Source: Myxococcota bacterium (GTDB taxonomy: Bacteria > Myxococcota_A > UBA796 > CAJQPC01). From it: a DNA stretch of 64,000 nucleotides. Where the stretch lies: positions 1 through 64,000 of the forward strand of contig JAZAMN010000020.1 of the NCBI GenBank assembly GCA_036229005.1. Reading direction: 5' to 3'. Both the position numbers and the translations under genes were made by a program. The notes below the pieces were generated by a model that saw only the letters and a list, made by a program, of their open reading frames with translations, had not been told where the DNA came from and ran no database searches. This document shows positions 1 to 64,000 of this stretch, piece by piece; positions within the stretch are counted from its first letter, which is position 1, and every line of letters starts with the position of its first letter.

Positions 1-282
1 GGTCGAGCACCCCTCCTTGAACTAAGTCCACGGCAAGACCACATCCTCCGCCAGGACCGGGAGGGAGAGCCTCCGCCGATCCACCCTTCACCGAGTCCGG
101 ATGAGTCCAACGAGGAAACTGGACGCCGACGTGCCAGGAAACACCATGCCTTCGGGGAAAAGCCGGACACGCCTTGCGGGGTGAGCCTGCTCGCTGGGAA
201 GCTTCTACCGACCTTTACGGACAAGTATGCCTTGTCCAAACGGACAGCACCATGCTATCAGAGCTCTCAGAGAGGACCATCC

Positions 283-981
283 ATGACCAAGAAAGCAGTC
301 GTCCTGTTCAGTGGCGGACTGGATTCTACCACCTGCCTCGCGATGGCGATCGATCAGGGGTTCGAACCGGTTCCCTTGAGTTTCGACTACCACCAACGCC
401 ACAAGGTCGAACTCGACGCCGCTAGAAGCGTGCTTCAGCACTACGGAATCTCCAAGCACTACATTTTCAACGTCGCGCTATTCAAGGAGATTGGAGGCTC
501 CGCGTTGACAGATGCCAATATCGAGGTGCCGCACCACCAATCTCTCGACGAAGTGAGCACAGGGATCCCAAGCACCTACGTCCCCGCTCGAAATCTGGTG
601 TTCCTTTCCTACGCACTCGGTGTTGCCGAGCAGTCGAAGGCCCATGACATCTTCATCGGCGTCAATGCTGTCGACTACTCCGGCTACCCAGATTGCCGCC
701 CCGAGTTCATCGAAGCCTTTCGGGCCGTCGCCAACCTTGCTGTGAAGGAAGGAGTCGAAGGTGGGGTGTTTCGAATTCACACGCCCCTGATCGCCCTGAC
801 CAAAGCCCAGATCGTCCAGGCTGGCTCCAAGTTGGACGTCCCCTACCAGTTGACCCATAGTTGCTATTCCCCCGTCGATGGACTCGCTTGCGGGCATTGC
901 GACTCTTGCCTCCTCCGCCGAAAGGGATTCGAAGAAGCCGGGCTTCCCGACCCGACCCGCTACAGCCCTACGACCTCGTGA
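283..981 (+). CDS. queC: 7-cyano-7-deazaguanine (preQ0) synthase QueC
   Basis: PP-loop [32 protein letters not shown] and Zn motif SCY...CGHCDSC. ATG at 283 follows AGAGGA. Confidence 0.96.
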
Positions 982-989
982 GGCCAAGG

Positions 990-1628
990 GTGGCCTACAC
1001 AGTTAAAGAGACCTACCTCACACTGCAGGGCGAAGGCACTCACGCAGGGCGAGCGGCCGTCTTCTGTCGGTTCACAGGCTGCAATCTATGGTCGGGTCGT
1101 GAGCGGGACCGAGAGTCCTCCGCCTGCAGTTTCTGTGATACCGATTTCGTGGGTACCGACGGTCCTGGAGGGGGACGGTTCGCCAGCGCTCCAGACCTCG
1201 CAGCTCACATCTACGAAGTGTGGAGGGCCCGCGCATCTGGGGGCAAGCCCTACGTAGTGTTCACAGGCGGGGAACCGCTGCTTCAGTTGGACCAACCTCT
1301 CACCGACGCTTGCAAAGCTCGAGGGATAGAAGTGGGCGTGGAGACCAACGGAACCCGTCCTCTACCGTCAGGAGTGAACTGGGTCTGCGTCAGCCCCAAG
1401 GCAGGTACCAAACTGGTGGTCCGGACTGGACAGGAACTAAAACTAGTCTTCCCACAATCGGGCTTGCGGCCTGAGGACGTTGGAGGACTAGCCTTCGACC
1501 ACTTCTTCCTCCAGCCCATGGATGGGCCTGACCAGGCGGCAAACACGCGCCTGGCCGTGGACTACTGCCTCCGCAACCCAACGTGGCGCCTCTCCCTTCA
1601 GACCCACAAGCTCATCGGGATCCCATAA
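990..1628 (+). CDS. queE: 7-carboxy-7-deazaguanine synthase QueE, Cx14CxxC-type radical SAM
   Basis: TLQGEG, CRFTGC-x14-CSFCDTDF, FTGGEPLLQ, ETNGT, WVCVSPK and WRLSLQTHK. GTG start at 990 (978 is an alternative). Confidence 0.95.
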   Translation: MAYTVKETYLTLQGEGTHAGRAAVFCRFTGCNLWSGRERDRESSACSFCDTDFVGTDGPGGGRFASAPDLAAHIYEVWRARASGGKPYVVFTGGEPLLQLDQPLTDACKARGIEVGVETNGTRPLPSGVNWVCVSPKAGTKLVVRTGQELKLVFPQSGLRPEDVGGLAFDHFFLQPMDGPDQAANTRLAVDYCLRNPTWRLSLQTHKLIGIP

Positions 1629-2776
1629 TGTCGACTGACACGACATCGCCCCTGTTCGGACACCTTCCAGACCACGCGAGCGAGGCCGACCATCGCGCCC
1701 TTGCAATCGATAAGGTTGGAATCAAGGACCTTTCCTATCCCATCCAGGTACTGGACCGCAAAAACCAAGTCCAGCATACGGTGGCAAACGTCAACCTCTA
1801 CGTAAGCCTGCCCCAACACTTCAAGGGCACGCACATGAGCCGGTTCATCGAGATCCTAAATGCCCGACGGGGGGAAATGACGATCCGTAACATGCCGGAG
1901 ATCCTCTCCGAAATCCAGGACCGATTGGAGGCTGAGGACGCCCACATCGAACTAGAGTTCCCCTTCTTCATCTCGAAGAGAGCTCCCGTGAGCGGCGTCG
2001 AATCGCTGATGGAGTACGGGTGTAGCTTCACTGCCTCGAAGCAGGGCCCCCATGTAGACTTCGTGCTCGGCCTTCGGGTACCAGTAAAGAGCCTCTGTCC
2101 TTGTTCAAAGGCAGTCAGCCAATACGGCGCCCACAATCAACGCAGTCTGGTCGACGTCCGAATCCGGTCAAGCGAGTTCGTCTGGATCGAGGACGCTGTC
2201 AGTGCGGTCGAGAGCTGCGCATCCTCCCCCCTCTTCGCTCTGCTCAAGCGCGAGGACGAGAAATTCGTCACCGAGTTGGCATACGACAATCCCAAGTTCG
2301 TCGAGGACCTTGTACGCGACGTAGTCTTGTCCCTTCGAGCTCTGCCAGGCGTTCGGTGGCTCCACGTCGCTGCCGAGAACCAGGAGTCTATCCACAATCA
2401 TTCCGCATACGCGGAGATTGAGTGGAGCCTGGAAGAGGACGTGACAGCGCGTCAGCAGGACCTGGCGCTTCCTTCGGTGGGACAGTCGGACGAGGAGCTT
2501 CCCTTCGGAGTCTGGCTCAAGCGACAGCGACAGGCCCGCGCCTTCAGCCAGCAGGAACTCGCGGGTCACCTGGGAGTGTCCGCGGCCCACCTTAGCCGCG
2601 TCGAAACGGGTGAGAAGAGGCTATCAGCAGACGCCCTGCAGCGGGCCGCGGATCTCTTGGGCCTGGACGGGGACCTCGTCGCGCTGAGGGCTGGGATCGT
2701 CCCACCAGAGCTTCTGGCAGTCATCACCAGGGATCCCGGGGCGTTCCGTCGCTGGGCCAGCAACGCGCCGCAGTAG
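1628..2776 (+). CDS. folE2: GTP cyclohydrolase IB (FolE2) with C-terminal XRE-family HTH
   Basis: IDKVGI, KGTHMSRF, SLCPCSK, GAHNQRS, LLKREDEK, NPKFVEDLVRD and ESIHNHSAYA. These are followed in frame by LKRQRQARAFSQQELAGHLGVSAAHLSRVETG (HTH). ATG overlaps the queE stop (TAATG). Confidence 0.93.
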   Translation: MSTDTTSPLFGHLPDHASEADHRALAIDKVGIKDLSYPIQVLDRKNQVQHTVANVNLYVSLPQHFKGTHMSRFIEILNARRGEMTIRNMPEILSEIQDRLEAEDAHIELEFPFFISKRAPVSGVESLMEYGCSFTASKQGPHVDFVLGLRVPVKSLCPCSKAVSQYGAHNQRSLVDVRIRSSEFVWIEDAVSAVESCASSPLFALLKREDEKFVTELAYDNPKFVEDLVRDVVLSLRALPGVRWLHVAAENQESIHNHSAYAEIEWSLEEDVTARQQDLALPSVGQSDEELPFGVWLKRQRQARAFSQQELAGHLGVSAAHLSRVETGEKRLSADALQRAADLLGLDGDLVALRAGIVPPELLAVITRDPGAFRRWASNAPQ

Positions 2777-2889
2777 GAACCTGCGCAACTGGCGTCGAAA
2801 CCCTGGCCACCTGAAGCTCAGGTGAGCTGTAGTTTTGCCAAACGGCAAGCTCGGTGGTATCAGAGGCGGCCTCACTCCGTCGGGAAACG

Positions 2890-3804
2890 ATGCTCACCCT
2901 CCTCTTGGCCTGTACCGATTCCAAGCGCTTCCCGCCGGCCCCTGGCCTTAGGATGGAGGCGAATGTGGCCAAGCCGCTATTGGAAACTCGAAAGGCATGG
3001 AAGGCTGCACTGCGCGGTTCCGAACCCGTGAGCCGGGCCGGGAAGCTCTACAAGGGTGGCTACTGGACCGCCGCAACCCGCGCCAGGATCGACGCGGCGG
3101 TGCCGATCAAGACACTCGTCGTCTCGGCTGGCCTCGGACTAGTTGATGTTCAGGATTGGGTTCCCTCCTACGCGGCGACGTTCACCCCGGGAACTCCCGA
3201 TTCTATTCCCGGAGCTGGGAACTCCGGCGCGTCGCGGCTGTGGTGGAGCGGGCTGGGCGCAGCTGACCGTTTCAAGCGGGAGGTGACCGGCCAACCTGAC
3301 CCCAGAGTCATCGCGGCGCTGCCAACTCGATACCTAGACGCCGCGCAACCCGCGCTCGCCGACTTCGTCAGAGTGCATGGCCACGAGCGGCTTGCCGTCC
3401 TTGGCGGCGTCGGCGGCAAGTCTCAGTTTCCGGAGTTCGAACAGAGTTGGGTTGCGCTCGACTTGAGAATGGTCCACAAGTTGGGTGGGACCGCGGGCCA
3501 GTTGACGGCACGCGCCCTGCGCTGGGTCTGCGACCAGTTGGACAGTCCGGCCAGCGCCAACCCCGACAACCTTCGCAGGCTCCTGGCCCCCTTGGTCGAC
3601 CCCGATGCTCCTCCGCTCTACCCCAAGCGCAAGAAAAGGACGCCGGAGGAGGTCGAGGCCTGGATCTTGAGGGCGTGGTCCCAAAAGACACCCCCCACAT
3701 CAGCGACTGCGGCACTCCGCCGATTCCGCGCCGAAGGCAATGCCTTCGAGCAGAAGCGATTCAGTTCCATCTACCGTGCCCTTGACGCGCAGAGGGAGGA
3801 CTAG
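2890..3804 (+). CDS. YaaA/DUF328-like protein, putative DpdC
   Basis: CTDSK...AGKLYKGGYW...VVSAGLGLV...VPSYAATF resembles the YaaA-like fold reported for DpdC. It is translationally coupled to the dpdB-dpdA genes. Confidence 0.6.
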   Translation: MLTLLLACTDSKRFPPAPGLRMEANVAKPLLETRKAWKAALRGSEPVSRAGKLYKGGYWTAATRARIDAAVPIKTLVVSAGLGLVDVQDWVPSYAATFTPGTPDSIPGAGNSGASRLWWSGLGAADRFKREVTGQPDPRVIAALPTRYLDAAQPALADFVRVHGHERLAVLGGVGGKSQFPEFEQSWVALDLRMVHKLGGTAGQLTARALRWVCDQLDSPASANPDNLRRLLAPLVDPDAPPLYPKRKKRTPEEVEAWILRAWSQKTPPTSATAALRRFRAEGNAFEQKRFSSIYRALDAQRED

Positions 3805-4931
3805 TGGCAACAAAGTTCGTCGATCGAAGGGCGCTACAGCTTCACCAACACGATGACTACCCGGTCTATGTCTTCTGCCTCGCACCGGCCGAAGTCCTGA
3901 GGGTCGCGGCGATCAGCCGAATCGACCGGAACGACGAAGGTGAACTCATCGGGTATCAGAGGGACGAAGTCAAGCGCCACGTCAACGACATTTTCGAGTA
4001 CGTCGAAGCCGGACCGGTGTTGTTCCCCAATGCGATCATCTTGTCGTTCAACGAAGAAGTCCGGTTCCGAAGAAGTCGCGGCCCCAACACCGACGATGGC
4101 TTCTCCACCTCCGGCGTTCTAGAAGTCCCACTCCCGGACGACGGGGAGCCGAAACCGGCATGGATTGTGGACGGACAACAGCGCGCCCTGGCCTTGAGTC
4201 GAACTAAGAACCAAGCGCTGGCCGTGCCTGTCGTAGCGTTCGTTGGGGACCGCGTTGACATCCAACGCGACCAGTTCCTCCGGATCAACAACACCCGACC
4301 GCTTCCCCGCGGTTTAGTTACGGAACTGCTCCCCCAGGTCGACACGACCCTACCTCGACGGATGGCGGTTCGGAAGTTGCCATCGGCCATTTGCGACCTG
4401 CTGAACAGCGTTCCTGAGAGTCCCTTCCGCGGGCTCATCAAGCGTCCTTCAGTCCGGGGGGACGCTGCCAAGACTGCCGTAATAACCGACACTTCCGTTG
4501 TCGACATGGTTCGGCAGCGCTTCAAGAGCCCAAGTGGCTGTCTCTTCCCCTACTACAACATGGCGTCTGGGGAGACGGATACACAGGCTGTGATGAACCT
4601 CTTGATTGACTACTGGCGGGCGGTAGCAGACACATTCCCGGAAGCATGGGCGCGTCCCACCACCCGGAGTCGCCTGACGCACGGGGCCGGGATCAAGTCC
4701 ATGGGAAATCTGATGGATACCATCATGGGACAAGTCCGTCCTACGGATGATGGATACGACATTGCCATGCTAGGTCTCAGTCGCGTGGCACCAATCTGCC
4801 GTTGGACCTCAGGTCACTGGGAAGGCCTGAACGGAATGCACTGGAAGGAGATCGAGAACACCCCGCGTAGCGTTCGACTTCTCACCAACCATCTGCTGCG
4901 CGAATACCACTTGTCGGCGAACCGTACGTGA
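3804..4931 (+). CDS. dpdB: DGQHR/DndB-like protein DpdB (copy 1)
   Basis: GYQR, FPNAIIL, WIVDGQQR, QFLRINNTRPLP and SRLTHGAG. Overlaps the dpdA start. Confidence 0.88.
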   Translation: MATKFVDRRALQLHQHDDYPVYVFCLAPAEVLRVAAISRIDRNDEGELIGYQRDEVKRHVNDIFEYVEAGPVLFPNAIILSFNEEVRFRRSRGPNTDDGFSTSGVLEVPLPDDGEPKPAWIVDGQQRALALSRTKNQALAVPVVAFVGDRVDIQRDQFLRINNTRPLPRGLVTELLPQVDTTLPRRMAVRKLPSAICDLLNSVPESPFRGLIKRPSVRGDAAKTAVITDTSVVDMVRQRFKSPSGCLFPYYNMASGETDTQAVMNLLIDYWRAVADTFPEAWARPTTRSRLTHGAGIKSMGNLMDTIMGQVRPTDDGYDIAMLGLSRVAPICRWTSGHWEGLNGMHWKEIENTPRSVRLLTNHLLREYHLSANRT

Positions 4932-6184
4932 AGTTCTTCTACGCAGACGCTCTGGACCTTGTGGACCCTGGGTATGACTTCAGAAAGGACAAGTTCTCTC
5001 CCGGCCGTATGCCCCAGCGAGATGACGTCTACGCACATGAACTAATGACCCCCGAGCGACCCTACGATGGCCTCCTGGTCAGCCGCTTCCTGCTCGACGG
5101 AAGAGGTTCTCAGGGCCGCTATACCATGGCGCAGCGGCAGCGCTTTGTTCGCAACGGAGCTCAGCGGTTCCTCCGGTTTCCAGCCGATGGGCGATATGAC
5201 CCGGACAGGTTCCCGATCCTCTGTGACTGTGGAGCCTTCAACTATCGCAACGACCATGAGCCTCCGTACTCCGTAGAGGACATGGTTGAGTTCTACGAAC
5301 TCGGCGGCTTCACGCACGGTGTCTCTGTGGATCACATGATCGGAACCTTCGACCCGATGCTAGACCACCCAACCATTGGAGGCATTCCTGCAGAACTGCA
5401 GAGGCGGTACGACATCACAGTCGCGAATGCCGAACGCCTCCGCAGCATCGTTGTGCGAGACCAACCCCGGTTTACTGCTCTTGGCGTTGCGCAAGGCTGG
5501 AGCCCAGAATCCTATGCTCGGGCGGTGCAGTCCCTGATCGCCATGGGCTACGACTACGTTGCCCTGGGCGGCCTCGTGCCCCTCAAGACGAGAGAAATCT
5601 TGGCTGTTCTCGAGGGCGTAAAGGCGGTAACTGCAGGCAAGACCAAGCTCCACCTCTTCGGCATCACGCGGCTGGAAAACTTCCAGGTATTCCGCGACGC
5701 AGGAGTCGCGAGTTTCGACAGTACATCGCCGCTCCGTCAGGCGTTCAAGGACGCGAAAGACAACTACTACTCAGCTTCCGGCCACTATTCAGCAGTCCGG
5801 GTGCCCCAGGCAGACGTCTACCCAAAACTAGTACGTCGAATCCGAAAGGGAGAGGTCGAGCGCCTCGAGGCCGTTCGACTCGAACGCGCATGCCTTGAGA
5901 GCCTCTACGCGTTGGACCGAGGGGAGGTGAGGGTGTCCGAGGCGATGGAAGCACTCCGCTCGTACGAGGGCCTTTTTGGTGGCAACTCCAAGTGGGCAGC
6001 CGTCAAGCGGACTCTCGAAGACAAGCCCTGGCAATCCTGCGAGTGTCCAATCTGCCGTGAGATTGGCATCGACGTCGTCATTTTCCGAGGAGCGAACCGG
6101 AACCGACGCCGCGGCTTCCACAACCTCCTGTTCACACAAAAGACCCTTCACGAATATCGAACCGGAAGCCCTGCAGATGCCTGA
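4928..6184 (+). CDS. dpdA: DNA 7-deazaguanine transglycosylase DpdA (TGT-like)
   Basis: N-terminal MKFFYAD..D.VDPGYDF...RDDVYAHE. TGT-like motifs DCGAF, SVDH, AQGW, LGGL, HLFG and SFDS. Zn site CECPIC...GFHNL. Confidence 0.93.
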   Translation: MKFFYADALDLVDPGYDFRKDKFSPGRMPQRDDVYAHELMTPERPYDGLLVSRFLLDGRGSQGRYTMAQRQRFVRNGAQRFLRFPADGRYDPDRFPILCDCGAFNYRNDHEPPYSVEDMVEFYELGGFTHGVSVDHMIGTFDPMLDHPTIGGIPAELQRRYDITVANAERLRSIVVRDQPRFTALGVAQGWSPESYARAVQSLIAMGYDYVALGGLVPLKTREILAVLEGVKAVTAGKTKLHLFGITRLENFQVFRDAGVASFDSTSPLRQAFKDAKDNYYSASGHYSAVRVPQADVYPKLVRRIRKGEVERLEAVRLERACLESLYALDRGEVRVSEAMEALRSYEGLFGGNSKWAAVKRTLEDKPWQSCECPICREIGIDVVIFRGANRNRRRGFHNLLFTQKTLHEYRTGSPADA

Positions 6185-7295
6185 AACCATCACCCTTCCC
6201 GCCCTGGCTCTCACCCAAAGCCCTGGACGCCGAATCTTCGCCTTCGGCGTGGACGGCAAAGACGTACCCCGGTTCGCCGAGGTGTTTCGTGCCTCCAGGA
6301 AGGACGGCGGCACACTGTTCGGGTACCAGCGCCACGAAGTCCGTCGGCACATCGAGGAGATCCGGCGCTACGTTGAAAGTGAGCGTCCAATGATCCCCAA
6401 CGCAGTGGTACTGGCGTTCTCGCCCAAGGTCCGGTTCGAGGCACTGGACGGCTACCCGGAAGGGCCATCGACCATAGGAAAGCTCCATATCCCTGTCTCC
6501 GACAACGCCGACGAGGCCCCGACTGGCTGGATCGTTGACGGCCAACAGCGCCTGACGGCAATCCGGGAGGCCAACGTCGACCAGTTCAAGATGTTCGCGG
6601 TCGGCTTCATCGCAGCTGACGAAGGTGAACAGCGAGAGCAGTTTATTCTTGTCAATAACACTCGCCCCCTGCCCAAGTCGCTCATCTATGAACTGCTCCC
6701 CGGCGTGGACGCGGAGCTACCACCAGCCTTGGCGAAGCGGCGAATGCCGACACTGCTCGTCGACCTACTGAACAACACCCCCGGATCGCCGCTTTACCAC
6801 GTTGTGCGCCAGCACACGAACCCGTCGGGCCGCCTCCGCGACAATTCGTTGATCAAGATGCTGGAGAATAGCCTTAGCGACGGGATGCTATACCGCTACC
6901 GCCTGACAGAGCCAGCAGAGACTCAACTGGAAGGCATGGCCCGACTCCTCATGGAATACTGGTCTGCTGTGAAGCAGGTCTGGGGGGACATCTGGGAGCT
7001 CAAGCCACGGCAGTCCCGCCTACTTCATGGTGCAGGAGTGGTGAGCCTCGGGTTCCTCATGGACGCCATCGCTGGGAAGCATCAGGAAAAGGGATGGCCC
7101 ACCAGCGCGCTCTTTGCCGAAGAACTCGAGAAGATGAAGCCTCATTGCCGATGGGCAGCCGGGTATTGGGAGTTCGGGCCCTCCACGAAACTCCAATGGA
7201 ATGAGGTCCAAAACACCTCAAAGGACGTCCAGATGCTGGCGAATCACTTGATTCGGATCTACCTGCGCTTGCCTGGCGAAGCGCCGCCTCATTGA
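6177..7295 (+). CDS. dpdB: DGQHR/DndB-like protein DpdB (copy 2)
   Basis: GYQRHEV, IPNAVVL, WIVDGQQR, QFILVNNTRPLP and SRLLHGAG. ATG at 6177 overlaps the dpdA end. Confidence 0.88.
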   Translation: MPETITLPALALTQSPGRRIFAFGVDGKDVPRFAEVFRASRKDGGTLFGYQRHEVRRHIEEIRRYVESERPMIPNAVVLAFSPKVRFEALDGYPEGPSTIGKLHIPVSDNADEAPTGWIVDGQQRLTAIREANVDQFKMFAVGFIAADEGEQREQFILVNNTRPLPKSLIYELLPGVDAELPPALAKRRMPTLLVDLLNNTPGSPLYHVVRQHTNPSGRLRDNSLIKMLENSLSDGMLYRYRLTEPAETQLEGMARLLMEYWSAVKQVWGDIWELKPRQSRLLHGAGVVSLGFLMDAIAGKHQEKGWPTSALFAEELEKMKPHCRWAAGYWEFGPSTKLQWNEVQNTSKDVQMLANHLIRIYLRLPGEAPPH

Positions 7296-7637
7296 TCCGA
7301 GCACTTCGACACTGACGCTCGGCGCGCCACTGTTCAACGGCGGACGCCACCGACGGATCGAGCCCCGAGCACCACGGCTTCGACTACCCCAGCCTGAGGC
7401 AGTTTCGGTGAGACCGCGCCCTGTATGTTTTGGACCCGGGTAGCCGAATTCTCGGCTACAAGCGCACTCGACGACCGAGTCCCGTTCGCATTTCGTTGCG
7501 CGACCTCTCAAGCGCCCCAAGGACTCTCCCAGATCATCTTCGGCCACCCTCGTGTAGTTTCCCACCTCGGATCTCCGGCAGTTTTCTCAAGCTGGTCGAT
7601 TCCCTAACATCAGTCCGCATCATGAGGGCTGATCGGA

Positions 7638-9905
7638 ATGCGACTGGAGATTCGGGCCAGCGACGTAAAGGACTGGTTCCAGTACCGCTGCGACCGAAAG
7701 TTGATCTATTCGTCTCTGCCGCAGGCTGAGCGAGATGATGTCCCCGTCGAAACTATCCACAAAGCTCGGTCCATTCGCGCCGATGAAGGCATCGAATTCG
7801 AGGCGGACATCGTGGCTACTCTCCGAAGGCGTGGCGAGAGTGTCCTTGGACCACGCTCCCACGGGGACCACTACGTCGCCGAAGCTCTCACGAAGGCATT
7901 CCTTCTCCGCGAGAGGACAGAGGAGTACCTCCATCAAGGCTTGTTGAAGGAGACACCTGCTCTTCGCAGGGACCTGGATCTTGCTTCGAACACAACGCTT
8001 CGAAATGCGCTACCAGACATCCTCCGCTGGGTGGTGGAGGACGACGAGTACCGCCTTCGCGTCGTGGACATAAAGCATACGCGCCGCCCAACCCAGTACC
8101 ATCGAGCGCAGGTTGCCTTCTACGCGCTACTCCTGCGCGGGATGTACGCGGCGTTCGGCATGGACGCTCCACTGAGCCCAAAAGGCAACATCTGGCACAT
8201 CAGCGATGGTGGAGGCTGGGAGGAGGAGAGGGGACTCTTCGACCTCAACCCCTACGAGGAGATGCTGCGGGACTTCTTCCGGCGTCAGTTCCCCAACATC
8301 TCGATTCAGCGTCTTGGCCGGGGCATCGACGAAACGGCTTTCCATCTCTACTTCAAATGCGAGCAATGTGACTGGCTGCACCATTGCGGGAAGAGCATCG
8401 CCGCTGACCTACCAGTTTCGGAGTGGGACATCTCCGCGATTCCAGGAATGTCCCACCAGTCAAAGGCGGCATTGGTGCGTGCAGGGGTGAAGACAGTCGG
8501 CTCCGCGGCTGCTGCAGAGACGCTCCCGCCTGAGAGTTGGTCGCTTCGGACGCGAGGCAAGCTCCTTATCAGCCGCGCCGGAGCCCTTGTCGAGGGTGAT
8601 TGGAGCCGTCTTCCCGAACACCACACTTGGCTAATGCCGCCGAAGGTGGACGTACCGATCTTCCTTGTCGTGGACTCCGATCCGGTGAGCGGGCACCTGG
8701 CCACCCTGGGGTGCCTGGTTGGTGGAGTTCGTCTGGAAGAGCCCCGGATTGAGGTCATCGCGAACCCCGGCCAGGAGCTCCCCGCGATCAAGCGCGTGCT
8801 CGGCCGGCTGATTGACGTCCTTCACGACTTGGACGCACATAATCGAGAGGCTTCAGAAGAAACAGCCCTCACAAGCCACATCTTCGTATACGAGCCGGCG
8901 GAGGCCGCAGACCTACAGACTGCAATGTCACGCCATCTGGACGACCCGGGGATTCGTACCGGGCTGCTCAATCTCGTTCGGCTGTTCCCGCCAGAAGAGA
9001 TTCGGGCGCCCGAGCCGGAATACCGAGGCGCTCACCATCTCCCAGCAAGTGCGCTGCGGAGCGTCATGGAGCAGTTGTACGTGCTCCCGGCAAAGGTGTC
9101 CTACGACCTGGCTCGGGTGAGTCGCTCACTACGCACCGCAAACCCTCCCCCCAAGGCGCCGTACCTTCCGCGCCGGCCGTTCGCGCGCCCGTTCTCGGCC
9201 AGGCTGTCCATCGACATCATGCGCGATCGCTCGATGGCCAACGACGGGGCGATCCGAGCAGACGTAGCGGCTCGACTTTCGGCAATGGCAGGTCTGTGCG
9301 AGTGGGTCCTTGAGGACAATCGTAAAGTCATTGCGGGAGGCGGCAAGGGGCTTCTTCGCTTGAAGAAGTCCCCTTTTCGGTTCCAGAGTGCGTTCCACCC
9401 GCTGGAAGCGACTGACCTCGAGACCCTTCTCGCGCAGGAATTGCTCCAGTCTCGTGCCGAGCGACTTGCGGCATTGGTCGAACTAGCTCGCCCCGTACAC
9501 GAACGCCGTGAACGACTCCGATGCTTCGCCGGATTGGTGCTGAAGGACCTCAAGAAGCAAGGCGCGTACTACGTCATGAATTTCGAAGTGCCGAAGGAAA
9601 GCCGCGACGCAGAGTTGCGGCCGGGGTCGCTGGGTCTAATCCTCACCGATGATGATCCGGACCTCCGGCTCGATCCGCGGTCGTGGCCACATTGTAGCGC
9701 AAACCTGGTCCACGTGAGTGCCCAAGGCGCGTACATCACACTCAGAATGTACAAGAAGACGTGGACCTCCGCTGTCATGGCCGCGGTGCGGGAGCGACTC
9801 AAGCATGGAGGGGATTGGTGCCTTGACCAAGCCCACGTCGATGTGACCACCCAGCGAATGGAATCCCTGCTTCGCTTCCTCAGCGAGGTGGACCATGGTG
9901 CGTGA
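7638..9905 (+). CDS. RecB/Cas4-like PD-(D/E)XK nuclease domain protein (TM0106-like architecture)
   Basis: LPDIL...VVDIK...QVAFY nuclease motifs. N-terminal Cys (YRCDR) plus CEQCDWLHHC, a possible Fe-S staple. HhH-like IPGMS...AGVKTV. Confidence 0.7.
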   Translation: MRLEIRASDVKDWFQYRCDRKLIYSSLPQAERDDVPVETIHKARSIRADEGIEFEADIVATLRRRGESVLGPRSHGDHYVAEALTKAFLLRERTEEYLHQGLLKETPALRRDLDLASNTTLRNALPDILRWVVEDDEYRLRVVDIKHTRRPTQYHRAQVAFYALLLRGMYAAFGMDAPLSPKGNIWHISDGGGWEEERGLFDLNPYEEMLRDFFRRQFPNISIQRLGRGIDETAFHLYFKCEQCDWLHHCGKSIAADLPVSEWDISAIPGMSHQSKAALVRAGVKTVGSAAAAETLPPESWSLRTRGKLLISRAGALVEGDWSRLPEHHTWLMPPKVDVPIFLVVDSDPVSGHLATLGCLVGGVRLEEPRIEVIANPGQELPAIKRVLGRLIDVLHDLDAHNREASEETALTSHIFVYEPAEAADLQTAMSRHLDDPGIRTGLLNLVRLFPPEEIRAPEPEYRGAHHLPASALRSVMEQLYVLPAKVSYDLARVSRSLRTANPPPKAPYLPRRPFARPFSARLSIDIMRDRSMANDGAIRADVAARLSAMAGLCEWVLEDNRKVIAGGGKGLLRLKKSPFRFQSAFHPLEATDLETLLAQELLQSRAERLAALVELARPVHERRERLRCFAGLVLKDLKKQGAYYVMNFEVPKESRDAELRPGSLGLILTDDDPDLRLDPRSWPHCSANLVHVSAQGAYITLRMYKKTWTSAVMAAVRERLKHGGDWCLDQAHVDVTTQRMESLLRFLSEVDHGA

Positions 9906-12900
9906 TGAGCTTCGTCTCTTCCTTCGCGACCCAAAGGGCTTCGCCGCAGGGGTAACGTCCAACTCCTCTGCCGACTGGCTTGCTGGACTGGAGTTCGCAG
10001 AACGCGCGATCGAAGAGAGCGAATCGGAGTACGCGCTGCGCGAGGCTCAACGGGTCGGGTGGACTGGAATCGCGGACCAGCGAGTAGCTCTCATTCTCGG
10101 TCCACCTGGAACCGGCAAGACGTTCGCACTCTCCTGGATGGCCTTAGGCTTCATTGAGGGTCGGCGCCTCGCGGAGAAGCCTTGTCGAGTCTTTGTCACG
10201 GGCTTCACGCGCAACTCCATCGCCAATCTGCTCGAGGCCGTAGGAGAAAGAGCAGAACATGCCACCAAACCGGTTCGGTTCGTCTGGCTAGGGAACCCGC
10301 CGGATCAAGGCCTTCCCGATATTGTCGAGGTGCTCCAGCCAAAACAACTCTCCGAGGTCCTGAAGGCCGAGCACGTGGTGGTCGGCGCCACGGGGTGGTC
10401 GCTCTATCGGGCGATTGATCAGGGCAACCTGTCCAGGTCAGATGGCCCGACGGCCCCCCTGTTTGACCTGGTCTGCATCGACGAAGCGTCCCAAATGGTG
10501 GTTAGCCATGGATTACTGAGCCTCGCTGGTCTGACTCCTGGAGGGCGAGTGCTCGTCGCGGGCGACGACCAACAACTGGCCCCAGTGCGGGAAACGAACG
10601 ACCGTGAGGTCGATGGGCAGAAGCTCGGCGCAAGCCTCTATGGGTTCCTCAAACACGCTGGCGTCGCCGAGTTTCCGCTGGATGAGACGTTTCGGCTGAA
10701 CGACCTCCTCGCGCGCTATCCCGCACGAGCGTTCTACGACGGGCGATACCGATCAGTTGGTGCTGCGAAGGAGCGGCGCCTCAGCCTGCAGGACGGCTGG
10801 GAGGAAGGCCTACCCCAATGGATGAAGCACGCCCTAGACCCCGAAAACCCAGTCGCGATCCTCCTCTACGACGGCCTGCTCGCAGGAACGGCCAACGAGT
10901 TCGAAGCTCTGCTTGTCCAGGAACTCGTTGAGGCACTGAAAGAGCGCTTGCCCAACGCCGACGACATCGACACCGCCACGCTCTGGCATGAGCACCTGGC
11001 GGTCGTTTCGCCGCATCGGGCTCAAAACTCGATGATTCGACAACGACTACGCACCACTGGGCTGGACAGGGATTGCGTGGTCGAAACGGTCGACCGAATC
11101 CAAGGTCGGGAGCGGGACTCGATCATTGCCTCCTACACGGTTTCTGATCCCGAGTTTGCACAGATGGAAGCCGACTTCATCTTCAGCCCGGAGCGCTTCA
11201 ACGTTACCGTCACGAGAGCCAGGACCAAGCTGATTCTCATCGTTAGTCGACGCCTGCTCTCGGTGATCCCGGATGAACAGGAGACTTTCGAGCGTGCCCA
11301 GGTTCTGAGGAACTACGTCTACGAGTCTCATGAACTCGCGACGTGGGACGTTCGAGGCCCAGGCGGTCAGAAACTGCCTGTCACCGTGCGAGTGAAGTCC
11401 TTCAGAGAGGACACCGAACACACGCTTGTAGAGGAGCCCACACAAGCGCCGCCGGAGCCTGAACTCCTGTCTCCGGAACTGAAGGAGTTGCTGGACGAGA
11501 TCAGGAAGGCAACTGGCCGATCCAACAGGGGCAACGTCGCGGACTTCGGTCTTCGAAGGATTCTTTCTCGACACACGGATGAGATTCGAGCGGGGTTTCG
11601 GGCCCTCCAAGTTGCGGGATTCGTCAATGTGTCGCACAGGGACGGCGGCCACGGTGTGTTCTGGACCGCGAGCATCAAGGATCCGCCGGCTGCGCCCCAC
11701 GCTTGTACCGCTCAAACTGTCGCCGCGGAGGTCCGGGGCGTCATCAGGACGACGCGACGAGGTCCAAAGGCCCCCGCCTACTGGGCCCTCCGGAACAACT
11801 TCCAGTGGATTGGTGAGAACGGCGACGACATGCTTGAGCCTCTCCTGGATGAACTGGTCGACGCCGGGGAACTCGTGTGGGGGGAGCATCCGCGGGGATG
11901 GAGGACCATTGATGTCGCAGAGGCGGACGAACCAGAGGAGCCAGTTGTCCGGCCGCCGCTGCCCGACGAGCCCTCGGTTTCCGACTTCGAACTTCTGAAC
12001 TGGCTCGAAGACCGCGAGCAACGACGAGTCAACTTCGGCGTTTTCGAGTCGTGGTTCACGTTCGACGAAGTGCTCAAAGGCACGGGCCGCGAGCGCGAAG
12101 CCCTGGCAGCAGCCCTCCGCCGACTCCGCCAGGACGGCTGGCTAATGCAACTCGACGACGGACGAATCCGCACCCGCGCAGGTGAGCTTGCAAGGGAGCT
12201 CCGCTACATCAAGCAGCGGTTCAAGGCAGGGGACGCAGACAACCGGCCATTCCTGGTGCGGTCCGCCAAGGTCCGGTTCCAGGACCGAGACAAGCCAATC
12301 CGCAGCATCCCGCTGAGCCGGACGGTGACCGCACTGAACGGCGAGCTTGAGTCCGTCGCCGGCGCAGAAGAAGCACTCGCGGCACTGCACTCGATGCTGA
12401 GCACGAGATGGAGTGTTCCAGACCCCCTGATTTCGGGCTTCCAGGACAGGGGCCTGCGTGAGTTGGTGCCTGCATGGTTTGGCCGTGGGGACACACGGTC
12501 ATTCGTCGTCACGGCCGAGACTGGCTCCGGCAAGACGGAGGCTGCGGCTCTTCCATTGATCTTGGCATCGGCCATCGACACTCTCAACGGCGTTGCCGGC
12601 TGCCGAGCAATCTTGGCGTACCCGCGCATTCGATTGGCGAACAACCAGGCGCAGCGTCTGGCCGGCTACTTGGCGGCACTTGCCAGAGAACCCGGGATGC
12701 CGACCCTGTCTCTCGCTGTGCAGTCCGGTGAGGTTCCCTCAACGCCAGAGAAACTACGTCAGCAGTGGAGGTCTCTGGGCTCCTCGACCTTCGAGTTCCC
12801 GCTGTTCTCATGTCCCGAGTTGGGGTGCGACGGAAAGCTCGCCATCAAGCTCGCTGGGCGAATCGACGAGCCCGACCACCTTTCCTGCCGAAGCTGCGCA

Positions 12901-15900
12901 TGGGAATACCTCGGATGGGTGGGGACAAAGAAGTCGATGGGAAGGCGAGCTCCCACCCTGTTGATTCTGACGACAGAATCGCTGCACGGCTGGCTGCACA
13001 GCCACTGGCGCGGAAGGCTATTTGGCGACGCGCCGGATTCTGCCGCGCCGCGAGCCCTTGTGGCGGACGAGATCCACCTGTACTCACAGATCCATGGTGC
13101 GCAGGTCGGCTACGCATTTCGACGTCTGCTCGCTCGAATGCGCATCAACTCGGACGGCATTCAGCCGCTAGCGATCGGCATGAGTGCGACGCTGGGAGAG
13201 CCCCAGCGCATCTGGATGGAGTTGTCCGGTGCAGCGCCGGTCTCGCTCATTTCTCCCACCCAGACCGAGCGGGAGCCGAATCCAAAGTCACGAGAGTACT
13301 TCTACTTCGTGCAACCGGAAGTGGAGTCCCGAGGCAAGGACATCGCCGGCGCCTCAACCACGATCCAGGCCCTGATGTGCCTGGCCCACGGAATGCGCCG
13401 GCGCACGGGCGCCCGTGGTGGATACCGAGCCCTCGCCTTCCTCGACTCCATCGACAAAGTGAAGCGACTGCACGGCGACTACCTGGACGCGGAAACGAAT
13501 AGTCGGCTGGCGACGCTCCGAACGAGCCGTCTGGGCACCGTAAGCCCTGAGGTGGAACCTCGGACCGGATGCTGCGGGCAGCCTGAGTCCTGTAGCCGTT
13601 TCATCGACGCGGAATGCTGGTACTTCGCCTCGAAGGACCCTCACCAAGAGAAGGCGAGCGGCCCCTACCATCCTGGCGACACTCTGGAGGTTGCAAGCAC
13701 TCCGATCTTCTCTGGAGCGAAAGAAGGCGTTGATGAGCGCATCAGGACGAGCGACGTCGTGTTCGCTACGTCGTCTCTGGAGGTCGGCTTCGACGACCCC
13801 GACATGACTCTGGTGTATCAGCACTACGCCCCGTTGAACGCAGCCAGCTTCGTCCAGCGCAAGGGACGCGGAGGACGCGGGGCGGACGACCGACCGGTCA
13901 CCGGCGTGACGCTGTCGGTGTACAGCCCTCGCGACACCTGGTTCTTCCGGCGGCCGGAACGGATGCTCGAAGCGCACCGCTTCCAGGTCCCGCTGAACAT
14001 GCGGAATTACTTCGTTCGCCGTGGGCAGGTACTGTCGACCCTTCTCGACGCCGCCGCGCGCGAGCACTTCTACCGCGCAGATCCGTCTCCGGACTTTCCT
14101 CCAACGGTCTTTGATGCAGCCTCCCAGATGGTGGAGGAGATCTTCGGGTCGGAGATCTATGGTGACCTGGGAGTCGCCGATCTACGTGACCTTTGGCGTA
14201 GGACTCGACCGGGATTCCTGCCAGAGGCAACGCACGGGCTGTCAAAATGGGTCGACCACCTTCCTGAAGTGCCTAGCGCCCTGTTCGAGACCATCAACCT
14301 CCCGGCTGTCCGGGTTCAGTTTCAGGGCGACAGCGGCCAGTTGGAGATGCGAGACGAAGACATCAGCCTCGCCTTGTTCAACGCTGCGCCAGGCACTGCG
14401 ACTCGCCGCTATGGAATGCAATCCACTCATTGGGCGCAACCGGCCCCAGGCCGGAGTCCTTGGAGTGCCGTCGAAGCAGATGCTTCTACCGAGCAGTTTG
14501 AGCCGGTGGAGGGAGGGCTCGACGCGCTCAAGCGGGAACTTCCGCGATACCTGCATGACGAGATTGGTGACGACGTGGCGCCCGCGGTCATTCGCCCCCG
14601 GGAGTTCCAGCTGTCCAGGCTCGGAGAGTTCTACGGCGCTACCTGGACGGGGGCGGTGGGCTACGAGCCCAGTTCGGGCACGTTCAGGGCGCTCAGCGAG
14701 GCAAGCGGCGTCCCAGCACTTCCCGTGAACCCGAAGAGCTCGGGGGCGCTGAAGGGCTTCCTGATCTGCGACGCCCGCCAGGAACGAGGCCAACCCCGGA
14801 AGGTCGGACAACTCGAACCGCTCACCACAGGCCTGTATGCCTACTACGGTCTTGGAACAGCTGAAGACGGCACGGGCTTGAAGGTGTCACGCATCTTCTG
14901 GGGCTCAGAGAGTCGGGTCGTGGTGGACGTCAACGAGTACAAGCGCGAAGAGTACCAAGTCGTCCAAACCTTCGTCGACCCGGTGGAGTATGACGCCTAC
15001 GCGAACCGAGGCGTCGGTGGAGTTCCGCGGGTCCAGCTCTATGGCTACTGTGTTGAGACCGAAGGGATTCGACTCCGACTCGATTCCTGCCAACTCGACA
15101 ACTTCGTCGCGCACTTCCAAGCCTTGATCGCAGGCACTGCGGACGAGCGCTGGCTCCGAGGACAGTTCTTCCGGTTCCTCGTGCTCAGCGGCGCGCCGAG
15201 GGCGGGCATGAACCGTTTCCAGGCCCGCGAACTCGCAGATCTCCTGGTTACCGCCCGCGCGATGGAGACTCGCGGCAAACAGCTAGCGAAGCTGCTGCGT
15301 CGTTGGGATGCCAAGCGCTTCGGTCAGCTTCTCCTGGGCACGTATCAGGACGCACTCGCGTACCATCCCCTCCTCACAGCGCGACGTGTAGAACAGCTGG
15401 GCGAGGAATTGCTGCGCCCCGCACTTTCTGGCATGGGTGCTTTCCTGCTGGAATGCGTGCGCCGTTGCGCGGACGATAATGAGTTCAAGGGGTACGTTCG
15501 CAGTCTGGCTGTGCACAGCTTGGCTGTTCGGCTCCAGCAGAACTTCGTCATCTACGGCGCTGGCGACGATCGACGCGTGCTGTTTCACTGCAAGCTGCCC
15601 ATCCAGTTCGGGGAACTCGCCGATGACGTCATCGTGGTTTGCGAGGACGGCCAGCACGGGGATGGCACCACCCGAACGTTCATAGAGCAACTCGATACCG
15701 CCTTCACGGAGTTTCGGGGAACGCTTTCGGAATGCCCGAACGCGCGCGAGGATGCCATCCTTCGCCGCATCCTGAACGATGAAGAGTTCATTGGTTGCTG
15801 GACGGACGAGGCGGCGAGTTCACGGTCTGACGAGAGTATTCGAGCTATGGTCGAAGAGCTGAAACTCGACCTTGAGGAGGACTCCGGATCGGTACAGGCA

Positions 15901-16323
15901 GCCCTTCGACTGCTTTGGGATACCGAGGAGTTTGGGGCCCACCGGTTCTCCTACCTGCAGCTCCATCGCGAAGTTCATTCGGTGGACGTCGCCCTGGAGG
16001 ATGAGATGGGACGAGCCCCCTCCGCATGGGAACTCGTCGGGCGCGTCGTGCGCCTCGCTGAGTCCGGCGACGAGACCGTTCCTGCCTGGAGCACCCTGCT
16101 CGAGGGCTACCGCGCTCTGGAGGATGCCAGTTCGGAGGGGTCTCTAGAGGCTTCAGCGCGGCTGGCCGACCAGGTGTACAAGCTCAGCGCACGGCTATGC
16201 GTCGACGGCTGCCAGGCGTGCCTGCACACCGGCTCGCCGCTCTTCCCTCCACAGCTGATGGACGCCACGGTAAGTCGCTTGGTGACTACTCAGCTGCACG
16301 CGTTCTTGGGGTGGCCACAGTAG
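9895..16323 (+). CDS. dpdJ: Fusion of SF1 (Dna2/Upf1-like) helicase and DpdJ-like SF2 DEAD/DEAH helicase
   Basis: N-half: GPPGTGKT, DEASQ, GDDQQL, SPHRAQ, TVDRIQGRERD and RFNVTVTRAR. C-half: RTRAGELARELRYIKQRF, ETGSGKTE, YPR..LANNQ, CPELGC...CRSC, DEIHLY, SATLG, ATSSLEVGFDDP, QRKGRGGR and terminal CVDGCQACL. Confidence 0.8.
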   Translation: MVRDELRLFLRDPKGFAAGVTSNSSADWLAGLEFAERAIEESESEYALREAQRVGWTGIADQRVALILGPPGTGKTFALSWMALGFIEGRRLAEKPCRVFVTGFTRNSIANLLEAVGERAEHATKPVRFVWLGNPPDQGLPDIVEVLQPKQLSEVLKAEHVVVGATGWSLYRAIDQGNLSRSDGPTAPLFDLVCIDEASQMVVSHGLLSLAGLTPGGRVLVAGDDQQLAPVRETNDREVDGQKLGASLYGFLKHAGVAEFPLDETFRLNDLLARYPARAFYDGRYRSVGAAKERRLSLQDGWEEGLPQWMKHALDPENPVAILLYDGLLAGTANEFEALLVQELVEALKERLPNADDIDTATLWHEHLAVVSPHRAQNSMIRQRLRTTGLDRDCVVETVDRIQGRERDSIIASYTVSDPEFAQMEADFIFSPERFNVTVTRARTKLILIVSRRLLSVIPDEQETFERAQVLRNYVYESHELATWDVRGPGGQKLPVTVRVKSFREDTEHTLVEEPTQAPPEPELLSPELKELLDEIRKATGRSNRGNVADFGLRRILSRHTDEIRAGFRALQVAGFVNVSHRDGGHGVFWTASIKDPPAAPHACTAQTVAAEVRGVIRTTRRGPKAPAYWALRNNFQWIGENGDDMLEPLLDELVDAGELVWGEHPRGWRTIDVAEADEPEEPVVRPPLPDEPSVSDFELLNWLEDREQRRVNFGVFESWFTFDEVLKGTGREREALAAALRRLRQDGWLMQLDDGRIRTRAGELARELRYIKQRFKAGDADNRPFLVRSAKVRFQDRDKPIRSIPLSRTVTALNGELESVAGAEEALAALHSMLSTRWSVPDPLISGFQDRGLRELVPAWFGRGDTRSFVVTAETGSGKTEAAALPLILASAIDTLNGVAGCRAILAYPRIRLANNQAQRLAGYLAALAREPGMPTLSLAVQSGEVPSTPEKLRQQWRSLGSSTFEFPLFSCPELGCDGKLAIKLAGRIDEPDHLSCRSCAWEYLGWVGTKKSMGRRAPTLLILTTESLHGWLHSHWRGRLFGDAPDSAAPRALVADEIHLYSQIHGAQVGYAFRRLLARMRINSDGIQPLAIGMSATLGEPQRIWMELSGAAPVSLISPTQTEREPNPKSREYFYFVQPEVESRGKDIAGASTTIQALMCLAHGMRRRTGARGGYRALAFLDSIDKVKRLHGDYLDAETNSRLATLRTSRLGTVSPEVEPRTGCCGQPESCSRFIDAECWYFASKDPHQEKASGPYHPGDTLEVASTPIFSGAKEGVDERIRTSDVVFATSSLEVGFDDPDMTLVYQHYAPLNAASFVQRKGRGGRGADDRPVTGVTLSVYSPRDTWFFRRPERMLEAHRFQVPLNMRNYFVRRGQVLSTLLDAAAREHFYRADPSPDFPPTVFDAASQMVEEIFGSEIYGDLGVADLRDLWRRTRPGFLPEATHGLSKWVDHLPEVPSALFETINLPAVRVQFQGDSGQLEMRDEDISLALFNAAPGTATRRYGMQSTHWAQPAPGRSPWSAVEADASTEQFEPVEGGLDALKRELPRYLHDEIGDDVAPAVIRPREFQLSRLGEFYGATWTGAVGYEPSSGTFRALSEASGVPALPVNPKSSGALKGFLICDARQERGQPRKVGQLEPLTTGLYAYYGLGTAEDGTGLKVSRIFWGSESRVVVDVNEYKREEYQVVQTFVDPVEYDAYANRGVGGVPRVQLYGYCVETEGIRLRLDSCQLDNFVAHFQALIAGTADERWLRGQFFRFLVLSGAPRAGMNRFQARELADLLVTARAMETRGKQLAKLLRRWDAKRFGQLLLGTYQDALAYHPLLTARRVEQLGEELLRPALSGMGAFLLECVRRCADDNEFKGYVRSLAVHSLAVRLQQNFVIYGAGDDRRVLFHCKLPIQFGELADDVIVVCEDGQHGDGTTRTFIEQLDTAFTEFRGTLSECPNAREDAILRRILNDEEFIGCWTDEAASSRSDESIRAMVEELKLDLEEDSGSVQAALRLLWDTEEFGAHRFSYLQLHREVHSVDVALEDEMGRAPSAWELVGRVVRLAESGDETVPAWSTLLEGYRALEDASSEGSLEASARLADQVYKLSARLCVDGCQACLHTGSPLFPPQLMDATVSRLVTTQLHAFLGWPQ

Positions 16324-16394
16324 CCTATCGAGGATCGTCTTTGGCGTTGCAGGGTGCCCATTGGAAGAACGTTCGCCGCCCCACTCTGTCACCG

Positions 16395-17105
16395 TCATAG
16401 ACGAATCGAGAAGCGGCCCAAGGCCCCACGTTCTTCAAGCCAGTCTCGGACCTGGTCGTCCACGTCGGCAAGGGTAGCAGTCCCCCTCGCGACCTTCAAA
16501 AGAAACTCTCCGAGATTGGAGCGGCCCGACGACAGCTCCGCTAGCAGAGCGTCGCGTGCCTCGATGCCGCGCTTCAGAGCTTCCAGCGCCGACTCGTCCG
16601 GAGGAAAGGCCAGTCCCAAGCCGACGCCTTCTAGTGACACCTGCTGCATGCGGGCTGCGAGGTCGGATTGGGAGTCCATCTGATGGAGCGCCTTCCCGAG
16701 TTCGCCGATGGTGTTGAATTCGTCGGCGAGTCGCGCTTTCCAGCCACGTTGCAGCACACTCGATGTGTCTCGGACAAGGTCGGCAACTGCGCCAAGAACT
16801 GTGCCGGAGCCAAGGAGTCTCTCCGACGTGCTCTCCTCGGCCAGCGAGCCGCCCTTGGTTCGGAGAATCTTTAGCTTTCGCCCAAGCTCCTGCAGATCAT
16901 GGGTGTCGAGAGTGGAACGAACCTCGACAACTACAGGCTCCAGAGCCTCGCAGGTCTCGATGGCGTCACGGTGCCTCTCCAGGGCTTCCCCAGCGGATGT
17001 CAGTCCGTCACCGTAGATGCGACGCCGAACTGCGGCTCGGACACGATCTTCGGCCAGGGCCTCACGAAGGGCGTCTAGCGACGAGATTTCGGTCGACTCG
17101 GACAT
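16395..17105 (-). CDS. Hypothetical helical protein, positional DpdI candidate
   Basis: ATG at 17105 overlaps the dpdH stop. It is the last gene of the dpdE-F-G-H run, where dpdI sits in canonical clusters. C-terminus FLLKVARGTATLADVDDQVRDWL. Confidence 0.55.
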   Translation of the reverse strand: MSESTEISSLDALREALAEDRVRAAVRRRIYGDGLTSAGEALERHRDAIETCEALEPVVVEVRSTLDTHDLQELGRKLKILRTKGGSLAEESTSERLLGSGTVLGAVADLVRDTSSVLQRGWKARLADEFNTIGELGKALHQMDSQSDLAARMQQVSLEGVGLGLAFPPDESALEALKRGIEARDALLAELSSGRSNLGEFLLKVARGTATLADVDDQVRDWLEERGALGRFSIRL

Positions 17106-20100
17106 CAGCCTTCCTCCAAATCGAGGCTCGTCATGATCGCCTTCGCCGCGTCGCGGATTTTCGTTCCTGCGGCTTTCAGATCCTCGGGGGCGCTGCTGGC
17201 ATCGTCTCCAGCGTCCTTCAACAGCGTTTCGACGTAACCCCACAATGCGTCCACGGTATCGGCGGCAGCAGACACTTGCTGCCCGAGGAAAGCTAGGTCT
17301 GCCGCGGGAGCTTTGATGACCCACGCCAACCTCTTGGTGGGGTCGGCTGCTTCCAGCACTTCGAGTTCATCGGTATCGGTGAAATCGAAGACGAACTCGT
17401 CCAGGCTGGCTAGCAGGTCGTCGCCTTCCCCCATCTGCTTGTCCTTCAGCTTGGAAAGGACGTCATACCAGCGGCTCACCAGGTGGTTCGGGCACTTTGG
17501 ATCCTGCTCATGGAGCGTCGATACGACCTGTTGGACATCACGCAGGTACTGGGGCAGGCTACGGCCAGAGCACCTCGACTCAAGGCCCTCCAGCACGCGC
17601 CGGATTCGCTTGAACTCATGGTCAGGCAGCGCGGGTACTACCCGTCGGGTGAGACGACCGATGTCCGCGATTGAACTCCAGATTAATAGGGCTTGGGGAA
17701 GGTCGGGGTTCTTTGGGGGCAAGTCTGGTTCGAGGCGATGAGCCATCGATACGAAGGCTGCGGCGATGGAACCCGCATCAACGATGCCGCGATCATCCGT
17801 TCCCGCACCGCGGGTGAGTTGAATCCAGGCTCGTAGCATTTCACGAAAACGTACCTGGTATGCGCCAGTCCGCCGTACGAGTTCGCCCCATCCTTCAGTC
17901 CGCCCGGTCGAGCTCAACGCCCCTCCGGCGTCCGGTCCGAGGATCGCTTCCCATTGGTCCGCAATGGGGGCATCGACGGATACTTGTCCTCGCAGCCACG
18001 CTCGAGTCAACAGGACCTGGGCGGCGGTGCCTGCGGGATTCCACATCTCGCCTGCGGGAGTCTTCAACATCCTCTCTTCGATGTGGGCGAGGACGAGTCG
18101 TTTCAGGCGACGCTGAAAGCGAGCAAACTGACGGCGGTGGAACTCGGCATCCCCGTCCTTTGCCCTCAGGGCGAGCCACGCGTCCAGGCCATGCGCTACC
18201 CAACCCTCTCTTGGTACTACGAAGTGCCGGACGTCGGTCGTTCGCGTTCCCTCCAAGGCGACGGAGGACTTGGTGAACAACGTCTGGCGAACCCAAAGCG
18301 GGACGCCCATGACCTGCCAGGGAAGCCCGTCCAGCACCTCCATCAGTAGGAGTGACCACTGCTCGCCATGTTTGGTGCCGCCAACTGTCGCCCAGTTTCG
18401 AAGATCGGTCCGAAGGTCCGACATCTTGCCCGTGGATACGCGCGCCGGCCTGTTGCTCGACTTCTCGTTGCGAGAACGCCGCTTCGTCGAGCGTGCTCTG
18501 GAGGCTTCGTCAGTACTTTCTTCGGTTTCCTCTTCGGCTCCCCGCTCGGTCCGACTCTGCGCCTGGTCGTACGAGTTCTGCTCTCGCGCCTCCACCGCGA
18601 GGGAAGCGTCGCCAAGCCAGGGAAGCCCGAAGGCCTCGAAGGTCTCGCGCGGAATTCCAGCGAAGCTTAGGTTGCCGTCCGCGTCGTGCTCCGTCTGGGC
18701 GCCGGGGTTCTGCGAAGCCCACCAGGCGATGAGTCGGCGGACTCGAGCCTGGTCTCCAGGAGTCTCCAGCAGGTCGGGCACCCTGGCGGCTGGACCCAGC
18801 AGAAAGCCGCGCTCTTTGGGAAGGTACTCGCCCTCGAGGTTCGATGGAGGGAATTCCCCTTGCTCAAGTCTCTCCGGGTGAAACAGGAGCGGCGAGAGCA
18901 CGTGTTGGACCATGCCGCGGGGCGTACGAAGTCCCATCGTGCCTTGGGGGTCATGCAAGGCATCGAAGATGCGGTCGATCGCCCTTGGCGACAGGGGATA
19001 GAAGCCGACCCCGGAATGTGTTGCCCCGAATGCCCGGTGACACGGGTCTCGATGCGGGCACGTCAGGCAAACGTTGGGGACGCTCCCACCGCCAGCCTCG
19101 TCCCAATTCTGGATTCGCTCGACACCCGCACGAATCGCGCGGAGATAGTTGGCCGCGAACTCTTGTCGTCCAGCAGCCGAGCCCAGCGCCAGGCCGGTGT
19201 CCACTTCTCCACTGGTTCCGTCTCCTAGATGGATGTGAAGGGCAATCCGCTCCCTGAGGTTGCCGTAGCTCTTCATCGAGCGGTTGAAGAAGTCGGTTGT
19301 GATACCGACGACACTCAGCAGGTCGCAAAGAGACTCGCTGCCCTCGGTGGAACTCTTCGCGATGAGCACGTCCAGGAGTTGGCTGTCTACGCCCTGGAAG
19401 CTTGTGATGTCTTCCAAGAGGAGGACCAATCGACGGTTCTCCCGTGCGAGTTGAGCACGCAGCCCGCGAAAGGCTCGAGTCAGGCCATCGCGACCTACGC
19501 CGACGAGATCTTGGACAACCGCATTGAATCGGGCGTCCAACGCTTCTCGAAGCCTGAAGAGCATGGGGGCTACCTTCTCGGCTTCCGCCTCCAACTCCGC
19601 GGGGGGACGGCCAGAGTCCAGCAAGTTGCCGAGTTCGTCCGCCTCCTTCTGGAATTTGCGGCTTGCCTGAATGGCCTTGGGGCCGACAGAACGATCACGT
19701 ACCGCCCTCAGTTTCAACGCCAACTCGTGCACGTCTTCGATGGTGAAGCTTTCGACGCGTGAGTTGCGTTCTGACCCTCCTGCAAGGGTCTCAAGGATGC
19801 GATTCGGGGCTGACCATTCCCCGAGTACGAGGTGGTGCCCCACAAGGCGATTCAGCTGATACTTCGCCGCCCACTCGGCATGGATGGGGGCCTCGCCGGC
19901 GAAGTAGTCTGGGCTTAGGCTGTTCGCGAGCTTGCTATGGAAGTCTCGTGCTCGGCCCTCCAATGTGGTGTCGTGGACCTTTCCAAGGCCGGCAAAAAGA
20001 CCCTGGTAGCTGCTCGGAAGGCCTGAGCGCATTTCTCGCAGCACCCCCTCCAAGCTGCCGTTGCTCCTTGGGACTGGAAGGACCAGGTCGTCGGGGCGTC

Positions 20101-20386
20101 GCGTCTTCCACTGGAACTCCAGCCAGCGGATTAGATGCGACTTCCCGGAGCCCGGCTCCCCCTCGACAACACAGAACAGGTGGCTGTGGTCTGGGCCGGT
20201 CAATGCGTCCAACAGGCCATCTTCGCTGTCTTCACTCAAGAGGCCTGCGTTAACCCCCGCCGTCGTGAAGCCTTGGATGGGTGAGTGAACCGCCATGAAG
20301 ATGGCTCGCGTTCCTTCCAACGCTTCGGTTCTAAGCACAGCGGCCGCATCACGCGCCGTCCAGCACGCGTAGTTGCGAAAGGTCAC
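17105..20386 (-). CDS. dpdH: P-loop ATPase, DpdH-like
   Basis: Walker A GEPGSGKSHLIRWL, Walker B LVLLLEDIT, CLTCPHRDPCH and FYPLS. Downstream of dpdG. Confidence 0.75.
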   Translation of the reverse strand: MTFRNYACWTARDAAAVLRTEALEGTRAIFMAVHSPIQGFTTAGVNAGLLSEDSEDGLLDALTGPDHSHLFCVVEGEPGSGKSHLIRWLEFQWKTRRPDDLVLPVPRSNGSLEGVLREMRSGLPSSYQGLFAGLGKVHDTTLEGRARDFHSKLANSLSPDYFAGEAPIHAEWAAKYQLNRLVGHHLVLGEWSAPNRILETLAGGSERNSRVESFTIEDVHELALKLRAVRDRSVGPKAIQASRKFQKEADELGNLLDSGRPPAELEAEAEKVAPMLFRLREALDARFNAVVQDLVGVGRDGLTRAFRGLRAQLARENRRLVLLLEDITSFQGVDSQLLDVLIAKSSTEGSESLCDLLSVVGITTDFFNRSMKSYGNLRERIALHIHLGDGTSGEVDTGLALGSAAGRQEFAANYLRAIRAGVERIQNWDEAGGGSVPNVCLTCPHRDPCHRAFGATHSGVGFYPLSPRAIDRIFDALHDPQGTMGLRTPRGMVQHVLSPLLFHPERLEQGEFPPSNLEGEYLPKERGFLLGPAARVPDLLETPGDQARVRRLIAWWASQNPGAQTEHDADGNLSFAGIPRETFEAFGLPWLGDASLAVEAREQNSYDQAQSRTERGAEEETEESTDEASRARSTKRRSRNEKSSNRPARVSTGKMSDLRTDLRNWATVGGTKHGEQWSLLLMEVLDGLPWQVMGVPLWVRQTLFTKSSVALEGTRTTDVRHFVVPREGWVAHGLDAWLALRAKDGDAEFHRRQFARFQRRLKRLVLAHIEERMLKTPAGEMWNPAGTAAQVLLTRAWLRGQVSVDAPIADQWEAILGPDAGGALSSTGRTEGWGELVRRTGAYQVRFREMLRAWIQLTRGAGTDDRGIVDAGSIAAAFVSMAHRLEPDLPPKNPDLPQALLIWSSIADIGRLTRRVVPALPDHEFKRIRRVLEGLESRCSGRSLPQYLRDVQQVVSTLHEQDPKCPNHLVSRWYDVLSKLKDKQMGEGDDLLASLDEFVFDFTDTDELEVLEAADPTKRLAWVIKAPAADLAFLGQQVSAAADTVDALWGYVETLLKDAGDDASSAPEDLKAAGTKIRDAAKAIMTSLDLEEG

Positions 20387-21273
20387 GGCGCCCCTCCATC
20401 GAGAAGTACGACTCCGACGAACGATTTCACCGGGCTCGTCGCGTCGCCGACGAGACTGAGTGCATCAGGGGCGTCTGCTCGGGACACGAGACGCAGGACG
20501 CCGTCGTCGTGGAGGTCGAGCAGGGCCTCGCTCACCACTCGGCTTACCCACCCTGGGCGCAACCGATACCCCATCTTCGATGAGATTTCCTCCGACACAG
20601 CTCCGTGGTCTAGGTAGGGCATCCTGGCGGCCAGGAGGGACATGAACGTGCTCGCCGGTATCTCCCCAGTAGTACCGCTCTCGCTGCGCAGCTTCGGCAA
20701 CTCCCGCAGGATGCGTTCGGCGGGCTGTGGGAAGAAGGTCGGTAGTGCCGGCCCACCTTCGAATCCCAATCCGAGCGCAAGCATCCACGCCCGCCAGGGG
20801 GCAATCTTCGTTGGATTGAAGAGTCGCGTTTCGATGTCTTCGCCGGTGCGAAGAACTTCATCGATTCGGTCAGCGATTTGCTTGTCAGACTGCTCTGCGA
20901 GCCAGGAGGTCCCGTCGGTGCGCTCGGTCTCTAGCACCACGCAAGCGTACGCCCTCATCATGACAATGTCGGCGTCCGAGGGCTGATCTCTGAGCATACC
21001 GTGGGCAAGATCTGAGAACGACGGAAGACTGTCTGGCAGAACCTCTACCTGCAGCGCGATCTCGCTACCATCGTCCCGAACCACGCCGAGGCTCCGAGCG
21101 GCACCAATGGTCTGCCGCACTTGGACGAGCGACTTCTCGTTTTCGCGGAACGATGCGGGCATCATCCAGGTCTCGACTTCATCTCTGCGGGCTTGTCCTC
21201 CGAGCGCATCGAGCAGTCGACACAGGGACCACACGCGCTCAGGCCGGCCTTGGGTGTCTGAAAGCAGGCTCAT
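20383..21273 (-). CDS. dpdG: DpdG-like protein
   Basis: W..W...LGLG, RMPYLDHG and SEALLDLHDDGVLRL..RADA. Lies between the dpdF-like and dpdH-like genes with 4-nt overlaps. Confidence 0.7.
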   Translation of the reverse strand: MSLLSDTQGRPERVWSLCRLLDALGGQARRDEVETWMMPASFRENEKSLVQVRQTIGAARSLGVVRDDGSEIALQVEVLPDSLPSFSDLAHGMLRDQPSDADIVMMRAYACVVLETERTDGTSWLAEQSDKQIADRIDEVLRTGEDIETRLFNPTKIAPWRAWMLALGLGFEGGPALPTFFPQPAERILRELPKLRSESGTTGEIPASTFMSLLAARMPYLDHGAVSEEISSKMGYRLRPGWVSRVVSEALLDLHDDGVLRLVSRADAPDALSLVGDATSPVKSFVGVVLLDGGAP

Positions 21274-23855
21274 GAGGGGACTCCAAGCTGGTCTACGATG
21301 CTGTCGCTTCGCAGCGGCGTGTGTGGTGACGCAACCGAGCTAATCGGCCGGCCACCGATGTTCAGATCGAATGGGACCACGAAAACGAGGCCTGTCTCGG
21401 GGGTGGTCAGCACCTGTCGTCGCACTGCCTCATACGCTCGCGTGCGATGCGTCGCACTCATAGATGCATCCAGGAAGAGCGCGCTGGGGACCGAGAGCGC
21501 CGACCATTTGCCCTTCACAATCGCCTCGGCCTCGAGCACCAAGCCGGCACACCTGGTTCGACCCGCGAGCACCCCGGCTGTCCTTGTTGCCAATGCCTCT
21601 GGAACGATGAACTGGGCGATTCCCACTTGCGCTAGGCGCTCAACCAAGCTGTCCAGGCCGACGTATTCGTCATCTCGTGTGAACAACAGCCTTGTGCCTT
21701 GAAATGCCGTCTTTGGCACGTCTGGCGAGTTCCAGCGGGCTCGTCCACCTTGATGCATCGCGTTGCGAGGAGGTTCGGCCTGGAGCTTTCGGCACGCCAC
21801 ACAGCGGCCGCAAGCCTCTGGAATCTCACTGCTCGTCTCGACCTGTTCGAATAGCGCGACAAGAAGACAGGGGTATTCGTTGAGGGCGTCCAGGTTGTCT
21901 TCGTCGTCGCTCTGGATCAGCCCGACAGATCGGATGAGTGAAAGAAGTGCGCCAACCCGGCTTCTAGCCGCGGTCACTTCTAGGGCTCGCTTGGCCAGAT
22001 ACTCGCGTAGAGCGGCATCCGCGGAGGTTTCCAGGTCGAGCAGCCTAGGGTCGTTCACGCGCACCGCGCACCGATCGCGCTCCTCCTCCATCGCAAGCAC
22101 ATCCAAGGCGCCATACCGCTGCAGTTGGACAAGAAGTGCCTTGTTCCAGCGGCGATGGTGCTGCCCTGTCCGAGGTCCTAGACGCTCGAGGTGAGCATCG
22201 AGTTTTGCTCGAACGAGGAAGCCATTGACGCTCGGTTCAACCCGGCCCGCGCCACGCGCTTCTTCAATCATTGAGAGCCATCGTTCCTTCGCCTTCTCTG
22301 GCGTGAGCACGCCTCCTGTGCCCATTCGAACTGCCAGCCCCTCGTCCTCCTGTGCCGAAAGAACGACTGCGATGGCCTGGTGGCCATCTCGACCACCACG
22401 GCCGATCTCTTGGTACAGGCGCGAGGCGTCCTCCGGCAGGCAGGCGTGAAGCACGGCCCGGACATCTGACTTGTCGATCCCCATGCCAAAGGCCGAAGTC
22501 GCGACCACCAAGTCTATCTTGCCGTCCTGCCACCCCTCGATGGCGATAGTGCGCTCGTCGGGGCCTGTGTCGCCGGTGAACACCGCCACCCGTTCGTGCC
22601 CCCGAGTCCGAAGGATCTCGCCGAGCGCCTCGGCATCTGCCACCTCAGTCGTGTAGATGATCGCGGGCCTGGGAAGTACATCGACGGTCGCCAGAACGGC
22701 TTCCCGACGAGTCGCGGATCTCCCGAAATGCTGAAGGCACAGGTCGAACTCTGTGCGAGGCGACTGCGCAGCAACCTCAAGGAGTTCACCGCCAGTGCTG
22801 TACTGCTGCTGAAGAAGCTGTTTGGCATCGGCATCGACAGTGGCCGACAGCAGGATGGTTCGGAGTCCCTCATTCTTGCGCTTGAGGTCGCGGAGCAATC
22901 CGGGCAGTCGCTGGAAGTCGGGCCGAAAGCTTCGACCCCAGCTGTGCACGATGTGGACCTCATCGACGAACACCGCTGCCAGCCTTCCACGTTCTGCCAG
23001 TGGGCGGGACTCGACGCTTCCAGCGGCGCGGCAGAGTGTGTCCCGGGCGGTTCCCAACGCCGCCTCGGGAGACGTAAGGAGGATCGGGACTTCGCCGCGA
23101 AGCAGTGAAATGAAGAGGTCGTCTCTCTCCGTAGGGGTCATCGAACCCGTGAGCGCGCGGCTGCCTTCGAGGCCTGGCATGCCGCGGAGCGTGAGGAGGT
23201 GGGCTTCGGCAAGAGCTAGAGTGGGTACGACCACCAAGAGCCAGGGCTTCTCCGTCTCAGCCGTGCTCTCGTCCCACCAGCGGGAACCCAGCTGAAACAG
23301 CAGGCTCTTCCCAGTACCAGTGGGCATCGTGGCCAAAAGGCACTCTCCAGGGGGCATGGTGCAGAGTGCGCGGGTTGCAGACTTCTGGGCGCAGCTTCGA
23401 TAGGTGGCGTACTCGGAGCATCGAAGGAGGACGCCGTCTGGCGGTTCCTCCTTCACTACTCGCCTTGGGGTGGGGTCGACAGGAAGGGCGCGATCGAGCT
23501 GCTCTTTAAGAGCACTTGGTAGTTCCCGGAATGCGGCCGGGTCCGTGAGGCGCACCAAGACGTCGCTTGCCGATCGCGTTGCCCTGATTCCGAATCGGCG
23601 GAGTACGACGTCGTCGATGCTCCCTGGAACCCACTCGGGGACTTTCATGGAGCCGCCATGGAGGCGCGCCAGCTCTCTCAACCACGCAGCCCGGTCCGCC
23701 CCGGTACTCAATGCGAACCGCTGCCAGGCGCGGCCGATTGCCACTTCGAGCCAGCGTCCAGCGCCGTCTGGCGCGGCAGCCTCGGTTGTCCGGCTGTCTT
23801 CCACCGCCGCCAGAAGGTCGGCGAGGGAGGTGAATGTGTGCCAATCGCTACGCAC
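21270..23855 (-). CDS. dpdF: RecQ-like helicase DpdF
   Basis: MPTGTGKS, VDEVHIVHSWGRSFRPDF, LLSAT, ATSAFGMGIDKSDVR, YQEIGRGGRDG and CGRCVAC. Confidence 0.85.
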   Translation of the reverse strand: MRSDWHTFTSLADLLAAVEDSRTTEAAAPDGAGRWLEVAIGRAWQRFALSTGADRAAWLRELARLHGGSMKVPEWVPGSIDDVVLRRFGIRATRSASDVLVRLTDPAAFRELPSALKEQLDRALPVDPTPRRVVKEEPPDGVLLRCSEYATYRSCAQKSATRALCTMPPGECLLATMPTGTGKSLLFQLGSRWWDESTAETEKPWLLVVVPTLALAEAHLLTLRGMPGLEGSRALTGSMTPTERDDLFISLLRGEVPILLTSPEAALGTARDTLCRAAGSVESRPLAERGRLAAVFVDEVHIVHSWGRSFRPDFQRLPGLLRDLKRKNEGLRTILLSATVDADAKQLLQQQYSTGGELLEVAAQSPRTEFDLCLQHFGRSATRREAVLATVDVLPRPAIIYTTEVADAEALGEILRTRGHERVAVFTGDTGPDERTIAIEGWQDGKIDLVVATSAFGMGIDKSDVRAVLHACLPEDASRLYQEIGRGGRDGHQAIAVVLSAQEDEGLAVRMGTGGVLTPEKAKERWLSMIEEARGAGRVEPSVNGFLVRAKLDAHLERLGPRTGQHHRRWNKALLVQLQRYGALDVLAMEEERDRCAVRVNDPRLLDLETSADAALREYLAKRALEVTAARSRVGALLSLIRSVGLIQSDDEDNLDALNEYPCLLVALFEQVETSSEIPEACGRCVACRKLQAEPPRNAMHQGGRARWNSPDVPKTAFQGTRLLFTRDDEYVGLDSLVERLAQVGIAQFIVPEALATRTAGVLAGRTRCAGLVLEAEAIVKGKWSALSVPSALFLDASMSATHRTRAYEAVRRQVLTTPETGLVFVVPFDLNIGGRPISSVASPHTPLRSDSIVDQLGVPS

Positions 23856-23859
23856 GCCG

Positions 23860-26800
23860 TCAGTCCCCGATCACCACGCAGACGCCCTCGAGGACCAGGT
23901 GGGCCTCACGCACGCTTCGCAGGATTCGTTCTCGTAGGTTGAGCTCCTCTTCTGCGTCTGCCTGGGTCTCCACGCCACGAGCGATTTGTCCGTGGTAATA
24001 CCCGATTTCGGTCCGCATCGATTCCTCGAGTTCCTCTGCCGCTTCCTCTTTCAAAGGGGCGAGGTTGGCCTCGAGCGCCGCATGCCCCGTCGCGACCGCT
24101 GCTCGAACCGCCGCCCACAGGGTCGCGGGCTCGTAGGTCCCGATCACCTGGTCGACATCCAGTGACCTGTCTCCCTTGTCTCGCTCGTAGATTCGGGTGA
24201 GTTCCTGTCGAGTCTTGAAGTCGCGGACAACCTCCGGCTCGCTGCCGTCCATCTTGACCTCAACGCACGCAGTGTCAGCGGATGGCCACAAGAACCGATG
24301 TGCGCGAGTCTTGAGCCCGGCGGGTATGGCGTGGTCTGGCCAATGCTCTCTACGCAGCAGGTTGCTTCCGAGGCAGACGACGAACACGCGTCCGCGCAGG
24401 TCCCTGCCGAGCCTTCGCAGCATCACAGCGGCACGGCCGCGGGAGCTGATTGGGAGGGCCGCCAGTGCAGCGTCTACCAGTCGATGCCCAGGACCAAAGA
24501 ACTGGAGGGACTCGTCCCGTAGTGCTTGACTTCGGTTGAACGTGCCGTAGGGGGTAGACCCGTCGCGATTCCCGTAGCCTCGGAGCGGCTCCGACAGCCC
24601 CTCCGCTGTCCATTGGAAGCTGATCGTCCCACGGGATCGGTCACGACGGTTGCGTACTCCGATGCTGCCGAGCCAGTGGCGCACCATACGCTCCTCCTCA
24701 TCGGAGGCCGGCTCCTCGAGCATCTCCGCAAGCTCCTGCGCTTGCTTCAGTTGTTCCCGGGATGAGTCCAACGAGAGCTCGAAGTCCTCGTCTACATCTG
24801 CCAGCGTGGCCTCCACCTCGGACTGCATTGTGTCCGCAAGTTGCGCCAGCGGAACGCCTCGACCAAAGCCCTCCCGTAGCGACCGCTGCAAACGAGGCAG
24901 GACGAACTCGAGACCACCCACCGAGGCCGTGAACACGCCGAATACCTTCTCATGGAGATCTTGTAGCGCTTGCTCGAAAGTGCTTGGACCGCGAACCAGT
25001 ATTGAGCGTACAGGGCGGGAGTCTTCTCTCCCCATTCGGTCGAGTCGCCCGATTCGCTGCTCGATCCTGCCGACAGAGAAGGGCGTGTCGAGGTGGACAA
25101 CCCAGTCGGCGACCTGGAAGTTGCGTCCTTCCCCGCCAAGCTCATCGCTTACGAGCACTCGAAGGTCAGGACTCCTTTGGAATCGAAGGGCGATCCTCTC
25201 GAGTTCGTCGTGGTCCTGACCGTGGTGGAAGGTGTCCACACCCAGTGAAGGCTCGAGCTTGGCGAGCAATGCGGCAAACTCTTCCACGATGGTTCGTCTC
25301 TGCGCGAAAACCAGCACCTTCGCCGCTCGCTCACTCGCAAGCGCTTCCGCAAGGTGCTGGCAGAGCGCGCGGTGCCGCGCGTTGCCCAGACCCTCTGCGA
25401 GTTCCCACTCGCGCACGAGGCCGATTCCCTGTTCCAACCACTCGAGCTCGCCCGGGAGGGGCGGCGCGCAGTAGAGAAGCTGATCGCGAAGCAACCCCTC
25501 CTCGTCGGGGCCCGGGTCAGAACTCAGTGACTCGGCGATAGCTTCCGGGTCCAGTTCGCTTGTTTGACCTATACCACCCAGTCTCTGCTCAAGGGTGGCG
25601 AGCGCTGAGCTGGCGCCGGCTGTCACACCTTCGACGATCGCGATCCGCAGCCAGGCCTGTGCCGAGCTGTAGGCAGTGGGTACGTCCAAGCGCTCGAGGT
25701 GTTCGACCACCAGAATCTCGGGAGGGCTCGGTCGGTATTCAAGGTGCTGCAGTTCGCGGGGTGCGAAGGCTGTACCGAGGTACCCGAGGGTTCGTCGACG
25801 AGTTCGGAGGATTCGGTGGTCGATTCGGTAGTTCTCCTGGACGTAGGCGACAAGCTCGTCGAGTGCTTGAGTCTCGCCATCCAAGGCACGCTTCAAGAAT
25901 GCGGCGACCTCGGGTTCCTCGGGGAGGGCGTCCTGCCAGTCCTCGACGATGAACTCGATGTCGTCTGCGTCTGGCTCCCCATCCTCCGACTCCTGACGTG
26001 CCGCTGCGAGGATGTCCGTCGTCGCGTTCAACACTCCCCAAACTTGTCGACGCTCGTCCATTCGGTGCCGAAGCAGTTCGACGTCGCTGGGCGAGTAGCT
26101 TTCGGGCGCCACCAGACTGAGCAGACCAGCGAGACCGCGTAATTCGCGTTTGGAGGGGGTTGCGGAGAGGGCGAGGAAGCCGGGACTGCGTGCAGCCAAT
26201 GCCTGAAGCGTCCCAAAGAGTGGATGACCTGGCGGGAGTTGGTGTGCTTCATCGACAACGACGAGGTCCCAGAGTCGGGTTGTGATCGCCTCCCGCAACT
26301 CAGCATTCTCGAGGAGGGCGGTGGAGGAGACGATCAATCGGCTCGCTGAAATCACGCGTCTCCGCTCTCTTGCCGAGGCAACCTGCAACTGTCCCGCAGA
26401 GACATGAGCGAATGCTCGGCCGCCAAAACGGAGGTACAGCTCGAACAGCCACTGGCGACTCATCGAGCCTGGTGCGACGACAAGGACTCTCAACTCCGGG
26501 TCTGATGAGAGGAGCGCCTGGATGACCAGACCGGCCTCAATGGTCTTTCCCAAACCAACCTCATCTGCCAGCACGAAGCGAGGAACACGGTCCTGGAGGA
26601 TGCGCTGCGCAGCGTGGAGCTGATGAGCCAGTGGCCGGATGCGTGCTCCTCGCAACGTAGGCAGGCCCTCGGACGCCTCGAACCATTGAGCCCAAGTCGC
26701 CGCTAGCCCCGCGCGCGCAAAAAAATCGTGCGGCTCAGTCCACCGAAGGCACTCAAGGAAACTCACGACATCCGAATTGACTGGCGGCAACGGTACCAAA

Positions 26801-27108
26801 TGGCTCTCAGGAACGCTCCTCTCGGACGTGCCGTCAGAAATCAACGCGTGGCGGCAGGATGTCTCCGACCGATACACCTCATTGATCTCGAATTGAGTTC
26901 GGTCGTAGGACTTGAGACAGACCTTCTGCCCACGGTAGAGCGGAAATTGGGCAAGAGCCTGGAGTTGTACCCGAAGATTCGCACCGCCGTGAAGTGCCTC
27001 GACCTCGGCGACGCCTCCAGGCCCACAGTGGACCAGACGGACAGGCCCCAGCGCATCGTTGTTTCGCAGTCTAAGCAGATTGCCTGGAACCACCGGGTAC
27101 ACCCCCAT
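23860..27108 (-). CDS. dpdE: SNF2/RapA-like helicase DpdE
   Basis: PLAHQ, LADEVGLGKTIEAG, VVDEAH, LSATP, GGEGRNFQ and EQRIGRLDR. First gene of the minus-strand dpd operon. Confidence 0.85.
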   Translation of the reverse strand: MGVYPVVPGNLLRLRNNDALGPVRLVHCGPGGVAEVEALHGGANLRVQLQALAQFPLYRGQKVCLKSYDRTQFEINEVYRSETSCRHALISDGTSERSVPESHLVPLPPVNSDVVSFLECLRWTEPHDFFARAGLAATWAQWFEASEGLPTLRGARIRPLAHQLHAAQRILQDRVPRFVLADEVGLGKTIEAGLVIQALLSSDPELRVLVVAPGSMSRQWLFELYLRFGGRAFAHVSAGQLQVASARERRRVISASRLIVSSTALLENAELREAITTRLWDLVVVDEAHQLPPGHPLFGTLQALAARSPGFLALSATPSKRELRGLAGLLSLVAPESYSPSDVELLRHRMDERRQVWGVLNATTDILAAARQESEDGEPDADDIEFIVEDWQDALPEEPEVAAFLKRALDGETQALDELVAYVQENYRIDHRILRTRRRTLGYLGTAFAPRELQHLEYRPSPPEILVVEHLERLDVPTAYSSAQAWLRIAIVEGVTAGASSALATLEQRLGGIGQTSELDPEAIAESLSSDPGPDEEGLLRDQLLYCAPPLPGELEWLEQGIGLVREWELAEGLGNARHRALCQHLAEALASERAAKVLVFAQRRTIVEEFAALLAKLEPSLGVDTFHHGQDHDELERIALRFQRSPDLRVLVSDELGGEGRNFQVADWVVHLDTPFSVGRIEQRIGRLDRMGREDSRPVRSILVRGPSTFEQALQDLHEKVFGVFTASVGGLEFVLPRLQRSLREGFGRGVPLAQLADTMQSEVEATLADVDEDFELSLDSSREQLKQAQELAEMLEEPASDEEERMVRHWLGSIGVRNRRDRSRGTISFQWTAEGLSEPLRGYGNRDGSTPYGTFNRSQALRDESLQFFGPGHRLVDAALAALPISSRGRAAVMLRRLGRDLRGRVFVVCLGSNLLRREHWPDHAIPAGLKTRAHRFLWPSADTACVEVKMDGSEPEVVRDFKTRQELTRIYERDKGDRSLDVDQVIGTYEPATLWAAVRAAVATGHAALEANLAPLKEEAAEELEESMRTEIGYYHGQIARGVETQADAEEELNLRERILRSVREAHLVLEGVCVVIGD

Positions 27109-27195
27109 TCAAGGCTGGAGTCAAGCCGACCTTAGCACATGCGTTTGGGACCGACGCTTCCAGATGACCCGACCTGCTCCTGTCTGACACCGGTC

Positions 27196-28458
27196 CTATA
27201 GCACCTCTCTGGGCTGCGGATACCAAGGCCGAATCAACCTCCCATTGAACCTCCGCCTCTTCCCCTTCACCCACCCCAGACTCTCCAAGATCCCCGCAGC
27301 GCGCATCTGGTGGCTTCGGTTCACCCGCCCCAGCTCCATCTGGACCGCCTTGGTCAGCACCTCCTGCACTGTCGTCATGCTCCGGTTCTGCAGGAAGGCC
27401 GCGACGTCATCGGTCCACGCGTCGGCGGATGTGTAGCGGTCGGCGTCGAGGTGGCGTAGGGCCTCGACCTCATCCGGAAGCCACCACTGCTCACCCTGGC
27501 GGAAGCGGACGACGGCCTCGGCCCAAAGCTGGTCTCGGTCCGCGACGATGGCGTCGAGGTCCATCCTGTCGACGGCGACTGGCCAGAAGCGGCGGCTGCC
27601 CGTCGGGTCGCCCAGGAATTCCTGCTTGTTGACGGTGCCGACGAAGACGCACTGGCGAGGCCAGTCCACGTAGTGGCTGCCGTAGGGGGGCCGGTAGCTG
27701 TCCACCTGGGTGGTGACGTACTGCTTGACCCGGGCCTGGCTGCCGCTTCGAACGGCTTCGAGCTCGGCGAACTCGAAGACCCAGCGGCCCTGAAGCACCA
27801 TGGCGGCGTCCGCCGACTTCATGGCGTTGGAGAGATGCACGACTGCGTCCGAGAACCAGGCGGGGTCGACGGCGAGCAGCCGGAAGAACTTGGACTTGCT
27901 CCGGCCCTGCTCTCCGACGAGCGTGAGGACCGTGTCCACCTTGCAGCCGGGACGGAGGATGCGGGCGACGGCGCTGACGGCCCAGCAGGTCCCGATGTGG
28001 GCGTTCAGGACGCTGTCCTCCGCGCCGGTGTAGCGATGAAGCCAAGTGGGCAGTCGCGAGACGCCGTCCCACTCCAGCTTGGTGAGGTAGTCGCGCACCG
28101 GGTGGTAGGCGGTCTCGCGGGCGACCATGTCCAGGCCTGGGCCAAGCATCCGCTTGGTGAAGTCGACCTGGTAGATCTCGCTCAGCCAAGTGGCGATGCG
28201 CGTCTCGTGGTGGTCCTGGATCACCTCGCCCTGGAACTCGACGCGCCCGGTGAACTCGTTGTAGCGAAGGGTGCCCTCCAGCCGGGGGTCGAAGTTGAGG
28301 ATGAGGTTCAGGTTGGCCCGGCTTGGACGCGGTCTCCCCTCCTCGAGGAGGTTGCCCTTCTTGTCCCAGCGGTCGGCGTAGCGGTCCAGCGCGTCCCAGA
28401 CGTCCTGGCAGCGGGAGTCGGACCGGCCCACGCCGGTGAGGGCGTCCCGGTCGTTCAC
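27196..28458 (-). CDS. Virulence-associated E (VapE/VirE) family helicase-like ATPase
   Basis: YHPVRDYL..L.WDG..RL, AVARILRPGCKVD, GEQGRSKS, EFAELE, DSYRPPYG, RQCVFVGTVN and DPTGSRRFWPV. GTG start overlaps the upstream stop. Confidence 0.9.
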   Translation of the reverse strand: MNDRDALTGVGRSDSRCQDVWDALDRYADRWDKKGNLLEEGRPRPSRANLNLILNFDPRLEGTLRYNEFTGRVEFQGEVIQDHHETRIATWLSEIYQVDFTKRMLGPGLDMVARETAYHPVRDYLTKLEWDGVSRLPTWLHRYTGAEDSVLNAHIGTCWAVSAVARILRPGCKVDTVLTLVGEQGRSKSKFFRLLAVDPAWFSDAVVHLSNAMKSADAAMVLQGRWVFEFAELEAVRSGSQARVKQYVTTQVDSYRPPYGSHYVDWPRQCVFVGTVNKQEFLGDPTGSRRFWPVAVDRMDLDAIVADRDQLWAEAVVRFRQGEQWWLPDEVEALRHLDADRYTSADAWTDDVAAFLQNRSMTTVQEVLTKAVQMELGRVNRSHQMRAAGILESLGWVKGKRRRFNGRLIRPWYPQPREVL

Positions 28459-29285
28459 GCTGCCCACCCCAGGAGCTCGTCGAGGTGCCCAGCCCAACCG
28501 CAGCTGTTGCGGTGATTGCAGTAGGCCCGGACCTGCTTGTGGGGTTGGATGAAGAAGTAGACGTCGTACCGCTGGCAGCTCGGACAGAGGATGCCGGTGG
28601 CCCTGTCGCCGGAGATCTGCGCGCCAAGCTCCTGAGCTGCTGCCTCGCGCGTCGTGGGGTCTGTCCGCAGCCTTCGTGCCCGCAGGCGGTCTGCTGCTGG
28701 TCCAGGCAACCGAACGCTTCGACGGCAAGGGCGGGGCTTCTGCTCGAGGGGCTTGAGGTCGAGCGAGAGTAGCCGGCCACCCGGGTCGTGCTCGATGAAG
28801 CGGTAGTCAGCGATCCGATCGGGGGGTGCTCCAGGCAGGAAGTACATGCGTGAGGGGTCTTTGCACTTCGGGTCAGGCTCGCCGGCGGCCAGCTCGACGG
28901 CGGCGGGCCAGGCCCGGACCTTCCAGTCCCTGCCTCGGATGGGGTCAGCCAAGGGGAGCACCAGGCGGAACTTGGGGTGCTCGAGGGTATGGCCCCAGGT
29001 GGTGTAGACCAGCCAGGGCCAGTCCAGCCAGGGGACGACGGCTGCGTCGATGGGGGTGCCGTCGTCGTAGTCCCAGACGAGGAGGTGGACCCAAGCGACT
29101 CCTACGGCCCCGCGAGAGGCGCCCTCGTAGAAGCTGACGGGAGACCAGAGAGGCAGGCGGTCCTTGGCCTGACCGCACAGGGGCTGGCGCAGGCGCTCGC
29201 GAAGGCCTGTCCAGGTCCAGCGTTCTCGGCGTCCCCGCCGGTCGCGGACCGACCGATAGAGCGTCACCGAAAACTGCTGGGTCAT
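28455..29285 (-). CDS. Putative AEP-type primase with C-terminal Zn finger
   Basis: LVWDYDDG, YTTWGH...PKFRLVLPL..PI, DP...DPSRMYFLP and C-terminal CPSC...CNHRNSC. Coupled to VapE. Confidence 0.7.
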   Translation of the reverse strand: MTQQFSVTLYRSVRDRRGRRERWTWTGLRERLRQPLCGQAKDRLPLWSPVSFYEGASRGAVGVAWVHLLVWDYDDGTPIDAAVVPWLDWPWLVYTTWGHTLEHPKFRLVLPLADPIRGRDWKVRAWPAAVELAAGEPDPKCKDPSRMYFLPGAPPDRIADYRFIEHDPGGRLLSLDLKPLEQKPRPCRRSVRLPGPAADRLRARRLRTDPTTREAAAQELGAQISGDRATGILCPSCQRYDVYFFIQPHKQVRAYCNHRNSCGWAGHLDELLGWAA

Positions 29286-30136
29286 TCGATGAGCTCCCGG
29301 CGAAGGTCTTGCTGGAGCCGGTTCACCCGCCGGCCCAGCTCGGACTTGGAGCAGCCGTAGAGGGCAGCCAGCTCCCTGAGGGGGGTGCGCTGGAAGGGGG
29401 CGAGGCCGAGGTAGCGACCCAACAGCCCCTGCTCGCTTGCGGGCAGGCCCTTGAAGGCCAACCAAGCACGCCGGCTCAGGCGCGCGGTCGCCAGATCTGG
29501 CTGGGTCGCAAGCTCGGCTGGTGGGGCCTCAGGCTCCATGCGCAGGCGGGCGAGACCATCCAGCAGCAGGGCTCCCTGAGCGGGAACGAGCTCGGCGGCT
29601 TCGGCCAGGGTCGCTCCCCGCCCGTGCAGGGACAGGCAGCGGTGATCAAGCTCTGCGAGCGCCCGCAGGGTGCGGATCTCTCGCTCAGGCAGGGCAACAG
29701 GCCCGGCCTGCAGGCGGGCGAACTTGCGCTGGGCGTGGAGGACGCGACTCCGAGCTGAGGTCGCGAAGTCGCCCTGGCCGGTCCAGCGGAGCGCGGCCTC
29801 GAAGGCGGCCAGGAGGCCCTCGTGCTCCAAGTCCTCGATGCGGAGGCTCTCGTCCGTGGAGGTGGTCCACCGGCCTTGGACATGGCGGGCACACCGACGC
29901 ACCATGGCCTGAGCGTGGTGGGCGAGACGCCAGCAGCAGGCGTCTGCATGACGAAGGTGCTCCTGAGCCTTGGGACTGTCCCGGCCGAGGTCTCGGAGTC
30001 GGAGCGCCCAGAGACCCCGGGCGCGACCAGGGGCAGGGCCCGGAGGGAGCTTGAGTGTCCGCGCGGCTGCGTCCTCGTGCTCAAGGCGCAGCCAAAGGAG
30101 CTGGAGCGGCCCGGCCTTGGGATGGAGTGCAGACAT
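29282..30136 (-). CDS. Sigma-70-like factor (regions 2 and 4)
   Basis: EDLEHEGLLAAFEAALRW...F.T.A resembles region 2. LP..EQ.LL.RYLGL...TPLRELAALYGCSK resembles the region 4 HTH. Confidence 0.65.
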   Translation of the reverse strand: MSALHPKAGPLQLLWLRLEHEDAAARTLKLPPGPAPGRARGLWALRLRDLGRDSPKAQEHLRHADACCWRLAHHAQAMVRRCARHVQGRWTTSTDESLRIEDLEHEGLLAAFEAALRWTGQGDFATSARSRVLHAQRKFARLQAGPVALPEREIRTLRALAELDHRCLSLHGRGATLAEAAELVPAQGALLLDGLARLRMEPEAPPAELATQPDLATARLSRRAWLAFKGLPASEQGLLGRYLGLAPFQRTPLRELAALYGCSKSELGRRVNRLQQDLRRELIE

Positions 30137-30137
30137 C

Positions 30138-30926
30138 TCAGGCCTCCCTTCGCTCGGAAGGGAGGAGGCGCAGGCCGACGCTGCCGGAGCGGAGCTGAAC
30201 GGCCAGCTCCAGCAGCTGCATGCTCATGGCGGTGGCGGCCTGCGGGTCTCCGAGCAGCGTGACCAGCCCCTTCTCCGAGAGCACGGGACCCAGCGGGCCC
30301 TCGATGATGGAATCGAGGAGGCCTGCGGCCAGCGCGTCGAGTCCCTGCGCGACCACCCAAGCCTCTGGTCCACCAGCCACAGCAATGCGCTCACGCAGCG
30401 TCGCCGCCCCTGTCCGCTCCCCACTCAGCCGCGACTGCAACAGGCCCATGAGCTGGCGGTTCTGCTCCTGCTGGGCCTCAAGGGTCCGCACAAGAACGGG
30501 CTCCAGCGATCCCGAGTCGTCCTCCGCAGCAGCGAGCCGAGCGGCCTCCTCGGGTGACGGCCCCGTCCAGTCCAGGTCTGTGCAGACCAGCGACTGGGCG
30601 GGCTCACGGGTCCCGACGCGGATCCGGATCTGGTAGACGGCGCTCTGCAGCCCCGCCTCCACCAGGTGCGCCTGCACGGCCTCCAAGACCCAAGCGTCGA
30701 CGGCCTCGAAGACGACCTGCCAGTCTTCCGGCTTCCGTCGCCCGTAGGAGCTGTCCAGCGCCCCCGCCTGCTGAAGCTCCGCCTCGAAGTCCGAGACGTA
30801 CTTCATGCATAGCCCGGCGTAGCCAGGCCGCTTGAGGGTGACCCGGATCGACGCGATCTCGGGCAGGTGCTCCCTGAGGAGACGGCGAACGCGGTCCAGC
30901 CGCTTGAAGTGGAATCGCTCAGACAT
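30138..30926 (-). CDS. Hypothetical protein of the mobile element
   Basis: ORF tightly packed in the minus-strand operon (1-nt gaps), with host-like codon bias. Confidence 0.6.
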   Translation of the reverse strand: MSERFHFKRLDRVRRLLREHLPEIASIRVTLKRPGYAGLCMKYVSDFEAELQQAGALDSSYGRRKPEDWQVVFEAVDAWVLEAVQAHLVEAGLQSAVYQIRIRVGTREPAQSLVCTDLDWTGPSPEEAARLAAAEDDSGSLEPVLVRTLEAQQEQNRQLMGLLQSRLSGERTGAATLRERIAVAGGPEAWVVAQGLDALAAGLLDSIIEGPLGPVLSEKGLVTLLGDPQAATAMSMQLLELAVQLRSGSVGLRLLPSERREA

Positions 30927-30927
30927 G

Positions 30928-31182
30928 TCAGACCCGGCGGTGGAAGATGGGACCAAGGGACCAGGTGCCGTCCTCGCCGAGGACCGCCAGGTTGGCGGCC
31001 CGCAGCTCTTGCAGTGGTGCGAGGACTTCGGAGACCCCGGTCAGGTGGGCGAGCTCTTCGGGTGAGGCGGAGCTCGTGCCGGCGGTGGCTCGGTCGAGGG
31101 CCAGCAGCACGAGCTTTTGGAGGGCGGGACGCCGGAGAGTCCAGATCACGGACTCCCGGCGGCGGAGGGAGGAGAGGGACAT
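30928..31182 (-). CDS. Small winged-HTH DNA-binding protein
   Basis: KLVLLALD...S.EELAHLTGVS...L.EL pattern, typical of phage replication-initiator-type HTH domains. Confidence 0.55.
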   Translation of the reverse strand: MSLSSLRRRESVIWTLRRPALQKLVLLALDRATAGTSSASPEELAHLTGVSEVLAPLQELRAANLAVLGEDGTWSLGPIFHRRV

Positions 31183-31226
31183 GTCGAACCTCAGGGAAGC
31201 AGGAGGCGGATGCGCCCCCGGGGAGA

Positions 31227-31457
31227 TCAGTGACGCTCGCCGGCGGGCCCCATGAAGGGCGCCGCAGACCTGCGGAGCTCAGGCCAATCGCCGGGCCGGA
31301 AGGGAGAGAGGGAGGCCTCGGGGAGGAGGATCTGGGTGGTGCCGCAGACGCACTCCCGGCGGGCCACCTCGGCGGGGTGCTCGGTTGGGAGCAAGCGCCA
31401 GTGATGCGCCCCGCAGTCGTCGGGTGAAGGGAGCTGGAGGACGACGAGCTGGGTCAT
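31227..31457 (-). CDS. Small hypothetical Cys/His-containing protein
   Basis: ATG overlaps the Bro-N stop (ATGA). Contains CGAHHW...CVC. Confidence 0.45.
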   Translation of the reverse strand: MTQLVVLQLPSPDDCGAHHWRLLPTEHPAEVARRECVCGTTQILLPEASLSPFRPGDWPELRRSAAPFMGPAGERH

Positions 31458-32332
31458 GCCGCCGCTCCAAGTGCCGCTTCGATGCGGCGGACCGCCTCGG
31501 GGGCGTAGGCGTAGCAGCGGACCGGGCCCGAGCTGCTGCCCACGTCGTTGAGGTAGGAGCGCGAGAGGACGGGGTCTCCGCGCAGGCCGAGCTCGGTGAT
31601 CAAGCGGCCCACGCGGTAGGCGTTCAGGCCCAGCCGCTGCCCGATCTCCGTCGGAGTCAGCCAACTCGCGGGGGCGGAGGGCTTGAGCTGCGTGAGATCC
31701 AGGCCAGAGGCGAGCTCGGCGGCGTAGACCTCGTAGGAGGCCAGGGTCTCGTCATCGATCTGCCCCAGACTGTGAAGCGAGCGGGCTGCCTCCCGGACGG
31801 CGTCAGCCTGCGCGCTGCGCTCGAGGAGGGCGACGCGGCGTGCCTCCAGGTTGAGCTTGTCGCGGAGGCGTCCCTCGCGAAGCTCAGCCACCTCGGGGGC
31901 CTTGGGTGGCTCGGCCTCGAAGCGGCCAGTGCGGACCAGTTGGGGCAGCACCTTCTCCGCCAGGAAGCGGCGAAGGCGCTTGCCGGCCTCCTTCTGCGTC
32001 TTGACCAGGGCCAGGTGCAGCCCCGACTCGAAGAGGACCACCAGTCCCCGGTTCCCGCCCAAAGGTACCGACCCCGTACCTTTGAAGATCCCCGCCTTGA
32101 AGGCCTTCAACTCGCCGCCGGTGAGGACGCGGTAGTCGTGCCCCTTGATCAGCTCGTCGGACCAGGCGCCAGAGATCTGGCTGGTGAAGCGCTTGCCCCG
32201 CTGGGCGTAGCCGATGGCCTCGCCGACCTCGCGAGCGACCCACGCGGGTCGACCGTCGAGCTCCAGAGTCGTGAGCTTGTGCCCGTCGAAGTGCCCGCTG
32301 TGGCGGACCAGGGTCAGGGTGGTCTGGGGCAT
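31454..32332 (-). CDS. Bro-N domain phage antirepressor-like protein
   Basis: FDGH.L...ELDGRPAWVAREVGEAIGY and LFESGL.L...K...K.L.RFLAEKVLPQLVRTGRF. GGAGG RBS. Confidence 0.85.
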   Translation of the reverse strand: MPQTTLTLVRHSGHFDGHKLTTLELDGRPAWVAREVGEAIGYAQRGKRFTSQISGAWSDELIKGHDYRVLTGGELKAFKAGIFKGTGSVPLGGNRGLVVLFESGLHLALVKTQKEAGKRLRRFLAEKVLPQLVRTGRFEAEPPKAPEVAELREGRLRDKLNLEARRVALLERSAQADAVREAARSLHSLGQIDDETLASYEVYAAELASGLDLTQLKPSAPASWLTPTEIGQRLGLNAYRVGRLITELGLRGDPVLSRSYLNDVGSSSGPVRCYAYAPEAVRRIEAALGAAA

Positions 32333-32510
32333 CGTCGCCTCCGTCAGGGGTGCTCGAGTGCACCGGTGACGGAGACATCGCCCGACAGGCGGCTGAAGAC
32401 TGCCAGTTCACTGTCGGCTGTTTTGGGCCGTTTCGGCGGATCTCGACGACCTTGGCGCTGAACGAGGGGCAGATCGCAGGAGGTTTGGCCCTTGAGTCCT
32501 CCACTATCGT

Positions 32511-32598
32511 CCGATCCGGATTGTCGATTGATTGTCGATCGGATCGGGGGCGGACAGAAACTGTCCGCCCTTCCAGTCGGACCGAGGCGAGGCCGACT
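32511..32598. promoter_or_regulatory. Cluster of direct and inverted repeats in the divergent intergenic region (putative operators or origin)
   Basis: CCGATCCG/CGGATCGG flank two copies of GATTGTCGAT. Perfect GGGCGGACAG-AAA-CTGTCCGCCC at 32548-32570. AGTCGG...CCGACT at 32575-32598. Confidence 0.5.
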
Positions 32599-32729
32599 CG
32601 CCAGAATGGACCCTTCCAGGCTCAGATCCAGCCGGTCAGACCTTCCGAATGCCCCAGATTGGCCATTGCGCAGGCTCGCAGTCCATTGCTACACCCAGAA
32701 CACATGTTCAGTGCTTCTTGGAGGGAGCA

Positions 32730-33851
32730 GTGAGGACCCCGACGCAGCGAATCGACGATCCCTTGGGCTACCGCCTGTGGAGCCCCGCACTTCTCTCACG
32801 CCTGCTGGACCGACACGGCCTGGCCGCAGAGACAACCGACCTACCCGGCCTGTGGAGGAACATCGCCGCGCGGCCGAGCGACTACCCGGTGACGCTCTTC
32901 GACGCGCTCTACCAGGTCCGGGAGCTCTCGGACGAGGGCGGCCACGAAGAGCTCATCGAGGGGATGGGCGGACCGCTCTTCGCGTGCGATGCCGCGGGCC
33001 TTCCGCCGCGGGACGTCGCGCTGCTGGCCTACCTCGACCACCAGGAGCTCTTCACCCGCGTGCGCGGCCGGCGGGCCATCGCCGCCACCCGGCGCTTTCG
33101 GGAGTTCCGGGGCCGACAGCTCCGCCCCATGGAGCTCCCTGGTCCTGAGGTGATCGCGCGACTGGAGGAGCAACTCGGCGTCCGTTTTCAGCGCCGAAAC
33201 CGGAGCCGGCACTGCCGGATCCACCCCTACGCGCTGGATGGCCTCCTCCACTTCGACATCCACCACGGTCGCCCCAGGCTTCGGGACGCGGCGCTGGACG
33301 AGCGAGGGCGAGAGATCCAGCCCGGCGAGGTGGAGTACCGCCCCGAGCAGGTCGACCGCGCCAGCTACGACCCCGCCACGGGGCTGCTGCGGGTGACGGC
33401 TCGGGACATGCGCACCATCGCCGCCTATTGCGAGGTCTTCGGGCTGGAGCTCTTTGGCGCACGCAGCTGGTTCTCGGACGCCACGGTGTTGACCTTCGAG
33501 CCGCTGCTCGACGACCCCGCCGGAGCCCTGCGCCCGACGCGAGGCATCAAGGACGTCCGGCTGGTCTCTGCCCAGATCACCTGCGAAGGCCGGATCGGCA
33601 TGGAGTTGGTCTTCCGCTCTAAGGACGTCTTCGCTGCCATCGCCGAGCACGGCGGCGTCAGCCTTCGCGACGGCCGGCTCACCTGGGTGGGCCTTGGGGT
33701 CACCTACGCCCACGGGGGCGTCCGGGTCACGCGACTGGGCCTCCCCAACCAGGTCACCTACAACAACCACCGCGACGAGCCGGTGATCCGTCGCTTCCTG
33801 GAGGAGCGCGGCTTCCTTCGGGGACCGCTCAGCTTCCAAATGGCGTCCTGA
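32730..33851 (+). CDS. Hypothetical protein of the mobile element
   Basis: GTG start after GGAGGGAG. Strong GC3 bias. Coupled to the next ORF (TGATG). Confidence 0.75.
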   Translation: MRTPTQRIDDPLGYRLWSPALLSRLLDRHGLAAETTDLPGLWRNIAARPSDYPVTLFDALYQVRELSDEGGHEELIEGMGGPLFACDAAGLPPRDVALLAYLDHQELFTRVRGRRAIAATRRFREFRGRQLRPMELPGPEVIARLEEQLGVRFQRRNRSRHCRIHPYALDGLLHFDIHHGRPRLRDAALDERGREIQPGEVEYRPEQVDRASYDPATGLLRVTARDMRTIAAYCEVFGLELFGARSWFSDATVLTFEPLLDDPAGALRPTRGIKDVRLVSAQITCEGRIGMELVFRSKDVFAAIAEHGGVSLRDGRLTWVGLGVTYAHGGVRVTRLGLPNQVTYNNHRDEPVIRRFLEERGFLRGPLSFQMAS

Positions 33852-34882
33852 TGCAGCCCCTGTGGCGAGAGCTGGAGACGGGCTGGCGGCTCATTGGGCC
33901 CGAGCCGGAGCTTGCGGCCCAGCTCGGACCCGAGACCTTCGGCGCGCTCGACGAACTCGGGCTGGTTCGCCGCGAGCCCTTCCTGGCTGGTGCTCGCTTG
34001 CCTTGCCAGGGGTGCGCCCAGGGACGCCAGGTGGTCGAGCACGAGGGGACCTGGGCGGTCTGCACGCACCCCGAGATGGGCTGCGAGGCTGTAGACCTGA
34101 CCGAGGTGGACCGGGCTGAGCTCGACGAGGCTGGTCTGGTCCAACGGCTCCGAGTCTTGCTTCGGCTGGATGGCCCCTCAGAGCCCTTGTCACCACGCCG
34201 TCCAGTGCTCCTCGGACATCGGCCACTTGGTGGTCAGCGCGTCGCCTTCGCCCTGGTTCGGCCTCGGCGAGTCCAGGAGCGAGTGGTGCGGGAGTGGCTT
34301 CAACTCGGGCGGATCCAGTCGGCGGTGCTGCTCGCGCCGACCAGCCGCTGGCTCCCCGACTGGCCGCTCCCCCGGGGAGTGCAATGGCTGGCCCTGGACC
34401 AAATCGTCGACCTGCAAGCTGGGACAGCGGACCTCTCGGAGCTGGCCTTCGCGCTCCAGTTGACCGGCGAGGAGCTTGCCCAGCTCCTGTGGCCGCGCTT
34501 CCACCTCGTGATCGACCGCCAGGGCACGCCCTACTACGGCGGAGTGCGGCTGGACGTTGGCCGGAGCGCGAAGCTCGGACAGCTGCTGGCCATCCTGGCG
34601 GTTAGACCGGGTGAGTGGCTGAGTCGGCGAGAGCTGCTAACGGCTCTCTACCCGGAGGAGGTGACCAACCGGGGGCGGTGGCTTACCGATCCACAGAAGC
34701 TCGACCGCCGGCTGCGGCAGCTGGTCAGCGCGCTGAGCAAGGCCTTCGATACAGCGCGCCTCCCAGACTCGGCACTGGACAACCCGCTCGAGAACCTCCG
34801 TACGCGCGGCGACCACGAGGGTGGGTACCGGCTAGGAATCCCAAGCCGAGTCGTCCACTCGGGTATTCAGGGAGCGAGCTGA
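33851..34882 (+). CDS. Hypothetical protein with Cys cluster and C-terminal winged-helix (OmpR-like) domain
   Basis: CQGC...C....C and LLAILAVRPGEWLSRRELL..LY...L...V..L.K...GYRL. Confidence 0.65.
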   Translation: MQPLWRELETGWRLIGPEPELAAQLGPETFGALDELGLVRREPFLAGARLPCQGCAQGRQVVEHEGTWAVCTHPEMGCEAVDLTEVDRAELDEAGLVQRLRVLLRLDGPSEPLSPRRPVLLGHRPLGGQRVAFALVRPRRVQERVVREWLQLGRIQSAVLLAPTSRWLPDWPLPRGVQWLALDQIVDLQAGTADLSELAFALQLTGEELAQLLWPRFHLVIDRQGTPYYGGVRLDVGRSAKLGQLLAILAVRPGEWLSRRELLTALYPEEVTNRGRWLTDPQKLDRRLRQLVSALSKAFDTARLPDSALDNPLENLRTRGDHEGGYRLGIPSRVVHSGIQGAS

Positions 34883-34919
34883 GAGTGATTGACAGCAGAG
34901 CCGAGGAAGCCTGTCAGCC

Positions 34920-36254
34920 TCAGGCCGAGAGGAGAGGCAGCTTCTCGGCCTCCAGCATCGACCAACCCTCGTACAATGCTAGTCGATTCGCCCGCCCGTG
35001 CGCCAACAGCACATCGTTCGGCGAGCTGAGTTTCGCCTGCGTCCATTGGTAGAAAGAGCGCGTCCAGGCCAGCCATTGTGCATAGTTGACTGCAAGCGGA
35101 TTTCCGCTCTGGATGGTCACACGACCAGCGTTTGCCGCGGCCCCCAGACTGTTTGCCACCAGTGACATGGCAAGGACCCTCGGATGGTCACTGGTTCCGG
35201 CCGCCCTACCCACAATAGACTCGTGAGCAGCATCGGACTCGTAGACTGGGTCAAGTTTTCTACGCAACCAGAAATACCCGTGCAAAACGACGGATGCGGC
35301 CGCCACCGAGCTCGTCATGGTTAGGAAATGCCGGGAATCGTAGCCCTTCAGATACATGTGTCGCGCCAGTTCCGCGAGCGTCCGTTCGTTCTCGTCCAGG
35401 CGTCCAATCTGAAAGAGCTGCAGCAACGACCAACCTGGAGCAGGTAGTCCCATGCTGGTGAAACCGTCCGAGATCAGATGACCAATTTGCCAGACCAGCG
35501 CCTTGAACGGATTCCAAGTCGGCTCGGCGAATCCCGACAGGACAGCTAGTTTTCCGTCTCTACCGACCGCTGTGAGCCCACCCCGAAGTATGTCAATCAC
35601 TCCCACCACCAACCCGACTATCGGATCATGCCCAAAGGTTTGCAGGCGGTGGCTCTTGGGGAAAAAGCCCTTAACATCCACGCCTCTGACAGCGTCATAG
35701 GGCACCTTGAACCACTTCTCGAACCGTTCTTGGAATGGTAGTTCGAGGTTTCGTAGCCAATCAGAAAGGGGGCTCCCCTTGACCGGCTTGCCGAGGTATT
35801 CCATATCCTTCGGCACCCGGACGACTAACCAGTCAACCAGCGAGGCAACCAAACCTGCAAGGCAGGCAGCTGCGGTGTCGTAGGCATCCATACGCGTCTT
35901 GAGGGTGTACCCACCGTAGAACCTGGCTTCCAAACGCCGAACCTCATCCGGATCTAGCAGTTCGTCCAGGGATACCCCTACAACCCCGCGGCGCGCGAGT
36001 TCTCGGGCCGCTCGGGCCCGCACGGCCTCCCAGTCGCTCAAGGAGTCGGCTCTTCGCGACATCGGTCGCTTCTGCACCGATGTCGCGTTGGGAACACTCA
36101 AGCCGAAGGCACGAAGACGCTCCTCCAGGCGCGCGATCCCCTCACTTGTCGCCTGCACAGCCGCGAGGTCTACGGCGGACTGGTCCAGTAGCTCGCGGGT
36201 GGCGAGCGCCTCCCAAGAAAGAACCACTTCAAGTCCATCCGCCAATTCGGTCAA
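34920..36254 (-). CDS. Hypothetical membrane-associated cargo protein
   Basis: 444-aa ORF with hydrophobic segments and HRLQTFGHDP..GL..G..DI motif. Weaker GC3 bias than its neighbours. Confidence 0.75.
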   Translation of the reverse strand: MTELADGLEVVLSWEALATRELLDQSAVDLAAVQATSEGIARLEERLRAFGLSVPNATSVQKRPMSRRADSLSDWEAVRARAARELARRGVVGVSLDELLDPDEVRRLEARFYGGYTLKTRMDAYDTAAACLAGLVASLVDWLVVRVPKDMEYLGKPVKGSPLSDWLRNLELPFQERFEKWFKVPYDAVRGVDVKGFFPKSHRLQTFGHDPIVGLVVGVIDILRGGLTAVGRDGKLAVLSGFAEPTWNPFKALVWQIGHLISDGFTSMGLPAPGWSLLQLFQIGRLDENERTLAELARHMYLKGYDSRHFLTMTSSVAAASVVLHGYFWLRRKLDPVYESDAAHESIVGRAAGTSDHPRVLAMSLVANSLGAAANAGRVTIQSGNPLAVNYAQWLAWTRSFYQWTQAKLSSPNDVLLAHGRANRLALYEGWSMLEAEKLPLLSA

Positions 36255-37180
36255 TGGTCGTCCTCCATCCAGTCGATGGCGTCCTTTAGCGCATCTACCA
36301 GAGCCTCTATGTCCTTTAGACGCTGCGCGTTCTTGTCGTTCAACCCACGCTCCTCACGGAGCCGTTCCTCCAACTCAATGCGACGGTTCTGCAGTCCCGA
36401 GACGACTGTCTGCGCCTTTGCCAAGTCTCCCTGGAGGACCAACACGTCGTGCCGGTAGGCAACCTGAAGTTTAATGAGCTCAACCTTTGTGCGAGCGGCA
36501 CCGAGTTCCATCATCAAGCTTCCACCGCCAACCAGTGTCCCCCCCGTCGCCCCTGCAAACCCAGTTACCAAGGTGACCCCTCCAGCCATCCCTGCACCAC
36601 CAGCCGCGAGACTCCCCCCCCCGAGCAGCGCCAGGCCATGACCAGTCGCAGCTGCACCAGACAGGCCAGCAGCGGCACCCAAAGCTGATCCGATAGCAGG
36701 GGCGAGGAGGTACCCACCCATCCCAAGTACCACAAGGCCACCAAGACCAAGGGCCGCGACCTTTCCCCACGCCACATGAAAGTGTGCCTTTTGCGCAGAT
36801 TTTCGCGTGTTTTCCAGGCACTTCAGCTCGGTCTCATCCAGTCCCAACCTAGACGTCACGGCAAGCATGCCTTCCCGCCTATGTTTGTCCTTAACCCTGA
36901 CCTCATATGGGGCGAAGGGCTCGCAGAACAGGAGTTCCAGCAGAAGGCGTCGTGCGTCCCGCCTCTCCCACGTCGATGGAAGTGCATTCCAAGCGAAAGC
37001 AGGGCCCTTCAGCGACTCCACCGTCTGAGGAAACGCCTCGTATATGAGTTCCGCCTTCTTCTGGACGATCCGTTCTTTTTTCGCCTGGCGGTCCGTGTCC
37101 GTCTCAAGACGCGCCAACTTGTGAGCCAAGCCCAAAGTCGCCAGCGCCAAGTGAAAGGAGAACGCGTCACTCATTCCCAT
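36251..37180 (-). CDS. Hypothetical protein with Gly/Ala-zipper hydrophobic hairpin and C-terminal coiled coil
   Basis: APAIGSALGAAAGLSGAAATGHGLALLGGGSLAAGGAGMAGG. ATG at 37180 or 37174. Stop overlaps the next start (TTGA). Confidence 0.75.
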   Translation of the reverse strand: MGMSDAFSFHLALATLGLAHKLARLETDTDRQAKKERIVQKKAELIYEAFPQTVESLKGPAFAWNALPSTWERRDARRLLLELLFCEPFAPYEVRVKDKHRREGMLAVTSRLGLDETELKCLENTRKSAQKAHFHVAWGKVAALGLGGLVVLGMGGYLLAPAIGSALGAAAGLSGAAATGHGLALLGGGSLAAGGAGMAGGVTLVTGFAGATGGTLVGGGSLMMELGAARTKVELIKLQVAYRHDVLVLQGDLAKAQTVVSGLQNRRIELEERLREERGLNDKNAQRLKDIEALVDALKDAIDWMEDDH

Positions 37181-37415
37181 CCCCACAGTGCAGATTTCAG
37201 GTATACAAAGGCCACGACATTCTGCGGCATCATCCTCACAGACGCAAGGCGCAAGCACAGCCACCGCACAGCGCCGGCACGCACGCGCACCCGACCGCAC
37301 CCCGTCGACAGTGCACGCCCCGCGCAACCTCCCCCCTCGCCAACACCCCTCCCCCTCCTCTATCCAGAGTGTCCACCACCTCCCCATCACGCGGAGGTGC
37401 CACCCGGAGGACCCC

Positions 37416-37748
37416 ATGGAGCTTGAGGAGCCGCTGCCCGATGGCTTCCTGTCTACCCTGGACATGGAAGACGATGCCACCCAGAGCCAGGCCGTGCAGA
37501 CCCACGACCGCGACCGACTGCTGACGGTGGGCGAGGCCGCCCGAATCCTGCGGGTGCGGGACAGCGACGCGAGGCGGTGGCTGGAGGAGCACGGGCTCAT
37601 CATCCGCATCTGCGGGCGACGTCGGGTCCACCGGGGGCGGATGATGGAGGTCCTGATGGCCCCCAGCGCTGAGGAGGCCGAGCGGTCGCGTGCCAAGTCG
37701 CGCCGGAAGCAGCTGCGGATCCCGGTGCCCATGACCAAGGCGTTCTGA
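37416..37748 (+). CDS. Excisionase-like HTH (HTH_17/MerR-like)
   Basis: LLTVGEAARILRV...RRWL.....I.GRRRV. GGAGG RBS. Adjacent to the integrase. Confidence 0.7.
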   Translation: MELEEPLPDGFLSTLDMEDDATQSQAVQTHDRDRLLTVGEAARILRVRDSDARRWLEEHGLIIRICGRRRVHRGRMMEVLMAPSAEEAERSRAKSRRKQLRIPVPMTKAF

Positions 37749-37777
37749 GCACCCGGGCCCGCGCCAGGGGGCCCAGT

Positions 37778-39112
37778 TCAGTCCTTCACCATCCGCAGAT
37801 GCTGCTTCGCCGCCACCCGCTCCTGCAGCGCAGCGTCAATCAGCTCCAGCGCCGCCTCCACGCTCAGCCCCCGGTCGGCCAGCTGGGCGTAGATATCCTT
37901 CGCGCCGGCCATGGCCTCGACGCGGACGCTGGCGGCGATGCGCTCGCGGTCGGTGACGACGGCGTAGTGGCGGAGGGCGACCTCGGGTGAGTGGCCGGCC
38001 TGGTCGGCGTAGACGTTGATGGGGACGCCGGCCTCGATCTGGTCGGCGCTCCAGCGCCGGCGCAGGCCGTGGAAGGTGAACTGGCGATCCTCGGGGATGC
38101 CCTGGCGCTGCTGGCCCGCGATGAGCCGGGCGCCGCCCCGACGCCCGAACTTGCCGGAGAAGAGGCGGGTGTCAGGCTGGGCGTGCTTCTTCTTGAAGGA
38201 GAGGACCTCCTCGACAGTGGCGGTGCTGATGGCGACGCGCCGGGTGCCGGTCTTGCCCGTGAGCCGGACGAAGCCGCCGCCAGGGACCTGCTCGATGTCC
38301 CGCCACCGAAGAGCGCCGAGCTCGCCGATGCGGGCGCCGGTCCGCCAGCCCAGGAGGACGGCGAGCTTGAGGGGCATCTTGCGCAGGCCCGAGACGAAGC
38401 GCTCGAGCTCCTGGGTGGTGGGGGTGTGGCGGCGGTAGCGGCTGGGCTCCTGGCCCTTCTTGGCCTTGAGCATGAAGCGCTTGGGCTCCAGGCCGCCGGG
38501 CACGCCGAAGTCCCGCTCGCGACCCCAGCGCAGGATCATGCCCAGGACGGTCAGGGTGAGGTTGATGGTCCGGTGGCCGTAGCCGCTGCCGTCCGGCGCG
38601 GGTCCGATGGAGAGCTGCCCGCGCGCCCTCATGGCCTTGCGGTTGCGCGCGTCCTGGCGCTCCCGGAAGCTGGGCAGGGCCATGGTGTCGACCAGCTTGA
38701 CGAAGGCGTCGTTGCTGAGCTTGGAGACCTGCTCCCGACCGATGGTCTCGCGGATGTACACGCAGGCCCGCCGGTAGATGTCCAGGGTGCTCGGGGACAC
38801 GCCGGTCTCCGGGGGCCGCCGTTCCACCGAGGCGAACCAGGCGCGGCTGAGATCCACCATGGTCCGGACGCCGCTGGGGTCCACCGGGATACTGGAGGGG
38901 TCGATGAACGCCCACGCATGCAGCAGCGCCTCCTCGACGCCGTCCACCGGCAGCCTGCCCAGGCTCCGCTGGTGCCGCTTGCCGTCCGCGCTCCAGACCA
39001 TCCGCCACGACCAGTGCGGGGCGCGCTCGCTCGGAGGGCGGTGGGGGTACGCGGTCGCCAGGCGGGTCGACCCGATGGTCAGCGGGATGGGCTCTGGGGT
39101 GCTGGAACTCAT
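37778..39112 (-). CDS. Tyrosine recombinase / integrase
   Basis: Catalytic R-K-H-R-H-Y set: TGARIGEL, GKTG, FHGLRR, GHS and HY. Confidence 0.92.
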   Translation of the reverse strand: MSSSTPEPIPLTIGSTRLATAYPHRPPSERAPHWSWRMVWSADGKRHQRSLGRLPVDGVEEALLHAWAFIDPSSIPVDPSGVRTMVDLSRAWFASVERRPPETGVSPSTLDIYRRACVYIRETIGREQVSKLSNDAFVKLVDTMALPSFRERQDARNRKAMRARGQLSIGPAPDGSGYGHRTINLTLTVLGMILRWGRERDFGVPGGLEPKRFMLKAKKGQEPSRYRRHTPTTQELERFVSGLRKMPLKLAVLLGWRTGARIGELGALRWRDIEQVPGGGFVRLTGKTGTRRVAISTATVEEVLSFKKKHAQPDTRLFSGKFGRRGGARLIAGQQRQGIPEDRQFTFHGLRRRWSADQIEAGVPINVYADQAGHSPEVALRHYAVVTDRERIAASVRVEAMAGAKDIYAQLADRGLSVEAALELIDAALQERVAAKQHLRMVKD

Positions 39113-39241
39113 GCCCAAAGTGTACACGCTGACGGGCGGATTCGGGCCTGATTCGGCCCGTTTTGGACCCTTCCGCGTGTACAATCGCGTTCGAGTTTTC
39201 CAGAATCCTCAAGACAGCACCCAAAACCGCCACCACCATTA

Positions 39242-40147
39242 ATGCGCTATCAACCTCCTCTTTTCCGTCCTCCTTCCGAAGCCAGAAGCTACATTCTGCA
39301 AGCAACACTGGGATGCAGCTGGAACAACTGCACCTACTGCCACATGTACCGCGACAAGACCTTCACGGTCCGTCCGCTCCAGGAGGTCCTCGCCGACATC
39401 GAGATGGCTGGGGAGCGCTTTGGGCCACGGGTCCAGAAGGTGTTCGTGGCGGATGGCGATGCGCTGGTGATGCCTCTCTCCCACTGGGTCCCCATCTTGA
39501 GGGCGCTGCGCAAGGCCTTTCCAGGGCTGCGGCAGGTGTCCTGCTATGCGATGGCGAGCAATGTGACGGAGAAGTCGGACACGGAGCTCTCAACGCTCCG
39601 GGCTGAAGGGCTCTCGCTGCTCTACATGGGGCCGGAGTCCGGCGACGAGGTCACCATGAGGCAGCTCGCGAAGCAGCCGCGACCGGAAGGGGCACCGCGC
39701 TCGACCGACTATCTGTACGAGGCGCACGTGGAGGCGGCCCGAAAAGCACACGCAGCGGGGATGAAGCTGTCCGCGATCTTCCTGCTGGGCGCAGGGGGGA
39801 CGGAGCGCTCGATGGAGCACGCGCGGGCCTCAGCGCGGCTGGCGACGGACATGGACCCGGAGTACCTGGCGGCGCTGACGCTGACGGTGGTTCCAGGCAC
39901 GCCGCTGGCCAAGACGGCGGAGAACCTGGGCTGGGAGCTGCCCGACATCTACGGGCTGCTGGAGGAGCTCAAGGTGCTGGTGGGCGAGGCCCAGCCAACG
40001 CGCGCGCTGTTCCGCACAAACCACGCGTCCAACTACCTGCCGCTGGGTGGGACGCTGCCCCAGGACGGGCCCAAGATGGTGGAGCTGATCGACCTGGCGC
40101 TGGCGGGCGCGATCCCGCTGCGCGACGAGGACATGCGGGGGCTCTGA
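39242..40147 (+). CDS. Radical SAM protein
   Basis: RPPSEARS.ILQATLGCSWNNCTYC (CxxxCxxC), F.ADGDAL, G.ESG and FRTNHASNYLPL.G.LP. Confidence 0.9.
   Translation: MRYQPPLFRPPSEARSYILQATLGCSWNNCTYCHMYRDKTFTVRPLQEVLADIEMAGERFGPRVQKVFVADGDALVMPLSHWVPILRALRKAFPGLRQVSCYAMASNVTEKSDTELSTLRAEGLSLLYMGPESGDEVTMRQLAKQPRPEGAPRSTDYLYEAHVEAARKAHAAGMKLSAIFLLGAGGTERSMEHARASARLATDMDPEYLAALTLTVVPGTPLAKTAENLGWELPDIYGLLEELKVLVGEAQPTRALFRTNHASNYLPLGGTLPQDGPKMVELIDLALAGAIPLRDEDMRGL
39314..39332. other. Putative attachment-site core
   Basis: Imperfect palindrome TGCAGCTG-GAA-CAACTGCA, beginning exactly at the codon-usage switch inside the radical SAM gene next to the integrase. Confidence 0.45.
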
Positions 40148-40172
40148 GGCGGCGGCGGGATAGACAACCCCC

Positions 40173-41504
40173 GTGATCCTCCAAGTCCGCCAAGGCCCCT
40201 CCCCCAACTGCTCCTCGCACGGCTCCGTGGTCGGGATGGCGCTGCTGTCGGCGGCCGGTGCGGCGGTGGTCCTGAATGTGTGGGCCGACCGATTCCTGGC
40301 CTGGACCCAGGGAAACCCGCCACCCGGGAGCCCGCCGGGCACGCCGCCCGAAGACCCGGTGTACCGAGAGGAAGAGGGCGGCCAGGTGCTGCTGGCCTTC
40401 CCCGACGGGCAGCTTCTGCTGGATGGACACCACGCCGACCTGGCCCGAAAGGCGCGCAGGATCGGCCTCGAACGCCAGGTCCCGGGCGCTCTGTCCGCGC
40501 CGGTGGAGGCACACCTCGCGCTCACGCACCGTTGCCCGGTGGCCTGCAAGAGCTGCTATCTGGAGGCAGGACCGGCGGGTCCGGCGTCCAAGGATCTGGG
40601 GCCCACCCTCCGGGATCTGGCGGCGCAAGGAGTTCTTCAGGTGGCCTTTGGCGGCGGCGAGGTGCTGCTGGATGCGCGCCTGCCAGAGCTGCTGAGCCAG
40701 GCCCGGGCGCTGGGGATGGTGCCGAACTTCACGACCTCGGGCTTCGGGCTGAACGCCGAGCTGGCGGCCCGCATCGCTCCCCACGTGGGCCAGGTGAACG
40801 TGTCCCTGGACGGGCTGGCGGGGACCTACGGGGCCTCCCGGGGCTGGGAGGGCGCGAAGCTGGGCCTCAAGAGCATCGACACGCTGGTGCAGGCGGGGGT
40901 GCCGGTGGGGGTGAACACGGTGCTGACCCGGGCTCTGTGGGACAACGACGCCGCGCTGCTGGCGCTGCAGGAGCGGCTGGTGCAGGCGGGCGTCCACGAG
41001 TGGCAGTGGCTGCGCTTCAAGCCGGCGGGCCGGGCGACGGAGACCTACGCCGAGCAGGCGCCGCAGGACCTCGAGCGGCAGATCTGGACCCGACTGCTGC
41101 GGGCGGAGGCGGCCGGGCTTCGGATGCGCATCGACTGCGCGCTGGTGCCCTTCCTGCCGGAGCTGCCGGTGGACCGCCTGCAGCGGCTGGGCGTGCAGGG
41201 GTGCCCGGGGGGCCACTCGCTGATGACCCGCTCGGCGACGGGAGAGTGGGCGCCCTGCTCTTTTGTGCCGGGGAGTCCCCAGGCCGACTGGGCAAGGGAC
41301 GCGACGATGGTGGCCTGGCGGGAGCGGGCGGCGAATCCTCCGGAGCCCTGCGGGTCCTGCCCACGGAAGGCGGTGTGCCGGGGCGGCTGCCGGGCGGTGT
41401 CGGCCTTCTTGACCGGTGACGCGCTGGCGCCCGACCCCGAGTGCCCCCGCGTTCGGGCCCACGCCGCGGCACCCCCAGATGCCCGCTCGGGAGCGACCCC
41501 ATGA
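40173..41504 (+). CDS. Radical SAM/SPASM domain protein with N-terminal peptide and TM extension
   Basis: THRCPVACKSCY, FGGGE, NFTTSG and VSLDG. SPASM GCPGG...PCSF...CGSC....CRGGC...DPEC. Confidence 0.88.
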   Translation: MILQVRQGPSPNCSSHGSVVGMALLSAAGAAVVLNVWADRFLAWTQGNPPPGSPPGTPPEDPVYREEEGGQVLLAFPDGQLLLDGHHADLARKARRIGLERQVPGALSAPVEAHLALTHRCPVACKSCYLEAGPAGPASKDLGPTLRDLAAQGVLQVAFGGGEVLLDARLPELLSQARALGMVPNFTTSGFGLNAELAARIAPHVGQVNVSLDGLAGTYGASRGWEGAKLGLKSIDTLVQAGVPVGVNTVLTRALWDNDAALLALQERLVQAGVHEWQWLRFKPAGRATETYAEQAPQDLERQIWTRLLRAEAAGLRMRIDCALVPFLPELPVDRLQRLGVQGCPGGHSLMTRSATGEWAPCSFVPGSPQADWARDATMVAWRERAANPPEPCGSCPRKAVCRGGCRAVSAFLTGDALAPDPECPRVRAHAAAPPDARSGATP

Positions 41505-41806
41505 GCCCCGAGCTGCGCGCCCGACTGCCCCTGGCCCTGAGCGCCTTCGGGCTGGTGGGGACGGCCTCCTACACACTGCAGCGGCTCTACGATGCGGCCA
41601 CGGAGACGGACTCGGGGCTGATCCTGGCCACAGCCACGATCCCCTACTTCTGGCGGGCGGGCTCGGCGGCGCTGCACGCGCTGAGCGTGTTCGCGGTGAT
41701 GCTGGCGGTGCCGTCCAGCCTGTCCTCGTCGATGCAGGACAAGCTGCCTTGGGTGGTGTGGGGGGTCGTGATCCCCTGCGTTGTGGCCCTGTTGGTGGTG
41801 CCGTGA
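41501..41806 (+). CDS. Small membrane protein
   Basis: Three hydrophobic segments. ATGA overlap with the radical SAM stop. Confidence 0.7.
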   Translation: MSPELRARLPLALSAFGLVGTASYTLQRLYDAATETDSGLILATATIPYFWRAGSAALHALSVFAVMLAVPSSLSSSMQDKLPWVVWGVVIPCVVALLVVP

Positions 41807-42246
41807 ACCCCCACCTCTTCTCCCTGCTGGAGCGCGTGCACGGACACGCGGCGCTGCTGGGCCTGGCGCTGCTGCTGCACCCGGTGTTCTCGCTGCGGGC
41901 GGGCCGTCTGGCGTCTCGGGGAACGCGCATCGCGGCGGGGCTGTCGGCGGCGTTGATCGCGCTCCCATCGGCGCTGGGGTGGTGGCTGTACCCGACCTAC
42001 CGGCGGGAGATCAAGCCGGGGCTGCGCCAGGACATGCCGGCGCTGATGTGGGCCTTCGAGTCCAAGGAGCACCTGGCCTTTGGCTGCCTCTGCCTGACAC
42101 TGGGAGGCGCCGCGCTGCTGCTGGCCCGCCCCCGACACGCCCCCAGCCTGCGGCTGGCCCGACACCTGCTGGCGGCGGCGTTTGTGTGTGGTGGGATCGC
42201 TGGTGGGATCGGCTTCTTTGTGGCAGGTGGCACGCCGGCCTGGTGA
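41803..42246 (+). CDS. Membrane protein with His residues at TM boundaries
   Basis: Four hydrophobic segments with HGH, LHP and FESKEHL. GTGA overlap. Confidence 0.7.
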   Translation: MNPHLFSLLERVHGHAALLGLALLLHPVFSLRAGRLASRGTRIAAGLSAALIALPSALGWWLYPTYRREIKPGLRQDMPALMWAFESKEHLAFGCLCLTLGGAALLLARPRHAPSLRLARHLLAAAFVCGGIAGGIGFFVAGGTPAW

Positions 42247-42274
42247 GGTAGGCTCCCCCCTCCCCGGAGCGCCC

Positions 42275-42997
42275 ATGACCGTCGACGAGCTGCTGGCCCC
42301 CTTCGGCCAAAGAGAGCAGGCCCTGCTGTGGCCTCTGGTTCGGACCACACAGATCCCCGTGACCGGACCGGTGCGGGAGGGGCCCCACGACCAACTGGGC
42401 GGCGCCCCCTGGCTGCCCGCGGGCACCACACACCCCGACTGCGCGTGCTGCGGCGAGCCCCTGGCGCTCTTTGTGCAGCTCCGCACGGACCCGCTGCTCA
42501 AGGCCTTCCCGGGGCTGCCGGCGGGCAAGCTGGTGCAGCTCTTCTACTGCATCAATGGAGACGGCCCCTGCGAGGTGGACGGAGAGGCCTGGATGCCTTT
42601 CAACGGCTGCACCCAGGGTCACCTCGTCGATGCCAGCGCGTCCGGGAGAATGGGGAAGGCCCTGCTGCCCGGGAAGGGGATCCACGGTTGGAGGCCGGCC
42701 TTCGATCTGCCTCACCCCGAGGACATCCCCCCGGAGATCGACGCGAAGCTGGAGGACCTGCCCTGGGAGCCGCTGTGGGAGGCCAACCACGACGGAGACA
42801 AGCTGGGCGGCTGGCCCAAGTGGGTGCAGGGCCCGGAGCTCCCCGACTGCCCGGAGTGCGGCCAGCAGTGCCGCTTTCTGTTTCAGGTCGACTCGGAGTG
42901 TGGGGTCGACTGGATGTTCGGGGATGCGGGGATCGCCCACCTGTCCTACTGCGTGGCCCACCCCCACCAGCTCGGCTTTGGCTGGGCCTGTGGCTGA
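42275..42997 (+). CDS. DUF1963/YwqG-like protein
   Basis: LGGAPWLP...P.C..C..PL..FVQL, KLGGWP.WVQ.P..P.C..C and FGD.G....C..H. Confidence 0.75.
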   Translation: MTVDELLAPFGQREQALLWPLVRTTQIPVTGPVREGPHDQLGGAPWLPAGTTHPDCACCGEPLALFVQLRTDPLLKAFPGLPAGKLVQLFYCINGDGPCEVDGEAWMPFNGCTQGHLVDASASGRMGKALLPGKGIHGWRPAFDLPHPEDIPPEIDAKLEDLPWEPLWEANHDGDKLGGWPKWVQGPELPDCPECGQQCRFLFQVDSECGVDWMFGDAGIAHLSYCVAHPHQLGFGWACG

Positions 42998-43007
42998 GCT
43001 CCGCCCG

Positions 43008-43098
43008 CCGGCGAGGACAGGCTCGTTCTCCGAAGCATGAATTCCGACACTCTTCGCGTGCCGGAACTCATGCTCCAGAGAACGATTGTCTTCTCCGG
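43008..43098. repeat. Long imperfect inverted repeat (about 42-bp arms) between convergent genes
   Basis: CCGGCGAGGACAGGCTCGTTCTCCGAAGCATGAATTCCGACAC, loop TCTTCGC, then GTGCCGGAACTCATGCTCCAGAGAACGATTGTCTTCTCCGG. Confidence 0.7.
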
Positions 43099-43210
43099 GG
43101 GACACCCCCGGAAATGCGCCTTGCGGCGCAGCCCCCGCGGGCCCACTCGGGCCCGTGTTCTGCCGGACGGGCCTGTTTGGAGCTCTTGCCCGGCAGAACT
43201 ACCCGAGGGG

Positions 43211-44491
43211 CTACTCGGCGCTGCGGGGCACCACGAACTCGTCGAGCACGTTGCCCTGCAGGTCGCGCACGACCACGTCGATCTGGGTCGCGGAGAAGTC
43301 GGCGATGATGTAGTGCTCGACGGGGTTGGCGACGGAGCCGAACCACTCGCTCTCGGACTCCTTGTAGAGCGGCGCGCCGGCCCCGCCGGAGACCAGGTAG
43401 ACGGTGCCGGAGCCGGGGGCGACCTCGCCGTCCTCGCGGATGGGCACGCTGCGCTCGTAGATGTGGTTGTGGCCCGCGACCACCATGTTGACCTTCCAGC
43501 GGTCGAAGGTGGGGCCCCAGTCGTCGCGCAGGCCCTCCTTGGAGCCGTGGCGGGTGCAGGTGCTGTAGAGGGGCTGGTGGTGGTTGACGACCTTCCAGGC
43601 GTCCTGGTTGTCGCTGAACACGGACTCCATGTACTGGACCTGGTCGGTGTCCAGGTGGGCGCCGTCCGAGACGGTGTCGTTCAGGCTGACGAACACGGCG
43701 TCGCCGTACTGGATGGCGAACCACTGCTCGTTGTTCGGGAAGGCGAACTGGGCGAAGTAGTTCTGGGCCAGGAACTCGTGGTTGCCGTGGGCGCTGATGA
43801 GCGCGCGCTCCGCGAGCAGGGTGCCGCTGGCCTCGAACCAGGCGTCCCACTCGGACTGGGCGCTGCCGAACTCCACCATGTCGCCGGAGAAGAGGTAGAA
43901 GTCCGGCGCGTGGCTGTCCATGGCGGTCAGCATCTGGCCCCAGGTCTCGTAGGCGCCGCGGGAGTCGCCGGCCATGGCCACCCGGAAGTCCGTGAAGGAG
44001 CCGGGCTCGCCGGGGGTGGTGAAGGTGAAGGTGTCCGACCAGTGGCCCTCGCCGCCGACGCGGTAGCTGTAGCTGGTGGCGGGCTGGAGGCGGCCGCACA
44101 TGCGGATCTCGTGGATGCGGTGGTCCCCCGCGCCGATCTCGCCGCCGCCGAACACGAAGCTGGCGCCGTCCAGGGTCTCGGCGTTGTCGGGGAAGCCGTC
44201 CGCGGTGCCGATCTGGATCTGGCTGGCCAGGGTGTCGGTGTCCGTGCGCCACAGGAAGGCGGCGCTCTTGGAGGGGTCCCGCTCGGGCCACTGGTAGCGC
44301 ACCTGGTAGGGGTCGGGCGCGCTGCTGCCGAAGGTGGCCTCGTGGGCGGTGGCGAGCATGGCGTCGCCAGAGAGGATGCCGGCGGGGACGTAGATCTCCT
44401 CGTCGCAGTCGCCGTAGACGCCCTCCTTCTCCACGGTGGAGTCGGTGCCCTCGGGGTAGAAGTCGCAGGCCAGCAAGGTCAGCAGGAACAT
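43211..44491 (-). CDS. Purple acid phosphatase-like metallophosphoesterase lipoprotein
   Basis: Lipobox-like LLAC, FN3-like GRLQPATSYSYRVG, and GDSR, GDMV, GNHE, HHQP and GHNHIYER. Confidence 0.88.
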   Translation of the reverse strand: MFLLTLLACDFYPEGTDSTVEKEGVYGDCDEEIYVPAGILSGDAMLATAHEATFGSSAPDPYQVRYQWPERDPSKSAAFLWRTDTDTLASQIQIGTADGFPDNAETLDGASFVFGGGEIGAGDHRIHEIRMCGRLQPATSYSYRVGGEGHWSDTFTFTTPGEPGSFTDFRVAMAGDSRGAYETWGQMLTAMDSHAPDFYLFSGDMVEFGSAQSEWDAWFEASGTLLAERALISAHGNHEFLAQNYFAQFAFPNNEQWFAIQYGDAVFVSLNDTVSDGAHLDTDQVQYMESVFSDNQDAWKVVNHHQPLYSTCTRHGSKEGLRDDWGPTFDRWKVNMVVAGHNHIYERSVPIREDGEVAPGSGTVYLVSGGAGAPLYKESESEWFGSVANPVEHYIIADFSATQIDVVVRDLQGNVLDEFVVPRSAE

Positions 44492-44499
44492 GGTCGGAC

Positions 44500-45615
44500 T
44501 CAGAAGCTCAGGTGGGCGGAGAGGATGAAGCTGTCGTTGTCGTAGGGGTGGTCTTCCAGCTCGGTGTTGTGGCTGTAGACCGCCGACAGGCGCAGGTCGT
44601 GGATGGAGGAGAACCAGGCCTCACCGGCGTAGAGGGTAGCGCCGAAGCTGAGGCTCCGCCGGGCCTGGGCGGGGTCGTCCGCGCTGACCAGGGCGACGTC
44701 GTCGGTGAGGGGGATGAGCTCGTCGATCTGCTGGTAGCGGGCGAGCAGGGCCAGGTGCTCGTGGGTCCAGGCCGAGCCCGGAACGAACACGCCGGCCTGG
44801 GCGTACCAGCCGAACTGGTCGTAGTCGGGGATGGCGACGGCCTGCCAGTCGGTGCGGCGCCAGAGGACCTCGGCCTGCAGGTTCAGCTCCCGCCAGTGCA
44901 GGAAGAACTCGCCATTGTGACCGATCGTGGCCGACTCCTGGCCACTGCGCCCCGTCACGTTCAGGTGCCCGGCGTAGCCAAAGGAGACGGTGAAGGGGTC
45001 GTTCGGAGACAGCAGCTCACCGGCGGTGGAGCCGGGCCCGCCCACCGGGCTGTAGACCGCGCGCCAGACGTAGAGGAACTTGCGGTTGACGTTGCTCAGG
45101 CGGTTGCGGCCCTCGCCGTTGAACGCGGCGGCCTGCAGCTCGACGTGGTTCTCCCCCAGGCTGCTGTAGAGCATCGCGCCCATCTCGCGGGCGGGGAGCA
45201 GGTCGGCGATCTGGCCGCGGTCGGGGAAGAGGGTGCGGCGGTCGCTGGCGAGCAGCGAGCGGTTGGTGGGCGCCTTGAACTGCCCCACGCGCAGACCGAC
45301 GGGGCCCTGGCGGTAGTCGATGTAGGCGTCCTGCAGGCGGGCCTCGGGCATCATCTCGACGCCGATCTTCCAGCGCAGGGTGCCAGGGCCCTCCAGGGTG
45401 CCGTCCTGCTCCAGGCGCACGCGGGTGACGTTGAAGCCGACCTCGCCCAGGGTGTTCGCCTCGGCGTCGTCCGGGCTGTAGGAGAAGCGGGGCTGGACGA
45501 AGCCGCCCACGCCCACCCGCAGGCGGGTGAACTCCCCGTCGGGATCGGTGTCCAGCAGGTCGTAGGCCTGGGCGCTGGGGCTCAGGGTGGAGAGAATCAG
45601 CAGCAGCACGGTCAC
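44500..45615 (-). CDS. Outer-membrane porin (OprO/OprP-like)
   Basis: Signal peptide, F.V.RVRL, LQDAYIDY, RVGQFKAP, FNGEG.N and C-terminal Phe. Confidence 0.75.
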   Translation of the reverse strand: MTVLLLILSTLSPSAQAYDLLDTDPDGEFTRLRVGVGGFVQPRFSYSPDDAEANTLGEVGFNVTRVRLEQDGTLEGPGTLRWKIGVEMMPEARLQDAYIDYRQGPVGLRVGQFKAPTNRSLLASDRRTLFPDRGQIADLLPAREMGAMLYSSLGENHVELQAAAFNGEGRNRLSNVNRKFLYVWRAVYSPVGGPGSTAGELLSPNDPFTVSFGYAGHLNVTGRSGQESATIGHNGEFFLHWRELNLQAEVLWRRTDWQAVAIPDYDQFGWYAQAGVFVPGSAWTHEHLALLARYQQIDELIPLTDDVALVSADDPAQARRSLSFGATLYAGEAWFSSIHDLRLSAVYSHNTELEDHPYDNDSFILSAHLSF

Positions 45616-45644
45616 CTCGGCGCGCGCAGGCTAACAGGAGGGGG

Positions 45645-46508
45645 ATGCTGTGGTTGGCCACAATCCTGGGAGCGCAGGGTGCCGAGCTCGCGGAGGCGCG
45701 GGCTGCGGAGCGGGCTGGGGATCCGGAGCGCGAGCGCGCGGTCTGCCTGGAGCTGCCCGACGAGCCCCGCTGCGTGGAGCGCCTGGAGGTGCTGCAGGCC
45801 CGCCAGGACGCGGATGGAGGGCTGCGGGGGCTGGCGACTCTGGAGGCGGCCCGGCGGGGAGAGGAGGTGGATCTGGAGCCCCTGGCAACGGGGCACACCT
45901 CCCCCACTCTGCGGGCAGAAGCGGGCTTGTTGCTGGCATCCCGCTCCACCGGCGAGGACAGCCTGAGGTGGACCCAGCCCTTGTGGGATCTGGGCGCCGA
46001 GCACCCCCTGCGCGAGCAGATCGGCCGCGCGCACGCGCTGGCCTTGGCCCAGGCCGGGCGCCTGGATGATGCGGCGCAGGTGGAGGCGCAGTGGGCCGAG
46101 GACCTGAGCGCGCGGCCCAACGAGGGCGTACGCATCGAGCGCCTCAAGCACCGACAGCGGGTGCTGGGTGGGCTCTCGGGCGGGCTGCTGGCGCTCTACC
46201 TGCTGGGTGCCGCGGCGCCCGCGTTCCGGGGCCGCCGGGTCCTGCGGCGCGCGCGGGGCTTTGTGCCGATGCTGGCGGTGGGCCTGCTCTCCGCGCTGCT
46301 CGCCGGGCTGTGGGACCGCCACGCGGGGGGTTCGGTGCTGCTCTGCCTGCCGGGGTGGCTGGCGCTGCACGCAGTGTCGGTGGCCGCGCTGTCCGAGACC
46401 CGCGGGTGGGTGCGCGGGGGGCTGCGGGTCGGCGCCGGGGTGACCTCGCTGGCGGTGGGGTTCTTGGTGCTGTGGTGGCGCCAGGATCTGGGGTGGTTGG
46501 GGCTCTGA
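45645..46508 (+). CDS. Hypothetical membrane protein
   Basis: N-terminal signal-like segment, four C-terminal hydrophobic helices, and GGAGG RBS. Confidence 0.65.
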   Translation: MLWLATILGAQGAELAEARAAERAGDPERERAVCLELPDEPRCVERLEVLQARQDADGGLRGLATLEAARRGEEVDLEPLATGHTSPTLRAEAGLLLASRSTGEDSLRWTQPLWDLGAEHPLREQIGRAHALALAQAGRLDDAAQVEAQWAEDLSARPNEGVRIERLKHRQRVLGGLSGGLLALYLLGAAAPAFRGRRVLRRARGFVPMLAVGLLSALLAGLWDRHAGGSVLLCLPGWLALHAVSVAALSETRGWVRGGLRVGAGVTSLAVGFLVLWWRQDLGWLGL

Positions 46509-46513
46509 GTGGG

Positions 46514-47236
46514 TCAGCCCAGGTGCTCTTTGAGCCAGCGGGCCTTGGCGATGGTCTGTACGCCGGCCTCCCACTGGGCGAGCTGGTCGGGATCGCGGGG
46601 GAAGCGCTGGGTGATGTAGTCGTCGGCGGGCAAGTCGAGCGCGGCGAGCTTGCGCAGGGCGGGGGCCAGGCGGGGGTCTTCGCGGAAGTCGGGCTGCAGG
46701 TCGTAGAGGTCGAGCATGATCAGGAAGCCGGCCCAGCCCTGGATGAGGTCGCCGTCCACATGCTCGGGGGCCTGGGACATCCAGGCGAGCAGCTCGATGG
46801 CGGGGCTCAGGTCGTGGGGATCCAGGGGGACGGGCTCGGCGGCGAGGCCCTGGATGAGGCCGGCGTCCACAGCGGACTGCCAGAGGGGCAGGCGGGGCTC
46901 GACCCAGACGCCCGCGGGGATGCGGGGGCCGGGCTGGACGTGGGCCTGGTACCTGAGCTCGCCGGCGCTGAGCCAGTCGGACTTGCCGCTGGCGAGCTGG
47001 GCTTGGGCCTGAGCGCGGAGGGCGGGGTCGGGGAGCTTGTCGGCGGGCAGGACCGAGAAGACGCCGAGGTCCAGGAGCTTGTCCCAGTTGCGGAAGTGGG
47101 TGTAGCCGCAGTCGAAGAGGCCCTGGAGGTCGTAGAGCTGGACGGCCAGGCGGCGGCGCTGGGCGATGTCCCGGTCCTGGCGGTGGACGAAGGTGACGGC
47201 GGCCTCGACGAGGGCCTCGATCTCGTGCATGGACAT
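46514..47236 (-). CDS. Hypothetical protein
   Basis: 240-aa ORF with host GC3 bias and globular composition. Confidence 0.7.
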   Translation of the reverse strand: MSMHEIEALVEAAVTFVHRQDRDIAQRRRLAVQLYDLQGLFDCGYTHFRNWDKLLDLGVFSVLPADKLPDPALRAQAQAQLASGKSDWLSAGELRYQAHVQPGPRIPAGVWVEPRLPLWQSAVDAGLIQGLAAEPVPLDPHDLSPAIELLAWMSQAPEHVDGDLIQGWAGFLIMLDLYDLQPDFREDPRLAPALRKLAALDLPADDYITQRFPRDPDQLAQWEAGVQTIAKARWLKEHLG

Positions 47237-47481
47237 GGGGGGCTCCGCGCGGGGGTCGATCCCGCCGGGGCTTTGCGGGGCGGGGCCTCAGCATAGGCGA
47301 GAGCGGCTTCGCCGGGAGGCGACCCCAAGTTGTTTCGGGGGGCTGAAGCGGCAGAGCCGAGCTTTGCGGGGGCGCTCCTCTCGCTACGGCGGGCGCTGGG
47401 GGCGCGCACAGCGGAAATGGCGACGGACGCGACACCAAGCCGTCGCTTGCCCAGGGGGATGGATCCGAGCACTGAGGCGCC

Positions 47482-48249
47482 ATGCTGCTCCTGATCTTCA
47501 CCGCTTGTGGCCTGAGCTCCTACGAGGCCCCGTCGCTCACCCAGGACACCGCGGTGGACTCCGGCGGGGACAGTTGGGAGGCGGACGCGGACACGGACGC
47601 CGACAGCGACTCGGACTCCGACTCCGACGCGGACAGCGACTCCGACGCGGACTCGGACGCCGACAGCGACGCCGACTCCGATGCGGACAGCGACGCCGAC
47701 TCGGATCCCGGCGACTCCAAGGCCAACCCCCGGGAGCCCAAGGCCGGCGAGATCGTGATCTCCGAGCTGATGATCAACCCGGCGGCGGTCGGCGATGACG
47801 CGGGCGAGTACACGGAGCTGACCAACACGAGCTCGGCGTGGCTGGACCTTGACGGGGCCATCCTGGCGGACGAGGACAGCGACTCCTGCGCGATCACCCC
47901 GGCCTCCAGCGGGAGCCTGGTGGTGGGCCCCGGCAAGCGCCTGGTGATCTGCGCAGCCCTGAGCGCCAACGGCGGCGTGACCTGCCAGGGCAGCATCAAC
48001 CCGGTGAGCACGGGCGGGGGCTTCGTGCTGGCCAACGGCGGGGACGAGGTGCTGCTGATCCTCAACGGGAGCACCCTGGACCAGTTCGCCTACTCGGGCA
48101 GCTTCGACGCGTCGGGCGCCGCGCTGGGGGTCCGCTCCGGCAAGCTGACCACGGCCGGGAACGACGACGAGAGCAGCTGGTGCGAGCAGACCAGCGGCTT
48201 GAGCGGGGGCGACGCAGGCACCCCGGGGGCAGCGAACGACCCCTGTTGA
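47482..48249 (+). CDS. Lamin-tail-domain lipoprotein with Asp-Ser/Ala repeat
   Basis: Lipobox-like FTAC, (DS/DA)n tract, IVISELMINP...GEYTEL.N, L.NGGDEV.L and GTPGAAN. Confidence 0.85.
   Translation: MLLLIFTACGLSSYEAPSLTQDTAVDSGGDSWEADADTDADSDSDSDSDADSDSDADSDADSDADSDADSDADSDPGDSKANPREPKAGEIVISELMINPAAVGDDAGEYTELTNTSSAWLDLDGAILADEDSDSCAITPASSGSLVVGPGKRLVICAALSANGGVTCQGSINPVSTGGGFVLANGGDEVLLILNGSTLDQFAYSGSFDASGAALGVRSGKLTTAGNDDESSWCEQTSGLSGGDAGTPGAANDPC
47581..47706 (+). repeat. Coding low-complexity repeat (DADSDS)
   Basis: Repeated GAC-NNN hexamers encoding ADADTDADSDSDSD... Confidence 0.85.
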
Positions 48250-48250
48250 G

Positions 48251-48268
48251 GGGCCCCCGCCGGGGCCC
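48251..48268. terminator. GC-rich hairpin between convergent genes
   Basis: GGGCCCC-CGCC-GGGGCCC directly after the stop at 48249. No U-tract. Confidence 0.4.
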
Positions 48269-48308
48269 AATCCTGGAGACCCCGTCCTGAGGACTCAGCC
48301 CTGGAGAC

Positions 48309-48581
48309 TCAGTCCTGGGAGCCGGGGCCGTCGTCGCCGATCGCCTCGACCGGGCAGTTCTCCATGGCCTCTTCACACTGCTCGAGCTCTTCGGCGTCTT
48401 CCGGCTGCTTGTAGCAGATGTCGTGGTCCTCATCGTCGGACATGCGGAAGTTGTTCGGCGCCGCGTCCGAGCACACGGAGCAGAGGATGCACTCCTTGTC
48501 CACGTAGTAGACCACCTTCTTCCCGTCGATCACGACGGGGTGGATGACGTTGTCTTCCCAGATGTCGGTCGGGTCGGCCAC
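48309..48581 (-). CDS. Ferredoxin
   Basis: YYVDKECILCSVC...AP.NF...C..A...CPVEAI. GTG start after GGAGG. Confidence 0.88.
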   Translation of the reverse strand: MADPTDIWEDNVIHPVVIDGKKVVYYVDKECILCSVCSDAAPNNFRMSDDEDHDICYKQPEDAEELEQCEEAMENCPVEAIGDDGPGSQD

Positions 48582-48680
48582 GTGGACCTCCTGTGTAGGG
48601 GGACTCAAAAAGTCTGGCGGCGACTAACGCGCCAGCACCGGACCGTAAAACCGCAGCGCAGGACCGGTTAGACATGGGCC

Positions 48681-49217
48681 ATGTCGATTCTCAAGGTTGC
48701 ACAGCTCGGCCACCCTGTCCTGCGGCAGGTCGCGGCCCCGATTCCCCCCGAGCAGATCCTCAGTGAGCCCGTCCAGAGGCTGATCGAGGACATGTCCCAC
48801 ACCATGTTCGAGTACGACGGCGCCGGCCTGGCCGCCCCGCAGGTGCACGCCTCGGTGCGTCTGGTGGTCCTGGAGCTGCAGGGCGAAGAGCGGGTGCTCA
48901 TCAACCCGGTGATCACGCCCCTCACCGACGATCTGGTGCGGACCATGGAGGGCTGCCTGTCCGTGAGCGGCATGCGCGCGGCGGTGGACCGATACGCAAA
49001 GATCCGGCTGCAGGCCCTGGACGAGAAGGCCCAGCCCATCGACCTGGAGCTGGAGGACTTCGACGCGGTCGTCGTCCAACATGAGTGCGATCACCTGGAC
49101 GGCGTGCTCTACGTGGACAGATGTGACACCACGACGCTGGCGTTCATGGACGAGTACCAACGCTGGGGTCGCTTGGACACCCTGGCGGAGCGCATGGCGG
49201 CCGCAGAGGAGGAATGA
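48681..49217 (+). CDS. def: Peptide deformylase
   Basis: GAGLAAPQV, EGCLSV and QHECDHLDG. Confidence 0.95.
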   Translation: MSILKVAQLGHPVLRQVAAPIPPEQILSEPVQRLIEDMSHTMFEYDGAGLAAPQVHASVRLVVLELQGEERVLINPVITPLTDDLVRTMEGCLSVSGMRAAVDRYAKIRLQALDEKAQPIDLELEDFDAVVVQHECDHLDGVLYVDRCDTTTLAFMDEYQRWGRLDTLAERMAAAEEE

Positions 49218-50570
49218 ATGGGACTGCTCTCTTGGCTCTTCCCCAGCGATGGGGACCGCCTGCGCAAGGCGGAGAAGCTGCTGGCCGGACAGGAGTGGGC
49301 CGCCGCCCGCGACGAGGTGATGGGGGTCGAAGGGGAGCAGGCGGAGGCGCTGCGCCGCAAGGCCCTGGACGGCTTGATGCACAAGAACATCGAGCTGGCC
49401 ATCCTCTGCGCCGAGTCGGGCGAGACCGAGCAGTCCCGCCTGCACATGGAGCTGGCCACCGAGTTCGCGGCCAAGGGGGACCCGGCCATCCGGGCCGCCC
49501 GCCGTCAGCTCCGGGAGCTCCGCACGGGCTCCAAGCAGAGCGCCCCCAAGGCCCCGGCCCCCTCCCTGGGCGGCGGCGGCGGCGGTGTCCTGGGCAGCAT
49601 GGGCATCCAGGTGGCCACCCCCGAGATGCTCGCCGGCAGCCCCGCGCTGGGTGGCGCCGAGGGCGACGACCCCATCTTCTCCCTGCCGCCCTCCGACCCC
49701 CGCGTGCGCTTCGCGCTGATGCTGGAGCGCTACGGCGAACAGGTGGCGGATCGCCTGCAGGCCCTGGGCCCGGACTTCGCGACCGCGGTGCTCTCCAGCG
49801 AGGAGGGCGAGCCGGCCCACGCCTACGACGTGCTGGGCCGCTTCGTGGAGCGCGAGCCCCTGGCCCGCTGGTTCCGGGCCCAGGCCGCCCTGTTGGCCAA
49901 CAAGCCGGCCGAAGGCGTGGTCGAGCTCGAGGCCCTGCACAAGGCCGAGGGCGGGTTCGTGGAGCTCGCGGGGCAACACAGCGCGGCGGTCCTCGCTGGC
50001 GCCCTGATGCAGCTTGGGCACGTAAAGCGCGCAGCCAAGGTGTTGGACCAGGCGCTGGAGAAGGAGCCCACCCACCTCGCCCTCCAGGTCAACAAGGCGC
50101 TGGTCCTGGAGGCCCTGGGGCAGGACGCCGAGGCCGACAACCTGGCCCGCCGCATCATCAAGCAGTCCAGCCGCGTGATGGAGATGTACAAGCTCATGGG
50201 CCGCGCCCGCGTGCGCCAGGGCAAGCGCCTGGAGGCCATGCAGGCCTTGGAGGCCGGGCTCACCACCAACTGCAGCTCCGGCAAGTGCGGCTCCCTGCCC
50301 TTTGACGTGCAGGCCGGCCGCCAGCTCGCCCAGCTCTACCTGGAGGATCGCCTGGAGCCCGCCCGCGCGGCCGACCTGGTCAGCCAGATCCACCGCAACA
50401 TCGGCCAGCCCGGCTGGTTCGAGGCCTACCTGGAGACCCTCACCGCCCGGAACGCCGGCGCCGCGGACTTGCGCGAGCGCGTGGGCGCCCTCAAGGTGGG
50501 CCTGCGCCCCGAGGATCCCCGCCTCAAGCTGGTGGACCAGGCCTTCGCCCCGCAGTTGGGGGGCGCGTGA
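49218..50570 (+). CDS. Tetratricopeptide repeat protein
   Basis: Repeated helical A/L patterns (AAKVLDQALEKEP, MGRARVRQGKRLEAMQALE). Confidence 0.75.
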   Translation: MGLLSWLFPSDGDRLRKAEKLLAGQEWAAARDEVMGVEGEQAEALRRKALDGLMHKNIELAILCAESGETEQSRLHMELATEFAAKGDPAIRAARRQLRELRTGSKQSAPKAPAPSLGGGGGGVLGSMGIQVATPEMLAGSPALGGAEGDDPIFSLPPSDPRVRFALMLERYGEQVADRLQALGPDFATAVLSSEEGEPAHAYDVLGRFVEREPLARWFRAQAALLANKPAEGVVELEALHKAEGGFVELAGQHSAAVLAGALMQLGHVKRAAKVLDQALEKEPTHLALQVNKALVLEALGQDAEADNLARRIIKQSSRVMEMYKLMGRARVRQGKRLEAMQALEAGLTTNCSSGKCGSLPFDVQAGRQLAQLYLEDRLEPARAADLVSQIHRNIGQPGWFEAYLETLTARNAGAADLRERVGALKVGLRPEDPRLKLVDQAFAPQLGGA

Positions 50571-50926
50571 GGCTCTCCGATTGGTGGCAGAGCCTGCTGT
50601 TCGCCCCTCTGGCGATCGCCGGCACGATCTGGCTCTTCCAGGCCCGCACCAAGGGCCAGCACGAGGTCGAGGAGGCCATCTGCCGCTCCGATCTGCAGGC
50701 CATCCACGCCATGGAGATCGAGCACTACAAGGCCACCGGCCAGTGGGCGCCCTCCATCGAAGCCCTGCGCGCCGCCCGCCCGGCCCCGGACCCCGTGATG
50801 GCCCAGTGGGAGGAGATCGCGCTGCTCCCGGACGACAACTTCGTCGCCCGCGTCCGCTGCACGATCGACGGCGAGGAGTTCCTGTTCGAGAAGGAGCGCA
50901 ACGACAAGCGGGTGCGGCGCCGCTGA
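50567..50926 (+). CDS. Hypothetical protein with N-terminal TM (pilin-like features)
   Basis: GTGA overlap. TM followed by L.AI..ME..HY...G.W...IE.L. Confidence 0.55.
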   Translation: MRLSDWWQSLLFAPLAIAGTIWLFQARTKGQHEVEEAICRSDLQAIHAMEIEHYKATGQWAPSIEALRAARPAPDPVMAQWEEIALLPDDNFVARVRCTIDGEEFLFEKERNDKRVRRR

Positions 50927-50980
50927 GCCCCCGCGGGCGGATCCCCTCAACCCCGCCCCCGCCCGTCCGATGCGGCGGCC

Positions 50981-52576
50981 ATGTCCACCCTGCTGCACAA
51001 CCTCAAGGCCCTCCAGCGCGTTGACCCCACCCTGGTCCAACGCCTGATCGCCCCCATGGCGACCGAGCACGTCCAGGACGGCCCCCAGGGCCCCGTGCTG
51101 GTGCTCCACCGCCAGTCGCACCCCCTCAGCGTAAAGCCCGTCCTGCCCCCTGATCTGCCCGATACCGTGCGCGTGTTCGGGGTGGGCCTGGGCGAGCAGA
51201 CGCTGGCGGCCTTGGACGCCGGACACCAGGTGGTCGCCTGGGACCGCGATCCCCTGATGCTGCGGATGCTGCTGTCCCAGCGTGACCTCGTCGATGCCCT
51301 CCAGTCCGGTCGATTGCGGCTCATGCTCGGCGCGGACCTGGCGGTGAACCCCCAGAGTGCCTGGGAGCTCCAGCACCCCCTCCTCACCTGGCGCTATGCG
51401 TGGGAGCACCGCTTCCAGCCCGCAGAGAAGCGCGCCATGGTCGTCCCGGACGGCCTCTTTGTGGAGGACGTCGCCGAGGAGCTGGCCGCCCGCGGCTACA
51501 GCGTCTGGCCCTTGCCCGCCCGCGAGCTCTCCGAGCTGGAGAACAGCCACGCCCTGGACGCCGTGCAGCCCGAGCTGGTGGTGTCCGTCGGCTACATCCC
51601 CGGCCTCCCCGAGGCCCTGGGCGCCCGCGGCATCCGCCACCTGATCTGGGAGGTCGACCCGGCCCTGGACCACATCGCCAGCGCCGGCCCGGCCCCCACC
51701 ACGCGCGTGTTCACCTACCGGCGCGCCCACGTGGAGCGCTTCAGGGAGGCGGGGCTCTGGGCGGAGCACCGGGCTCTTTGCGCCAACCCCCGGGTCCGCC
51801 GACCTGTCCCCCACTCGGAGCGGGATCCAGGCATCGGCGAGGTCCCCGTGGCCTTCGTCGGCGCGTCGATGCGGGAGACCGCCACCCGCTACCGCAAGAT
51901 CCTGGGCGCCCTGCTGCACAAGACCGGCCGCTCCCCCCTGGAGCTGGAGCACTGGCTGGCCGAGCAGCGCGAGCGCCCCTGGACCTTCACCTTGGCCCGC
52001 CACCTGCGCGACCCCGCCCTCCAGGCCCTGGTCCCCGAGCTGGACCTGCAGGTGCTGGCCGGAGAGATCGCCGCGGCCCAGCAGCGCCTGGACTTCCTGG
52101 GCGCCCTGCTCCCTCTGGGCCTCAAGGTCTGGGGGGACGCCGGCTGGAAGGCGCTGGGCACCGCCTGGCAGGGACTGGCCGGCCACCGCGTCGCCCTCAG
52201 TCAGATCTACAGCGCCGCCCAGGTCAACGTGGACATCGGGCGCGTCTACCAGAGCGACATCCTCACCATGCGCGTGTTCGACGTGCTGGCCTGCGGCGGC
52301 CTGCTCGTCACCCAGGACAGCCCCACCCTGCGCGAGCACTTCACCCCCGGCGAGCACCTGCTGGTCGCCAGCGACCCCGATGAGATGGCCGCACAGGTCG
52401 CCTGGGCCCTGGCGCACCCCACCCAGGCCCGCCTCATCGCCCAAGCCGGTCAGGCGCACGTCCTGGCCCACCACACCACCTCAATGCGCCTGGACGACAT
52501 GCTCGCCCCGGCGATCTGGGAGACCCCATGGACCCCGTCTTCATCGGCGGCGCCGGGCGCTCTGGCACGACCCTGA
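50981..52576 (+). CDS. CgeB-like glycosyltransferase family protein
   Basis: VAFVGA, L.VWG..GW, IYSAA.VNV.I, MRVFDVLACGG.L.T, F.PGE and AHHT...RL..ML. Confidence 0.8.
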   Translation: MSTLLHNLKALQRVDPTLVQRLIAPMATEHVQDGPQGPVLVLHRQSHPLSVKPVLPPDLPDTVRVFGVGLGEQTLAALDAGHQVVAWDRDPLMLRMLLSQRDLVDALQSGRLRLMLGADLAVNPQSAWELQHPLLTWRYAWEHRFQPAEKRAMVVPDGLFVEDVAEELAARGYSVWPLPARELSELENSHALDAVQPELVVSVGYIPGLPEALGARGIRHLIWEVDPALDHIASAGPAPTTRVFTYRRAHVERFREAGLWAEHRALCANPRVRRPVPHSERDPGIGEVPVAFVGASMRETATRYRKILGALLHKTGRSPLELEHWLAEQRERPWTFTLARHLRDPALQALVPELDLQVLAGEIAAAQQRLDFLGALLPLGLKVWGDAGWKALGTAWQGLAGHRVALSQIYSAAQVNVDIGRVYQSDILTMRVFDVLACGGLLVTQDSPTLREHFTPGEHLLVASDPDEMAAQVAWALAHPTQARLIAQAGQAHVLAHHTTSMRLDDMLAPAIWETPWTPSSSAAPGALARP

Positions 52577-53388
52577 TGGTCGACGTGCTGGGCCTCCACC
52601 CCGCGCTGTCCCCCGTCTACGAGACCCACTTTGTGGTCCAGCTCATCGACATCCTGGGCGCGAACGCCAGCCACAAGGAGACCGCCAGGGCCGTGCACAC
52701 CCTGCTCACCGGGTGGTCCGAGACCATCCACGACATGCCCCAGAACAAGCGCGCCCACGAGCGCTACCACCACGGCCCCCACCACCTGCGCTTCACCCCG
52801 CAGCAGCTCCTGGAGCAGCGCGACGAGCTCATCGCCGCCATCCACGAGGGCCGCCAGTGGGCCGGCCTCCAGCGCCTGGTCCACACCCTCTTCAGCCAAC
52901 ACGCCCAGGCCGACGGCAAGCCCCACTGGATCAACAAGAACCCCAGCTACGTGCTGCGCCTGCCCCAGCTCGTGCAGCTCTTCCCGCGCATGCGCTTCAT
53001 CCACTGCGTGCGCGATGGGCGCGCCGCCGCCGCCAGCGTGCTCACCCGCCCCTGGGGCCCAAAGACCGTGCCCGAGGCCGCCCAGTGGTGGGGCTCCCGC
53101 GTGCTCCAGGGCCTCCGCTTCCAGCAGGCCTATCCCCAGCACGCCCTGATCGTCCGCTACGAGGACGTGCTCGCCGAGCCCGAGCGCACCCTGGGCGCCG
53201 TCCAGCAGTGGCTCGGCGTCCCGGACGGCCAGCTCGTCCAGCAGCACCTGGAGGCCGGCTTCTCCTTCGACCCCAGCCGCGGCGAAGCCTGGCGCGAGCG
53301 CCTCTCCGCCCAGGACCTCGCCGACTTCGACCGCATCGCCGGCAAGATCCTGCGCGCCTGCGGCTACGAGAACCAGGCGGCAGCCTGA
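52528..53388 (+). CDS. Sulfotransferase family protein
   Basis: PVFIGGAGRSGTTL, W.NKNP, FIHCVRDGR and VRYED....PE..L. Confidence 0.88.
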   Translation: MDPVFIGGAGRSGTTLMVDVLGLHPALSPVYETHFVVQLIDILGANASHKETARAVHTLLTGWSETIHDMPQNKRAHERYHHGPHHLRFTPQQLLEQRDELIAAIHEGRQWAGLQRLVHTLFSQHAQADGKPHWINKNPSYVLRLPQLVQLFPRMRFIHCVRDGRAAAASVLTRPWGPKTVPEAAQWWGSRVLQGLRFQQAYPQHALIVRYEDVLAEPERTLGAVQQWLGVPDGQLVQQHLEAGFSFDPSRGEAWRERLSAQDLADFDRIAGKILRACGYENQAAA

Positions 53389-53925
53389 GTGCCTGGGGTG
53401 CGCCGCTCGAGCCACCCGGCTCACCGATCGGCCAGCCACCTCAGCGTGGTGCGTAGGCCCCCGCGTCCCGTCGAGATCCCCAAGCCCCCGCCCCCGGTGC
53501 ACCAGCGCAAAGCCGCCCTGCGGATGGTTCTCCTCGCCGGCGCCATCAGCGCGTTCATCCTGTACGGACGCCCCAGGGTGCAGGAGGTGGAGGTGGATCC
53601 CGGTCTGGCCACACCGCCCCTCACCCCCCTGGAGCTGTCGGGCCCGCCCCCTCTGTCTCCTCTGTCCACCCCCGAGGTCACCTGGACGCAGGCCACCCCC
53701 GCGCTCCAGGACTGCCTCCAGGGTTGGTGGATGCAGGAGCCCCAGCGCGAGCGCGTGGACCTGGACCTGAACGTCTCCGCCACGACCACCCTGCGCGTCG
53801 ATCCGCCCCCGCCCGCCGCCACGCAGGCCTGCCTCCAGAGCTGGCTGGACACCCACCCCTTCCCCGCGCAGCCCTGGGACCACCACGCCACCCTGGACCT
53901 TGCCCCCGGGGTGCCGTCCCCTTAG
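53389..53925 (+). CDS. Hypothetical protein with single TM (start uncertain)
   Basis: Fills the gap between + strand genes. TM MVLLAGAISAFILY. Confidence 0.5.
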   Translation: MPGVRRSSHPAHRSASHLSVVRRPPRPVEIPKPPPPVHQRKAALRMVLLAGAISAFILYGRPRVQEVEVDPGLATPPLTPLELSGPPPLSPLSTPEVTWTQATPALQDCLQGWWMQEPQRERVDLDLNVSATTTLRVDPPPPAATQACLQSWLDTHPFPAQPWDHHATLDLAPGVPSP

Positions 53926-53934
53926 CCAGCGGCC

Positions 53935-54621
53935 ATGGACTCCGACCTGCTGCAGCGCCTTCCCCCCGAGCTCCGTGAGCAAGCCCAGGACCTGGAGGAG
54001 CGCCGCCTCAACCGCGCCCTGGACCTGCTGGACCTGCGCATCGGCGACCTGATCGTCGTGATCGAGGCGGTACGCCGGCGCCACAACTCCTCGGCCATCC
54101 TGCGCAGCACCGAGGCCTTCGGCCTGCACGAGGCCCACCTGGTCGCCAACCAGTTCCGGCCCGCCCCCGGGGCCAGCCGCGGCGCCGAGCGCTGGCTGGA
54201 TCTGCACATGTACGCGCAGACCGACGACTGCCTGGACGCCCTGGAGGCCCGCGGCTTCGAGCTCTGGGTCGCCGACTTCACCGACGACGCCGTGCCCCCC
54301 AGCGAGCTCCCCAGCGACGGCAAGGTCGCCCTGCTCTTCGGCTCCGAGGTCACCGGCGTCTCCCCCGCCGCCCGCGCCCGCGCCAAGGGCACCGTGTTCA
54401 TCCCCACCGTGGGCGTCACCCAGTCCCTCAACGTCAGCGCCGCCGCCGCGATCATCATCGGGGAGGCCGCCCGGGCCCGCCACGCCCGCCAGAGCCCCGT
54501 CGGCCTGAGCGTCGAGCAGCGGGAGCGCTTCCTGCGACGTTTTGTCCAGAAGGAGCACGGCCGCATCACCGGTGGCTATCGTCTCTACGAGCTGGAGCCC
54601 GGCGAGGAGGGCCTCTCCTGA
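53935..54621 (+). CDS. SpoU/TrmH-family RNA methyltransferase
   Basis: HNSSAILRSTEAFG, LLFGSE..GVS and IP..G...SLNVSAAAAII. Confidence 0.9.
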   Translation: MDSDLLQRLPPELREQAQDLEERRLNRALDLLDLRIGDLIVVIEAVRRRHNSSAILRSTEAFGLHEAHLVANQFRPAPGASRGAERWLDLHMYAQTDDCLDALEARGFELWVADFTDDAVPPSELPSDGKVALLFGSEVTGVSPAARARAKGTVFIPTVGVTQSLNVSAAAAIIIGEAARARHARQSPVGLSVEQRERFLRRFVQKEHGRITGGYRLYELEPGEEGLS

Positions 54622-54735
54622 CGGGGTGACGCCACCCTTTCCAGAGGCCGCAGCCGGGCGCACTTTGCATCCATTGCACCCTCGGGGCATCGCCTCGGGG
54701 TAGTACCTTCTGGCCCCCGGCAGACCGAGAGCCCC

Positions 54736-57117
54736 ATGCACCGAGCCATCGCAGCCTTGACCGCCTTGTTTGTCTTCCTGTTCCCGGCGCTCGCGCACGC
54801 AGAGGGCAACACGGTCCACGCCCCCGGCATCGAGCCCCCCGTCCAGGTCGCCCTGGAGGGCCTGCCCGAGGGCGCCCAGGTCCGCCCGGTCAACGAGCTC
54901 GACGGCGAGCCCAACCACGTCCAGGCCAGCCTGGTCCTGGACCGCACCCAGGTCGCCCCCGGGGACACCGCCCGCATCGGCGTCCACCTGGAGCACGACC
55001 CCGAGTGGCACACCTACTGGCGCAGCCCCGGCGAGGTCGGCCAGCCCACGATCATCGACTGGACCCTGCCCGAAGGCTGGAGCGCCGCCGACCACGGCTG
55101 GCCCGTCCCCGACTACTTCGAGCTCGCGGGCATCAAGTCCCACGGCTACGACACCGAGGCCTTCTTCTTCACCGAGCTGCAGGTCCCCGCGGACGCCCAG
55201 ATCGGGGAGAGCGTGGTCGTCCAGGCGGACGTCGGCTGGCTGGTCTGCAAGACCCAGTGCATCCCCGGCGCCACCACCCTGTCGCTGCCGATCGAGGTGG
55301 GGACCGCGGGTGAGCCCACCGCCTGGGCCCAACTCTTCGACCACTGGGGCGCCCGCCTGCCCGGCAAGGACATCGGCCTCAGCGAGGTCGGGGTCGAGGC
55401 CGTCATCTCCCAGGACAAGCTGCGCTTTGACGACGAGTTCAGCATCGCCATCGTCCTGACCCCCACCGGCGAACACAAGATCGAGCTCCCCAAGGAGGGC
55501 GAGAGCACCTGGCCCGGCTTCACGCCCATCTACACCGACGGCGCGTGGATGATCATGGACGGCCCCACGGTGGAGACCCTCCCCAGCGGCCAGGTCAAGA
55601 TCGCCCTCACCGGCTTCGCGCTGGAGTCCCTGGACGGCGCCCTGCATCCCCCCAGCGAGTGGGGCGGCCTGGTGCAGTACCAGGTGGACGGCCAGTGGCG
55701 CCGCGGCGAGGTCGTGCGCGAGATCCCCTGGGCCGAGAAGGAGAGCGAGATCCTGGCCTCCACCAGCCCGTGGATCACCGGAGAGGGCCTCGATGTCCTC
55801 GCCGACACCACCGGATCCGAGACCGCAAGCGAGGCCACCGGGGCTCAGAGCGGTGGGGACCAGAGCTTCCTGGCCATGCTCGGCCTCGCCTTCCTCGGCG
55901 GCATCATCCTGAACATCATGCCCTGCGTGCTGCCGGTCATCACCCTCAAGCTCTACGGGCTGGTCGAGCAGGCCGGCATCTCCAACGCGGAGCGCCAGAA
56001 GGCCGGCACCTTCTACACCCTGGGCATCGTGGTCAGCTTCCTGGCGCTGGGCCTGGCGGTCATCCTGATGCGCACGGTCATCGGCTACGACGTGGGCTGG
56101 GGCTTCCAGTTCCAGTACCCGCCCTACGTCATCGCCCTGGGCACCATCGTGTTCGTGTTCGGGCTGAGTCTCTTCGGCGTGTTCGAGGTCCCGGGCTTCG
56201 GCGAGCAGCAGATGTCCGACGCCTCCAACAAGGAGGGCGCCGCCGGCTACTTCCTGTCCGGCGCCTTCGCGACCCTGCTGGCCACCCCCTGCTCCGCCCC
56301 CTTCCTGGGCACCGGCATGGGCTTCGCCTTCTCGCTGCCGAGCTGGGGCATCCTGCTCTTCTTCGCGGTGGCCGGCCTGGGCCTGGCCTTCCCCTTCGCC
56401 ATCGTGGCCTTCATCCCGGCGCTCTACCGCTTCATGCCGCAGCCCGGCGCGTGGATGGAGACCGCCAAGCAGTTCTTGGGCTTCACCCTGATCGGCACCA
56501 CCGTCTGGCTGGTCTCGGTGGTCGGCGGTCAGACCGGATTGGACGGCGCCATCGGCTTCGTCGCCTTCCTGACCGTCGTGGGCGTGGGCGCCTGGATCCA
56601 GGGCCGCTTCGGTGGGCTGAGCGCGCCAAAGAAGAAGCAGGGCATGGCCTTCGTGGGCGCCCTGGTCCTGTCCGCGCTGGGCGGCTGGTACTTCCTCAAG
56701 ACCGAGCCGGTGCAGGCCGCCGACTGCGCGACCGAGGCCGCCGCCTTCGAGGAGCTGGACTTCTCCGAGGACATCCCCTGGCAGCCCTTCTCCGAGCCCG
56801 CGGTGGCCGAGCTGAGTGGCGAGCACCTGGTGTTCGTGGACTTCACCGCGGACTGGTGCCTGACCTGCAAGGTCAACGAGAAGACCGTGCTCAACACCGA
56901 GCAGGTGCGCGGGGCCATGGCCGAGCGCGGGGTCATGCCCCTCAAGGCCGACTGGACCAACCGGGACGAGGTGATCACGAAGTGGCTGCAGCGCTACGGC
57001 AAGGCCGGCGTGCCCTTCTACCTGGTGATCCCCGCCGACCCCAGCAAGGAGCCCATCCCCCTGCCCGAGGTCATCACGCCCGAGTCCGTCATCTCCGCCT
57101 TCGACCAGGCGGGCTGA
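54736..57117 (+). CDS. dsbD: Protein-disulfide reductase DsbD family
   Basis: WHTYWRSPG, WLVCK..CIPG, LNIMPCVLPV, ATPCSAPFLG, P.PGAWM and DFTADWCLTCKVNE. Confidence 0.9.
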   Translation: MHRAIAALTALFVFLFPALAHAEGNTVHAPGIEPPVQVALEGLPEGAQVRPVNELDGEPNHVQASLVLDRTQVAPGDTARIGVHLEHDPEWHTYWRSPGEVGQPTIIDWTLPEGWSAADHGWPVPDYFELAGIKSHGYDTEAFFFTELQVPADAQIGESVVVQADVGWLVCKTQCIPGATTLSLPIEVGTAGEPTAWAQLFDHWGARLPGKDIGLSEVGVEAVISQDKLRFDDEFSIAIVLTPTGEHKIELPKEGESTWPGFTPIYTDGAWMIMDGPTVETLPSGQVKIALTGFALESLDGALHPPSEWGGLVQYQVDGQWRRGEVVREIPWAEKESEILASTSPWITGEGLDVLADTTGSETASEATGAQSGGDQSFLAMLGLAFLGGIILNIMPCVLPVITLKLYGLVEQAGISNAERQKAGTFYTLGIVVSFLALGLAVILMRTVIGYDVGWGFQFQYPPYVIALGTIVFVFGLSLFGVFEVPGFGEQQMSDASNKEGAAGYFLSGAFATLLATPCSAPFLGTGMGFAFSLPSWGILLFFAVAGLGLAFPFAIVAFIPALYRFMPQPGAWMETAKQFLGFTLIGTTVWLVSVVGGQTGLDGAIGFVAFLTVVGVGAWIQGRFGGLSAPKKKQGMAFVGALVLSALGGWYFLKTEPVQAADCATEAAAFEELDFSEDIPWQPFSEPAVAELSGEHLVFVDFTADWCLTCKVNEKTVLNTEQVRGAMAERGVMPLKADWTNRDEVITKWLQRYGKAGVPFYLVIPADPSKEPIPLPEVITPESVISAFDQAG

Positions 57118-57150
57118 CGGGCGGGGGCAGACCGCGTTAGGCAGCGCCCG

Positions 57151-58074
57151 ATGGCCCTCCAAGTCTTCCCCGGCTCCCGCATGTTCCCGGCGCCCGCGCG
57201 CCCGGTGCTCACCATTGGCAACTTCGATGGCGTGCACCGCGGTCACCGCGTGCTGCTGGACGCCCTGGTGGCCCGCGCCGAAGAGCTCGACGCCCCCGCC
57301 GCGGTCTACACCTTCGACCCGGCCCCGCGGGAGATCCTGCAGCCCGACCGCTGCCCGCCCCGCATCACCTCCCTGGAGCGCAAGCTGGAGCTGCTCGAGG
57401 CCGCCGGCGTGGACATGGTCGTGGTGGAGCCCTTCTCCCTGGAGCTGGGCGGCATGGCCCCCGCGGACTTCGCGGACGAGGTCATCGGCCGCCGCCTGCA
57501 CCCCCGGGCCATGGTGGTCGGCTACGACTTCCGCTACGGCAAGGCCCGCGCCGGAGACGTGCACACCCTGCGCGCCCACTTCCCGGAGCTGTCCATCCGA
57601 GCCGTCGAGGCCCTCCAGGACACCGAGCGCATCGTGAGCTCCTCGGCCATCCGCGAGGCCGTCGCCGAGGGCCGCATCGACGACGCCGCCCGCTGCCTGG
57701 GCCGCCCCTACCGCCTGACCGGCGTGGTCGAGCCCGGAGACCAGCGCGGCCGCAAGATGGGCGTGCCCACCGCGAACATCAAGCCCGACCAGCAGCTCCT
57801 GCCCGCCCTGGGGGTCTACGCCGTGCGGGCCTGGGTCCCCGGCGCCTCGCGCCCCCTGCCGGCGGTCGCCAACATCGGCGTGCGCCCCACCTTCGAGCGC
57901 GTGGGCATCGTGCTCGAGGTCCACTTCCTGGAGGGCGGCCGCGACTTCTACGGCCAGCGCCTCGCGGTGGACTTGATCCGCTTCCTGCGCCCGGAGCGCC
58001 GCTTCGACAGCGCGGAGTCCCTGCGCGCGCAGATCGCCCTGGACATCGAAGACGCCCAAGACGCTCTGCGGTGA
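57151..58074 (+). CDS. ribF: Bifunctional riboflavin kinase/FAD synthetase
   Basis: TIGNFDGVHRGH, VGYDFRYG, SSSAIR, GR.MG.PTAN, NIGVRPTF, EVH and LRPERRF. Confidence 0.96.
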   Translation: MALQVFPGSRMFPAPARPVLTIGNFDGVHRGHRVLLDALVARAEELDAPAAVYTFDPAPREILQPDRCPPRITSLERKLELLEAAGVDMVVVEPFSLELGGMAPADFADEVIGRRLHPRAMVVGYDFRYGKARAGDVHTLRAHFPELSIRAVEALQDTERIVSSSAIREAVAEGRIDDAARCLGRPYRLTGVVEPGDQRGRKMGVPTANIKPDQQLLPALGVYAVRAWVPGASRPLPAVANIGVRPTFERVGIVLEVHFLEGGRDFYGQRLAVDLIRFLRPERRFDSAESLRAQIALDIEDAQDALR

Positions 58075-58913
58075 TCTCCGGACACACCCGCGTCTTCGGC
58101 CTGCTGGGCCACCCCGTGCGCCACTCGCTGTCGCCGGAGATGCACACCACCCTGTTCCAGGAGCTGGGCCTGGACGCGGTGTACGTGGCCTTTGACGTGG
58201 ACCCCGGCCGCGCCCACCAGGTCGGGCAGGCCATCCGCACTCTCGATCTCGTTGGGGTCAACCTCACGGTGCCCTTCAAGACGGCCATCCTGCCCCAGCT
58301 CGACCACGTCACCCAGGCCGCCCTGGAGGCCGGCGCCGTGAACGTCGTCACCCAGATCGACGGCGAGCTCACCGGCACCAACACCGACGGCATCGGGCTG
58401 GTCCGGGCCCTGGTCGAAGAGCACGGCTTCCAGGCCCGGGGATCCCGGTGCACCCTGTTGGGCGCGGGGGGCGCAGCGCGGGCAGTCGCAGCCCACCTGG
58501 CCAGCGAGGGCGCCGCCTCCGTGACCCTCTGCAACCGCACCCGCTCCCGCGCCGAGCAGGCCTGCGAGCACCTGCGCAGCTTCCACCCCAGCGTGCGCTT
58601 CGTCGCCGCGCCCCTGAGCGCCCTGGAGCCCTCCGAGCTGGTGGTCAACTGCCTGGGCGGCGGCGCCGAATCCACCGTCCAGGCCCTGGACCTCTCTCCG
58701 CTGCCCAATCACGCCATCTGGTGCGACATCAACTACTGGATGGACCAGCCCCCCAAGCTCGCCGAGTGCGCCGCGCGCGGCCTGCGCACCAGCGACGGCC
58801 TCGGCATGCTCATCCACCAGGGCGCCCTGAGCTTCGAGCTCTTCACGGGCCACCCGGTGGATCCCGCCCGCATCCGCGCCTTCCTGAGCAAGGGCGCCGC
58901 CGCCCGGGTGTAG
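58071..58913 (+). CDS. aroE: Shikimate dehydrogenase
   Basis: G.PV.HSLSP.MH, NLTVPFK, GAVN, NTDG.G, GAGGAARA, NRT and GLGMLIHQG. Confidence 0.95.
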   Translation: MISGHTRVFGLLGHPVRHSLSPEMHTTLFQELGLDAVYVAFDVDPGRAHQVGQAIRTLDLVGVNLTVPFKTAILPQLDHVTQAALEAGAVNVVTQIDGELTGTNTDGIGLVRALVEEHGFQARGSRCTLLGAGGAARAVAAHLASEGAASVTLCNRTRSRAEQACEHLRSFHPSVRFVAAPLSALEPSELVVNCLGGGAESTVQALDLSPLPNHAIWCDINYWMDQPPKLAECAARGLRTSDGLGMLIHQGALSFELFTGHPVDPARIRAFLSKGAAARV

Positions 58914-58924
58914 ACTCTCCCGCG

Positions 58925-59845
58925 ATGCCCTTGCCCATCCTGTCCATCGTGCTGCTGGCGCTGTCGACCCTCGCGGTCTTCGGCGCGGTGTACTTCCTGA
59001 TCCCGGCCGAAGACGCCGCCCTCGCCGGCACGGACGACATGGCGCTCGAGGGCGTGGAGGCCGAGAACGCCTCCCCCATGATCAGCGCGCTGCGCCCCCT
59101 GCTCGTGCTGCTCACCCCCGCCGTGCGCTGGCTCAAGCTGGACGACTACCGCGCCAACATCGAGCGCAAGATGGTCACCGGCGGCATGGCCGGCATGCTC
59201 ACCACCGACGAGTTCTTCGCCTACAAGCTGGTGATGGGCTTCGCCTTCTGGGGCCTCTTCGTCGGCATCTTCGCCCGCCTCATCGTCGGCTGGCACGCCC
59301 CCTGGCCCGCGTCCCTGGGCGTGATCTTCCTGGGCAGCTTCTTCCCGGACGCCTGGCTCTCCGGCCAGGTCACCGAGCGCCAGAACAAGATCCTCAAGAC
59401 CCTGCCCTACGTGCTCGACCTGCTCACCCTCTCGGTCGAGGCCGGCCTGGACTTCGTCTCCGGCATCCACAAGGTCTGCGAGAAGTCCGTCGCCGGCCCC
59501 CTGGTCGACGAGCTCTCCTTCTTCCTGGGCGAGCTCCAGGTCGGCGCCACCCGCCAGCAGGCCCTGCGCAACCTGGCCGCCCGCGTCGACATGCCCGAGA
59601 TGCGCAGCTTCTCCGCCATGCTCATCCAGGCCGACCTGCTGGGCGCGTCCGTGGGTCCCGTCCTGCGCGCCCAGTCCGAGCTGATGCGTACCGCCCGCTT
59701 CCAGCGCGCCGAGCGCCTGGGCGCCTACGCCGCCCAGAAGATCCTCTTCCCCCTGATCTTCTGCATCATGCCGGCGGTGTTCATCGTGATCTTCGGCCCC
59801 ATCGTGCTGAACTTCCTCTACGGCGACCAGACCATCGGGGTCTGA
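58925..59845 (+). CDS. tadC: Type II secretion system F family / Tad pilus protein TadC
   Basis: LPYVLDLLTLSVEAGLDF, LIQADLLGASVG.VLR.QS and KILFPLIFCIMPA.FIVI.GP. Confidence 0.8.
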   Translation: MPLPILSIVLLALSTLAVFGAVYFLIPAEDAALAGTDDMALEGVEAENASPMISALRPLLVLLTPAVRWLKLDDYRANIERKMVTGGMAGMLTTDEFFAYKLVMGFAFWGLFVGIFARLIVGWHAPWPASLGVIFLGSFFPDAWLSGQVTERQNKILKTLPYVLDLLTLSVEAGLDFVSGIHKVCEKSVAGPLVDELSFFLGELQVGATRQQALRNLAARVDMPEMRSFSAMLIQADLLGASVGPVLRAQSELMRTARFQRAERLGAYAAQKILFPLIFCIMPAVFIVIFGPIVLNFLYGDQTIGV

Positions 59846-60196
59846 ATGCAGCGGGTGGTGGTGAGAAACCTGCAGACCGGCGCGGTCCTGGCCACCTCGG
59901 CCCTGCACGCCACCGGCTTCTTCGAGCGCATGCGCGGTCTGCTCGGGCGCGCCCCACTCCAGCCCGGCCAGGGCATGGTGATCGAGCCCTGCAACAGCGT
60001 GCACACCTGGTTCATGGGCTACGCCCTGGACCTGCTCTTCCTGGACCGTGATCGCCGCGTGCTGCGGGTCATCCCGGCCCTGCCCCCCTGGCGCATGAGC
60101 CCCATCGTCCGCGGCGCCCACAGCGTCATCGAGCTACCCGCCGACGCCAGCTTGGGTACCCTTGCTGGCCATCCCCTGGCCCTGGAGCCCCAATGA
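59846..60196 (+). CDS. DUF192 domain protein
   Basis: FFERMRGLLGR, PCNSVHTWFM..ALDLLFLD and SVIELPA. Confidence 0.85.
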   Translation: MQRVVVRNLQTGAVLATSALHATGFFERMRGLLGRAPLQPGQGMVIEPCNSVHTWFMGYALDLLFLDRDRRVLRVIPALPPWRMSPIVRGAHSVIELPADASLGTLAGHPLALEPQ

Positions 60197-61995
60197 ACCG
60201 CCTCCGCATCCTGGAAGGCCCCCGCGCCGGGGAGCTCATCCCTCTGCGCGAAGGCGACCAGATCGCCGGCCGGGTGCCCGAGGTCGAGATCCACCTCCCC
60301 AGCCGCCGGGTCAGCCGAAAGCACGCCAGCTTCAGCGTCGAGCCCGACGGTCGCTGCATCCTGCGCGATCTGGGCAGCGCCAACGGCGTGCTCGTCAACG
60401 GCCACCCCATGGAGGCCTGCGAGCTCGTCCACGGCACCCACATCCAGATCGGCGACGCCCTCATGGTCTACGAGGACCAGGAGGAGGAGCAGACCCAGGA
60501 CCCCGCGGGCGACTTCGGCCCACCCCCTGACCCCTTCGGCGGCCCCCCACCCTCTGCATTCGGCGGCCCCAGCGAGGACACCGGTGCCCACCTCGGCGAG
60601 CCCATCGGCGAGCCCACCCGGCTGCCCGGCGACATGCAGCCCCCGCCCGGCCCCGCGCCGGAGCTGGAGCCCGCCATGGGACCGCCGCCCGGCCTGGGCG
60701 CCCCCACCGGCGGCGGCTTCGGCGCCCCCGGCGGCGGCTTCGGCGCCCCCAGCGGCGCGCCGCCCCAGGGCGGCTTCGGCGGCCCCGTCGCCGCCGGCCC
60801 CATCGCCAGCGGCCCGCAGGCGGATGCGGAGCCAGGCAGCAGCACCTCGCCGGCGGGCGGCAGCGCTGGCGGTTTGAGCAGCAAGATTCCGTTCATGGGT
60901 AGGGTCGTTGGCCTCTTCATGCTGCTGGGCCTCGTCCTCCTCTGCGGCCCCATCGGTGGCTTCATCTCCCTGGCCAAGGGCGGCGCTGACGCGCTGGAGC
61001 AGATGAGCGTGGAGCGCGGCGTGGCCATCGCCCAGGGGGTCGGGCACCGCAACGCCGCGTCCCTGGCGGCCCGCGGCCTCGACTACGAGCTGGCCAGCTT
61101 CGAGCGCCTGAACGAGGTCGGCAAAGTCCTGCTCCTGGGCAGCGACGGCTCCGTGGTCGCCCCCATCAACCAGGCCAGCAAGTCGCTGGCCGACGACGAG
61201 CTCTTCAAGACCGCCAAGAAGGAGCGCCGGGAGGCCACCCAGCCCGGCGAGGGCGGCCTGACCCGCATCATCGTGCCCGTGCGCGGCGCGCCCAATGCCG
61301 AGGGCTCCACGTCGGACGCCCCCAAGGTCGTCGTCGGCTACGCCTACATCGAGTACGACGCCGCCACCGCCGCGGCCGCCGTCGCCAGCCCCATGACCCG
61401 CCTCGCCGCCAGCCTGCTCTTCCTGGCCCTGGTGCTGGGCGGCGCCGTCGGCGGCGTGTTCGTGTTCGCCGAGCGCCCCCTGCGGCAGCTCCGGGACGAA
61501 GCCGAGCTCGCCATCTCCGGGCACAACGAGCAGCTCCAGGCCCCCGTCAAGTGGGGCGCCCTGGAGGACCTCACCCACACCCTGAACCGCGCCCTCGCGC
61601 GCGCCGCGGGCCGCCCCGATCCCAGCCCCGCCCCGGCGGCCGAGCCCGTGGTGCAGACCGTGGTCGAGAAGGTCGTCGAGCCCGACGCCCGCGTCGACAC
61701 CCTGCTGGCCGCCTGCACCTTCCCCGTCATCCTCCTGGACGCCGAGGGCCGCGTGGCCCAGGCCAACGACTGGGGACAGCACCTGCTGGGGCGCCCCCTG
61801 GCCGAGCTGCAGGGGCAGGCACTCCTCGACCTTGTCGCCGGCGTCCCCCGAGATAGGCTGGACGCCATGTGGCAGGGAATCTCCCAGGGCCAGGCCCCCG
61901 TGCTCGCGGACGACATCGACTTCGGTGAAGGCCCCCGCAGCGCGACCCTGGCCGCCGGTCCCGGCCTGTCCCACGCCATCCTGGTGGTCCTGTGA
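60193..61995 (+). CDS. FHA domain membrane protein with C-terminal PAS-like domain
   Basis: GR...SRKHA...DLGSANG..VNG, a Pro/Gly linker, two TMs, a HAMP-like stretch and VILLDAEGRV..AN. Confidence 0.8.
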   Translation: MNRLRILEGPRAGELIPLREGDQIAGRVPEVEIHLPSRRVSRKHASFSVEPDGRCILRDLGSANGVLVNGHPMEACELVHGTHIQIGDALMVYEDQEEEQTQDPAGDFGPPPDPFGGPPPSAFGGPSEDTGAHLGEPIGEPTRLPGDMQPPPGPAPELEPAMGPPPGLGAPTGGGFGAPGGGFGAPSGAPPQGGFGGPVAAGPIASGPQADAEPGSSTSPAGGSAGGLSSKIPFMGRVVGLFMLLGLVLLCGPIGGFISLAKGGADALEQMSVERGVAIAQGVGHRNAASLAARGLDYELASFERLNEVGKVLLLGSDGSVVAPINQASKSLADDELFKTAKKERREATQPGEGGLTRIIVPVRGAPNAEGSTSDAPKVVVGYAYIEYDAATAAAAVASPMTRLAASLLFLALVLGGAVGGVFVFAERPLRQLRDEAELAISGHNEQLQAPVKWGALEDLTHTLNRALARAAGRPDPSPAPAAEPVVQTVVEKVVEPDARVDTLLAACTFPVILLDAEGRVAQANDWGQHLLGRPLAELQGQALLDLVAGVPRDRLDAMWQGISQGQAPVLADDIDFGEGPRSATLAAGPGLSHAILVVL

Positions 61996-62918
61996 ACGCC
62001 ATCCCCCAGCTCGTCTGCACCGCCGGTCCCCTGCAGGGGCACCGCGCCAACGTGACCGAAGCCGGCCTCCGCCTCGGGCGGGACCCAAGCTGCGAGATCC
62101 ACATCCAGGACCCCGACGTCTCGCGTTCCCACGCGCGGGTGATCCTGCACAACTCCGCGGTGTGGGTGCAGGACGCGGGCTCCCGCAACGGCGTGTTCGT
62201 CAACGACAAGCGCGTGGTGGACAACAAGTCCATCGGCCCCGGCGACCGCGTCAGCATCGGCCCCCACCACTTCGTGCTCGAGCTGCTGGACGTCCAGGCG
62301 GACGACCCCAGCGTCAGCGTGCGCCTGGACAGCCTGGAGGAGCCCGAGCGGCGCTTCAAGCTCTGGCCCTTCGCCCTGGTCCTGGTCATCCTGGTCGGCG
62401 GCATCGGCCTGATCTCCATGGCTGGCCAGGACGGCCCCTCCGTCCAGGACCAGGTGGATCCGGGCGCCTACAGCCTGACCGCGGCCCTCAAGCCCCAGGA
62501 GACCGAGGGCGCCGGCGGTACCACCCCGGCCCGCGACCCCGAGGCCGGAGACCCCCGCGACGCCTGGCCGGATCCCCCCGAGGGCGCCACCCTCACCGAG
62601 CTGGTCGAGCAGGGCCACGCCGCCTACCAGGCGGGCCGGCTGCAGGACGCCCTGGCGCAGTACCAGATGGCCCTCAAGCTGGACGAGAGCTGCGAGATCT
62701 GCGAAGCGCGCATCCCCCGCATCGAGGGCGAGATCGCCGCGCAGGTCAAGGAGAACTTCGACTCCGGGCTGCGCTACTACAACAGCCTCAAGTACCGCGA
62801 GGCGATCAACGCCTGGGAGACGGTGCTGCTGTTGGAGCCGGACCCGACGGCGCCCATCCACAAGCAGACCGTGGAGTACCTGGCGCAGGCCCGCGAGAAG
62901 CAGGCGGGACAGTTCTGA
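61992..62918 (+). CDS. FHA domain membrane protein with TPR
   Basis: LGRD...VSRSHA...DAGSRNGVFVN, one TM and C-terminal TPR-like helices. Confidence 0.82.
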   Translation: MNAIPQLVCTAGPLQGHRANVTEAGLRLGRDPSCEIHIQDPDVSRSHARVILHNSAVWVQDAGSRNGVFVNDKRVVDNKSIGPGDRVSIGPHHFVLELLDVQADDPSVSVRLDSLEEPERRFKLWPFALVLVILVGGIGLISMAGQDGPSVQDQVDPGAYSLTAALKPQETEGAGGTTPARDPEAGDPRDAWPDPPEGATLTELVEQGHAAYQAGRLQDALAQYQMALKLDESCEICEARIPRIEGEIAAQVKENFDSGLRYYNSLKYREAINAWETVLLLEPDPTAPIHKQTVEYLAQAREKQAGQF

Positions 62919-62932
62919 GATAGAGTCGGCCC

Positions 62933-64000
62933 ATGCAGGTTGGGCTGGAGCTCGTGATCAGGCGGGACGGACACCCGGACGAGCGTGTCGTCCTGGAGTC
63001 CGGAGTGATGGTGTTGGGCCGCGCGGAGGACGTCGACCTCTGCCTGCCGGACATCGGCGTGTCCCGGCGCCACGCGCGCCTGGTCGTAGACACCCAGGGC
63101 GTCACCTACGAAGACCTCGGCAGCGGCAACGGCTCCTGGTTCATGGGCAAGCGCGTGCGCACCCAGACGGTGGTCGCCGGCGATGAGATCGTCATCGAGC
63201 CCTTCCACCTCCACTTCGTGGAGGCGCGCCCCGTGGGCGGCATGCCCCTGGCCCCCGTCGCCACGGACCCGGGCATGGTCACCGCCTCTCTGGTGGTGCT
63301 CAGCGGCACGCGCCCCACGCCCGGCAGCCGGATCGAGATCCCCCTGGACGGCCTGAACATCGGGCGCAGCGAGCGCGAGGACCTGACCCTGGCCGACGCC
63401 AGCGCCAGCCGCCACCACGCGGAGATCCGGCGCGTGGGCCTGGACCACCACCTGCGAGACCCCGGCTCGGCCAACGGCGTGTTCGTCAACGGCAAGCGCA
63501 TCAGCGAGCACCTGCTCCAGGACGGCGACCTGCTGCGCATCGGCGACACCGAGCTGCGCTTTGAGGCCCTGGGGCGCCGCCCCGAGCCCCTGAACGTCCC
63601 CGATGAGCAGGACTACAGCGACCGCACCGAGGCCTTCGACAAGGACCTCGCCGCCAAGCTCCTGGCCGAAGAGGAGGCCGCCGCCGAAGAGGAGGCCCGC
63701 CGCCTGGAGCAGGAGCGCGCCGCCCGCCGCGAGGCCGCCCGTCACCTGCAGTCCCAGCCCACGCTCCAGCAGCCCCCCCCGGAGCCCGCGCCGGCCCCCG
63801 CTGTGGCGCCCCCTCCGCCCGCTGCTGCGCCCCCTCCGCCCCCCGCCGCTGAGCCCGGCCCCGGCGGCCTGGGGACCCCAAACCTGGGCGCGCCCGCCTT
63901 CGGTGCCCCCGGACAGGGTGGCTTCGGCGCTCCCCCCGCAGACGGCCCGGCGTTCGGCGGCGCCAGCGGCGGCCCTGGCGGCGCGAAGGCGCCCGCCCCC
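62933..64000 (+). CDS. Double-FHA domain protein (truncated by window end; absent from the ORF track)
   Basis: Manual translation from ATG 62933: LGRAEDVDLCLPDIGVSRRHA...DLGSGNG, then IGRSE...ASRHHA...DPGSANGVFVNG, then a Pro/Gly-rich tail. Confidence 0.8.
   Translation, partial: MQVGLELVIRRDGHPDERVVLESGVMVLGRAEDVDLCLPDIGVSRRHARLVVDTQGVTYEDLGSGNGSWFMGKRVRTQTVVAGDEIVIEPFHLHFVEARPVGGMPLAPVATDPGMVTASLVVLSGTRPTPGSRIEIPLDGLNIGRSEREDLTLADASASRHHAEIRRVGLDHHLRDPGSANGVFVNGKRISEHLLQDGDLLRIGDTELRFEALGRRPEPLNVPDEQDYSDRTEAFDKDLAAKLLAEEEAAAEEEARRLEQERAARREAARHLQSQPTLQQPPPEPAPAPAVAPPPPAAAPPPPPAAEPGPGGLGTPNLGAPAFGAPGQGGFGAPPADGPAFGGASGGPGGAKAPAP

Follow-up and report, generated by a model that had tools for sequence, protein, structure and literature searches.

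A recurring Dpd-type island with a predicted Dna2-like nuclease-helicase in the place of DpdK and DpdD

Introduction

What destroys unmarked DNA in a Dpd island that encodes neither DpdK nor DpdD? In the sections of the literature consulted here, the roles of DpdD-K are given as unknown (PMC10164549) and the identity of the cutting enzyme of Dpd is posed as an open question (PMC5699537). The locus that raises the question lies at the left end of the window, by which we mean the whole 64,000-nt stretch analyzed (contig JAZAMN010000020.1 of the Myxococcota assembly GCA_036229005.1). Our reading, to which we assign a probability of about 0.8, is that the island is a complete Dpd-type restriction-modification system: 7-deazaguanine would mark the host DNA and a predicted Dna2-like nuclease-helicase, occupying the place of DpdK and DpdD, would destroy unmarked incoming DNA. 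Judged from its sequence, the island is an undescribed and recurring Dpd subtype, whose activity is predicted.

Results

Architecture of the Island

Fourteen intact genes cover 98% of the span from 283 to 27108, in the order queC-queE-folE2::HTH-dpdC-dpdB-dpdA-dpdB-nuclease-dpdJ on the forward strand, facing dpdI-H-G-F-E on the reverse strand (table 1). All the genes listed in the initial annotation were recovered as open frames with family calls (PADLOC, NCBIfam, Pfam, and hhalign), and the translational coupling that it ascribed to nearly all of them is apparent at the junctions, nine of the 12 same-strand junctions overlapping by 1-11 nt and one having a 4-nt spacing. The two same-strand gaps are folE2-dpdC (110 nt) and dpdB2-nuclease (342 nt); in the latter, neither an Rfam match nor a tRNA, a meaningful repeat, or a sigma-70 promoter was found. 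The dpdC frame opens at a GTG (2854), the likely start being the ATG at 2887. GC3 in the island is low. DpdE, DpdF, DpdH, and DpdJ score below their own NCBIfam cut-offs and DpdG is just over its own; DpdI, which found no match in any profile library, was identified profile to profile only.

Table 1. Genes of the island, with positions in the window and the evidence for each call.
Gene and product	Position	Strand	Evidence
queC, preQ0 synthase	283..981	+	TIGR00364 218.9 bits, over cut-off
queE, CDG synthase (radical SAM)	978..1628	+	TIGR04508 341 bits, over cut-off
folE2 (GTP cyclohydrolase IB) with C-terminal XRE-type HTH fusion	1628..2776	+	NF010200 282 bits; Pfam HTH_31 at 293-352
dpdC	2887..3804	+	PADLOC DpdC E 5.6e-40; 29% to Enterobacter DpdC
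dpdB1, upstream DGQHR/ParB-like paralogue, DGQQR intact	3804..4931	+	NF041060 401 bits (cut-off 300)
dpdA, DNA-guanine transglycosylase	4928..6184	+	NF041059 507 bits (cut-off 200); PDB 7UI4 alignment E 7e-109
dpdB2, downstream DpdB	6174..7295	+	NF041060 446 bits (cut-off 300); 45% to Enterobacter DpdB
Nuclease, 755 aa, PD-(D/E)XK/TM0106-like	7638..9905	+	Conserved residues, model pLDDT 90.8, fold matches
dpdJ, 2142 aa, SF1B :: YprA SF2 helicase :: OB/DUF1998 canopy	9895..16323	+	PADLOC PDLC02895, full length
dpdI, divergent, 237 aa	16395..17108	-	hhalign to canonical DpdI 98.3%, E 2.6e-14
dpdH, P-loop ATPase	17105..20386	-	PADLOC DpdH E 5e-158
dpdG	20383..21273	-	NF041064 82.4 bits (cut-off 80)
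dpdF, RecQ-like helicase	21270..23855	-	PADLOC DpdF E 3e-129; recQ models
dpdE, SNF2/RapA-like helicase	23860..27108	-	PADLOC DpdE E 5.6e-80; NF041062 390 bits, below cut-off 500

Base 1 of the contig (C20) is also the first base of the window, so the left flank of the island is unseen, and the first 400 nt have no repeat elsewhere by which that flank might be located. One X1 contig and one X2 contig overlap an end of the window, and nothing to the left of base 1 was recovered from them. On another host contig (C69), a candidate neighbor of C20, the end has an att-like copy, a nitrilase/DRT-like fragment, and no dpd match. This position at a contig edge, in an assembly (G000) that is 94% complete, might suggest an ordinary canonical island with its dpdK and dpdD in the missing flank. 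We consider that extremely unlikely: canonical K and D directly follow dpdJ, whereas here dpdJ reaches dpdI after 71 nt, and a search of 50 related genomes, of which four are titled complete, found neither gene.

The Marking Cassette

Of the four preQ0 synthesis genes, three are present (queC, queE, and folE2) and queD, whose absence the initial annotation did not mention, is missing; it sits elsewhere in the host, so the precursor supply of the island is incomplete. Its queC is the only one in the host assembly, and none was found in four of four genomes of the same family. A folE2 paralogue on host contig C50 has the same HTH fusion (52%). When aligned to PDB 7UI4, DpdA keeps D100, F104, D135, D264, and GGLVPL; D100, D135, and D264 are the equivalents of D95, D130, and D256, the GGhsbb motif is present, and H181 is replaced by Q189 (residue roles from the consulted part of PMC10164549). 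In a tree of DpdB, the upstream copies form a separate clade (support 100) and dpdB2 groups with the single-copy canonical DpdB.

Neither the island's own precursor supply nor its dpdB-dpdA-dpdB arrangement survives as a trait of the subtype, as first proposed, because the same que genes and doubled dpdB also stand beside canonical J-K-D arms, on an Agrobacterium vitis plasmid, in genomes G241 and G595, and in metagenome loci L152, L171, L193, and L198. About 27% of dpd islands have preQ0 genes and additional dpdB copies are common, according to the portion of PMC11888242 consulted.

A genomic footprint of the mark was sought in CAGCTG, the PvuII site and the one acted on by Salmonella DpdA. 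The host has 319 such sites, compared with 4915 expected; in the comparison with CAGCAG, the counts are 339 and 8146. We reject this avoidance as a DpdA footprint: two same-family genomes that lack DpdA are equally depleted (CAGCTG versus CAGCAG, 135 versus 2513 in G100 and 163 versus 2329 in G236), most Dpd carriers are not depleted, and neither is the island itself. No PvuII-like enzyme was found, in a search whose controls gave no match either; two N4/N6 methyltransferases exceeded the cut-off in the same follow-up.

The Nuclease and the Long DpdJ

The nuclease begins with a Cas4/Dna2-type PD-(D/E)XK domain with four Cys (residues 1-270), continues with an RNase H-like domain (335-575), and ends in a stalk and beta-barrel (590-750). 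E55, D127, K146, C241, C244, and C250 are invariant in 50 of 50, D144 and C18 in 49, the predicted active site comprising D127, D144, and K146; the pattern of one plus three Cys around the core predicts an Fe-S cluster. The model (pLDDT 90.8) matches the folds of Cas4, Exo5, AdnA, Dna2, Sen1, and Ighmbp2, its beta-barrel resembling that of Sen1/Setx/Ighmbp2. The alignment with Dna2 spans model residues 3-734 (Z 10.3, 300 aligned) with an rmsd of 24, so that the match concerns the domains and not their arrangement. TIGR03491 gives 38 bits on the nuclease, below its cut-off of 97. In the RNase H-like domain, D346, E422, and D542, candidate residues of an exonuclease site, are the same in all 50 variant proteins but not retained in most fused relatives.

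The long DpdJ is covered from residue 2 to 2135 by the PADLOC model PDLC02895 (2112 positions). It joins an Upf1-like SF1B motor (residues ~1-500) to the DpdJ/YprA SF2 helicase (~700-1400) and an OB/DUF1998 canopy. Motifs are intact in both motors; in the SF1B motor, Walker A (69-76, with K75), DEASQ (196-200), and later motifs are conserved, and Walker A of the SF2 motor has K880. The four-Cys cluster of DUF1998 (C1947, C2102, C2106, and C2109) is invariant in 53 of 53 proteins, and the modeled C-terminus (1400-2142) resembles DrmB (Z 13.1) and MrfA (Z 11.5). The cores of the variant DpdJ form one clade (support 99).

Nuclease and motor are here two overlapping genes rather than one chain. 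Among 45 relatives of at least 850 aa, 39 are fusions in which this SF1 domain follows the nuclease, and one 3312-aa protein (P0168) unites nuclease, SF1, and DpdJ; a full HMMER search recovered these fused forms, a word-index search having found none. A predicted complex of nuclease residues 322-755 with DpdJ 1-500 scored 0.67 against 0.00 for the best of three controls, with at least 75% of contacts agreeing between runs and a partner pLDDT of at least 76. Of the reference pairs, 116 of 157 solved ones and two of 215 mismatched ones attained the mark used, bearing in mind that split Upf1/Dna2-like halves tend to pass through their likeness to solved structures. Together, the nuclease and the SF1 head of DpdJ are predicted to form a Dna2/TM0106-like nuclease-helicase split across two genes.

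Recurrence of the Arm and Its Exclusion of DpdK and DpdD

The arrangement recurs: a full nuclease is followed by a DpdJ of more than 2000 aa in 54 of 74 loci, with a 4-nt overlap in 46 of the 54. The 50 genomes selected by the nuclease are mutually related and often drafts, and the carriers found are bacteria, including the cultured Enhygromyxa salina DSM 15201, Roseibium marinum DSM 17023, and Methylosinus sporium UOS2. DpdA is present in 49 of the 50 genomes, and in 47 of these it shares a contig with the nuclease and lies within 38 kb. Some loci have no dpdA upstream, and a pairing of their arm with a different modification system was considered and rejected, dpdA lying on the far side.

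As initially noted, the window has no DpdK or DpdD; neither has a match in the whole host assembly, and neither was found among the 50 genomes. The DpdK model, whose matches in three genomes that do have K range from 1e-13 to 1e-60, exceeded its cut-off in none of the 50. An Agrobacterium DpdD query found nothing in the host or the 50 genomes and matched in the controls G241 and G595; tblastn of three DpdD-type proteins against the host assembly was blank and PADLOC returned no DpdD match there. The idea that the nuclease or DpdJ conceals a DpdD was rejected, BLAST giving no similarity, and NF041069 was rejected as a DpdD since it is an unrelated family. Plasmid records tell the same story (four with the nuclease, seven with DpdK, seven with DpdD, none of the latter two shared with the nuclease), and so do 80 metagenome loci picked by DpdA, where the nuclease occurs in three and K and/or D in 16, never together; 61 of the 80 have neither arm within 10 kb. 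Random sampling proved a poor source of canonical controls, new DpdA genomes numbering 3/400 and 1/400. Since genome G373 has K but neither D nor the nuclease, loss of D does not require the nuclease, and since DpdD has no Pfam family or known role, its replacement is a matter of position and exclusion only. With K and D found in none of the 50 genomes and the variant DpdJ in one clade, the proposal of a distinct subtype with a different nuclease/helicase effector holds.

The nuclease-SF1 unit might still be an add-on or a repair factor, restriction being due to DpdE-J alone or to an unrecognized gene. The fused TM0106-like relatives, considered apart from any Dpd link, are widespread, and the restriction nuclease of canonical Dpd is described as not yet identified in the consulted parts of PMC5699537 and PMC10164549, both of which lend this idea some weight. 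We nevertheless find it quite unlikely, given the mutual exclusion of nuclease and DpdK in every set examined, the fact that no second nuclease family recurs within 10 kb of it, the finding of DpdE in 17 of the 50 genomes and not in the other 33, and, in a structural comparison of limited weight, the best matches of the modeled DpdJ C-terminus, none of which is a nuclease fold.

The phylogeny of DpdA (a quick tree) does not follow the variant DpdJ clade, and near-identical marking cassettes (DpdA 98%) adjoin either arm in the pair L191/L207. This pairing with unrelated DpdA lineages could also be expected if the island marked DNA while its arm served abortive infection or damage sensing in a Hachiman-like manner, the motors sensing phage replication intermediates and the nuclease being unleashed regardless of the mark. 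Dna2 requires a free single-stranded end (PMC4716839, in part), which favors such sensing, as does the one genome (G025) with the nuclease and no DpdA. We judge it unlikely, however, because DpdA is kept in the other 49 and the G025 copy (L037) is broken, with just a 303-aa DpdJ fragment after the nuclease.

Discussion

We favor restriction of unmarked DNA by the predicted nuclease-helicase, and a plausible course of events can be outlined. From the identity of the genes, the FolE2, QueE, and QueC of the island would make preQ0, QueD coming either from the host or from the left flank that is unseen here. Homology to the S. Montevideo enzymes, which have been reconstituted, suggests that DpdA and the DpdB ATPase(s) would then replace guanine with preQ0 at a sequence motif, after which DpdC would turn the inserted preQ0 into ADG. 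As the stalk and beta-barrel end the nuclease gene and the motor domains open the next, the two products, whose binding is predicted, would reconstitute a single Fe-S nuclease-helicase attached to the DpdJ motor. This complex may be loaded by DpdF, G, H, and I (DpdE being optional) on unmarked DNA, which the SF2 and SF1B motors would unwind, feeding single strands to the nuclease; degradation would then be processive, as opposed to the single cut expected of a PLD nuclease.

A broader view, which we offer tentatively and hold to be rather less probable than not, is that Dpd is a two-arm platform, one marking cassette being joined to a cutting arm of one or the other of two unrelated kinds (PLD DpdK with DpdD, or the Dna2-like unit). 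Restriction specificity would come from DpdA/B, much as BrxX provides it in BREX; unmarked DNA would be chewed by the variant arm, acting as a multi-motor assembly of Dna2, RecQ-like DpdF, and YprA.

With a natural form that has a single evident nuclease, no K or D, and often no E, the core common to both forms shrinks to DpdF, G, H, I, and J, and the comparison points to DpdK as the canonical nuclease. The variant nuclease offers a single active site for mutation, and since marking and cutting arms re-pair freely, the question of specificity becomes testable. Searches seeded with Salmonella proteins may score such islands as restriction-less: GATOR-GC, in the part consulted, places Archangium and Agrobacterium among the genera without a restriction operon, and a full variant arm is present in one of the genomes of this study that belongs to Archangium (L009, L097), a comparison made by genus name only.

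PADLOC already models the long DpdJ. Neither a model for the nuclease or the architecture nor a text describing them was found in the sources searched, which stop short of Thiaville 2016, Yuan 2018, and the 2024 MMBR review; a relative in Brevundimonas diminuta 3F5N is listed only as a "Dpd-like helicase" in the sections consulted of the 2025 preprint of Bell et al., from which the statements on that work below are also drawn.

Several known systems resemble the island in part. With Dna2 and the bacterial TM0106-like nuclease-SF1 helicase fusions it shares the domain order of nuclease, stalk, beta-barrel, and SF1B 1A/2A (PMC4716839, in part) and the one plus three Cys around the PD-(D/E)XK core; in contrast to these, its predicted enzyme is divided between two genes at the boundary of the stalk helix and motor domain 1A, lacks the N-terminal OB fold, has an extra RNase H-like domain, and has its motor half fused to a YprA helicase. 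Parts shared with BREX type I/DISARM are, following Bell et al., DpdE/BrxHII, DpdHI/BrxC, and the YprA helicase, and the modeled DpdJ tail folds like DrmB; here, however, the mark would be a base exchange and not methylation, and the island has no PglZ, BrxL, or DrmC match. BRIGADE (Bell et al.) likewise combines 7-deazaguanine genes with a YprA helicase, its PLD nuclease is occasionally exchanged for a PD-(D/E)XK one, and its Type I often lies near a large DNA2-like fusion; but it is reported only from halophilic archaea, usually with a pair of YprA helicases of which one or both are ARMADA-like, whereas the bacterial island has one YprA-type gene (dpdJ). With canonical Dpd (Salmonella Montevideo DpdA-K; annotated on NZ_CP086409.1 and CP146243.1) the island shares DpdA with its catalytic aspartates and preQ0-type motif, DpdB, DpdC, and homologues of DpdE, F, G, H, I, and J. 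It differs in lacking DpdK and DpdD, in its added predicted Fe-S PD-(D/E)XK nuclease, in an optional DpdE (17/50), and in a DpdJ of 2142 aa, instead of the canonical ~1480-1520 aa, with an SF1B helicase in front. The variant DpdJ also keeps the four C-terminal Cys that the canonical protein has lost (Bell et al.), three of three canonical DpdJ tails having no CxxC.

The Dpd Island and Its Host Genome

The Dpd island is real, and it departs from canonical Dpd in DpdK, DpdD, and the DUF1998 cysteines. Its 14 open genes fill 98% of positions 283–27108, library scans confirmed every gene named in the initial annotation, and, judged from sequence, it most likely works as Dpd. The host assembly (6.4 Mb, 74 contigs, 94% complete, about 70% GC), whose contig C20 begins with the 64-kb window, differs from the island in composition: island GC is 0.59–0.64, and GC3 is 0.66–0.76 against mostly 0.8–0.97 in sampled host genes. 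Since, in addition, a sample of 400 other genomes of the phylum contained DpdA in only 3, and 11 from the host's family in none, we infer that the island was acquired horizontally. Contigs of sequencing run X1, which may be the source sample, agree with it at nearly every base, and a contig of another study, 95% identical, spans the nuclease–dpdJ junction.

The island DpdA retains D100, F104, D135, D264, and GGLVPL, whose equivalents in the S. Montevideo enzyme have demonstrated or proposed roles in catalysis and preQ0 selection (PMC10164549). Both DpdB proteins retain DGQQR; in a tree of 50 rows the copies upstream and downstream of dpdA separate into two clades with support of 100, the downstream one of which also takes in single-copy canonical DpdB. 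The proposal that the island has its own precursor supply holds for queC, queE, and folE2 but not for queD, which is absent from the island and lies on host contig C4 in a housekeeping context. The island queC is the sole queC of the assembly, and none was found in four of four family members of the host. The fusion of FolE2 with an XRE-type HTH is shared by the island, the host chromosome, locus L022, and genome G241.

Coordinates of features in the window, elsewhere in the host, and in other loci
Feature	Location	Strand	Remarks
FolE2-HTH, island	window 1628–2776
Divergent DpdI	window 16395–17108		237 aa
Phage-satellite-like element	window 27196–39240		host-like GC3; primase, VapE-type helicase, sigma-like protein, BRO/Ant antirepressor
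Low-GC two-gene cargo	window 34920–37180	minus	PADLOC BnzB (Bunzi), E 1.9e-48; PDC-M09A-like partner
Tyrosine integrase of the element	window 37778–39115
Radical SAM gene, 5' end	window 39242		end of the element
FolE2-HTH, host	C50:21546–22688
Radical SAM gene, first ~33 codons, four copies	C69: 36855, 39971, 50838, 55206
Arm of genome G373	L092:13868–19827		variant-like E-F-G-H-I
Canonical-type arm	L195:3745–11249		1740-aa DpdJ ORF

Recurrence of the Variant

The reported lack of DpdK and DpdD was borne out by a search of the whole host genome, in which neither was found. A word-index search gave 131 homologues of the nuclease, with 74 loci in GTDB genomes of Myxococcota, Alphaproteobacteria, Gammaproteobacteria, Acidobacteriota, and others. 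The gene order recurs: in 54 of the 74 a DpdJ of >2000 aa comes directly after a full nuclease, the two overlapping by 4 nt in 46 of the 54, and the remaining loci are mostly fragmented or cut by contig ends. Among the 50 with longer contigs, searched as whole genomes, DpdA was found in 49 and neither DpdD nor a DpdK over the cut-off in any (eight weak, unlinked PLD-type matches). A close DpdE was found in 17, with a query that, at its threshold, failed to pick up two canonical DpdE; the island stretches agree, giving 15–16. These 50 stretches likewise hold no DpdK or DpdD, and carry restriction genes (F 46, G 46, H 48, I 47), marking genes (dpdC 46, dpdB1 41), and precursor genes (queC 43, queE 39, queD 41, folE2 9).

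Sets not chosen by the nuclease agree. Plasmid records contain the nuclease four times and DpdK and DpdD seven times each, and in none does the nuclease accompany either. Of 80 metagenome loci picked by DpdA, 3 have the nuclease (one of which, L142, seems to repeat the sequence of L022), 16 have K and/or D, and 61 show neither in view; four randomly met DpdA genomes gave no nuclease, three K, and two D. Because of these counts across GTDB, plasmid, and metagenome sets, the variant is a minority yet widespread form of Dpd. The claim of a distinct subtype thus stands for the different arm without K and D, but not for the precursor genes and double dpdB, which are ordinary in Dpd. The long DpdJ is already covered by an existing model.

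Other arrangements were also met. Genome G373 has a third form, in which a 1773-aa DpdJ keeping its C-terminal cysteines stands with a divergent DpdK and no DpdD. In locus L195, which lacks a separate dpdK, DpdD comes immediately after the DpdJ ORF, possibly a J-K fusion. Genome G357 (L089–L090) carries a full que and dpdC-B-A-B cassette; the 20 kb on each side contain no restriction arm, and a search of its whole genome found neither the nuclease nor K or D. In alphaproteobacterial islands (L025, L027, L029, L032, L042, and others), inserts recur between queC and the nuclease, containing a VUT/YhhQ transporter, a membrane protein and HAD-type hydrolase pair, and a third DGQHR gene.

The Predicted Nuclease–Helicase Arm

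The nuclease model (pLDDT 90.8) has three parts. Residues 1–270 match Cas4, Exo5, AdnA, and Dna2, and the PD-(D/E)XK residues and four cysteines are conserved; residues 335–575 match RNase H-fold 3'-5' exonuclease domains (Z up to 12.0, rmsd 3.1, 170 aligned). Matches to Sen1, Setx, and Ighmbp2 would come from the C-terminal barrel and helices. In Dna2 a beta-barrel on a two-helix stalk sits between nuclease and SF1 motor (PMC4716839); here the nuclease gene stops after the stalk, and dpdJ begins with an intact SF1B motor. That same SF1 domain is fused behind the nuclease in 39 of 45 checked proteins of at least 850 aa (44 from the best 150 nuclease relatives, plus protein P0101). Protein P0168 unites the nuclease, the SF1 helicase, and DpdJ in a single chain of 3312 aa; in the DpdJ-core tree it branches as sister to the variant clade.

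In the predicted complex, the last helix (736–750) and stalk (592–604) of the nuclease contact the SF1 domain, with a score of 0.67 against 0.00 for the best control, between-run agreement of at least 75% in contacts, and partner pLDDT of at least 76; 116 of the 157 solved pairs reached the mark, as did 2 of the 215 mismatched ones. Because resemblance makes it easy for halves of a split fold to pass, the prediction is support rather than proof. The DpdJ tail (1400–2142, pLDDT 91.1) resembles DrmB (Z 13.1, rmsd 5.2, 354 aligned) and MrfA (Z 11.5, rmsd 4.4, 249 aligned), and its four cysteines are kept in 53 of 53.

Re-pairing of Marking Cassette and Cutting Arm

A quick DpdJ-core tree of 41 rows (the window, 26 selected variant rows, 12 canonical, G373, and P0168) places the variant on one side of a branch with support 99. 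On a DpdA tree of 77 rows, also quick and with long-branch warnings, explaining the variant label takes 10 changes, of which starred branches force at least 6; the shuffled mean is 19.4. The window's DpdA is closest (61%) to that of G241, which has canonical J-K-D; its DpdJ is closest to those of loci L006/L007, with a single dpdB and DpdA only 45–46% identical to the window's. Variant L191 and canonical L207 have in common 6.8 kb of cassette that is 89% identical in DNA; their DpdA are 98% identical, and those of other mixed pairs 82–86%. Chimeras are possible in metagenome contigs, but the pair L025/L084 comes from an isolate genome and a complete plasmid. Such re-pairing suggests either that the cutting arm lacks a matched sequence reader of its own or that many DpdA share one motif. 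BREX, whose methyltransferase sets the specificity of both marking and defence (PMC11842806), is the model for a tentative reading in which the Dpd marking side would supply target recognition.

Neighboring Elements

Beside the island lies a phage-satellite-like element, whose BnzB cargo pair is a probable second defence system. On host contig C69, the radical SAM copies separate blocks holding heavy-metal efflux, an AbiE pair, a 2OG oxygenase, and a nitrilase/DRT-like fragment, likely a tandem integration array at a radical SAM att site; similar short copies occur in genomes G256 and G151. CAGCTG is about 15-fold depleted genome-wide in the host, with no other CxGCxG hexamer so affected; the depletion is also seen in G100 and G236 and not in the congener G256.

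Comparison with Described Systems

The full-text literature searched gave no description of the nuclease–DpdJ architecture, although figures of Thiaville 2016, Yuan 2018, and the 2024 MMBR review may show one. Table S1 of Bell et al. labels the contig of locus L059 "Dpd-like helicase", a label given also to the canonical E. coli example (PMC12458937). The variant is of value for its arm-swapping pattern and for a restriction arm that is both simpler and testable. For its motors, a parallel is offered by Dna2 plus RecQ (PMC5393063). Where canonical Dpd has DpdK and DpdD, the island has neither; and whereas, according to Bell et al. (10.1101/2025.09.15.676423), canonical Dpd lost the DUF1998 cysteines and deeper-branching Dpd-like systems alone keep them, the island's DpdJ retains them.

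Follow-up and report, generated by a model that had tools for sequence, protein, structure and literature searches.

The gene at 7638-9905 on the forward strand of the window (the whole 64,000-nucleotide stretch of DNA analysed here) probably encodes the subunit that cuts DNA in a variant of the Dpd restriction-modification system with neither DpdK nor DpdD. This reading draws on conserved sequence motifs, on predicted structures and on the gene neighborhood, and the features to which we refer below are as follows.

181-7295, forward strand: modification arm with queC, queE, folE2-HTH, dpdC, dpdB, dpdA and a second dpdB (profiles)
7638-9905, forward strand: nuclease subunit gene (755 aa), apparent front half of a split Dna2/TM0106-like nuclease-helicase
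7638-8417, forward strand: Cas4/RecB-type PD-(D/E)XK nuclease domain with a 1+3 Cys arrangement (predicted Fe-S staple), aa 1-260 (motifs and fold)
8427-8513, forward strand: HhH-like helical stretch, aa 264-292, with D264 and G270 invariant and helices in the model
8640-9368, forward strand: DEDD/RNase H-like exonuclease fold of uncertain activity, aa 335-577, with conserved D346, D348, E422 and D542 (structure and conservation)
9411-9899, forward strand: stalk helix, beta-barrel and stalk helix, aa 592-754, a predicted UPF1/SMUBP2-type 1B module and predicted docking surface (model)
9895-9905, forward strand: stop/start overlap of 11 nt at the split point, with a conserved junction
9895-11364, forward strand: N-terminal SF1 helicase core (UPF1/Dna2-like, AAA_11/AAA_12) of the fusion, with intact motor motifs
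11989-16323, forward strand: DpdJ (YprA-family SF2 helicase) part of the 2142-aa fusion (PADLOC profiles)
16395-17108, reverse strand: homologue of DpdI (237 aa) that converges on dpdJ (matched by a profile built from canonical DpdI-position proteins)
17105-27108, reverse strand: dpdH, dpdG, dpdF and dpdE (profiles)

The Dpd island in the window

The island occupies bases 1-27108 and has a GC content of 61.7%, compared to 70.1% in the rest of the window. It contains both the DpdA, DpdB and DpdC set and the DpdE-J set by which a Dpd system is recognized. DpdA scored 507 bits with NF041059 (cut-off 200), NF041060 (DpdB) was above its cut-off twice, and DpdC was matched by PADLOC with an E-value of 6e-40. 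PADLOC profiles also matched DpdE, F, G, H and J, of which only DpdG passed its NCBIfam cut-off, so the restriction proteins of the window are divergent. The profile of DpdI-position proteins matched the window DpdI with an E-value of 1.6e-4 and its relatives with values down to 5e-14. The window begins at the contig end, where the queC frame is open from base 1. No queD was found in positions 1-981 or, by tblastn with two QueD queries, in the whole genome, and the island runs off the contig start.

DpdK and DpdD were not detected. NF041068 (DpdK) had no match in the genome, which is 94% complete and whose PLD-domain matches are located on another contig, and the PLD motif HxK...SxN was absent from the ORFs of 1-27300, while a positive control worked. 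Our own DpdD profile, which finds the DpdD proteins of G192, L120, L164 and L165, had no match in the window; NF041061 (DpdD) had none in the genome, and its control gave none either. No other nuclease family was found among the dpd genes of the window.

Several other genes were observed in this region. FolE2 (1583-2776) carries a C-terminal XRE-type HTH domain (aa 308-367) and is a possible island regulator. At the right edge of the island, a VapE-like P-loop protein (27196-28728, reverse strand) is likely part of a mobile element; no tRNA was found in the window. A second low-GC patch (34920-37738, reverse strand) includes a gene that PADLOC matches to BnzB (E-value 2e-48); the 495-aa gene before it matches PDC-M09A, and the two may be a defence pair of the Bunzi type.

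Domain composition of the nuclease subunit

The PD...DIK...QxxxY motifs reported in the earlier note are present as P126-D127, D144-I-K146 and Q158-xxx-Y162, and the 1+3 Cys arrangement reported there corresponds to C18 and C241/C244/C250, which flank the nuclease core and are nearly invariant in homologues. In an alignment of 117 of the 120 homologues listed (three partial or extended ones were omitted), D127, K146, H155, Q158, Y162, C241, C244 and C250 are conserved in all 117 sequences, D144 in 116, and C18 in all 110 rows without a gap at this position. The motifs and the fold of PD-(D/E)XK nucleases of the Cas4/RecB type, i.e. PD...(D/E)xK and QxxxY, are thus found in the ORF. The four conserved cysteines fit the Fe-S staple nucleases (Cas4/AddB/Dna2), and a cluster is predicted. 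Family matches are weaker: Pfam PDDEXK_1 is narrowly above its cut-off (22.5 versus 22 bits), PADLOC Cas4 matches with an E-value of 4e-6, TIGR03491 (TM0106 family) gives 38.4 bits, below its curated cut-off of 97.45, and a PDB sequence search with the nuclease profile returned nothing at an E-value of 1. A diverged DpdD was ruled out as the identity of the protein (hhalign probability 0.1). As for the HhH-like motif mentioned previously, a stretch with invariant D264 and G270 does occur at D264-G283; no family scan labelled it HhH, a name that we assume for it here.

The AlphaFold model of the 755-aa protein has a pLDDT of 93 and a pTM of 0.92, and was compared with PDB entries by VIA-align. 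Residues 1-271 resemble Cas4 (7mi4; Z 11.8, rmsd 4.3, 199 aligned), with Exo5 and SSO0001 among the other matches. Mouse Dna2 (5ean) aligns across residues 5-734 with Z 9.9 and an rmsd of 23.7, which means that the positions of the domains differ from those in the model. Residues 585-755 form a helix, a barrel and a helix, for which the nearest named look-alikes are the 1B domains of SMUBP2 and UPF1 (scores 0.90 and 0.89, to be taken as leads only); by structure, segments of RNase_H_2/AAA_11 helicases also match this part (TM 0.66-0.71). Given its resemblance to a helicase 1B module, the nuclease gene seems to end in parts of the helicase itself. The description of the ORF as a nuclease is too narrow, as it also comprises a DEDD-fold domain and the predicted stalk and 1B barrel of the helicase.

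The DEDD-fold domain had been overlooked in the earlier note. Residues 337-575 resemble the exonuclease domain of Pol epsilon (4m8o, DnaQ-like fold; Z 12.5, rmsd 3.9, 183 aligned), and the middle domain gave TM values of 0.60-0.63 in structure comparison, with an architecture similar to that of the TM0106 family. D346, D348, E422 and D542 lie on the expected elements, but their order is D-D-E-D, and position 538 is variable with no H/Y, so the His/Tyr general base of enzymes such as MrfB (H258) has no counterpart there. D346 is present in 31 of 31 split proteins and D542 in 30 of 31, and neither occurs in any of 34 single-chain relatives, all of which have Q/E/H in place of the first carboxylate. 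No alignment was obtained by hhalign between the middle domain and 25 YprB-type RNase_H_2 domains. A second active site in this fold is hence offered as a predicted lead rather than as a finding.

Origin of the split and the SF1-DpdJ fusion

The overlap of 11 nt reported previously is exact, with the next ORF beginning at 9895. This ORF joins an SF1 helicase to DpdJ. Its SF1 part keeps Walker A, DEASQ, GDxxQL and the C-terminal motifs (54 rows). The PADLOC DpdJ profile PDLC02895 (2112 positions) matches it end to end (aa 2-2135), indicating that the SF1-DpdJ fusion has already been catalogued, and PDLC02896 matches aa 699-1391, with NF041067 below its cut-off. A sequencing frameshift as the cause of the split was rejected, because at 36-59% identity all 51 loci measured retain the junction. 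Nor is the split local to the source genome, as had been supposed; it is common to the whole clade, down to about 35% identity, and all 64 testable loci have separate genes rather than a Dna2-type single chain of nuclease and SF1 helicase.

The idea that an ancestral nuclease-helicase was split, with its helicase half fused to DpdJ, has gained support from collinear single-chain relatives and from a triple fusion. In the own-phylum sample, seven single ORFs of 1312-1671 aa (from six genomes) match the nuclease profile and then the SF1 profile, and an exhaustive profile search found an SF1 domain after the nuclease part in 42 of 47 hits of at least 850 aa; a previous word-based search for longer fused forms had returned none. 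Three single-chain proteins (P0177, P0178 and P0180) match nearly the full nuclease profile. Moreover, P0168 is a 3312-aa chain of nuclease, SF1 helicase and DpdJ, the only one returned by a search for further triple fusions. The split nucleases and the DpdJ-fused SF1 domains each form one supported clade, P0168 included. In the DpdJ tree, P0168 is sister to 17 split rows (the DpdJ and nuclease trees are quick searches on subsets of rows), and in the SF1 tree it is nested on a long branch, its exclusion being rejected by the AU test (p 0.02). P0168 could be a retained intermediate or a re-fusion, and given the SF1 tree it may be the latter. That the nuclease gene comes from a Dna2/TM0106-like nuclease-helicase of one chain, severed directly ahead of the first RecA-like domain, is well supported by these sequence comparisons.

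Predicted complex of the nuclease subunit and the SF1 helicase

Modelling of the two products as a pair, for which the earlier note had called, predicted a complex. For aa 300-755 of the nuclease and aa 1-490 of the SF1 part, the complex score was 0.69, compared to 0.00 for the best of three controls; the mark used for this score is reached by 116 of 157 solved pairs and by 2 of 215 mismatched pairs. The runs agree in at least 65% of contacts, the pLDDT of the partners is at least 85, and the predicted interface mostly consists of stalk helices 592-604 and 736-750 on the first RecA-like domain. Two parts of one divided gene tend to score well through their resemblance to solved UPF1/Dna2 structures, so the model supports binding and does not show it. 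The two overlapping gene products are thus predicted to reassemble through the stalk helices, which would rebuild a nuclease-helicase on DpdJ.

Distribution of the nuclease gene and absence of DpdK and DpdD

We collected 87 loci, 66 of them with a full-length nuclease gene; most cover only 10 kb on either side and may thus have a dpdK further away. Both the absence of DpdK and the tight linkage to SF1-DpdJ were borne out: neither DpdK nor DpdD profiles matched in any of the 87 loci, and the next gene is the SF1 gene in all 64 loci that have a full-length nuclease gene followed by 300 nt or more of sequence. SF1 and the DpdJ core share one ORF in 48 of 49 loci (the exception is interrupted by a transposon), dpdI is present in 43 of 44 loci and dpdH in 42 of 44. 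NF041068 had no match in five of five whole records and none above the cut-off in three genomes. These islands form one clade, so their exclusion with DpdK may reflect a single event and is not the statistical anticorrelation for which a test had been proposed. The gene is rare, being found in 1 of 401 genomes of its own phylum and, by a DpdH search, in 1 of 401 of another phylum (each time the seed only).

Replacement of DpdK alone, as first suggested, is too narrow a description: DpdD is missing as well, and dpdE is absent from five of five whole plasmid or contig records (L097-L101), being present in the window, G401, G402 and L003. The SF1 motor might make dpdE dispensable. One of these records (L101, MT835580.1), an unverified and unannotated entry filed as a phage that holds a whole island, may be a plasmid or a chromosomal contig.

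The nuclease gene accompanies dpdJ, dpdI and dpdH and is kept in every intact island examined, and dpdABC change place around it. Among 42 loci with at least 8 kb upstream, dpdA lies within the fetched DNA in 26 and not in the other 16. Two complete plasmids carry dpdAB beyond dpdF, and in G403 dpdA is located beside the C-terminal part of DpdJ on another contig. At loci with no upstream dpdA, no shared alternative modification module was found among 108 scanned proteins, i.e. 105 neighbours and DpdI-position ORFs (chosen from 140 listed) plus three DpdI-position ORFs; these were mixed mobile and housekeeping genes with one lone methyltransferase.

A DpdJ search of plasmids yielded 14 records, four of the nuclease type and ten others, to which a DpdA search added two genomes. 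None of these 12 other DpdJ islands matches the nuclease profile. Eleven have a PLD gene (seven of the 11 were used to build the DpdK profile, and identity was taken from RefSeq names or, for L122, from a pairwise match), and one, haloarchaeal, has an annotated PD-(D/E)XK gene. In the quick tree, the DpdJ proteins of L116 and L117 form the sister group, which has PLD; this fits replacement as one event rather than as a repeated trend.

Some loci show other arrangements. A divergent member with 27% identity (L082:526-13149) is laid out differently from the other islands: upstream of it, in the same orientation, are dpdG, dpdH, a 934-aa gene and a UvrD gene. In L072 (2386-4143), the nuclease C-terminus and SF1 share one frame; this locus has other frame breaks, and it is a candidate second fusion. 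In G344 (L103:13467-19447), L116 and L117, a larger PLD protein (about 245-267 aa) comes after a DpdJ variant, and DpdD gave no hit in the vicinity; this Dpd layout, too, has been little described. Besides, G308 (L105-L107) is an island for modification only: it has dpdCBAB and the que genes, and its 55 kb include no homologue of dpdE-J.

Proposed mechanism and alternative explanations

DpdA, DpdB and DpdC would mark self DNA with 7-deazaguanine, an activity established for Salmonella. DNA without the mark would be bound and opened by the DpdF-I/DpdJ complex, and single strands passed on by the SF1 motor would reach the Fe-S PD-(D/E)XK site, so that the rebuilt enzyme is the likely effector, degrading the DNA that the Dpd complex has opened. 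Since the Cas4/Dna2 fold of the nuclease is non-specific, self and non-self are probably read by Dpd subunits rather than by the nuclease. DpdK is itself only the presumed nuclease of canonical Dpd.

The nuclease-motor pair of the window is reminiscent of RecBCD/AddAB. Rather speculatively, the variant might be a RecBCD-like two-motor destroyer, in which DpdJ (3'-5') and the SF1 motor (which we take to run 5'-3' in this family) act on opposite strands, with cutting sites in the Fe-S PD-(D/E)XK domain and in the DEDD-fold domain, the latter site retained in this clade alone, licensed by the absence of 7-deazaguanine; it would then be the smallest Dpd restriction arm, with no DpdD, no DpdK and sometimes no DpdE. 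The YprA helicase MrfA is 3'-5' according to the portion of Bell 2025 considered here.

It is improbable, in our estimate, that the pair only takes part in accessory degradation, with another Dpd subunit making or triggering the first break and the Dna2-like enzyme resecting the broken foreign DNA, so that it would be no one-for-one replacement of DpdK. Fe-S nucleases of the Dna2, Exo5 and AddB types usually require a free end, which counts for this explanation, and the loss of DpdD and often of DpdE points to a wider rebuilding of the restriction arm. However, the window dpd genes include no other nuclease family that we could find, and the nuclease gene is retained in all intact islands examined. 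We give little credence to a role in the upkeep of self DNA, where the pair would repair DpdA/B base-exchange intermediates on the host chromosome in the manner of the MrfA helicase and the MrfB DEDD exonuclease. DpdJ is indeed a YprA/MrfA relative, and the MrfB core is among the structural matches of the middle domain (Z 9.6, rmsd 4.4, 168 aligned), but many other DEDD folds score above MrfB, the nuclease gene moves with dpdJ/I/H instead of dpdABC, and G308 has dpdABC and no such gene in its 55 kb. The slimmest chance is that of an RNA-directed or abortive arm, with the UPF1-like motor moving along RNA and the nuclease destroying RNA or the nucleic acid of the host after DpdJ senses infection: the SF1 core is of the UPF1/IGHMBP2 type, but the nuclease domain is closest in fold to DNases (Cas4, Exo5 and Dna2), JGI labels two single-chain relatives Dna2 (automatic names), and the motor is fused to a DNA helicase.

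Our preferred reading, a cutting subunit reassembled on DpdJ, bears on a restriction arm that is not understood protein by protein. The swap suggests that the nuclease of Dpd systems has its place next to dpdJ, and it provides catalytic residues to mutate, and complete plasmid islands lacking DpdD, DpdK and DpdE (Caulobacter sp. S6 and Methylobacterium sp. XJLW) offer a six-gene restriction arm for reconstitution. The fusion is also an example of a helicase divided at the stalk, with one part attached to a second motor. In annotation pipelines the gene is labelled as hypothetical or PD-(D/E)XK, and islands of this kind would be counted there as incomplete Dpd systems.

Comparison with known systems

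According to the part of Gedara 2023 considered here, DpdABC modify DNA and DpdD-K restrict, the individual roles of DpdD-K being unknown. The corresponding part of Bell 2025 mentions many uncharacterized Dpd-like classes, and its Table S1 lists the Caulobacter, Skermanella, Methylobacterium and Azospirillum fusions as 'Dpd-like helicase'. The gene pair is not described in the portions of GATOR-GC and of the 2026 BREX survey that were covered, nor was a description found in the literature searched. The island is a Dpd variant and not a new system, apparently undescribed as a subtype.

Compared to canonical Dpd (dpdA-K; Salmonella Montevideo type, e.g. Enterobacter cloacae pPOL9A), the window island shares homologues of dpdA, B, C and E-J, the que genes, the grouping in one island and, in the window, the low GC content. 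It differs in having no PLD DpdK and no DpdD, in having two dpdB genes and an upstream Fe-S PD-(D/E)XK gene, and in its DpdJ, which has an additional SF1 helicase at the N-terminus and lies in convergent orientation to dpdE-I.

An analogous swap of PLD for PD-(D/E)xK, together with a DNA2-like protein, is reported for archaeal BRIGADE in the part of Bell et al. 2025 considered here (bioRxiv 10.1101/2025.09.15.676423). BRIGADE systems are likewise deazaguanine-linked YprA helicase systems in which PLD is sometimes exchanged for a PD-(D/E)xK nuclease, and type I often has a DNA2-like helicase/nuclease fusion. In that part of the report they occur in halophilic archaea only and have usually two YprA helicases and an intact DNA2-like protein, whereas the window variant has bacteria as its named carriers, one YprA helicase (a single DpdJ) and a split Dna2-like enzyme with the motor on DpdJ. 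The haloarchaeal PD-(D/E)XK protein of L123 does not match the nuclease profile.

The single-chain bacterial Dna2/TM0106-like proteins P0177, P0178 and P0180 have the same domain order and the same catalytic and Cys residues as the split pair, but are one chain of 1200-1600 aa with no DpdJ. Eukaryotic Dna2 also couples an Fe-S PD-(D/E)XK nuclease to an SF1 motor, and the window protein has the DEDD-fold insert in addition.
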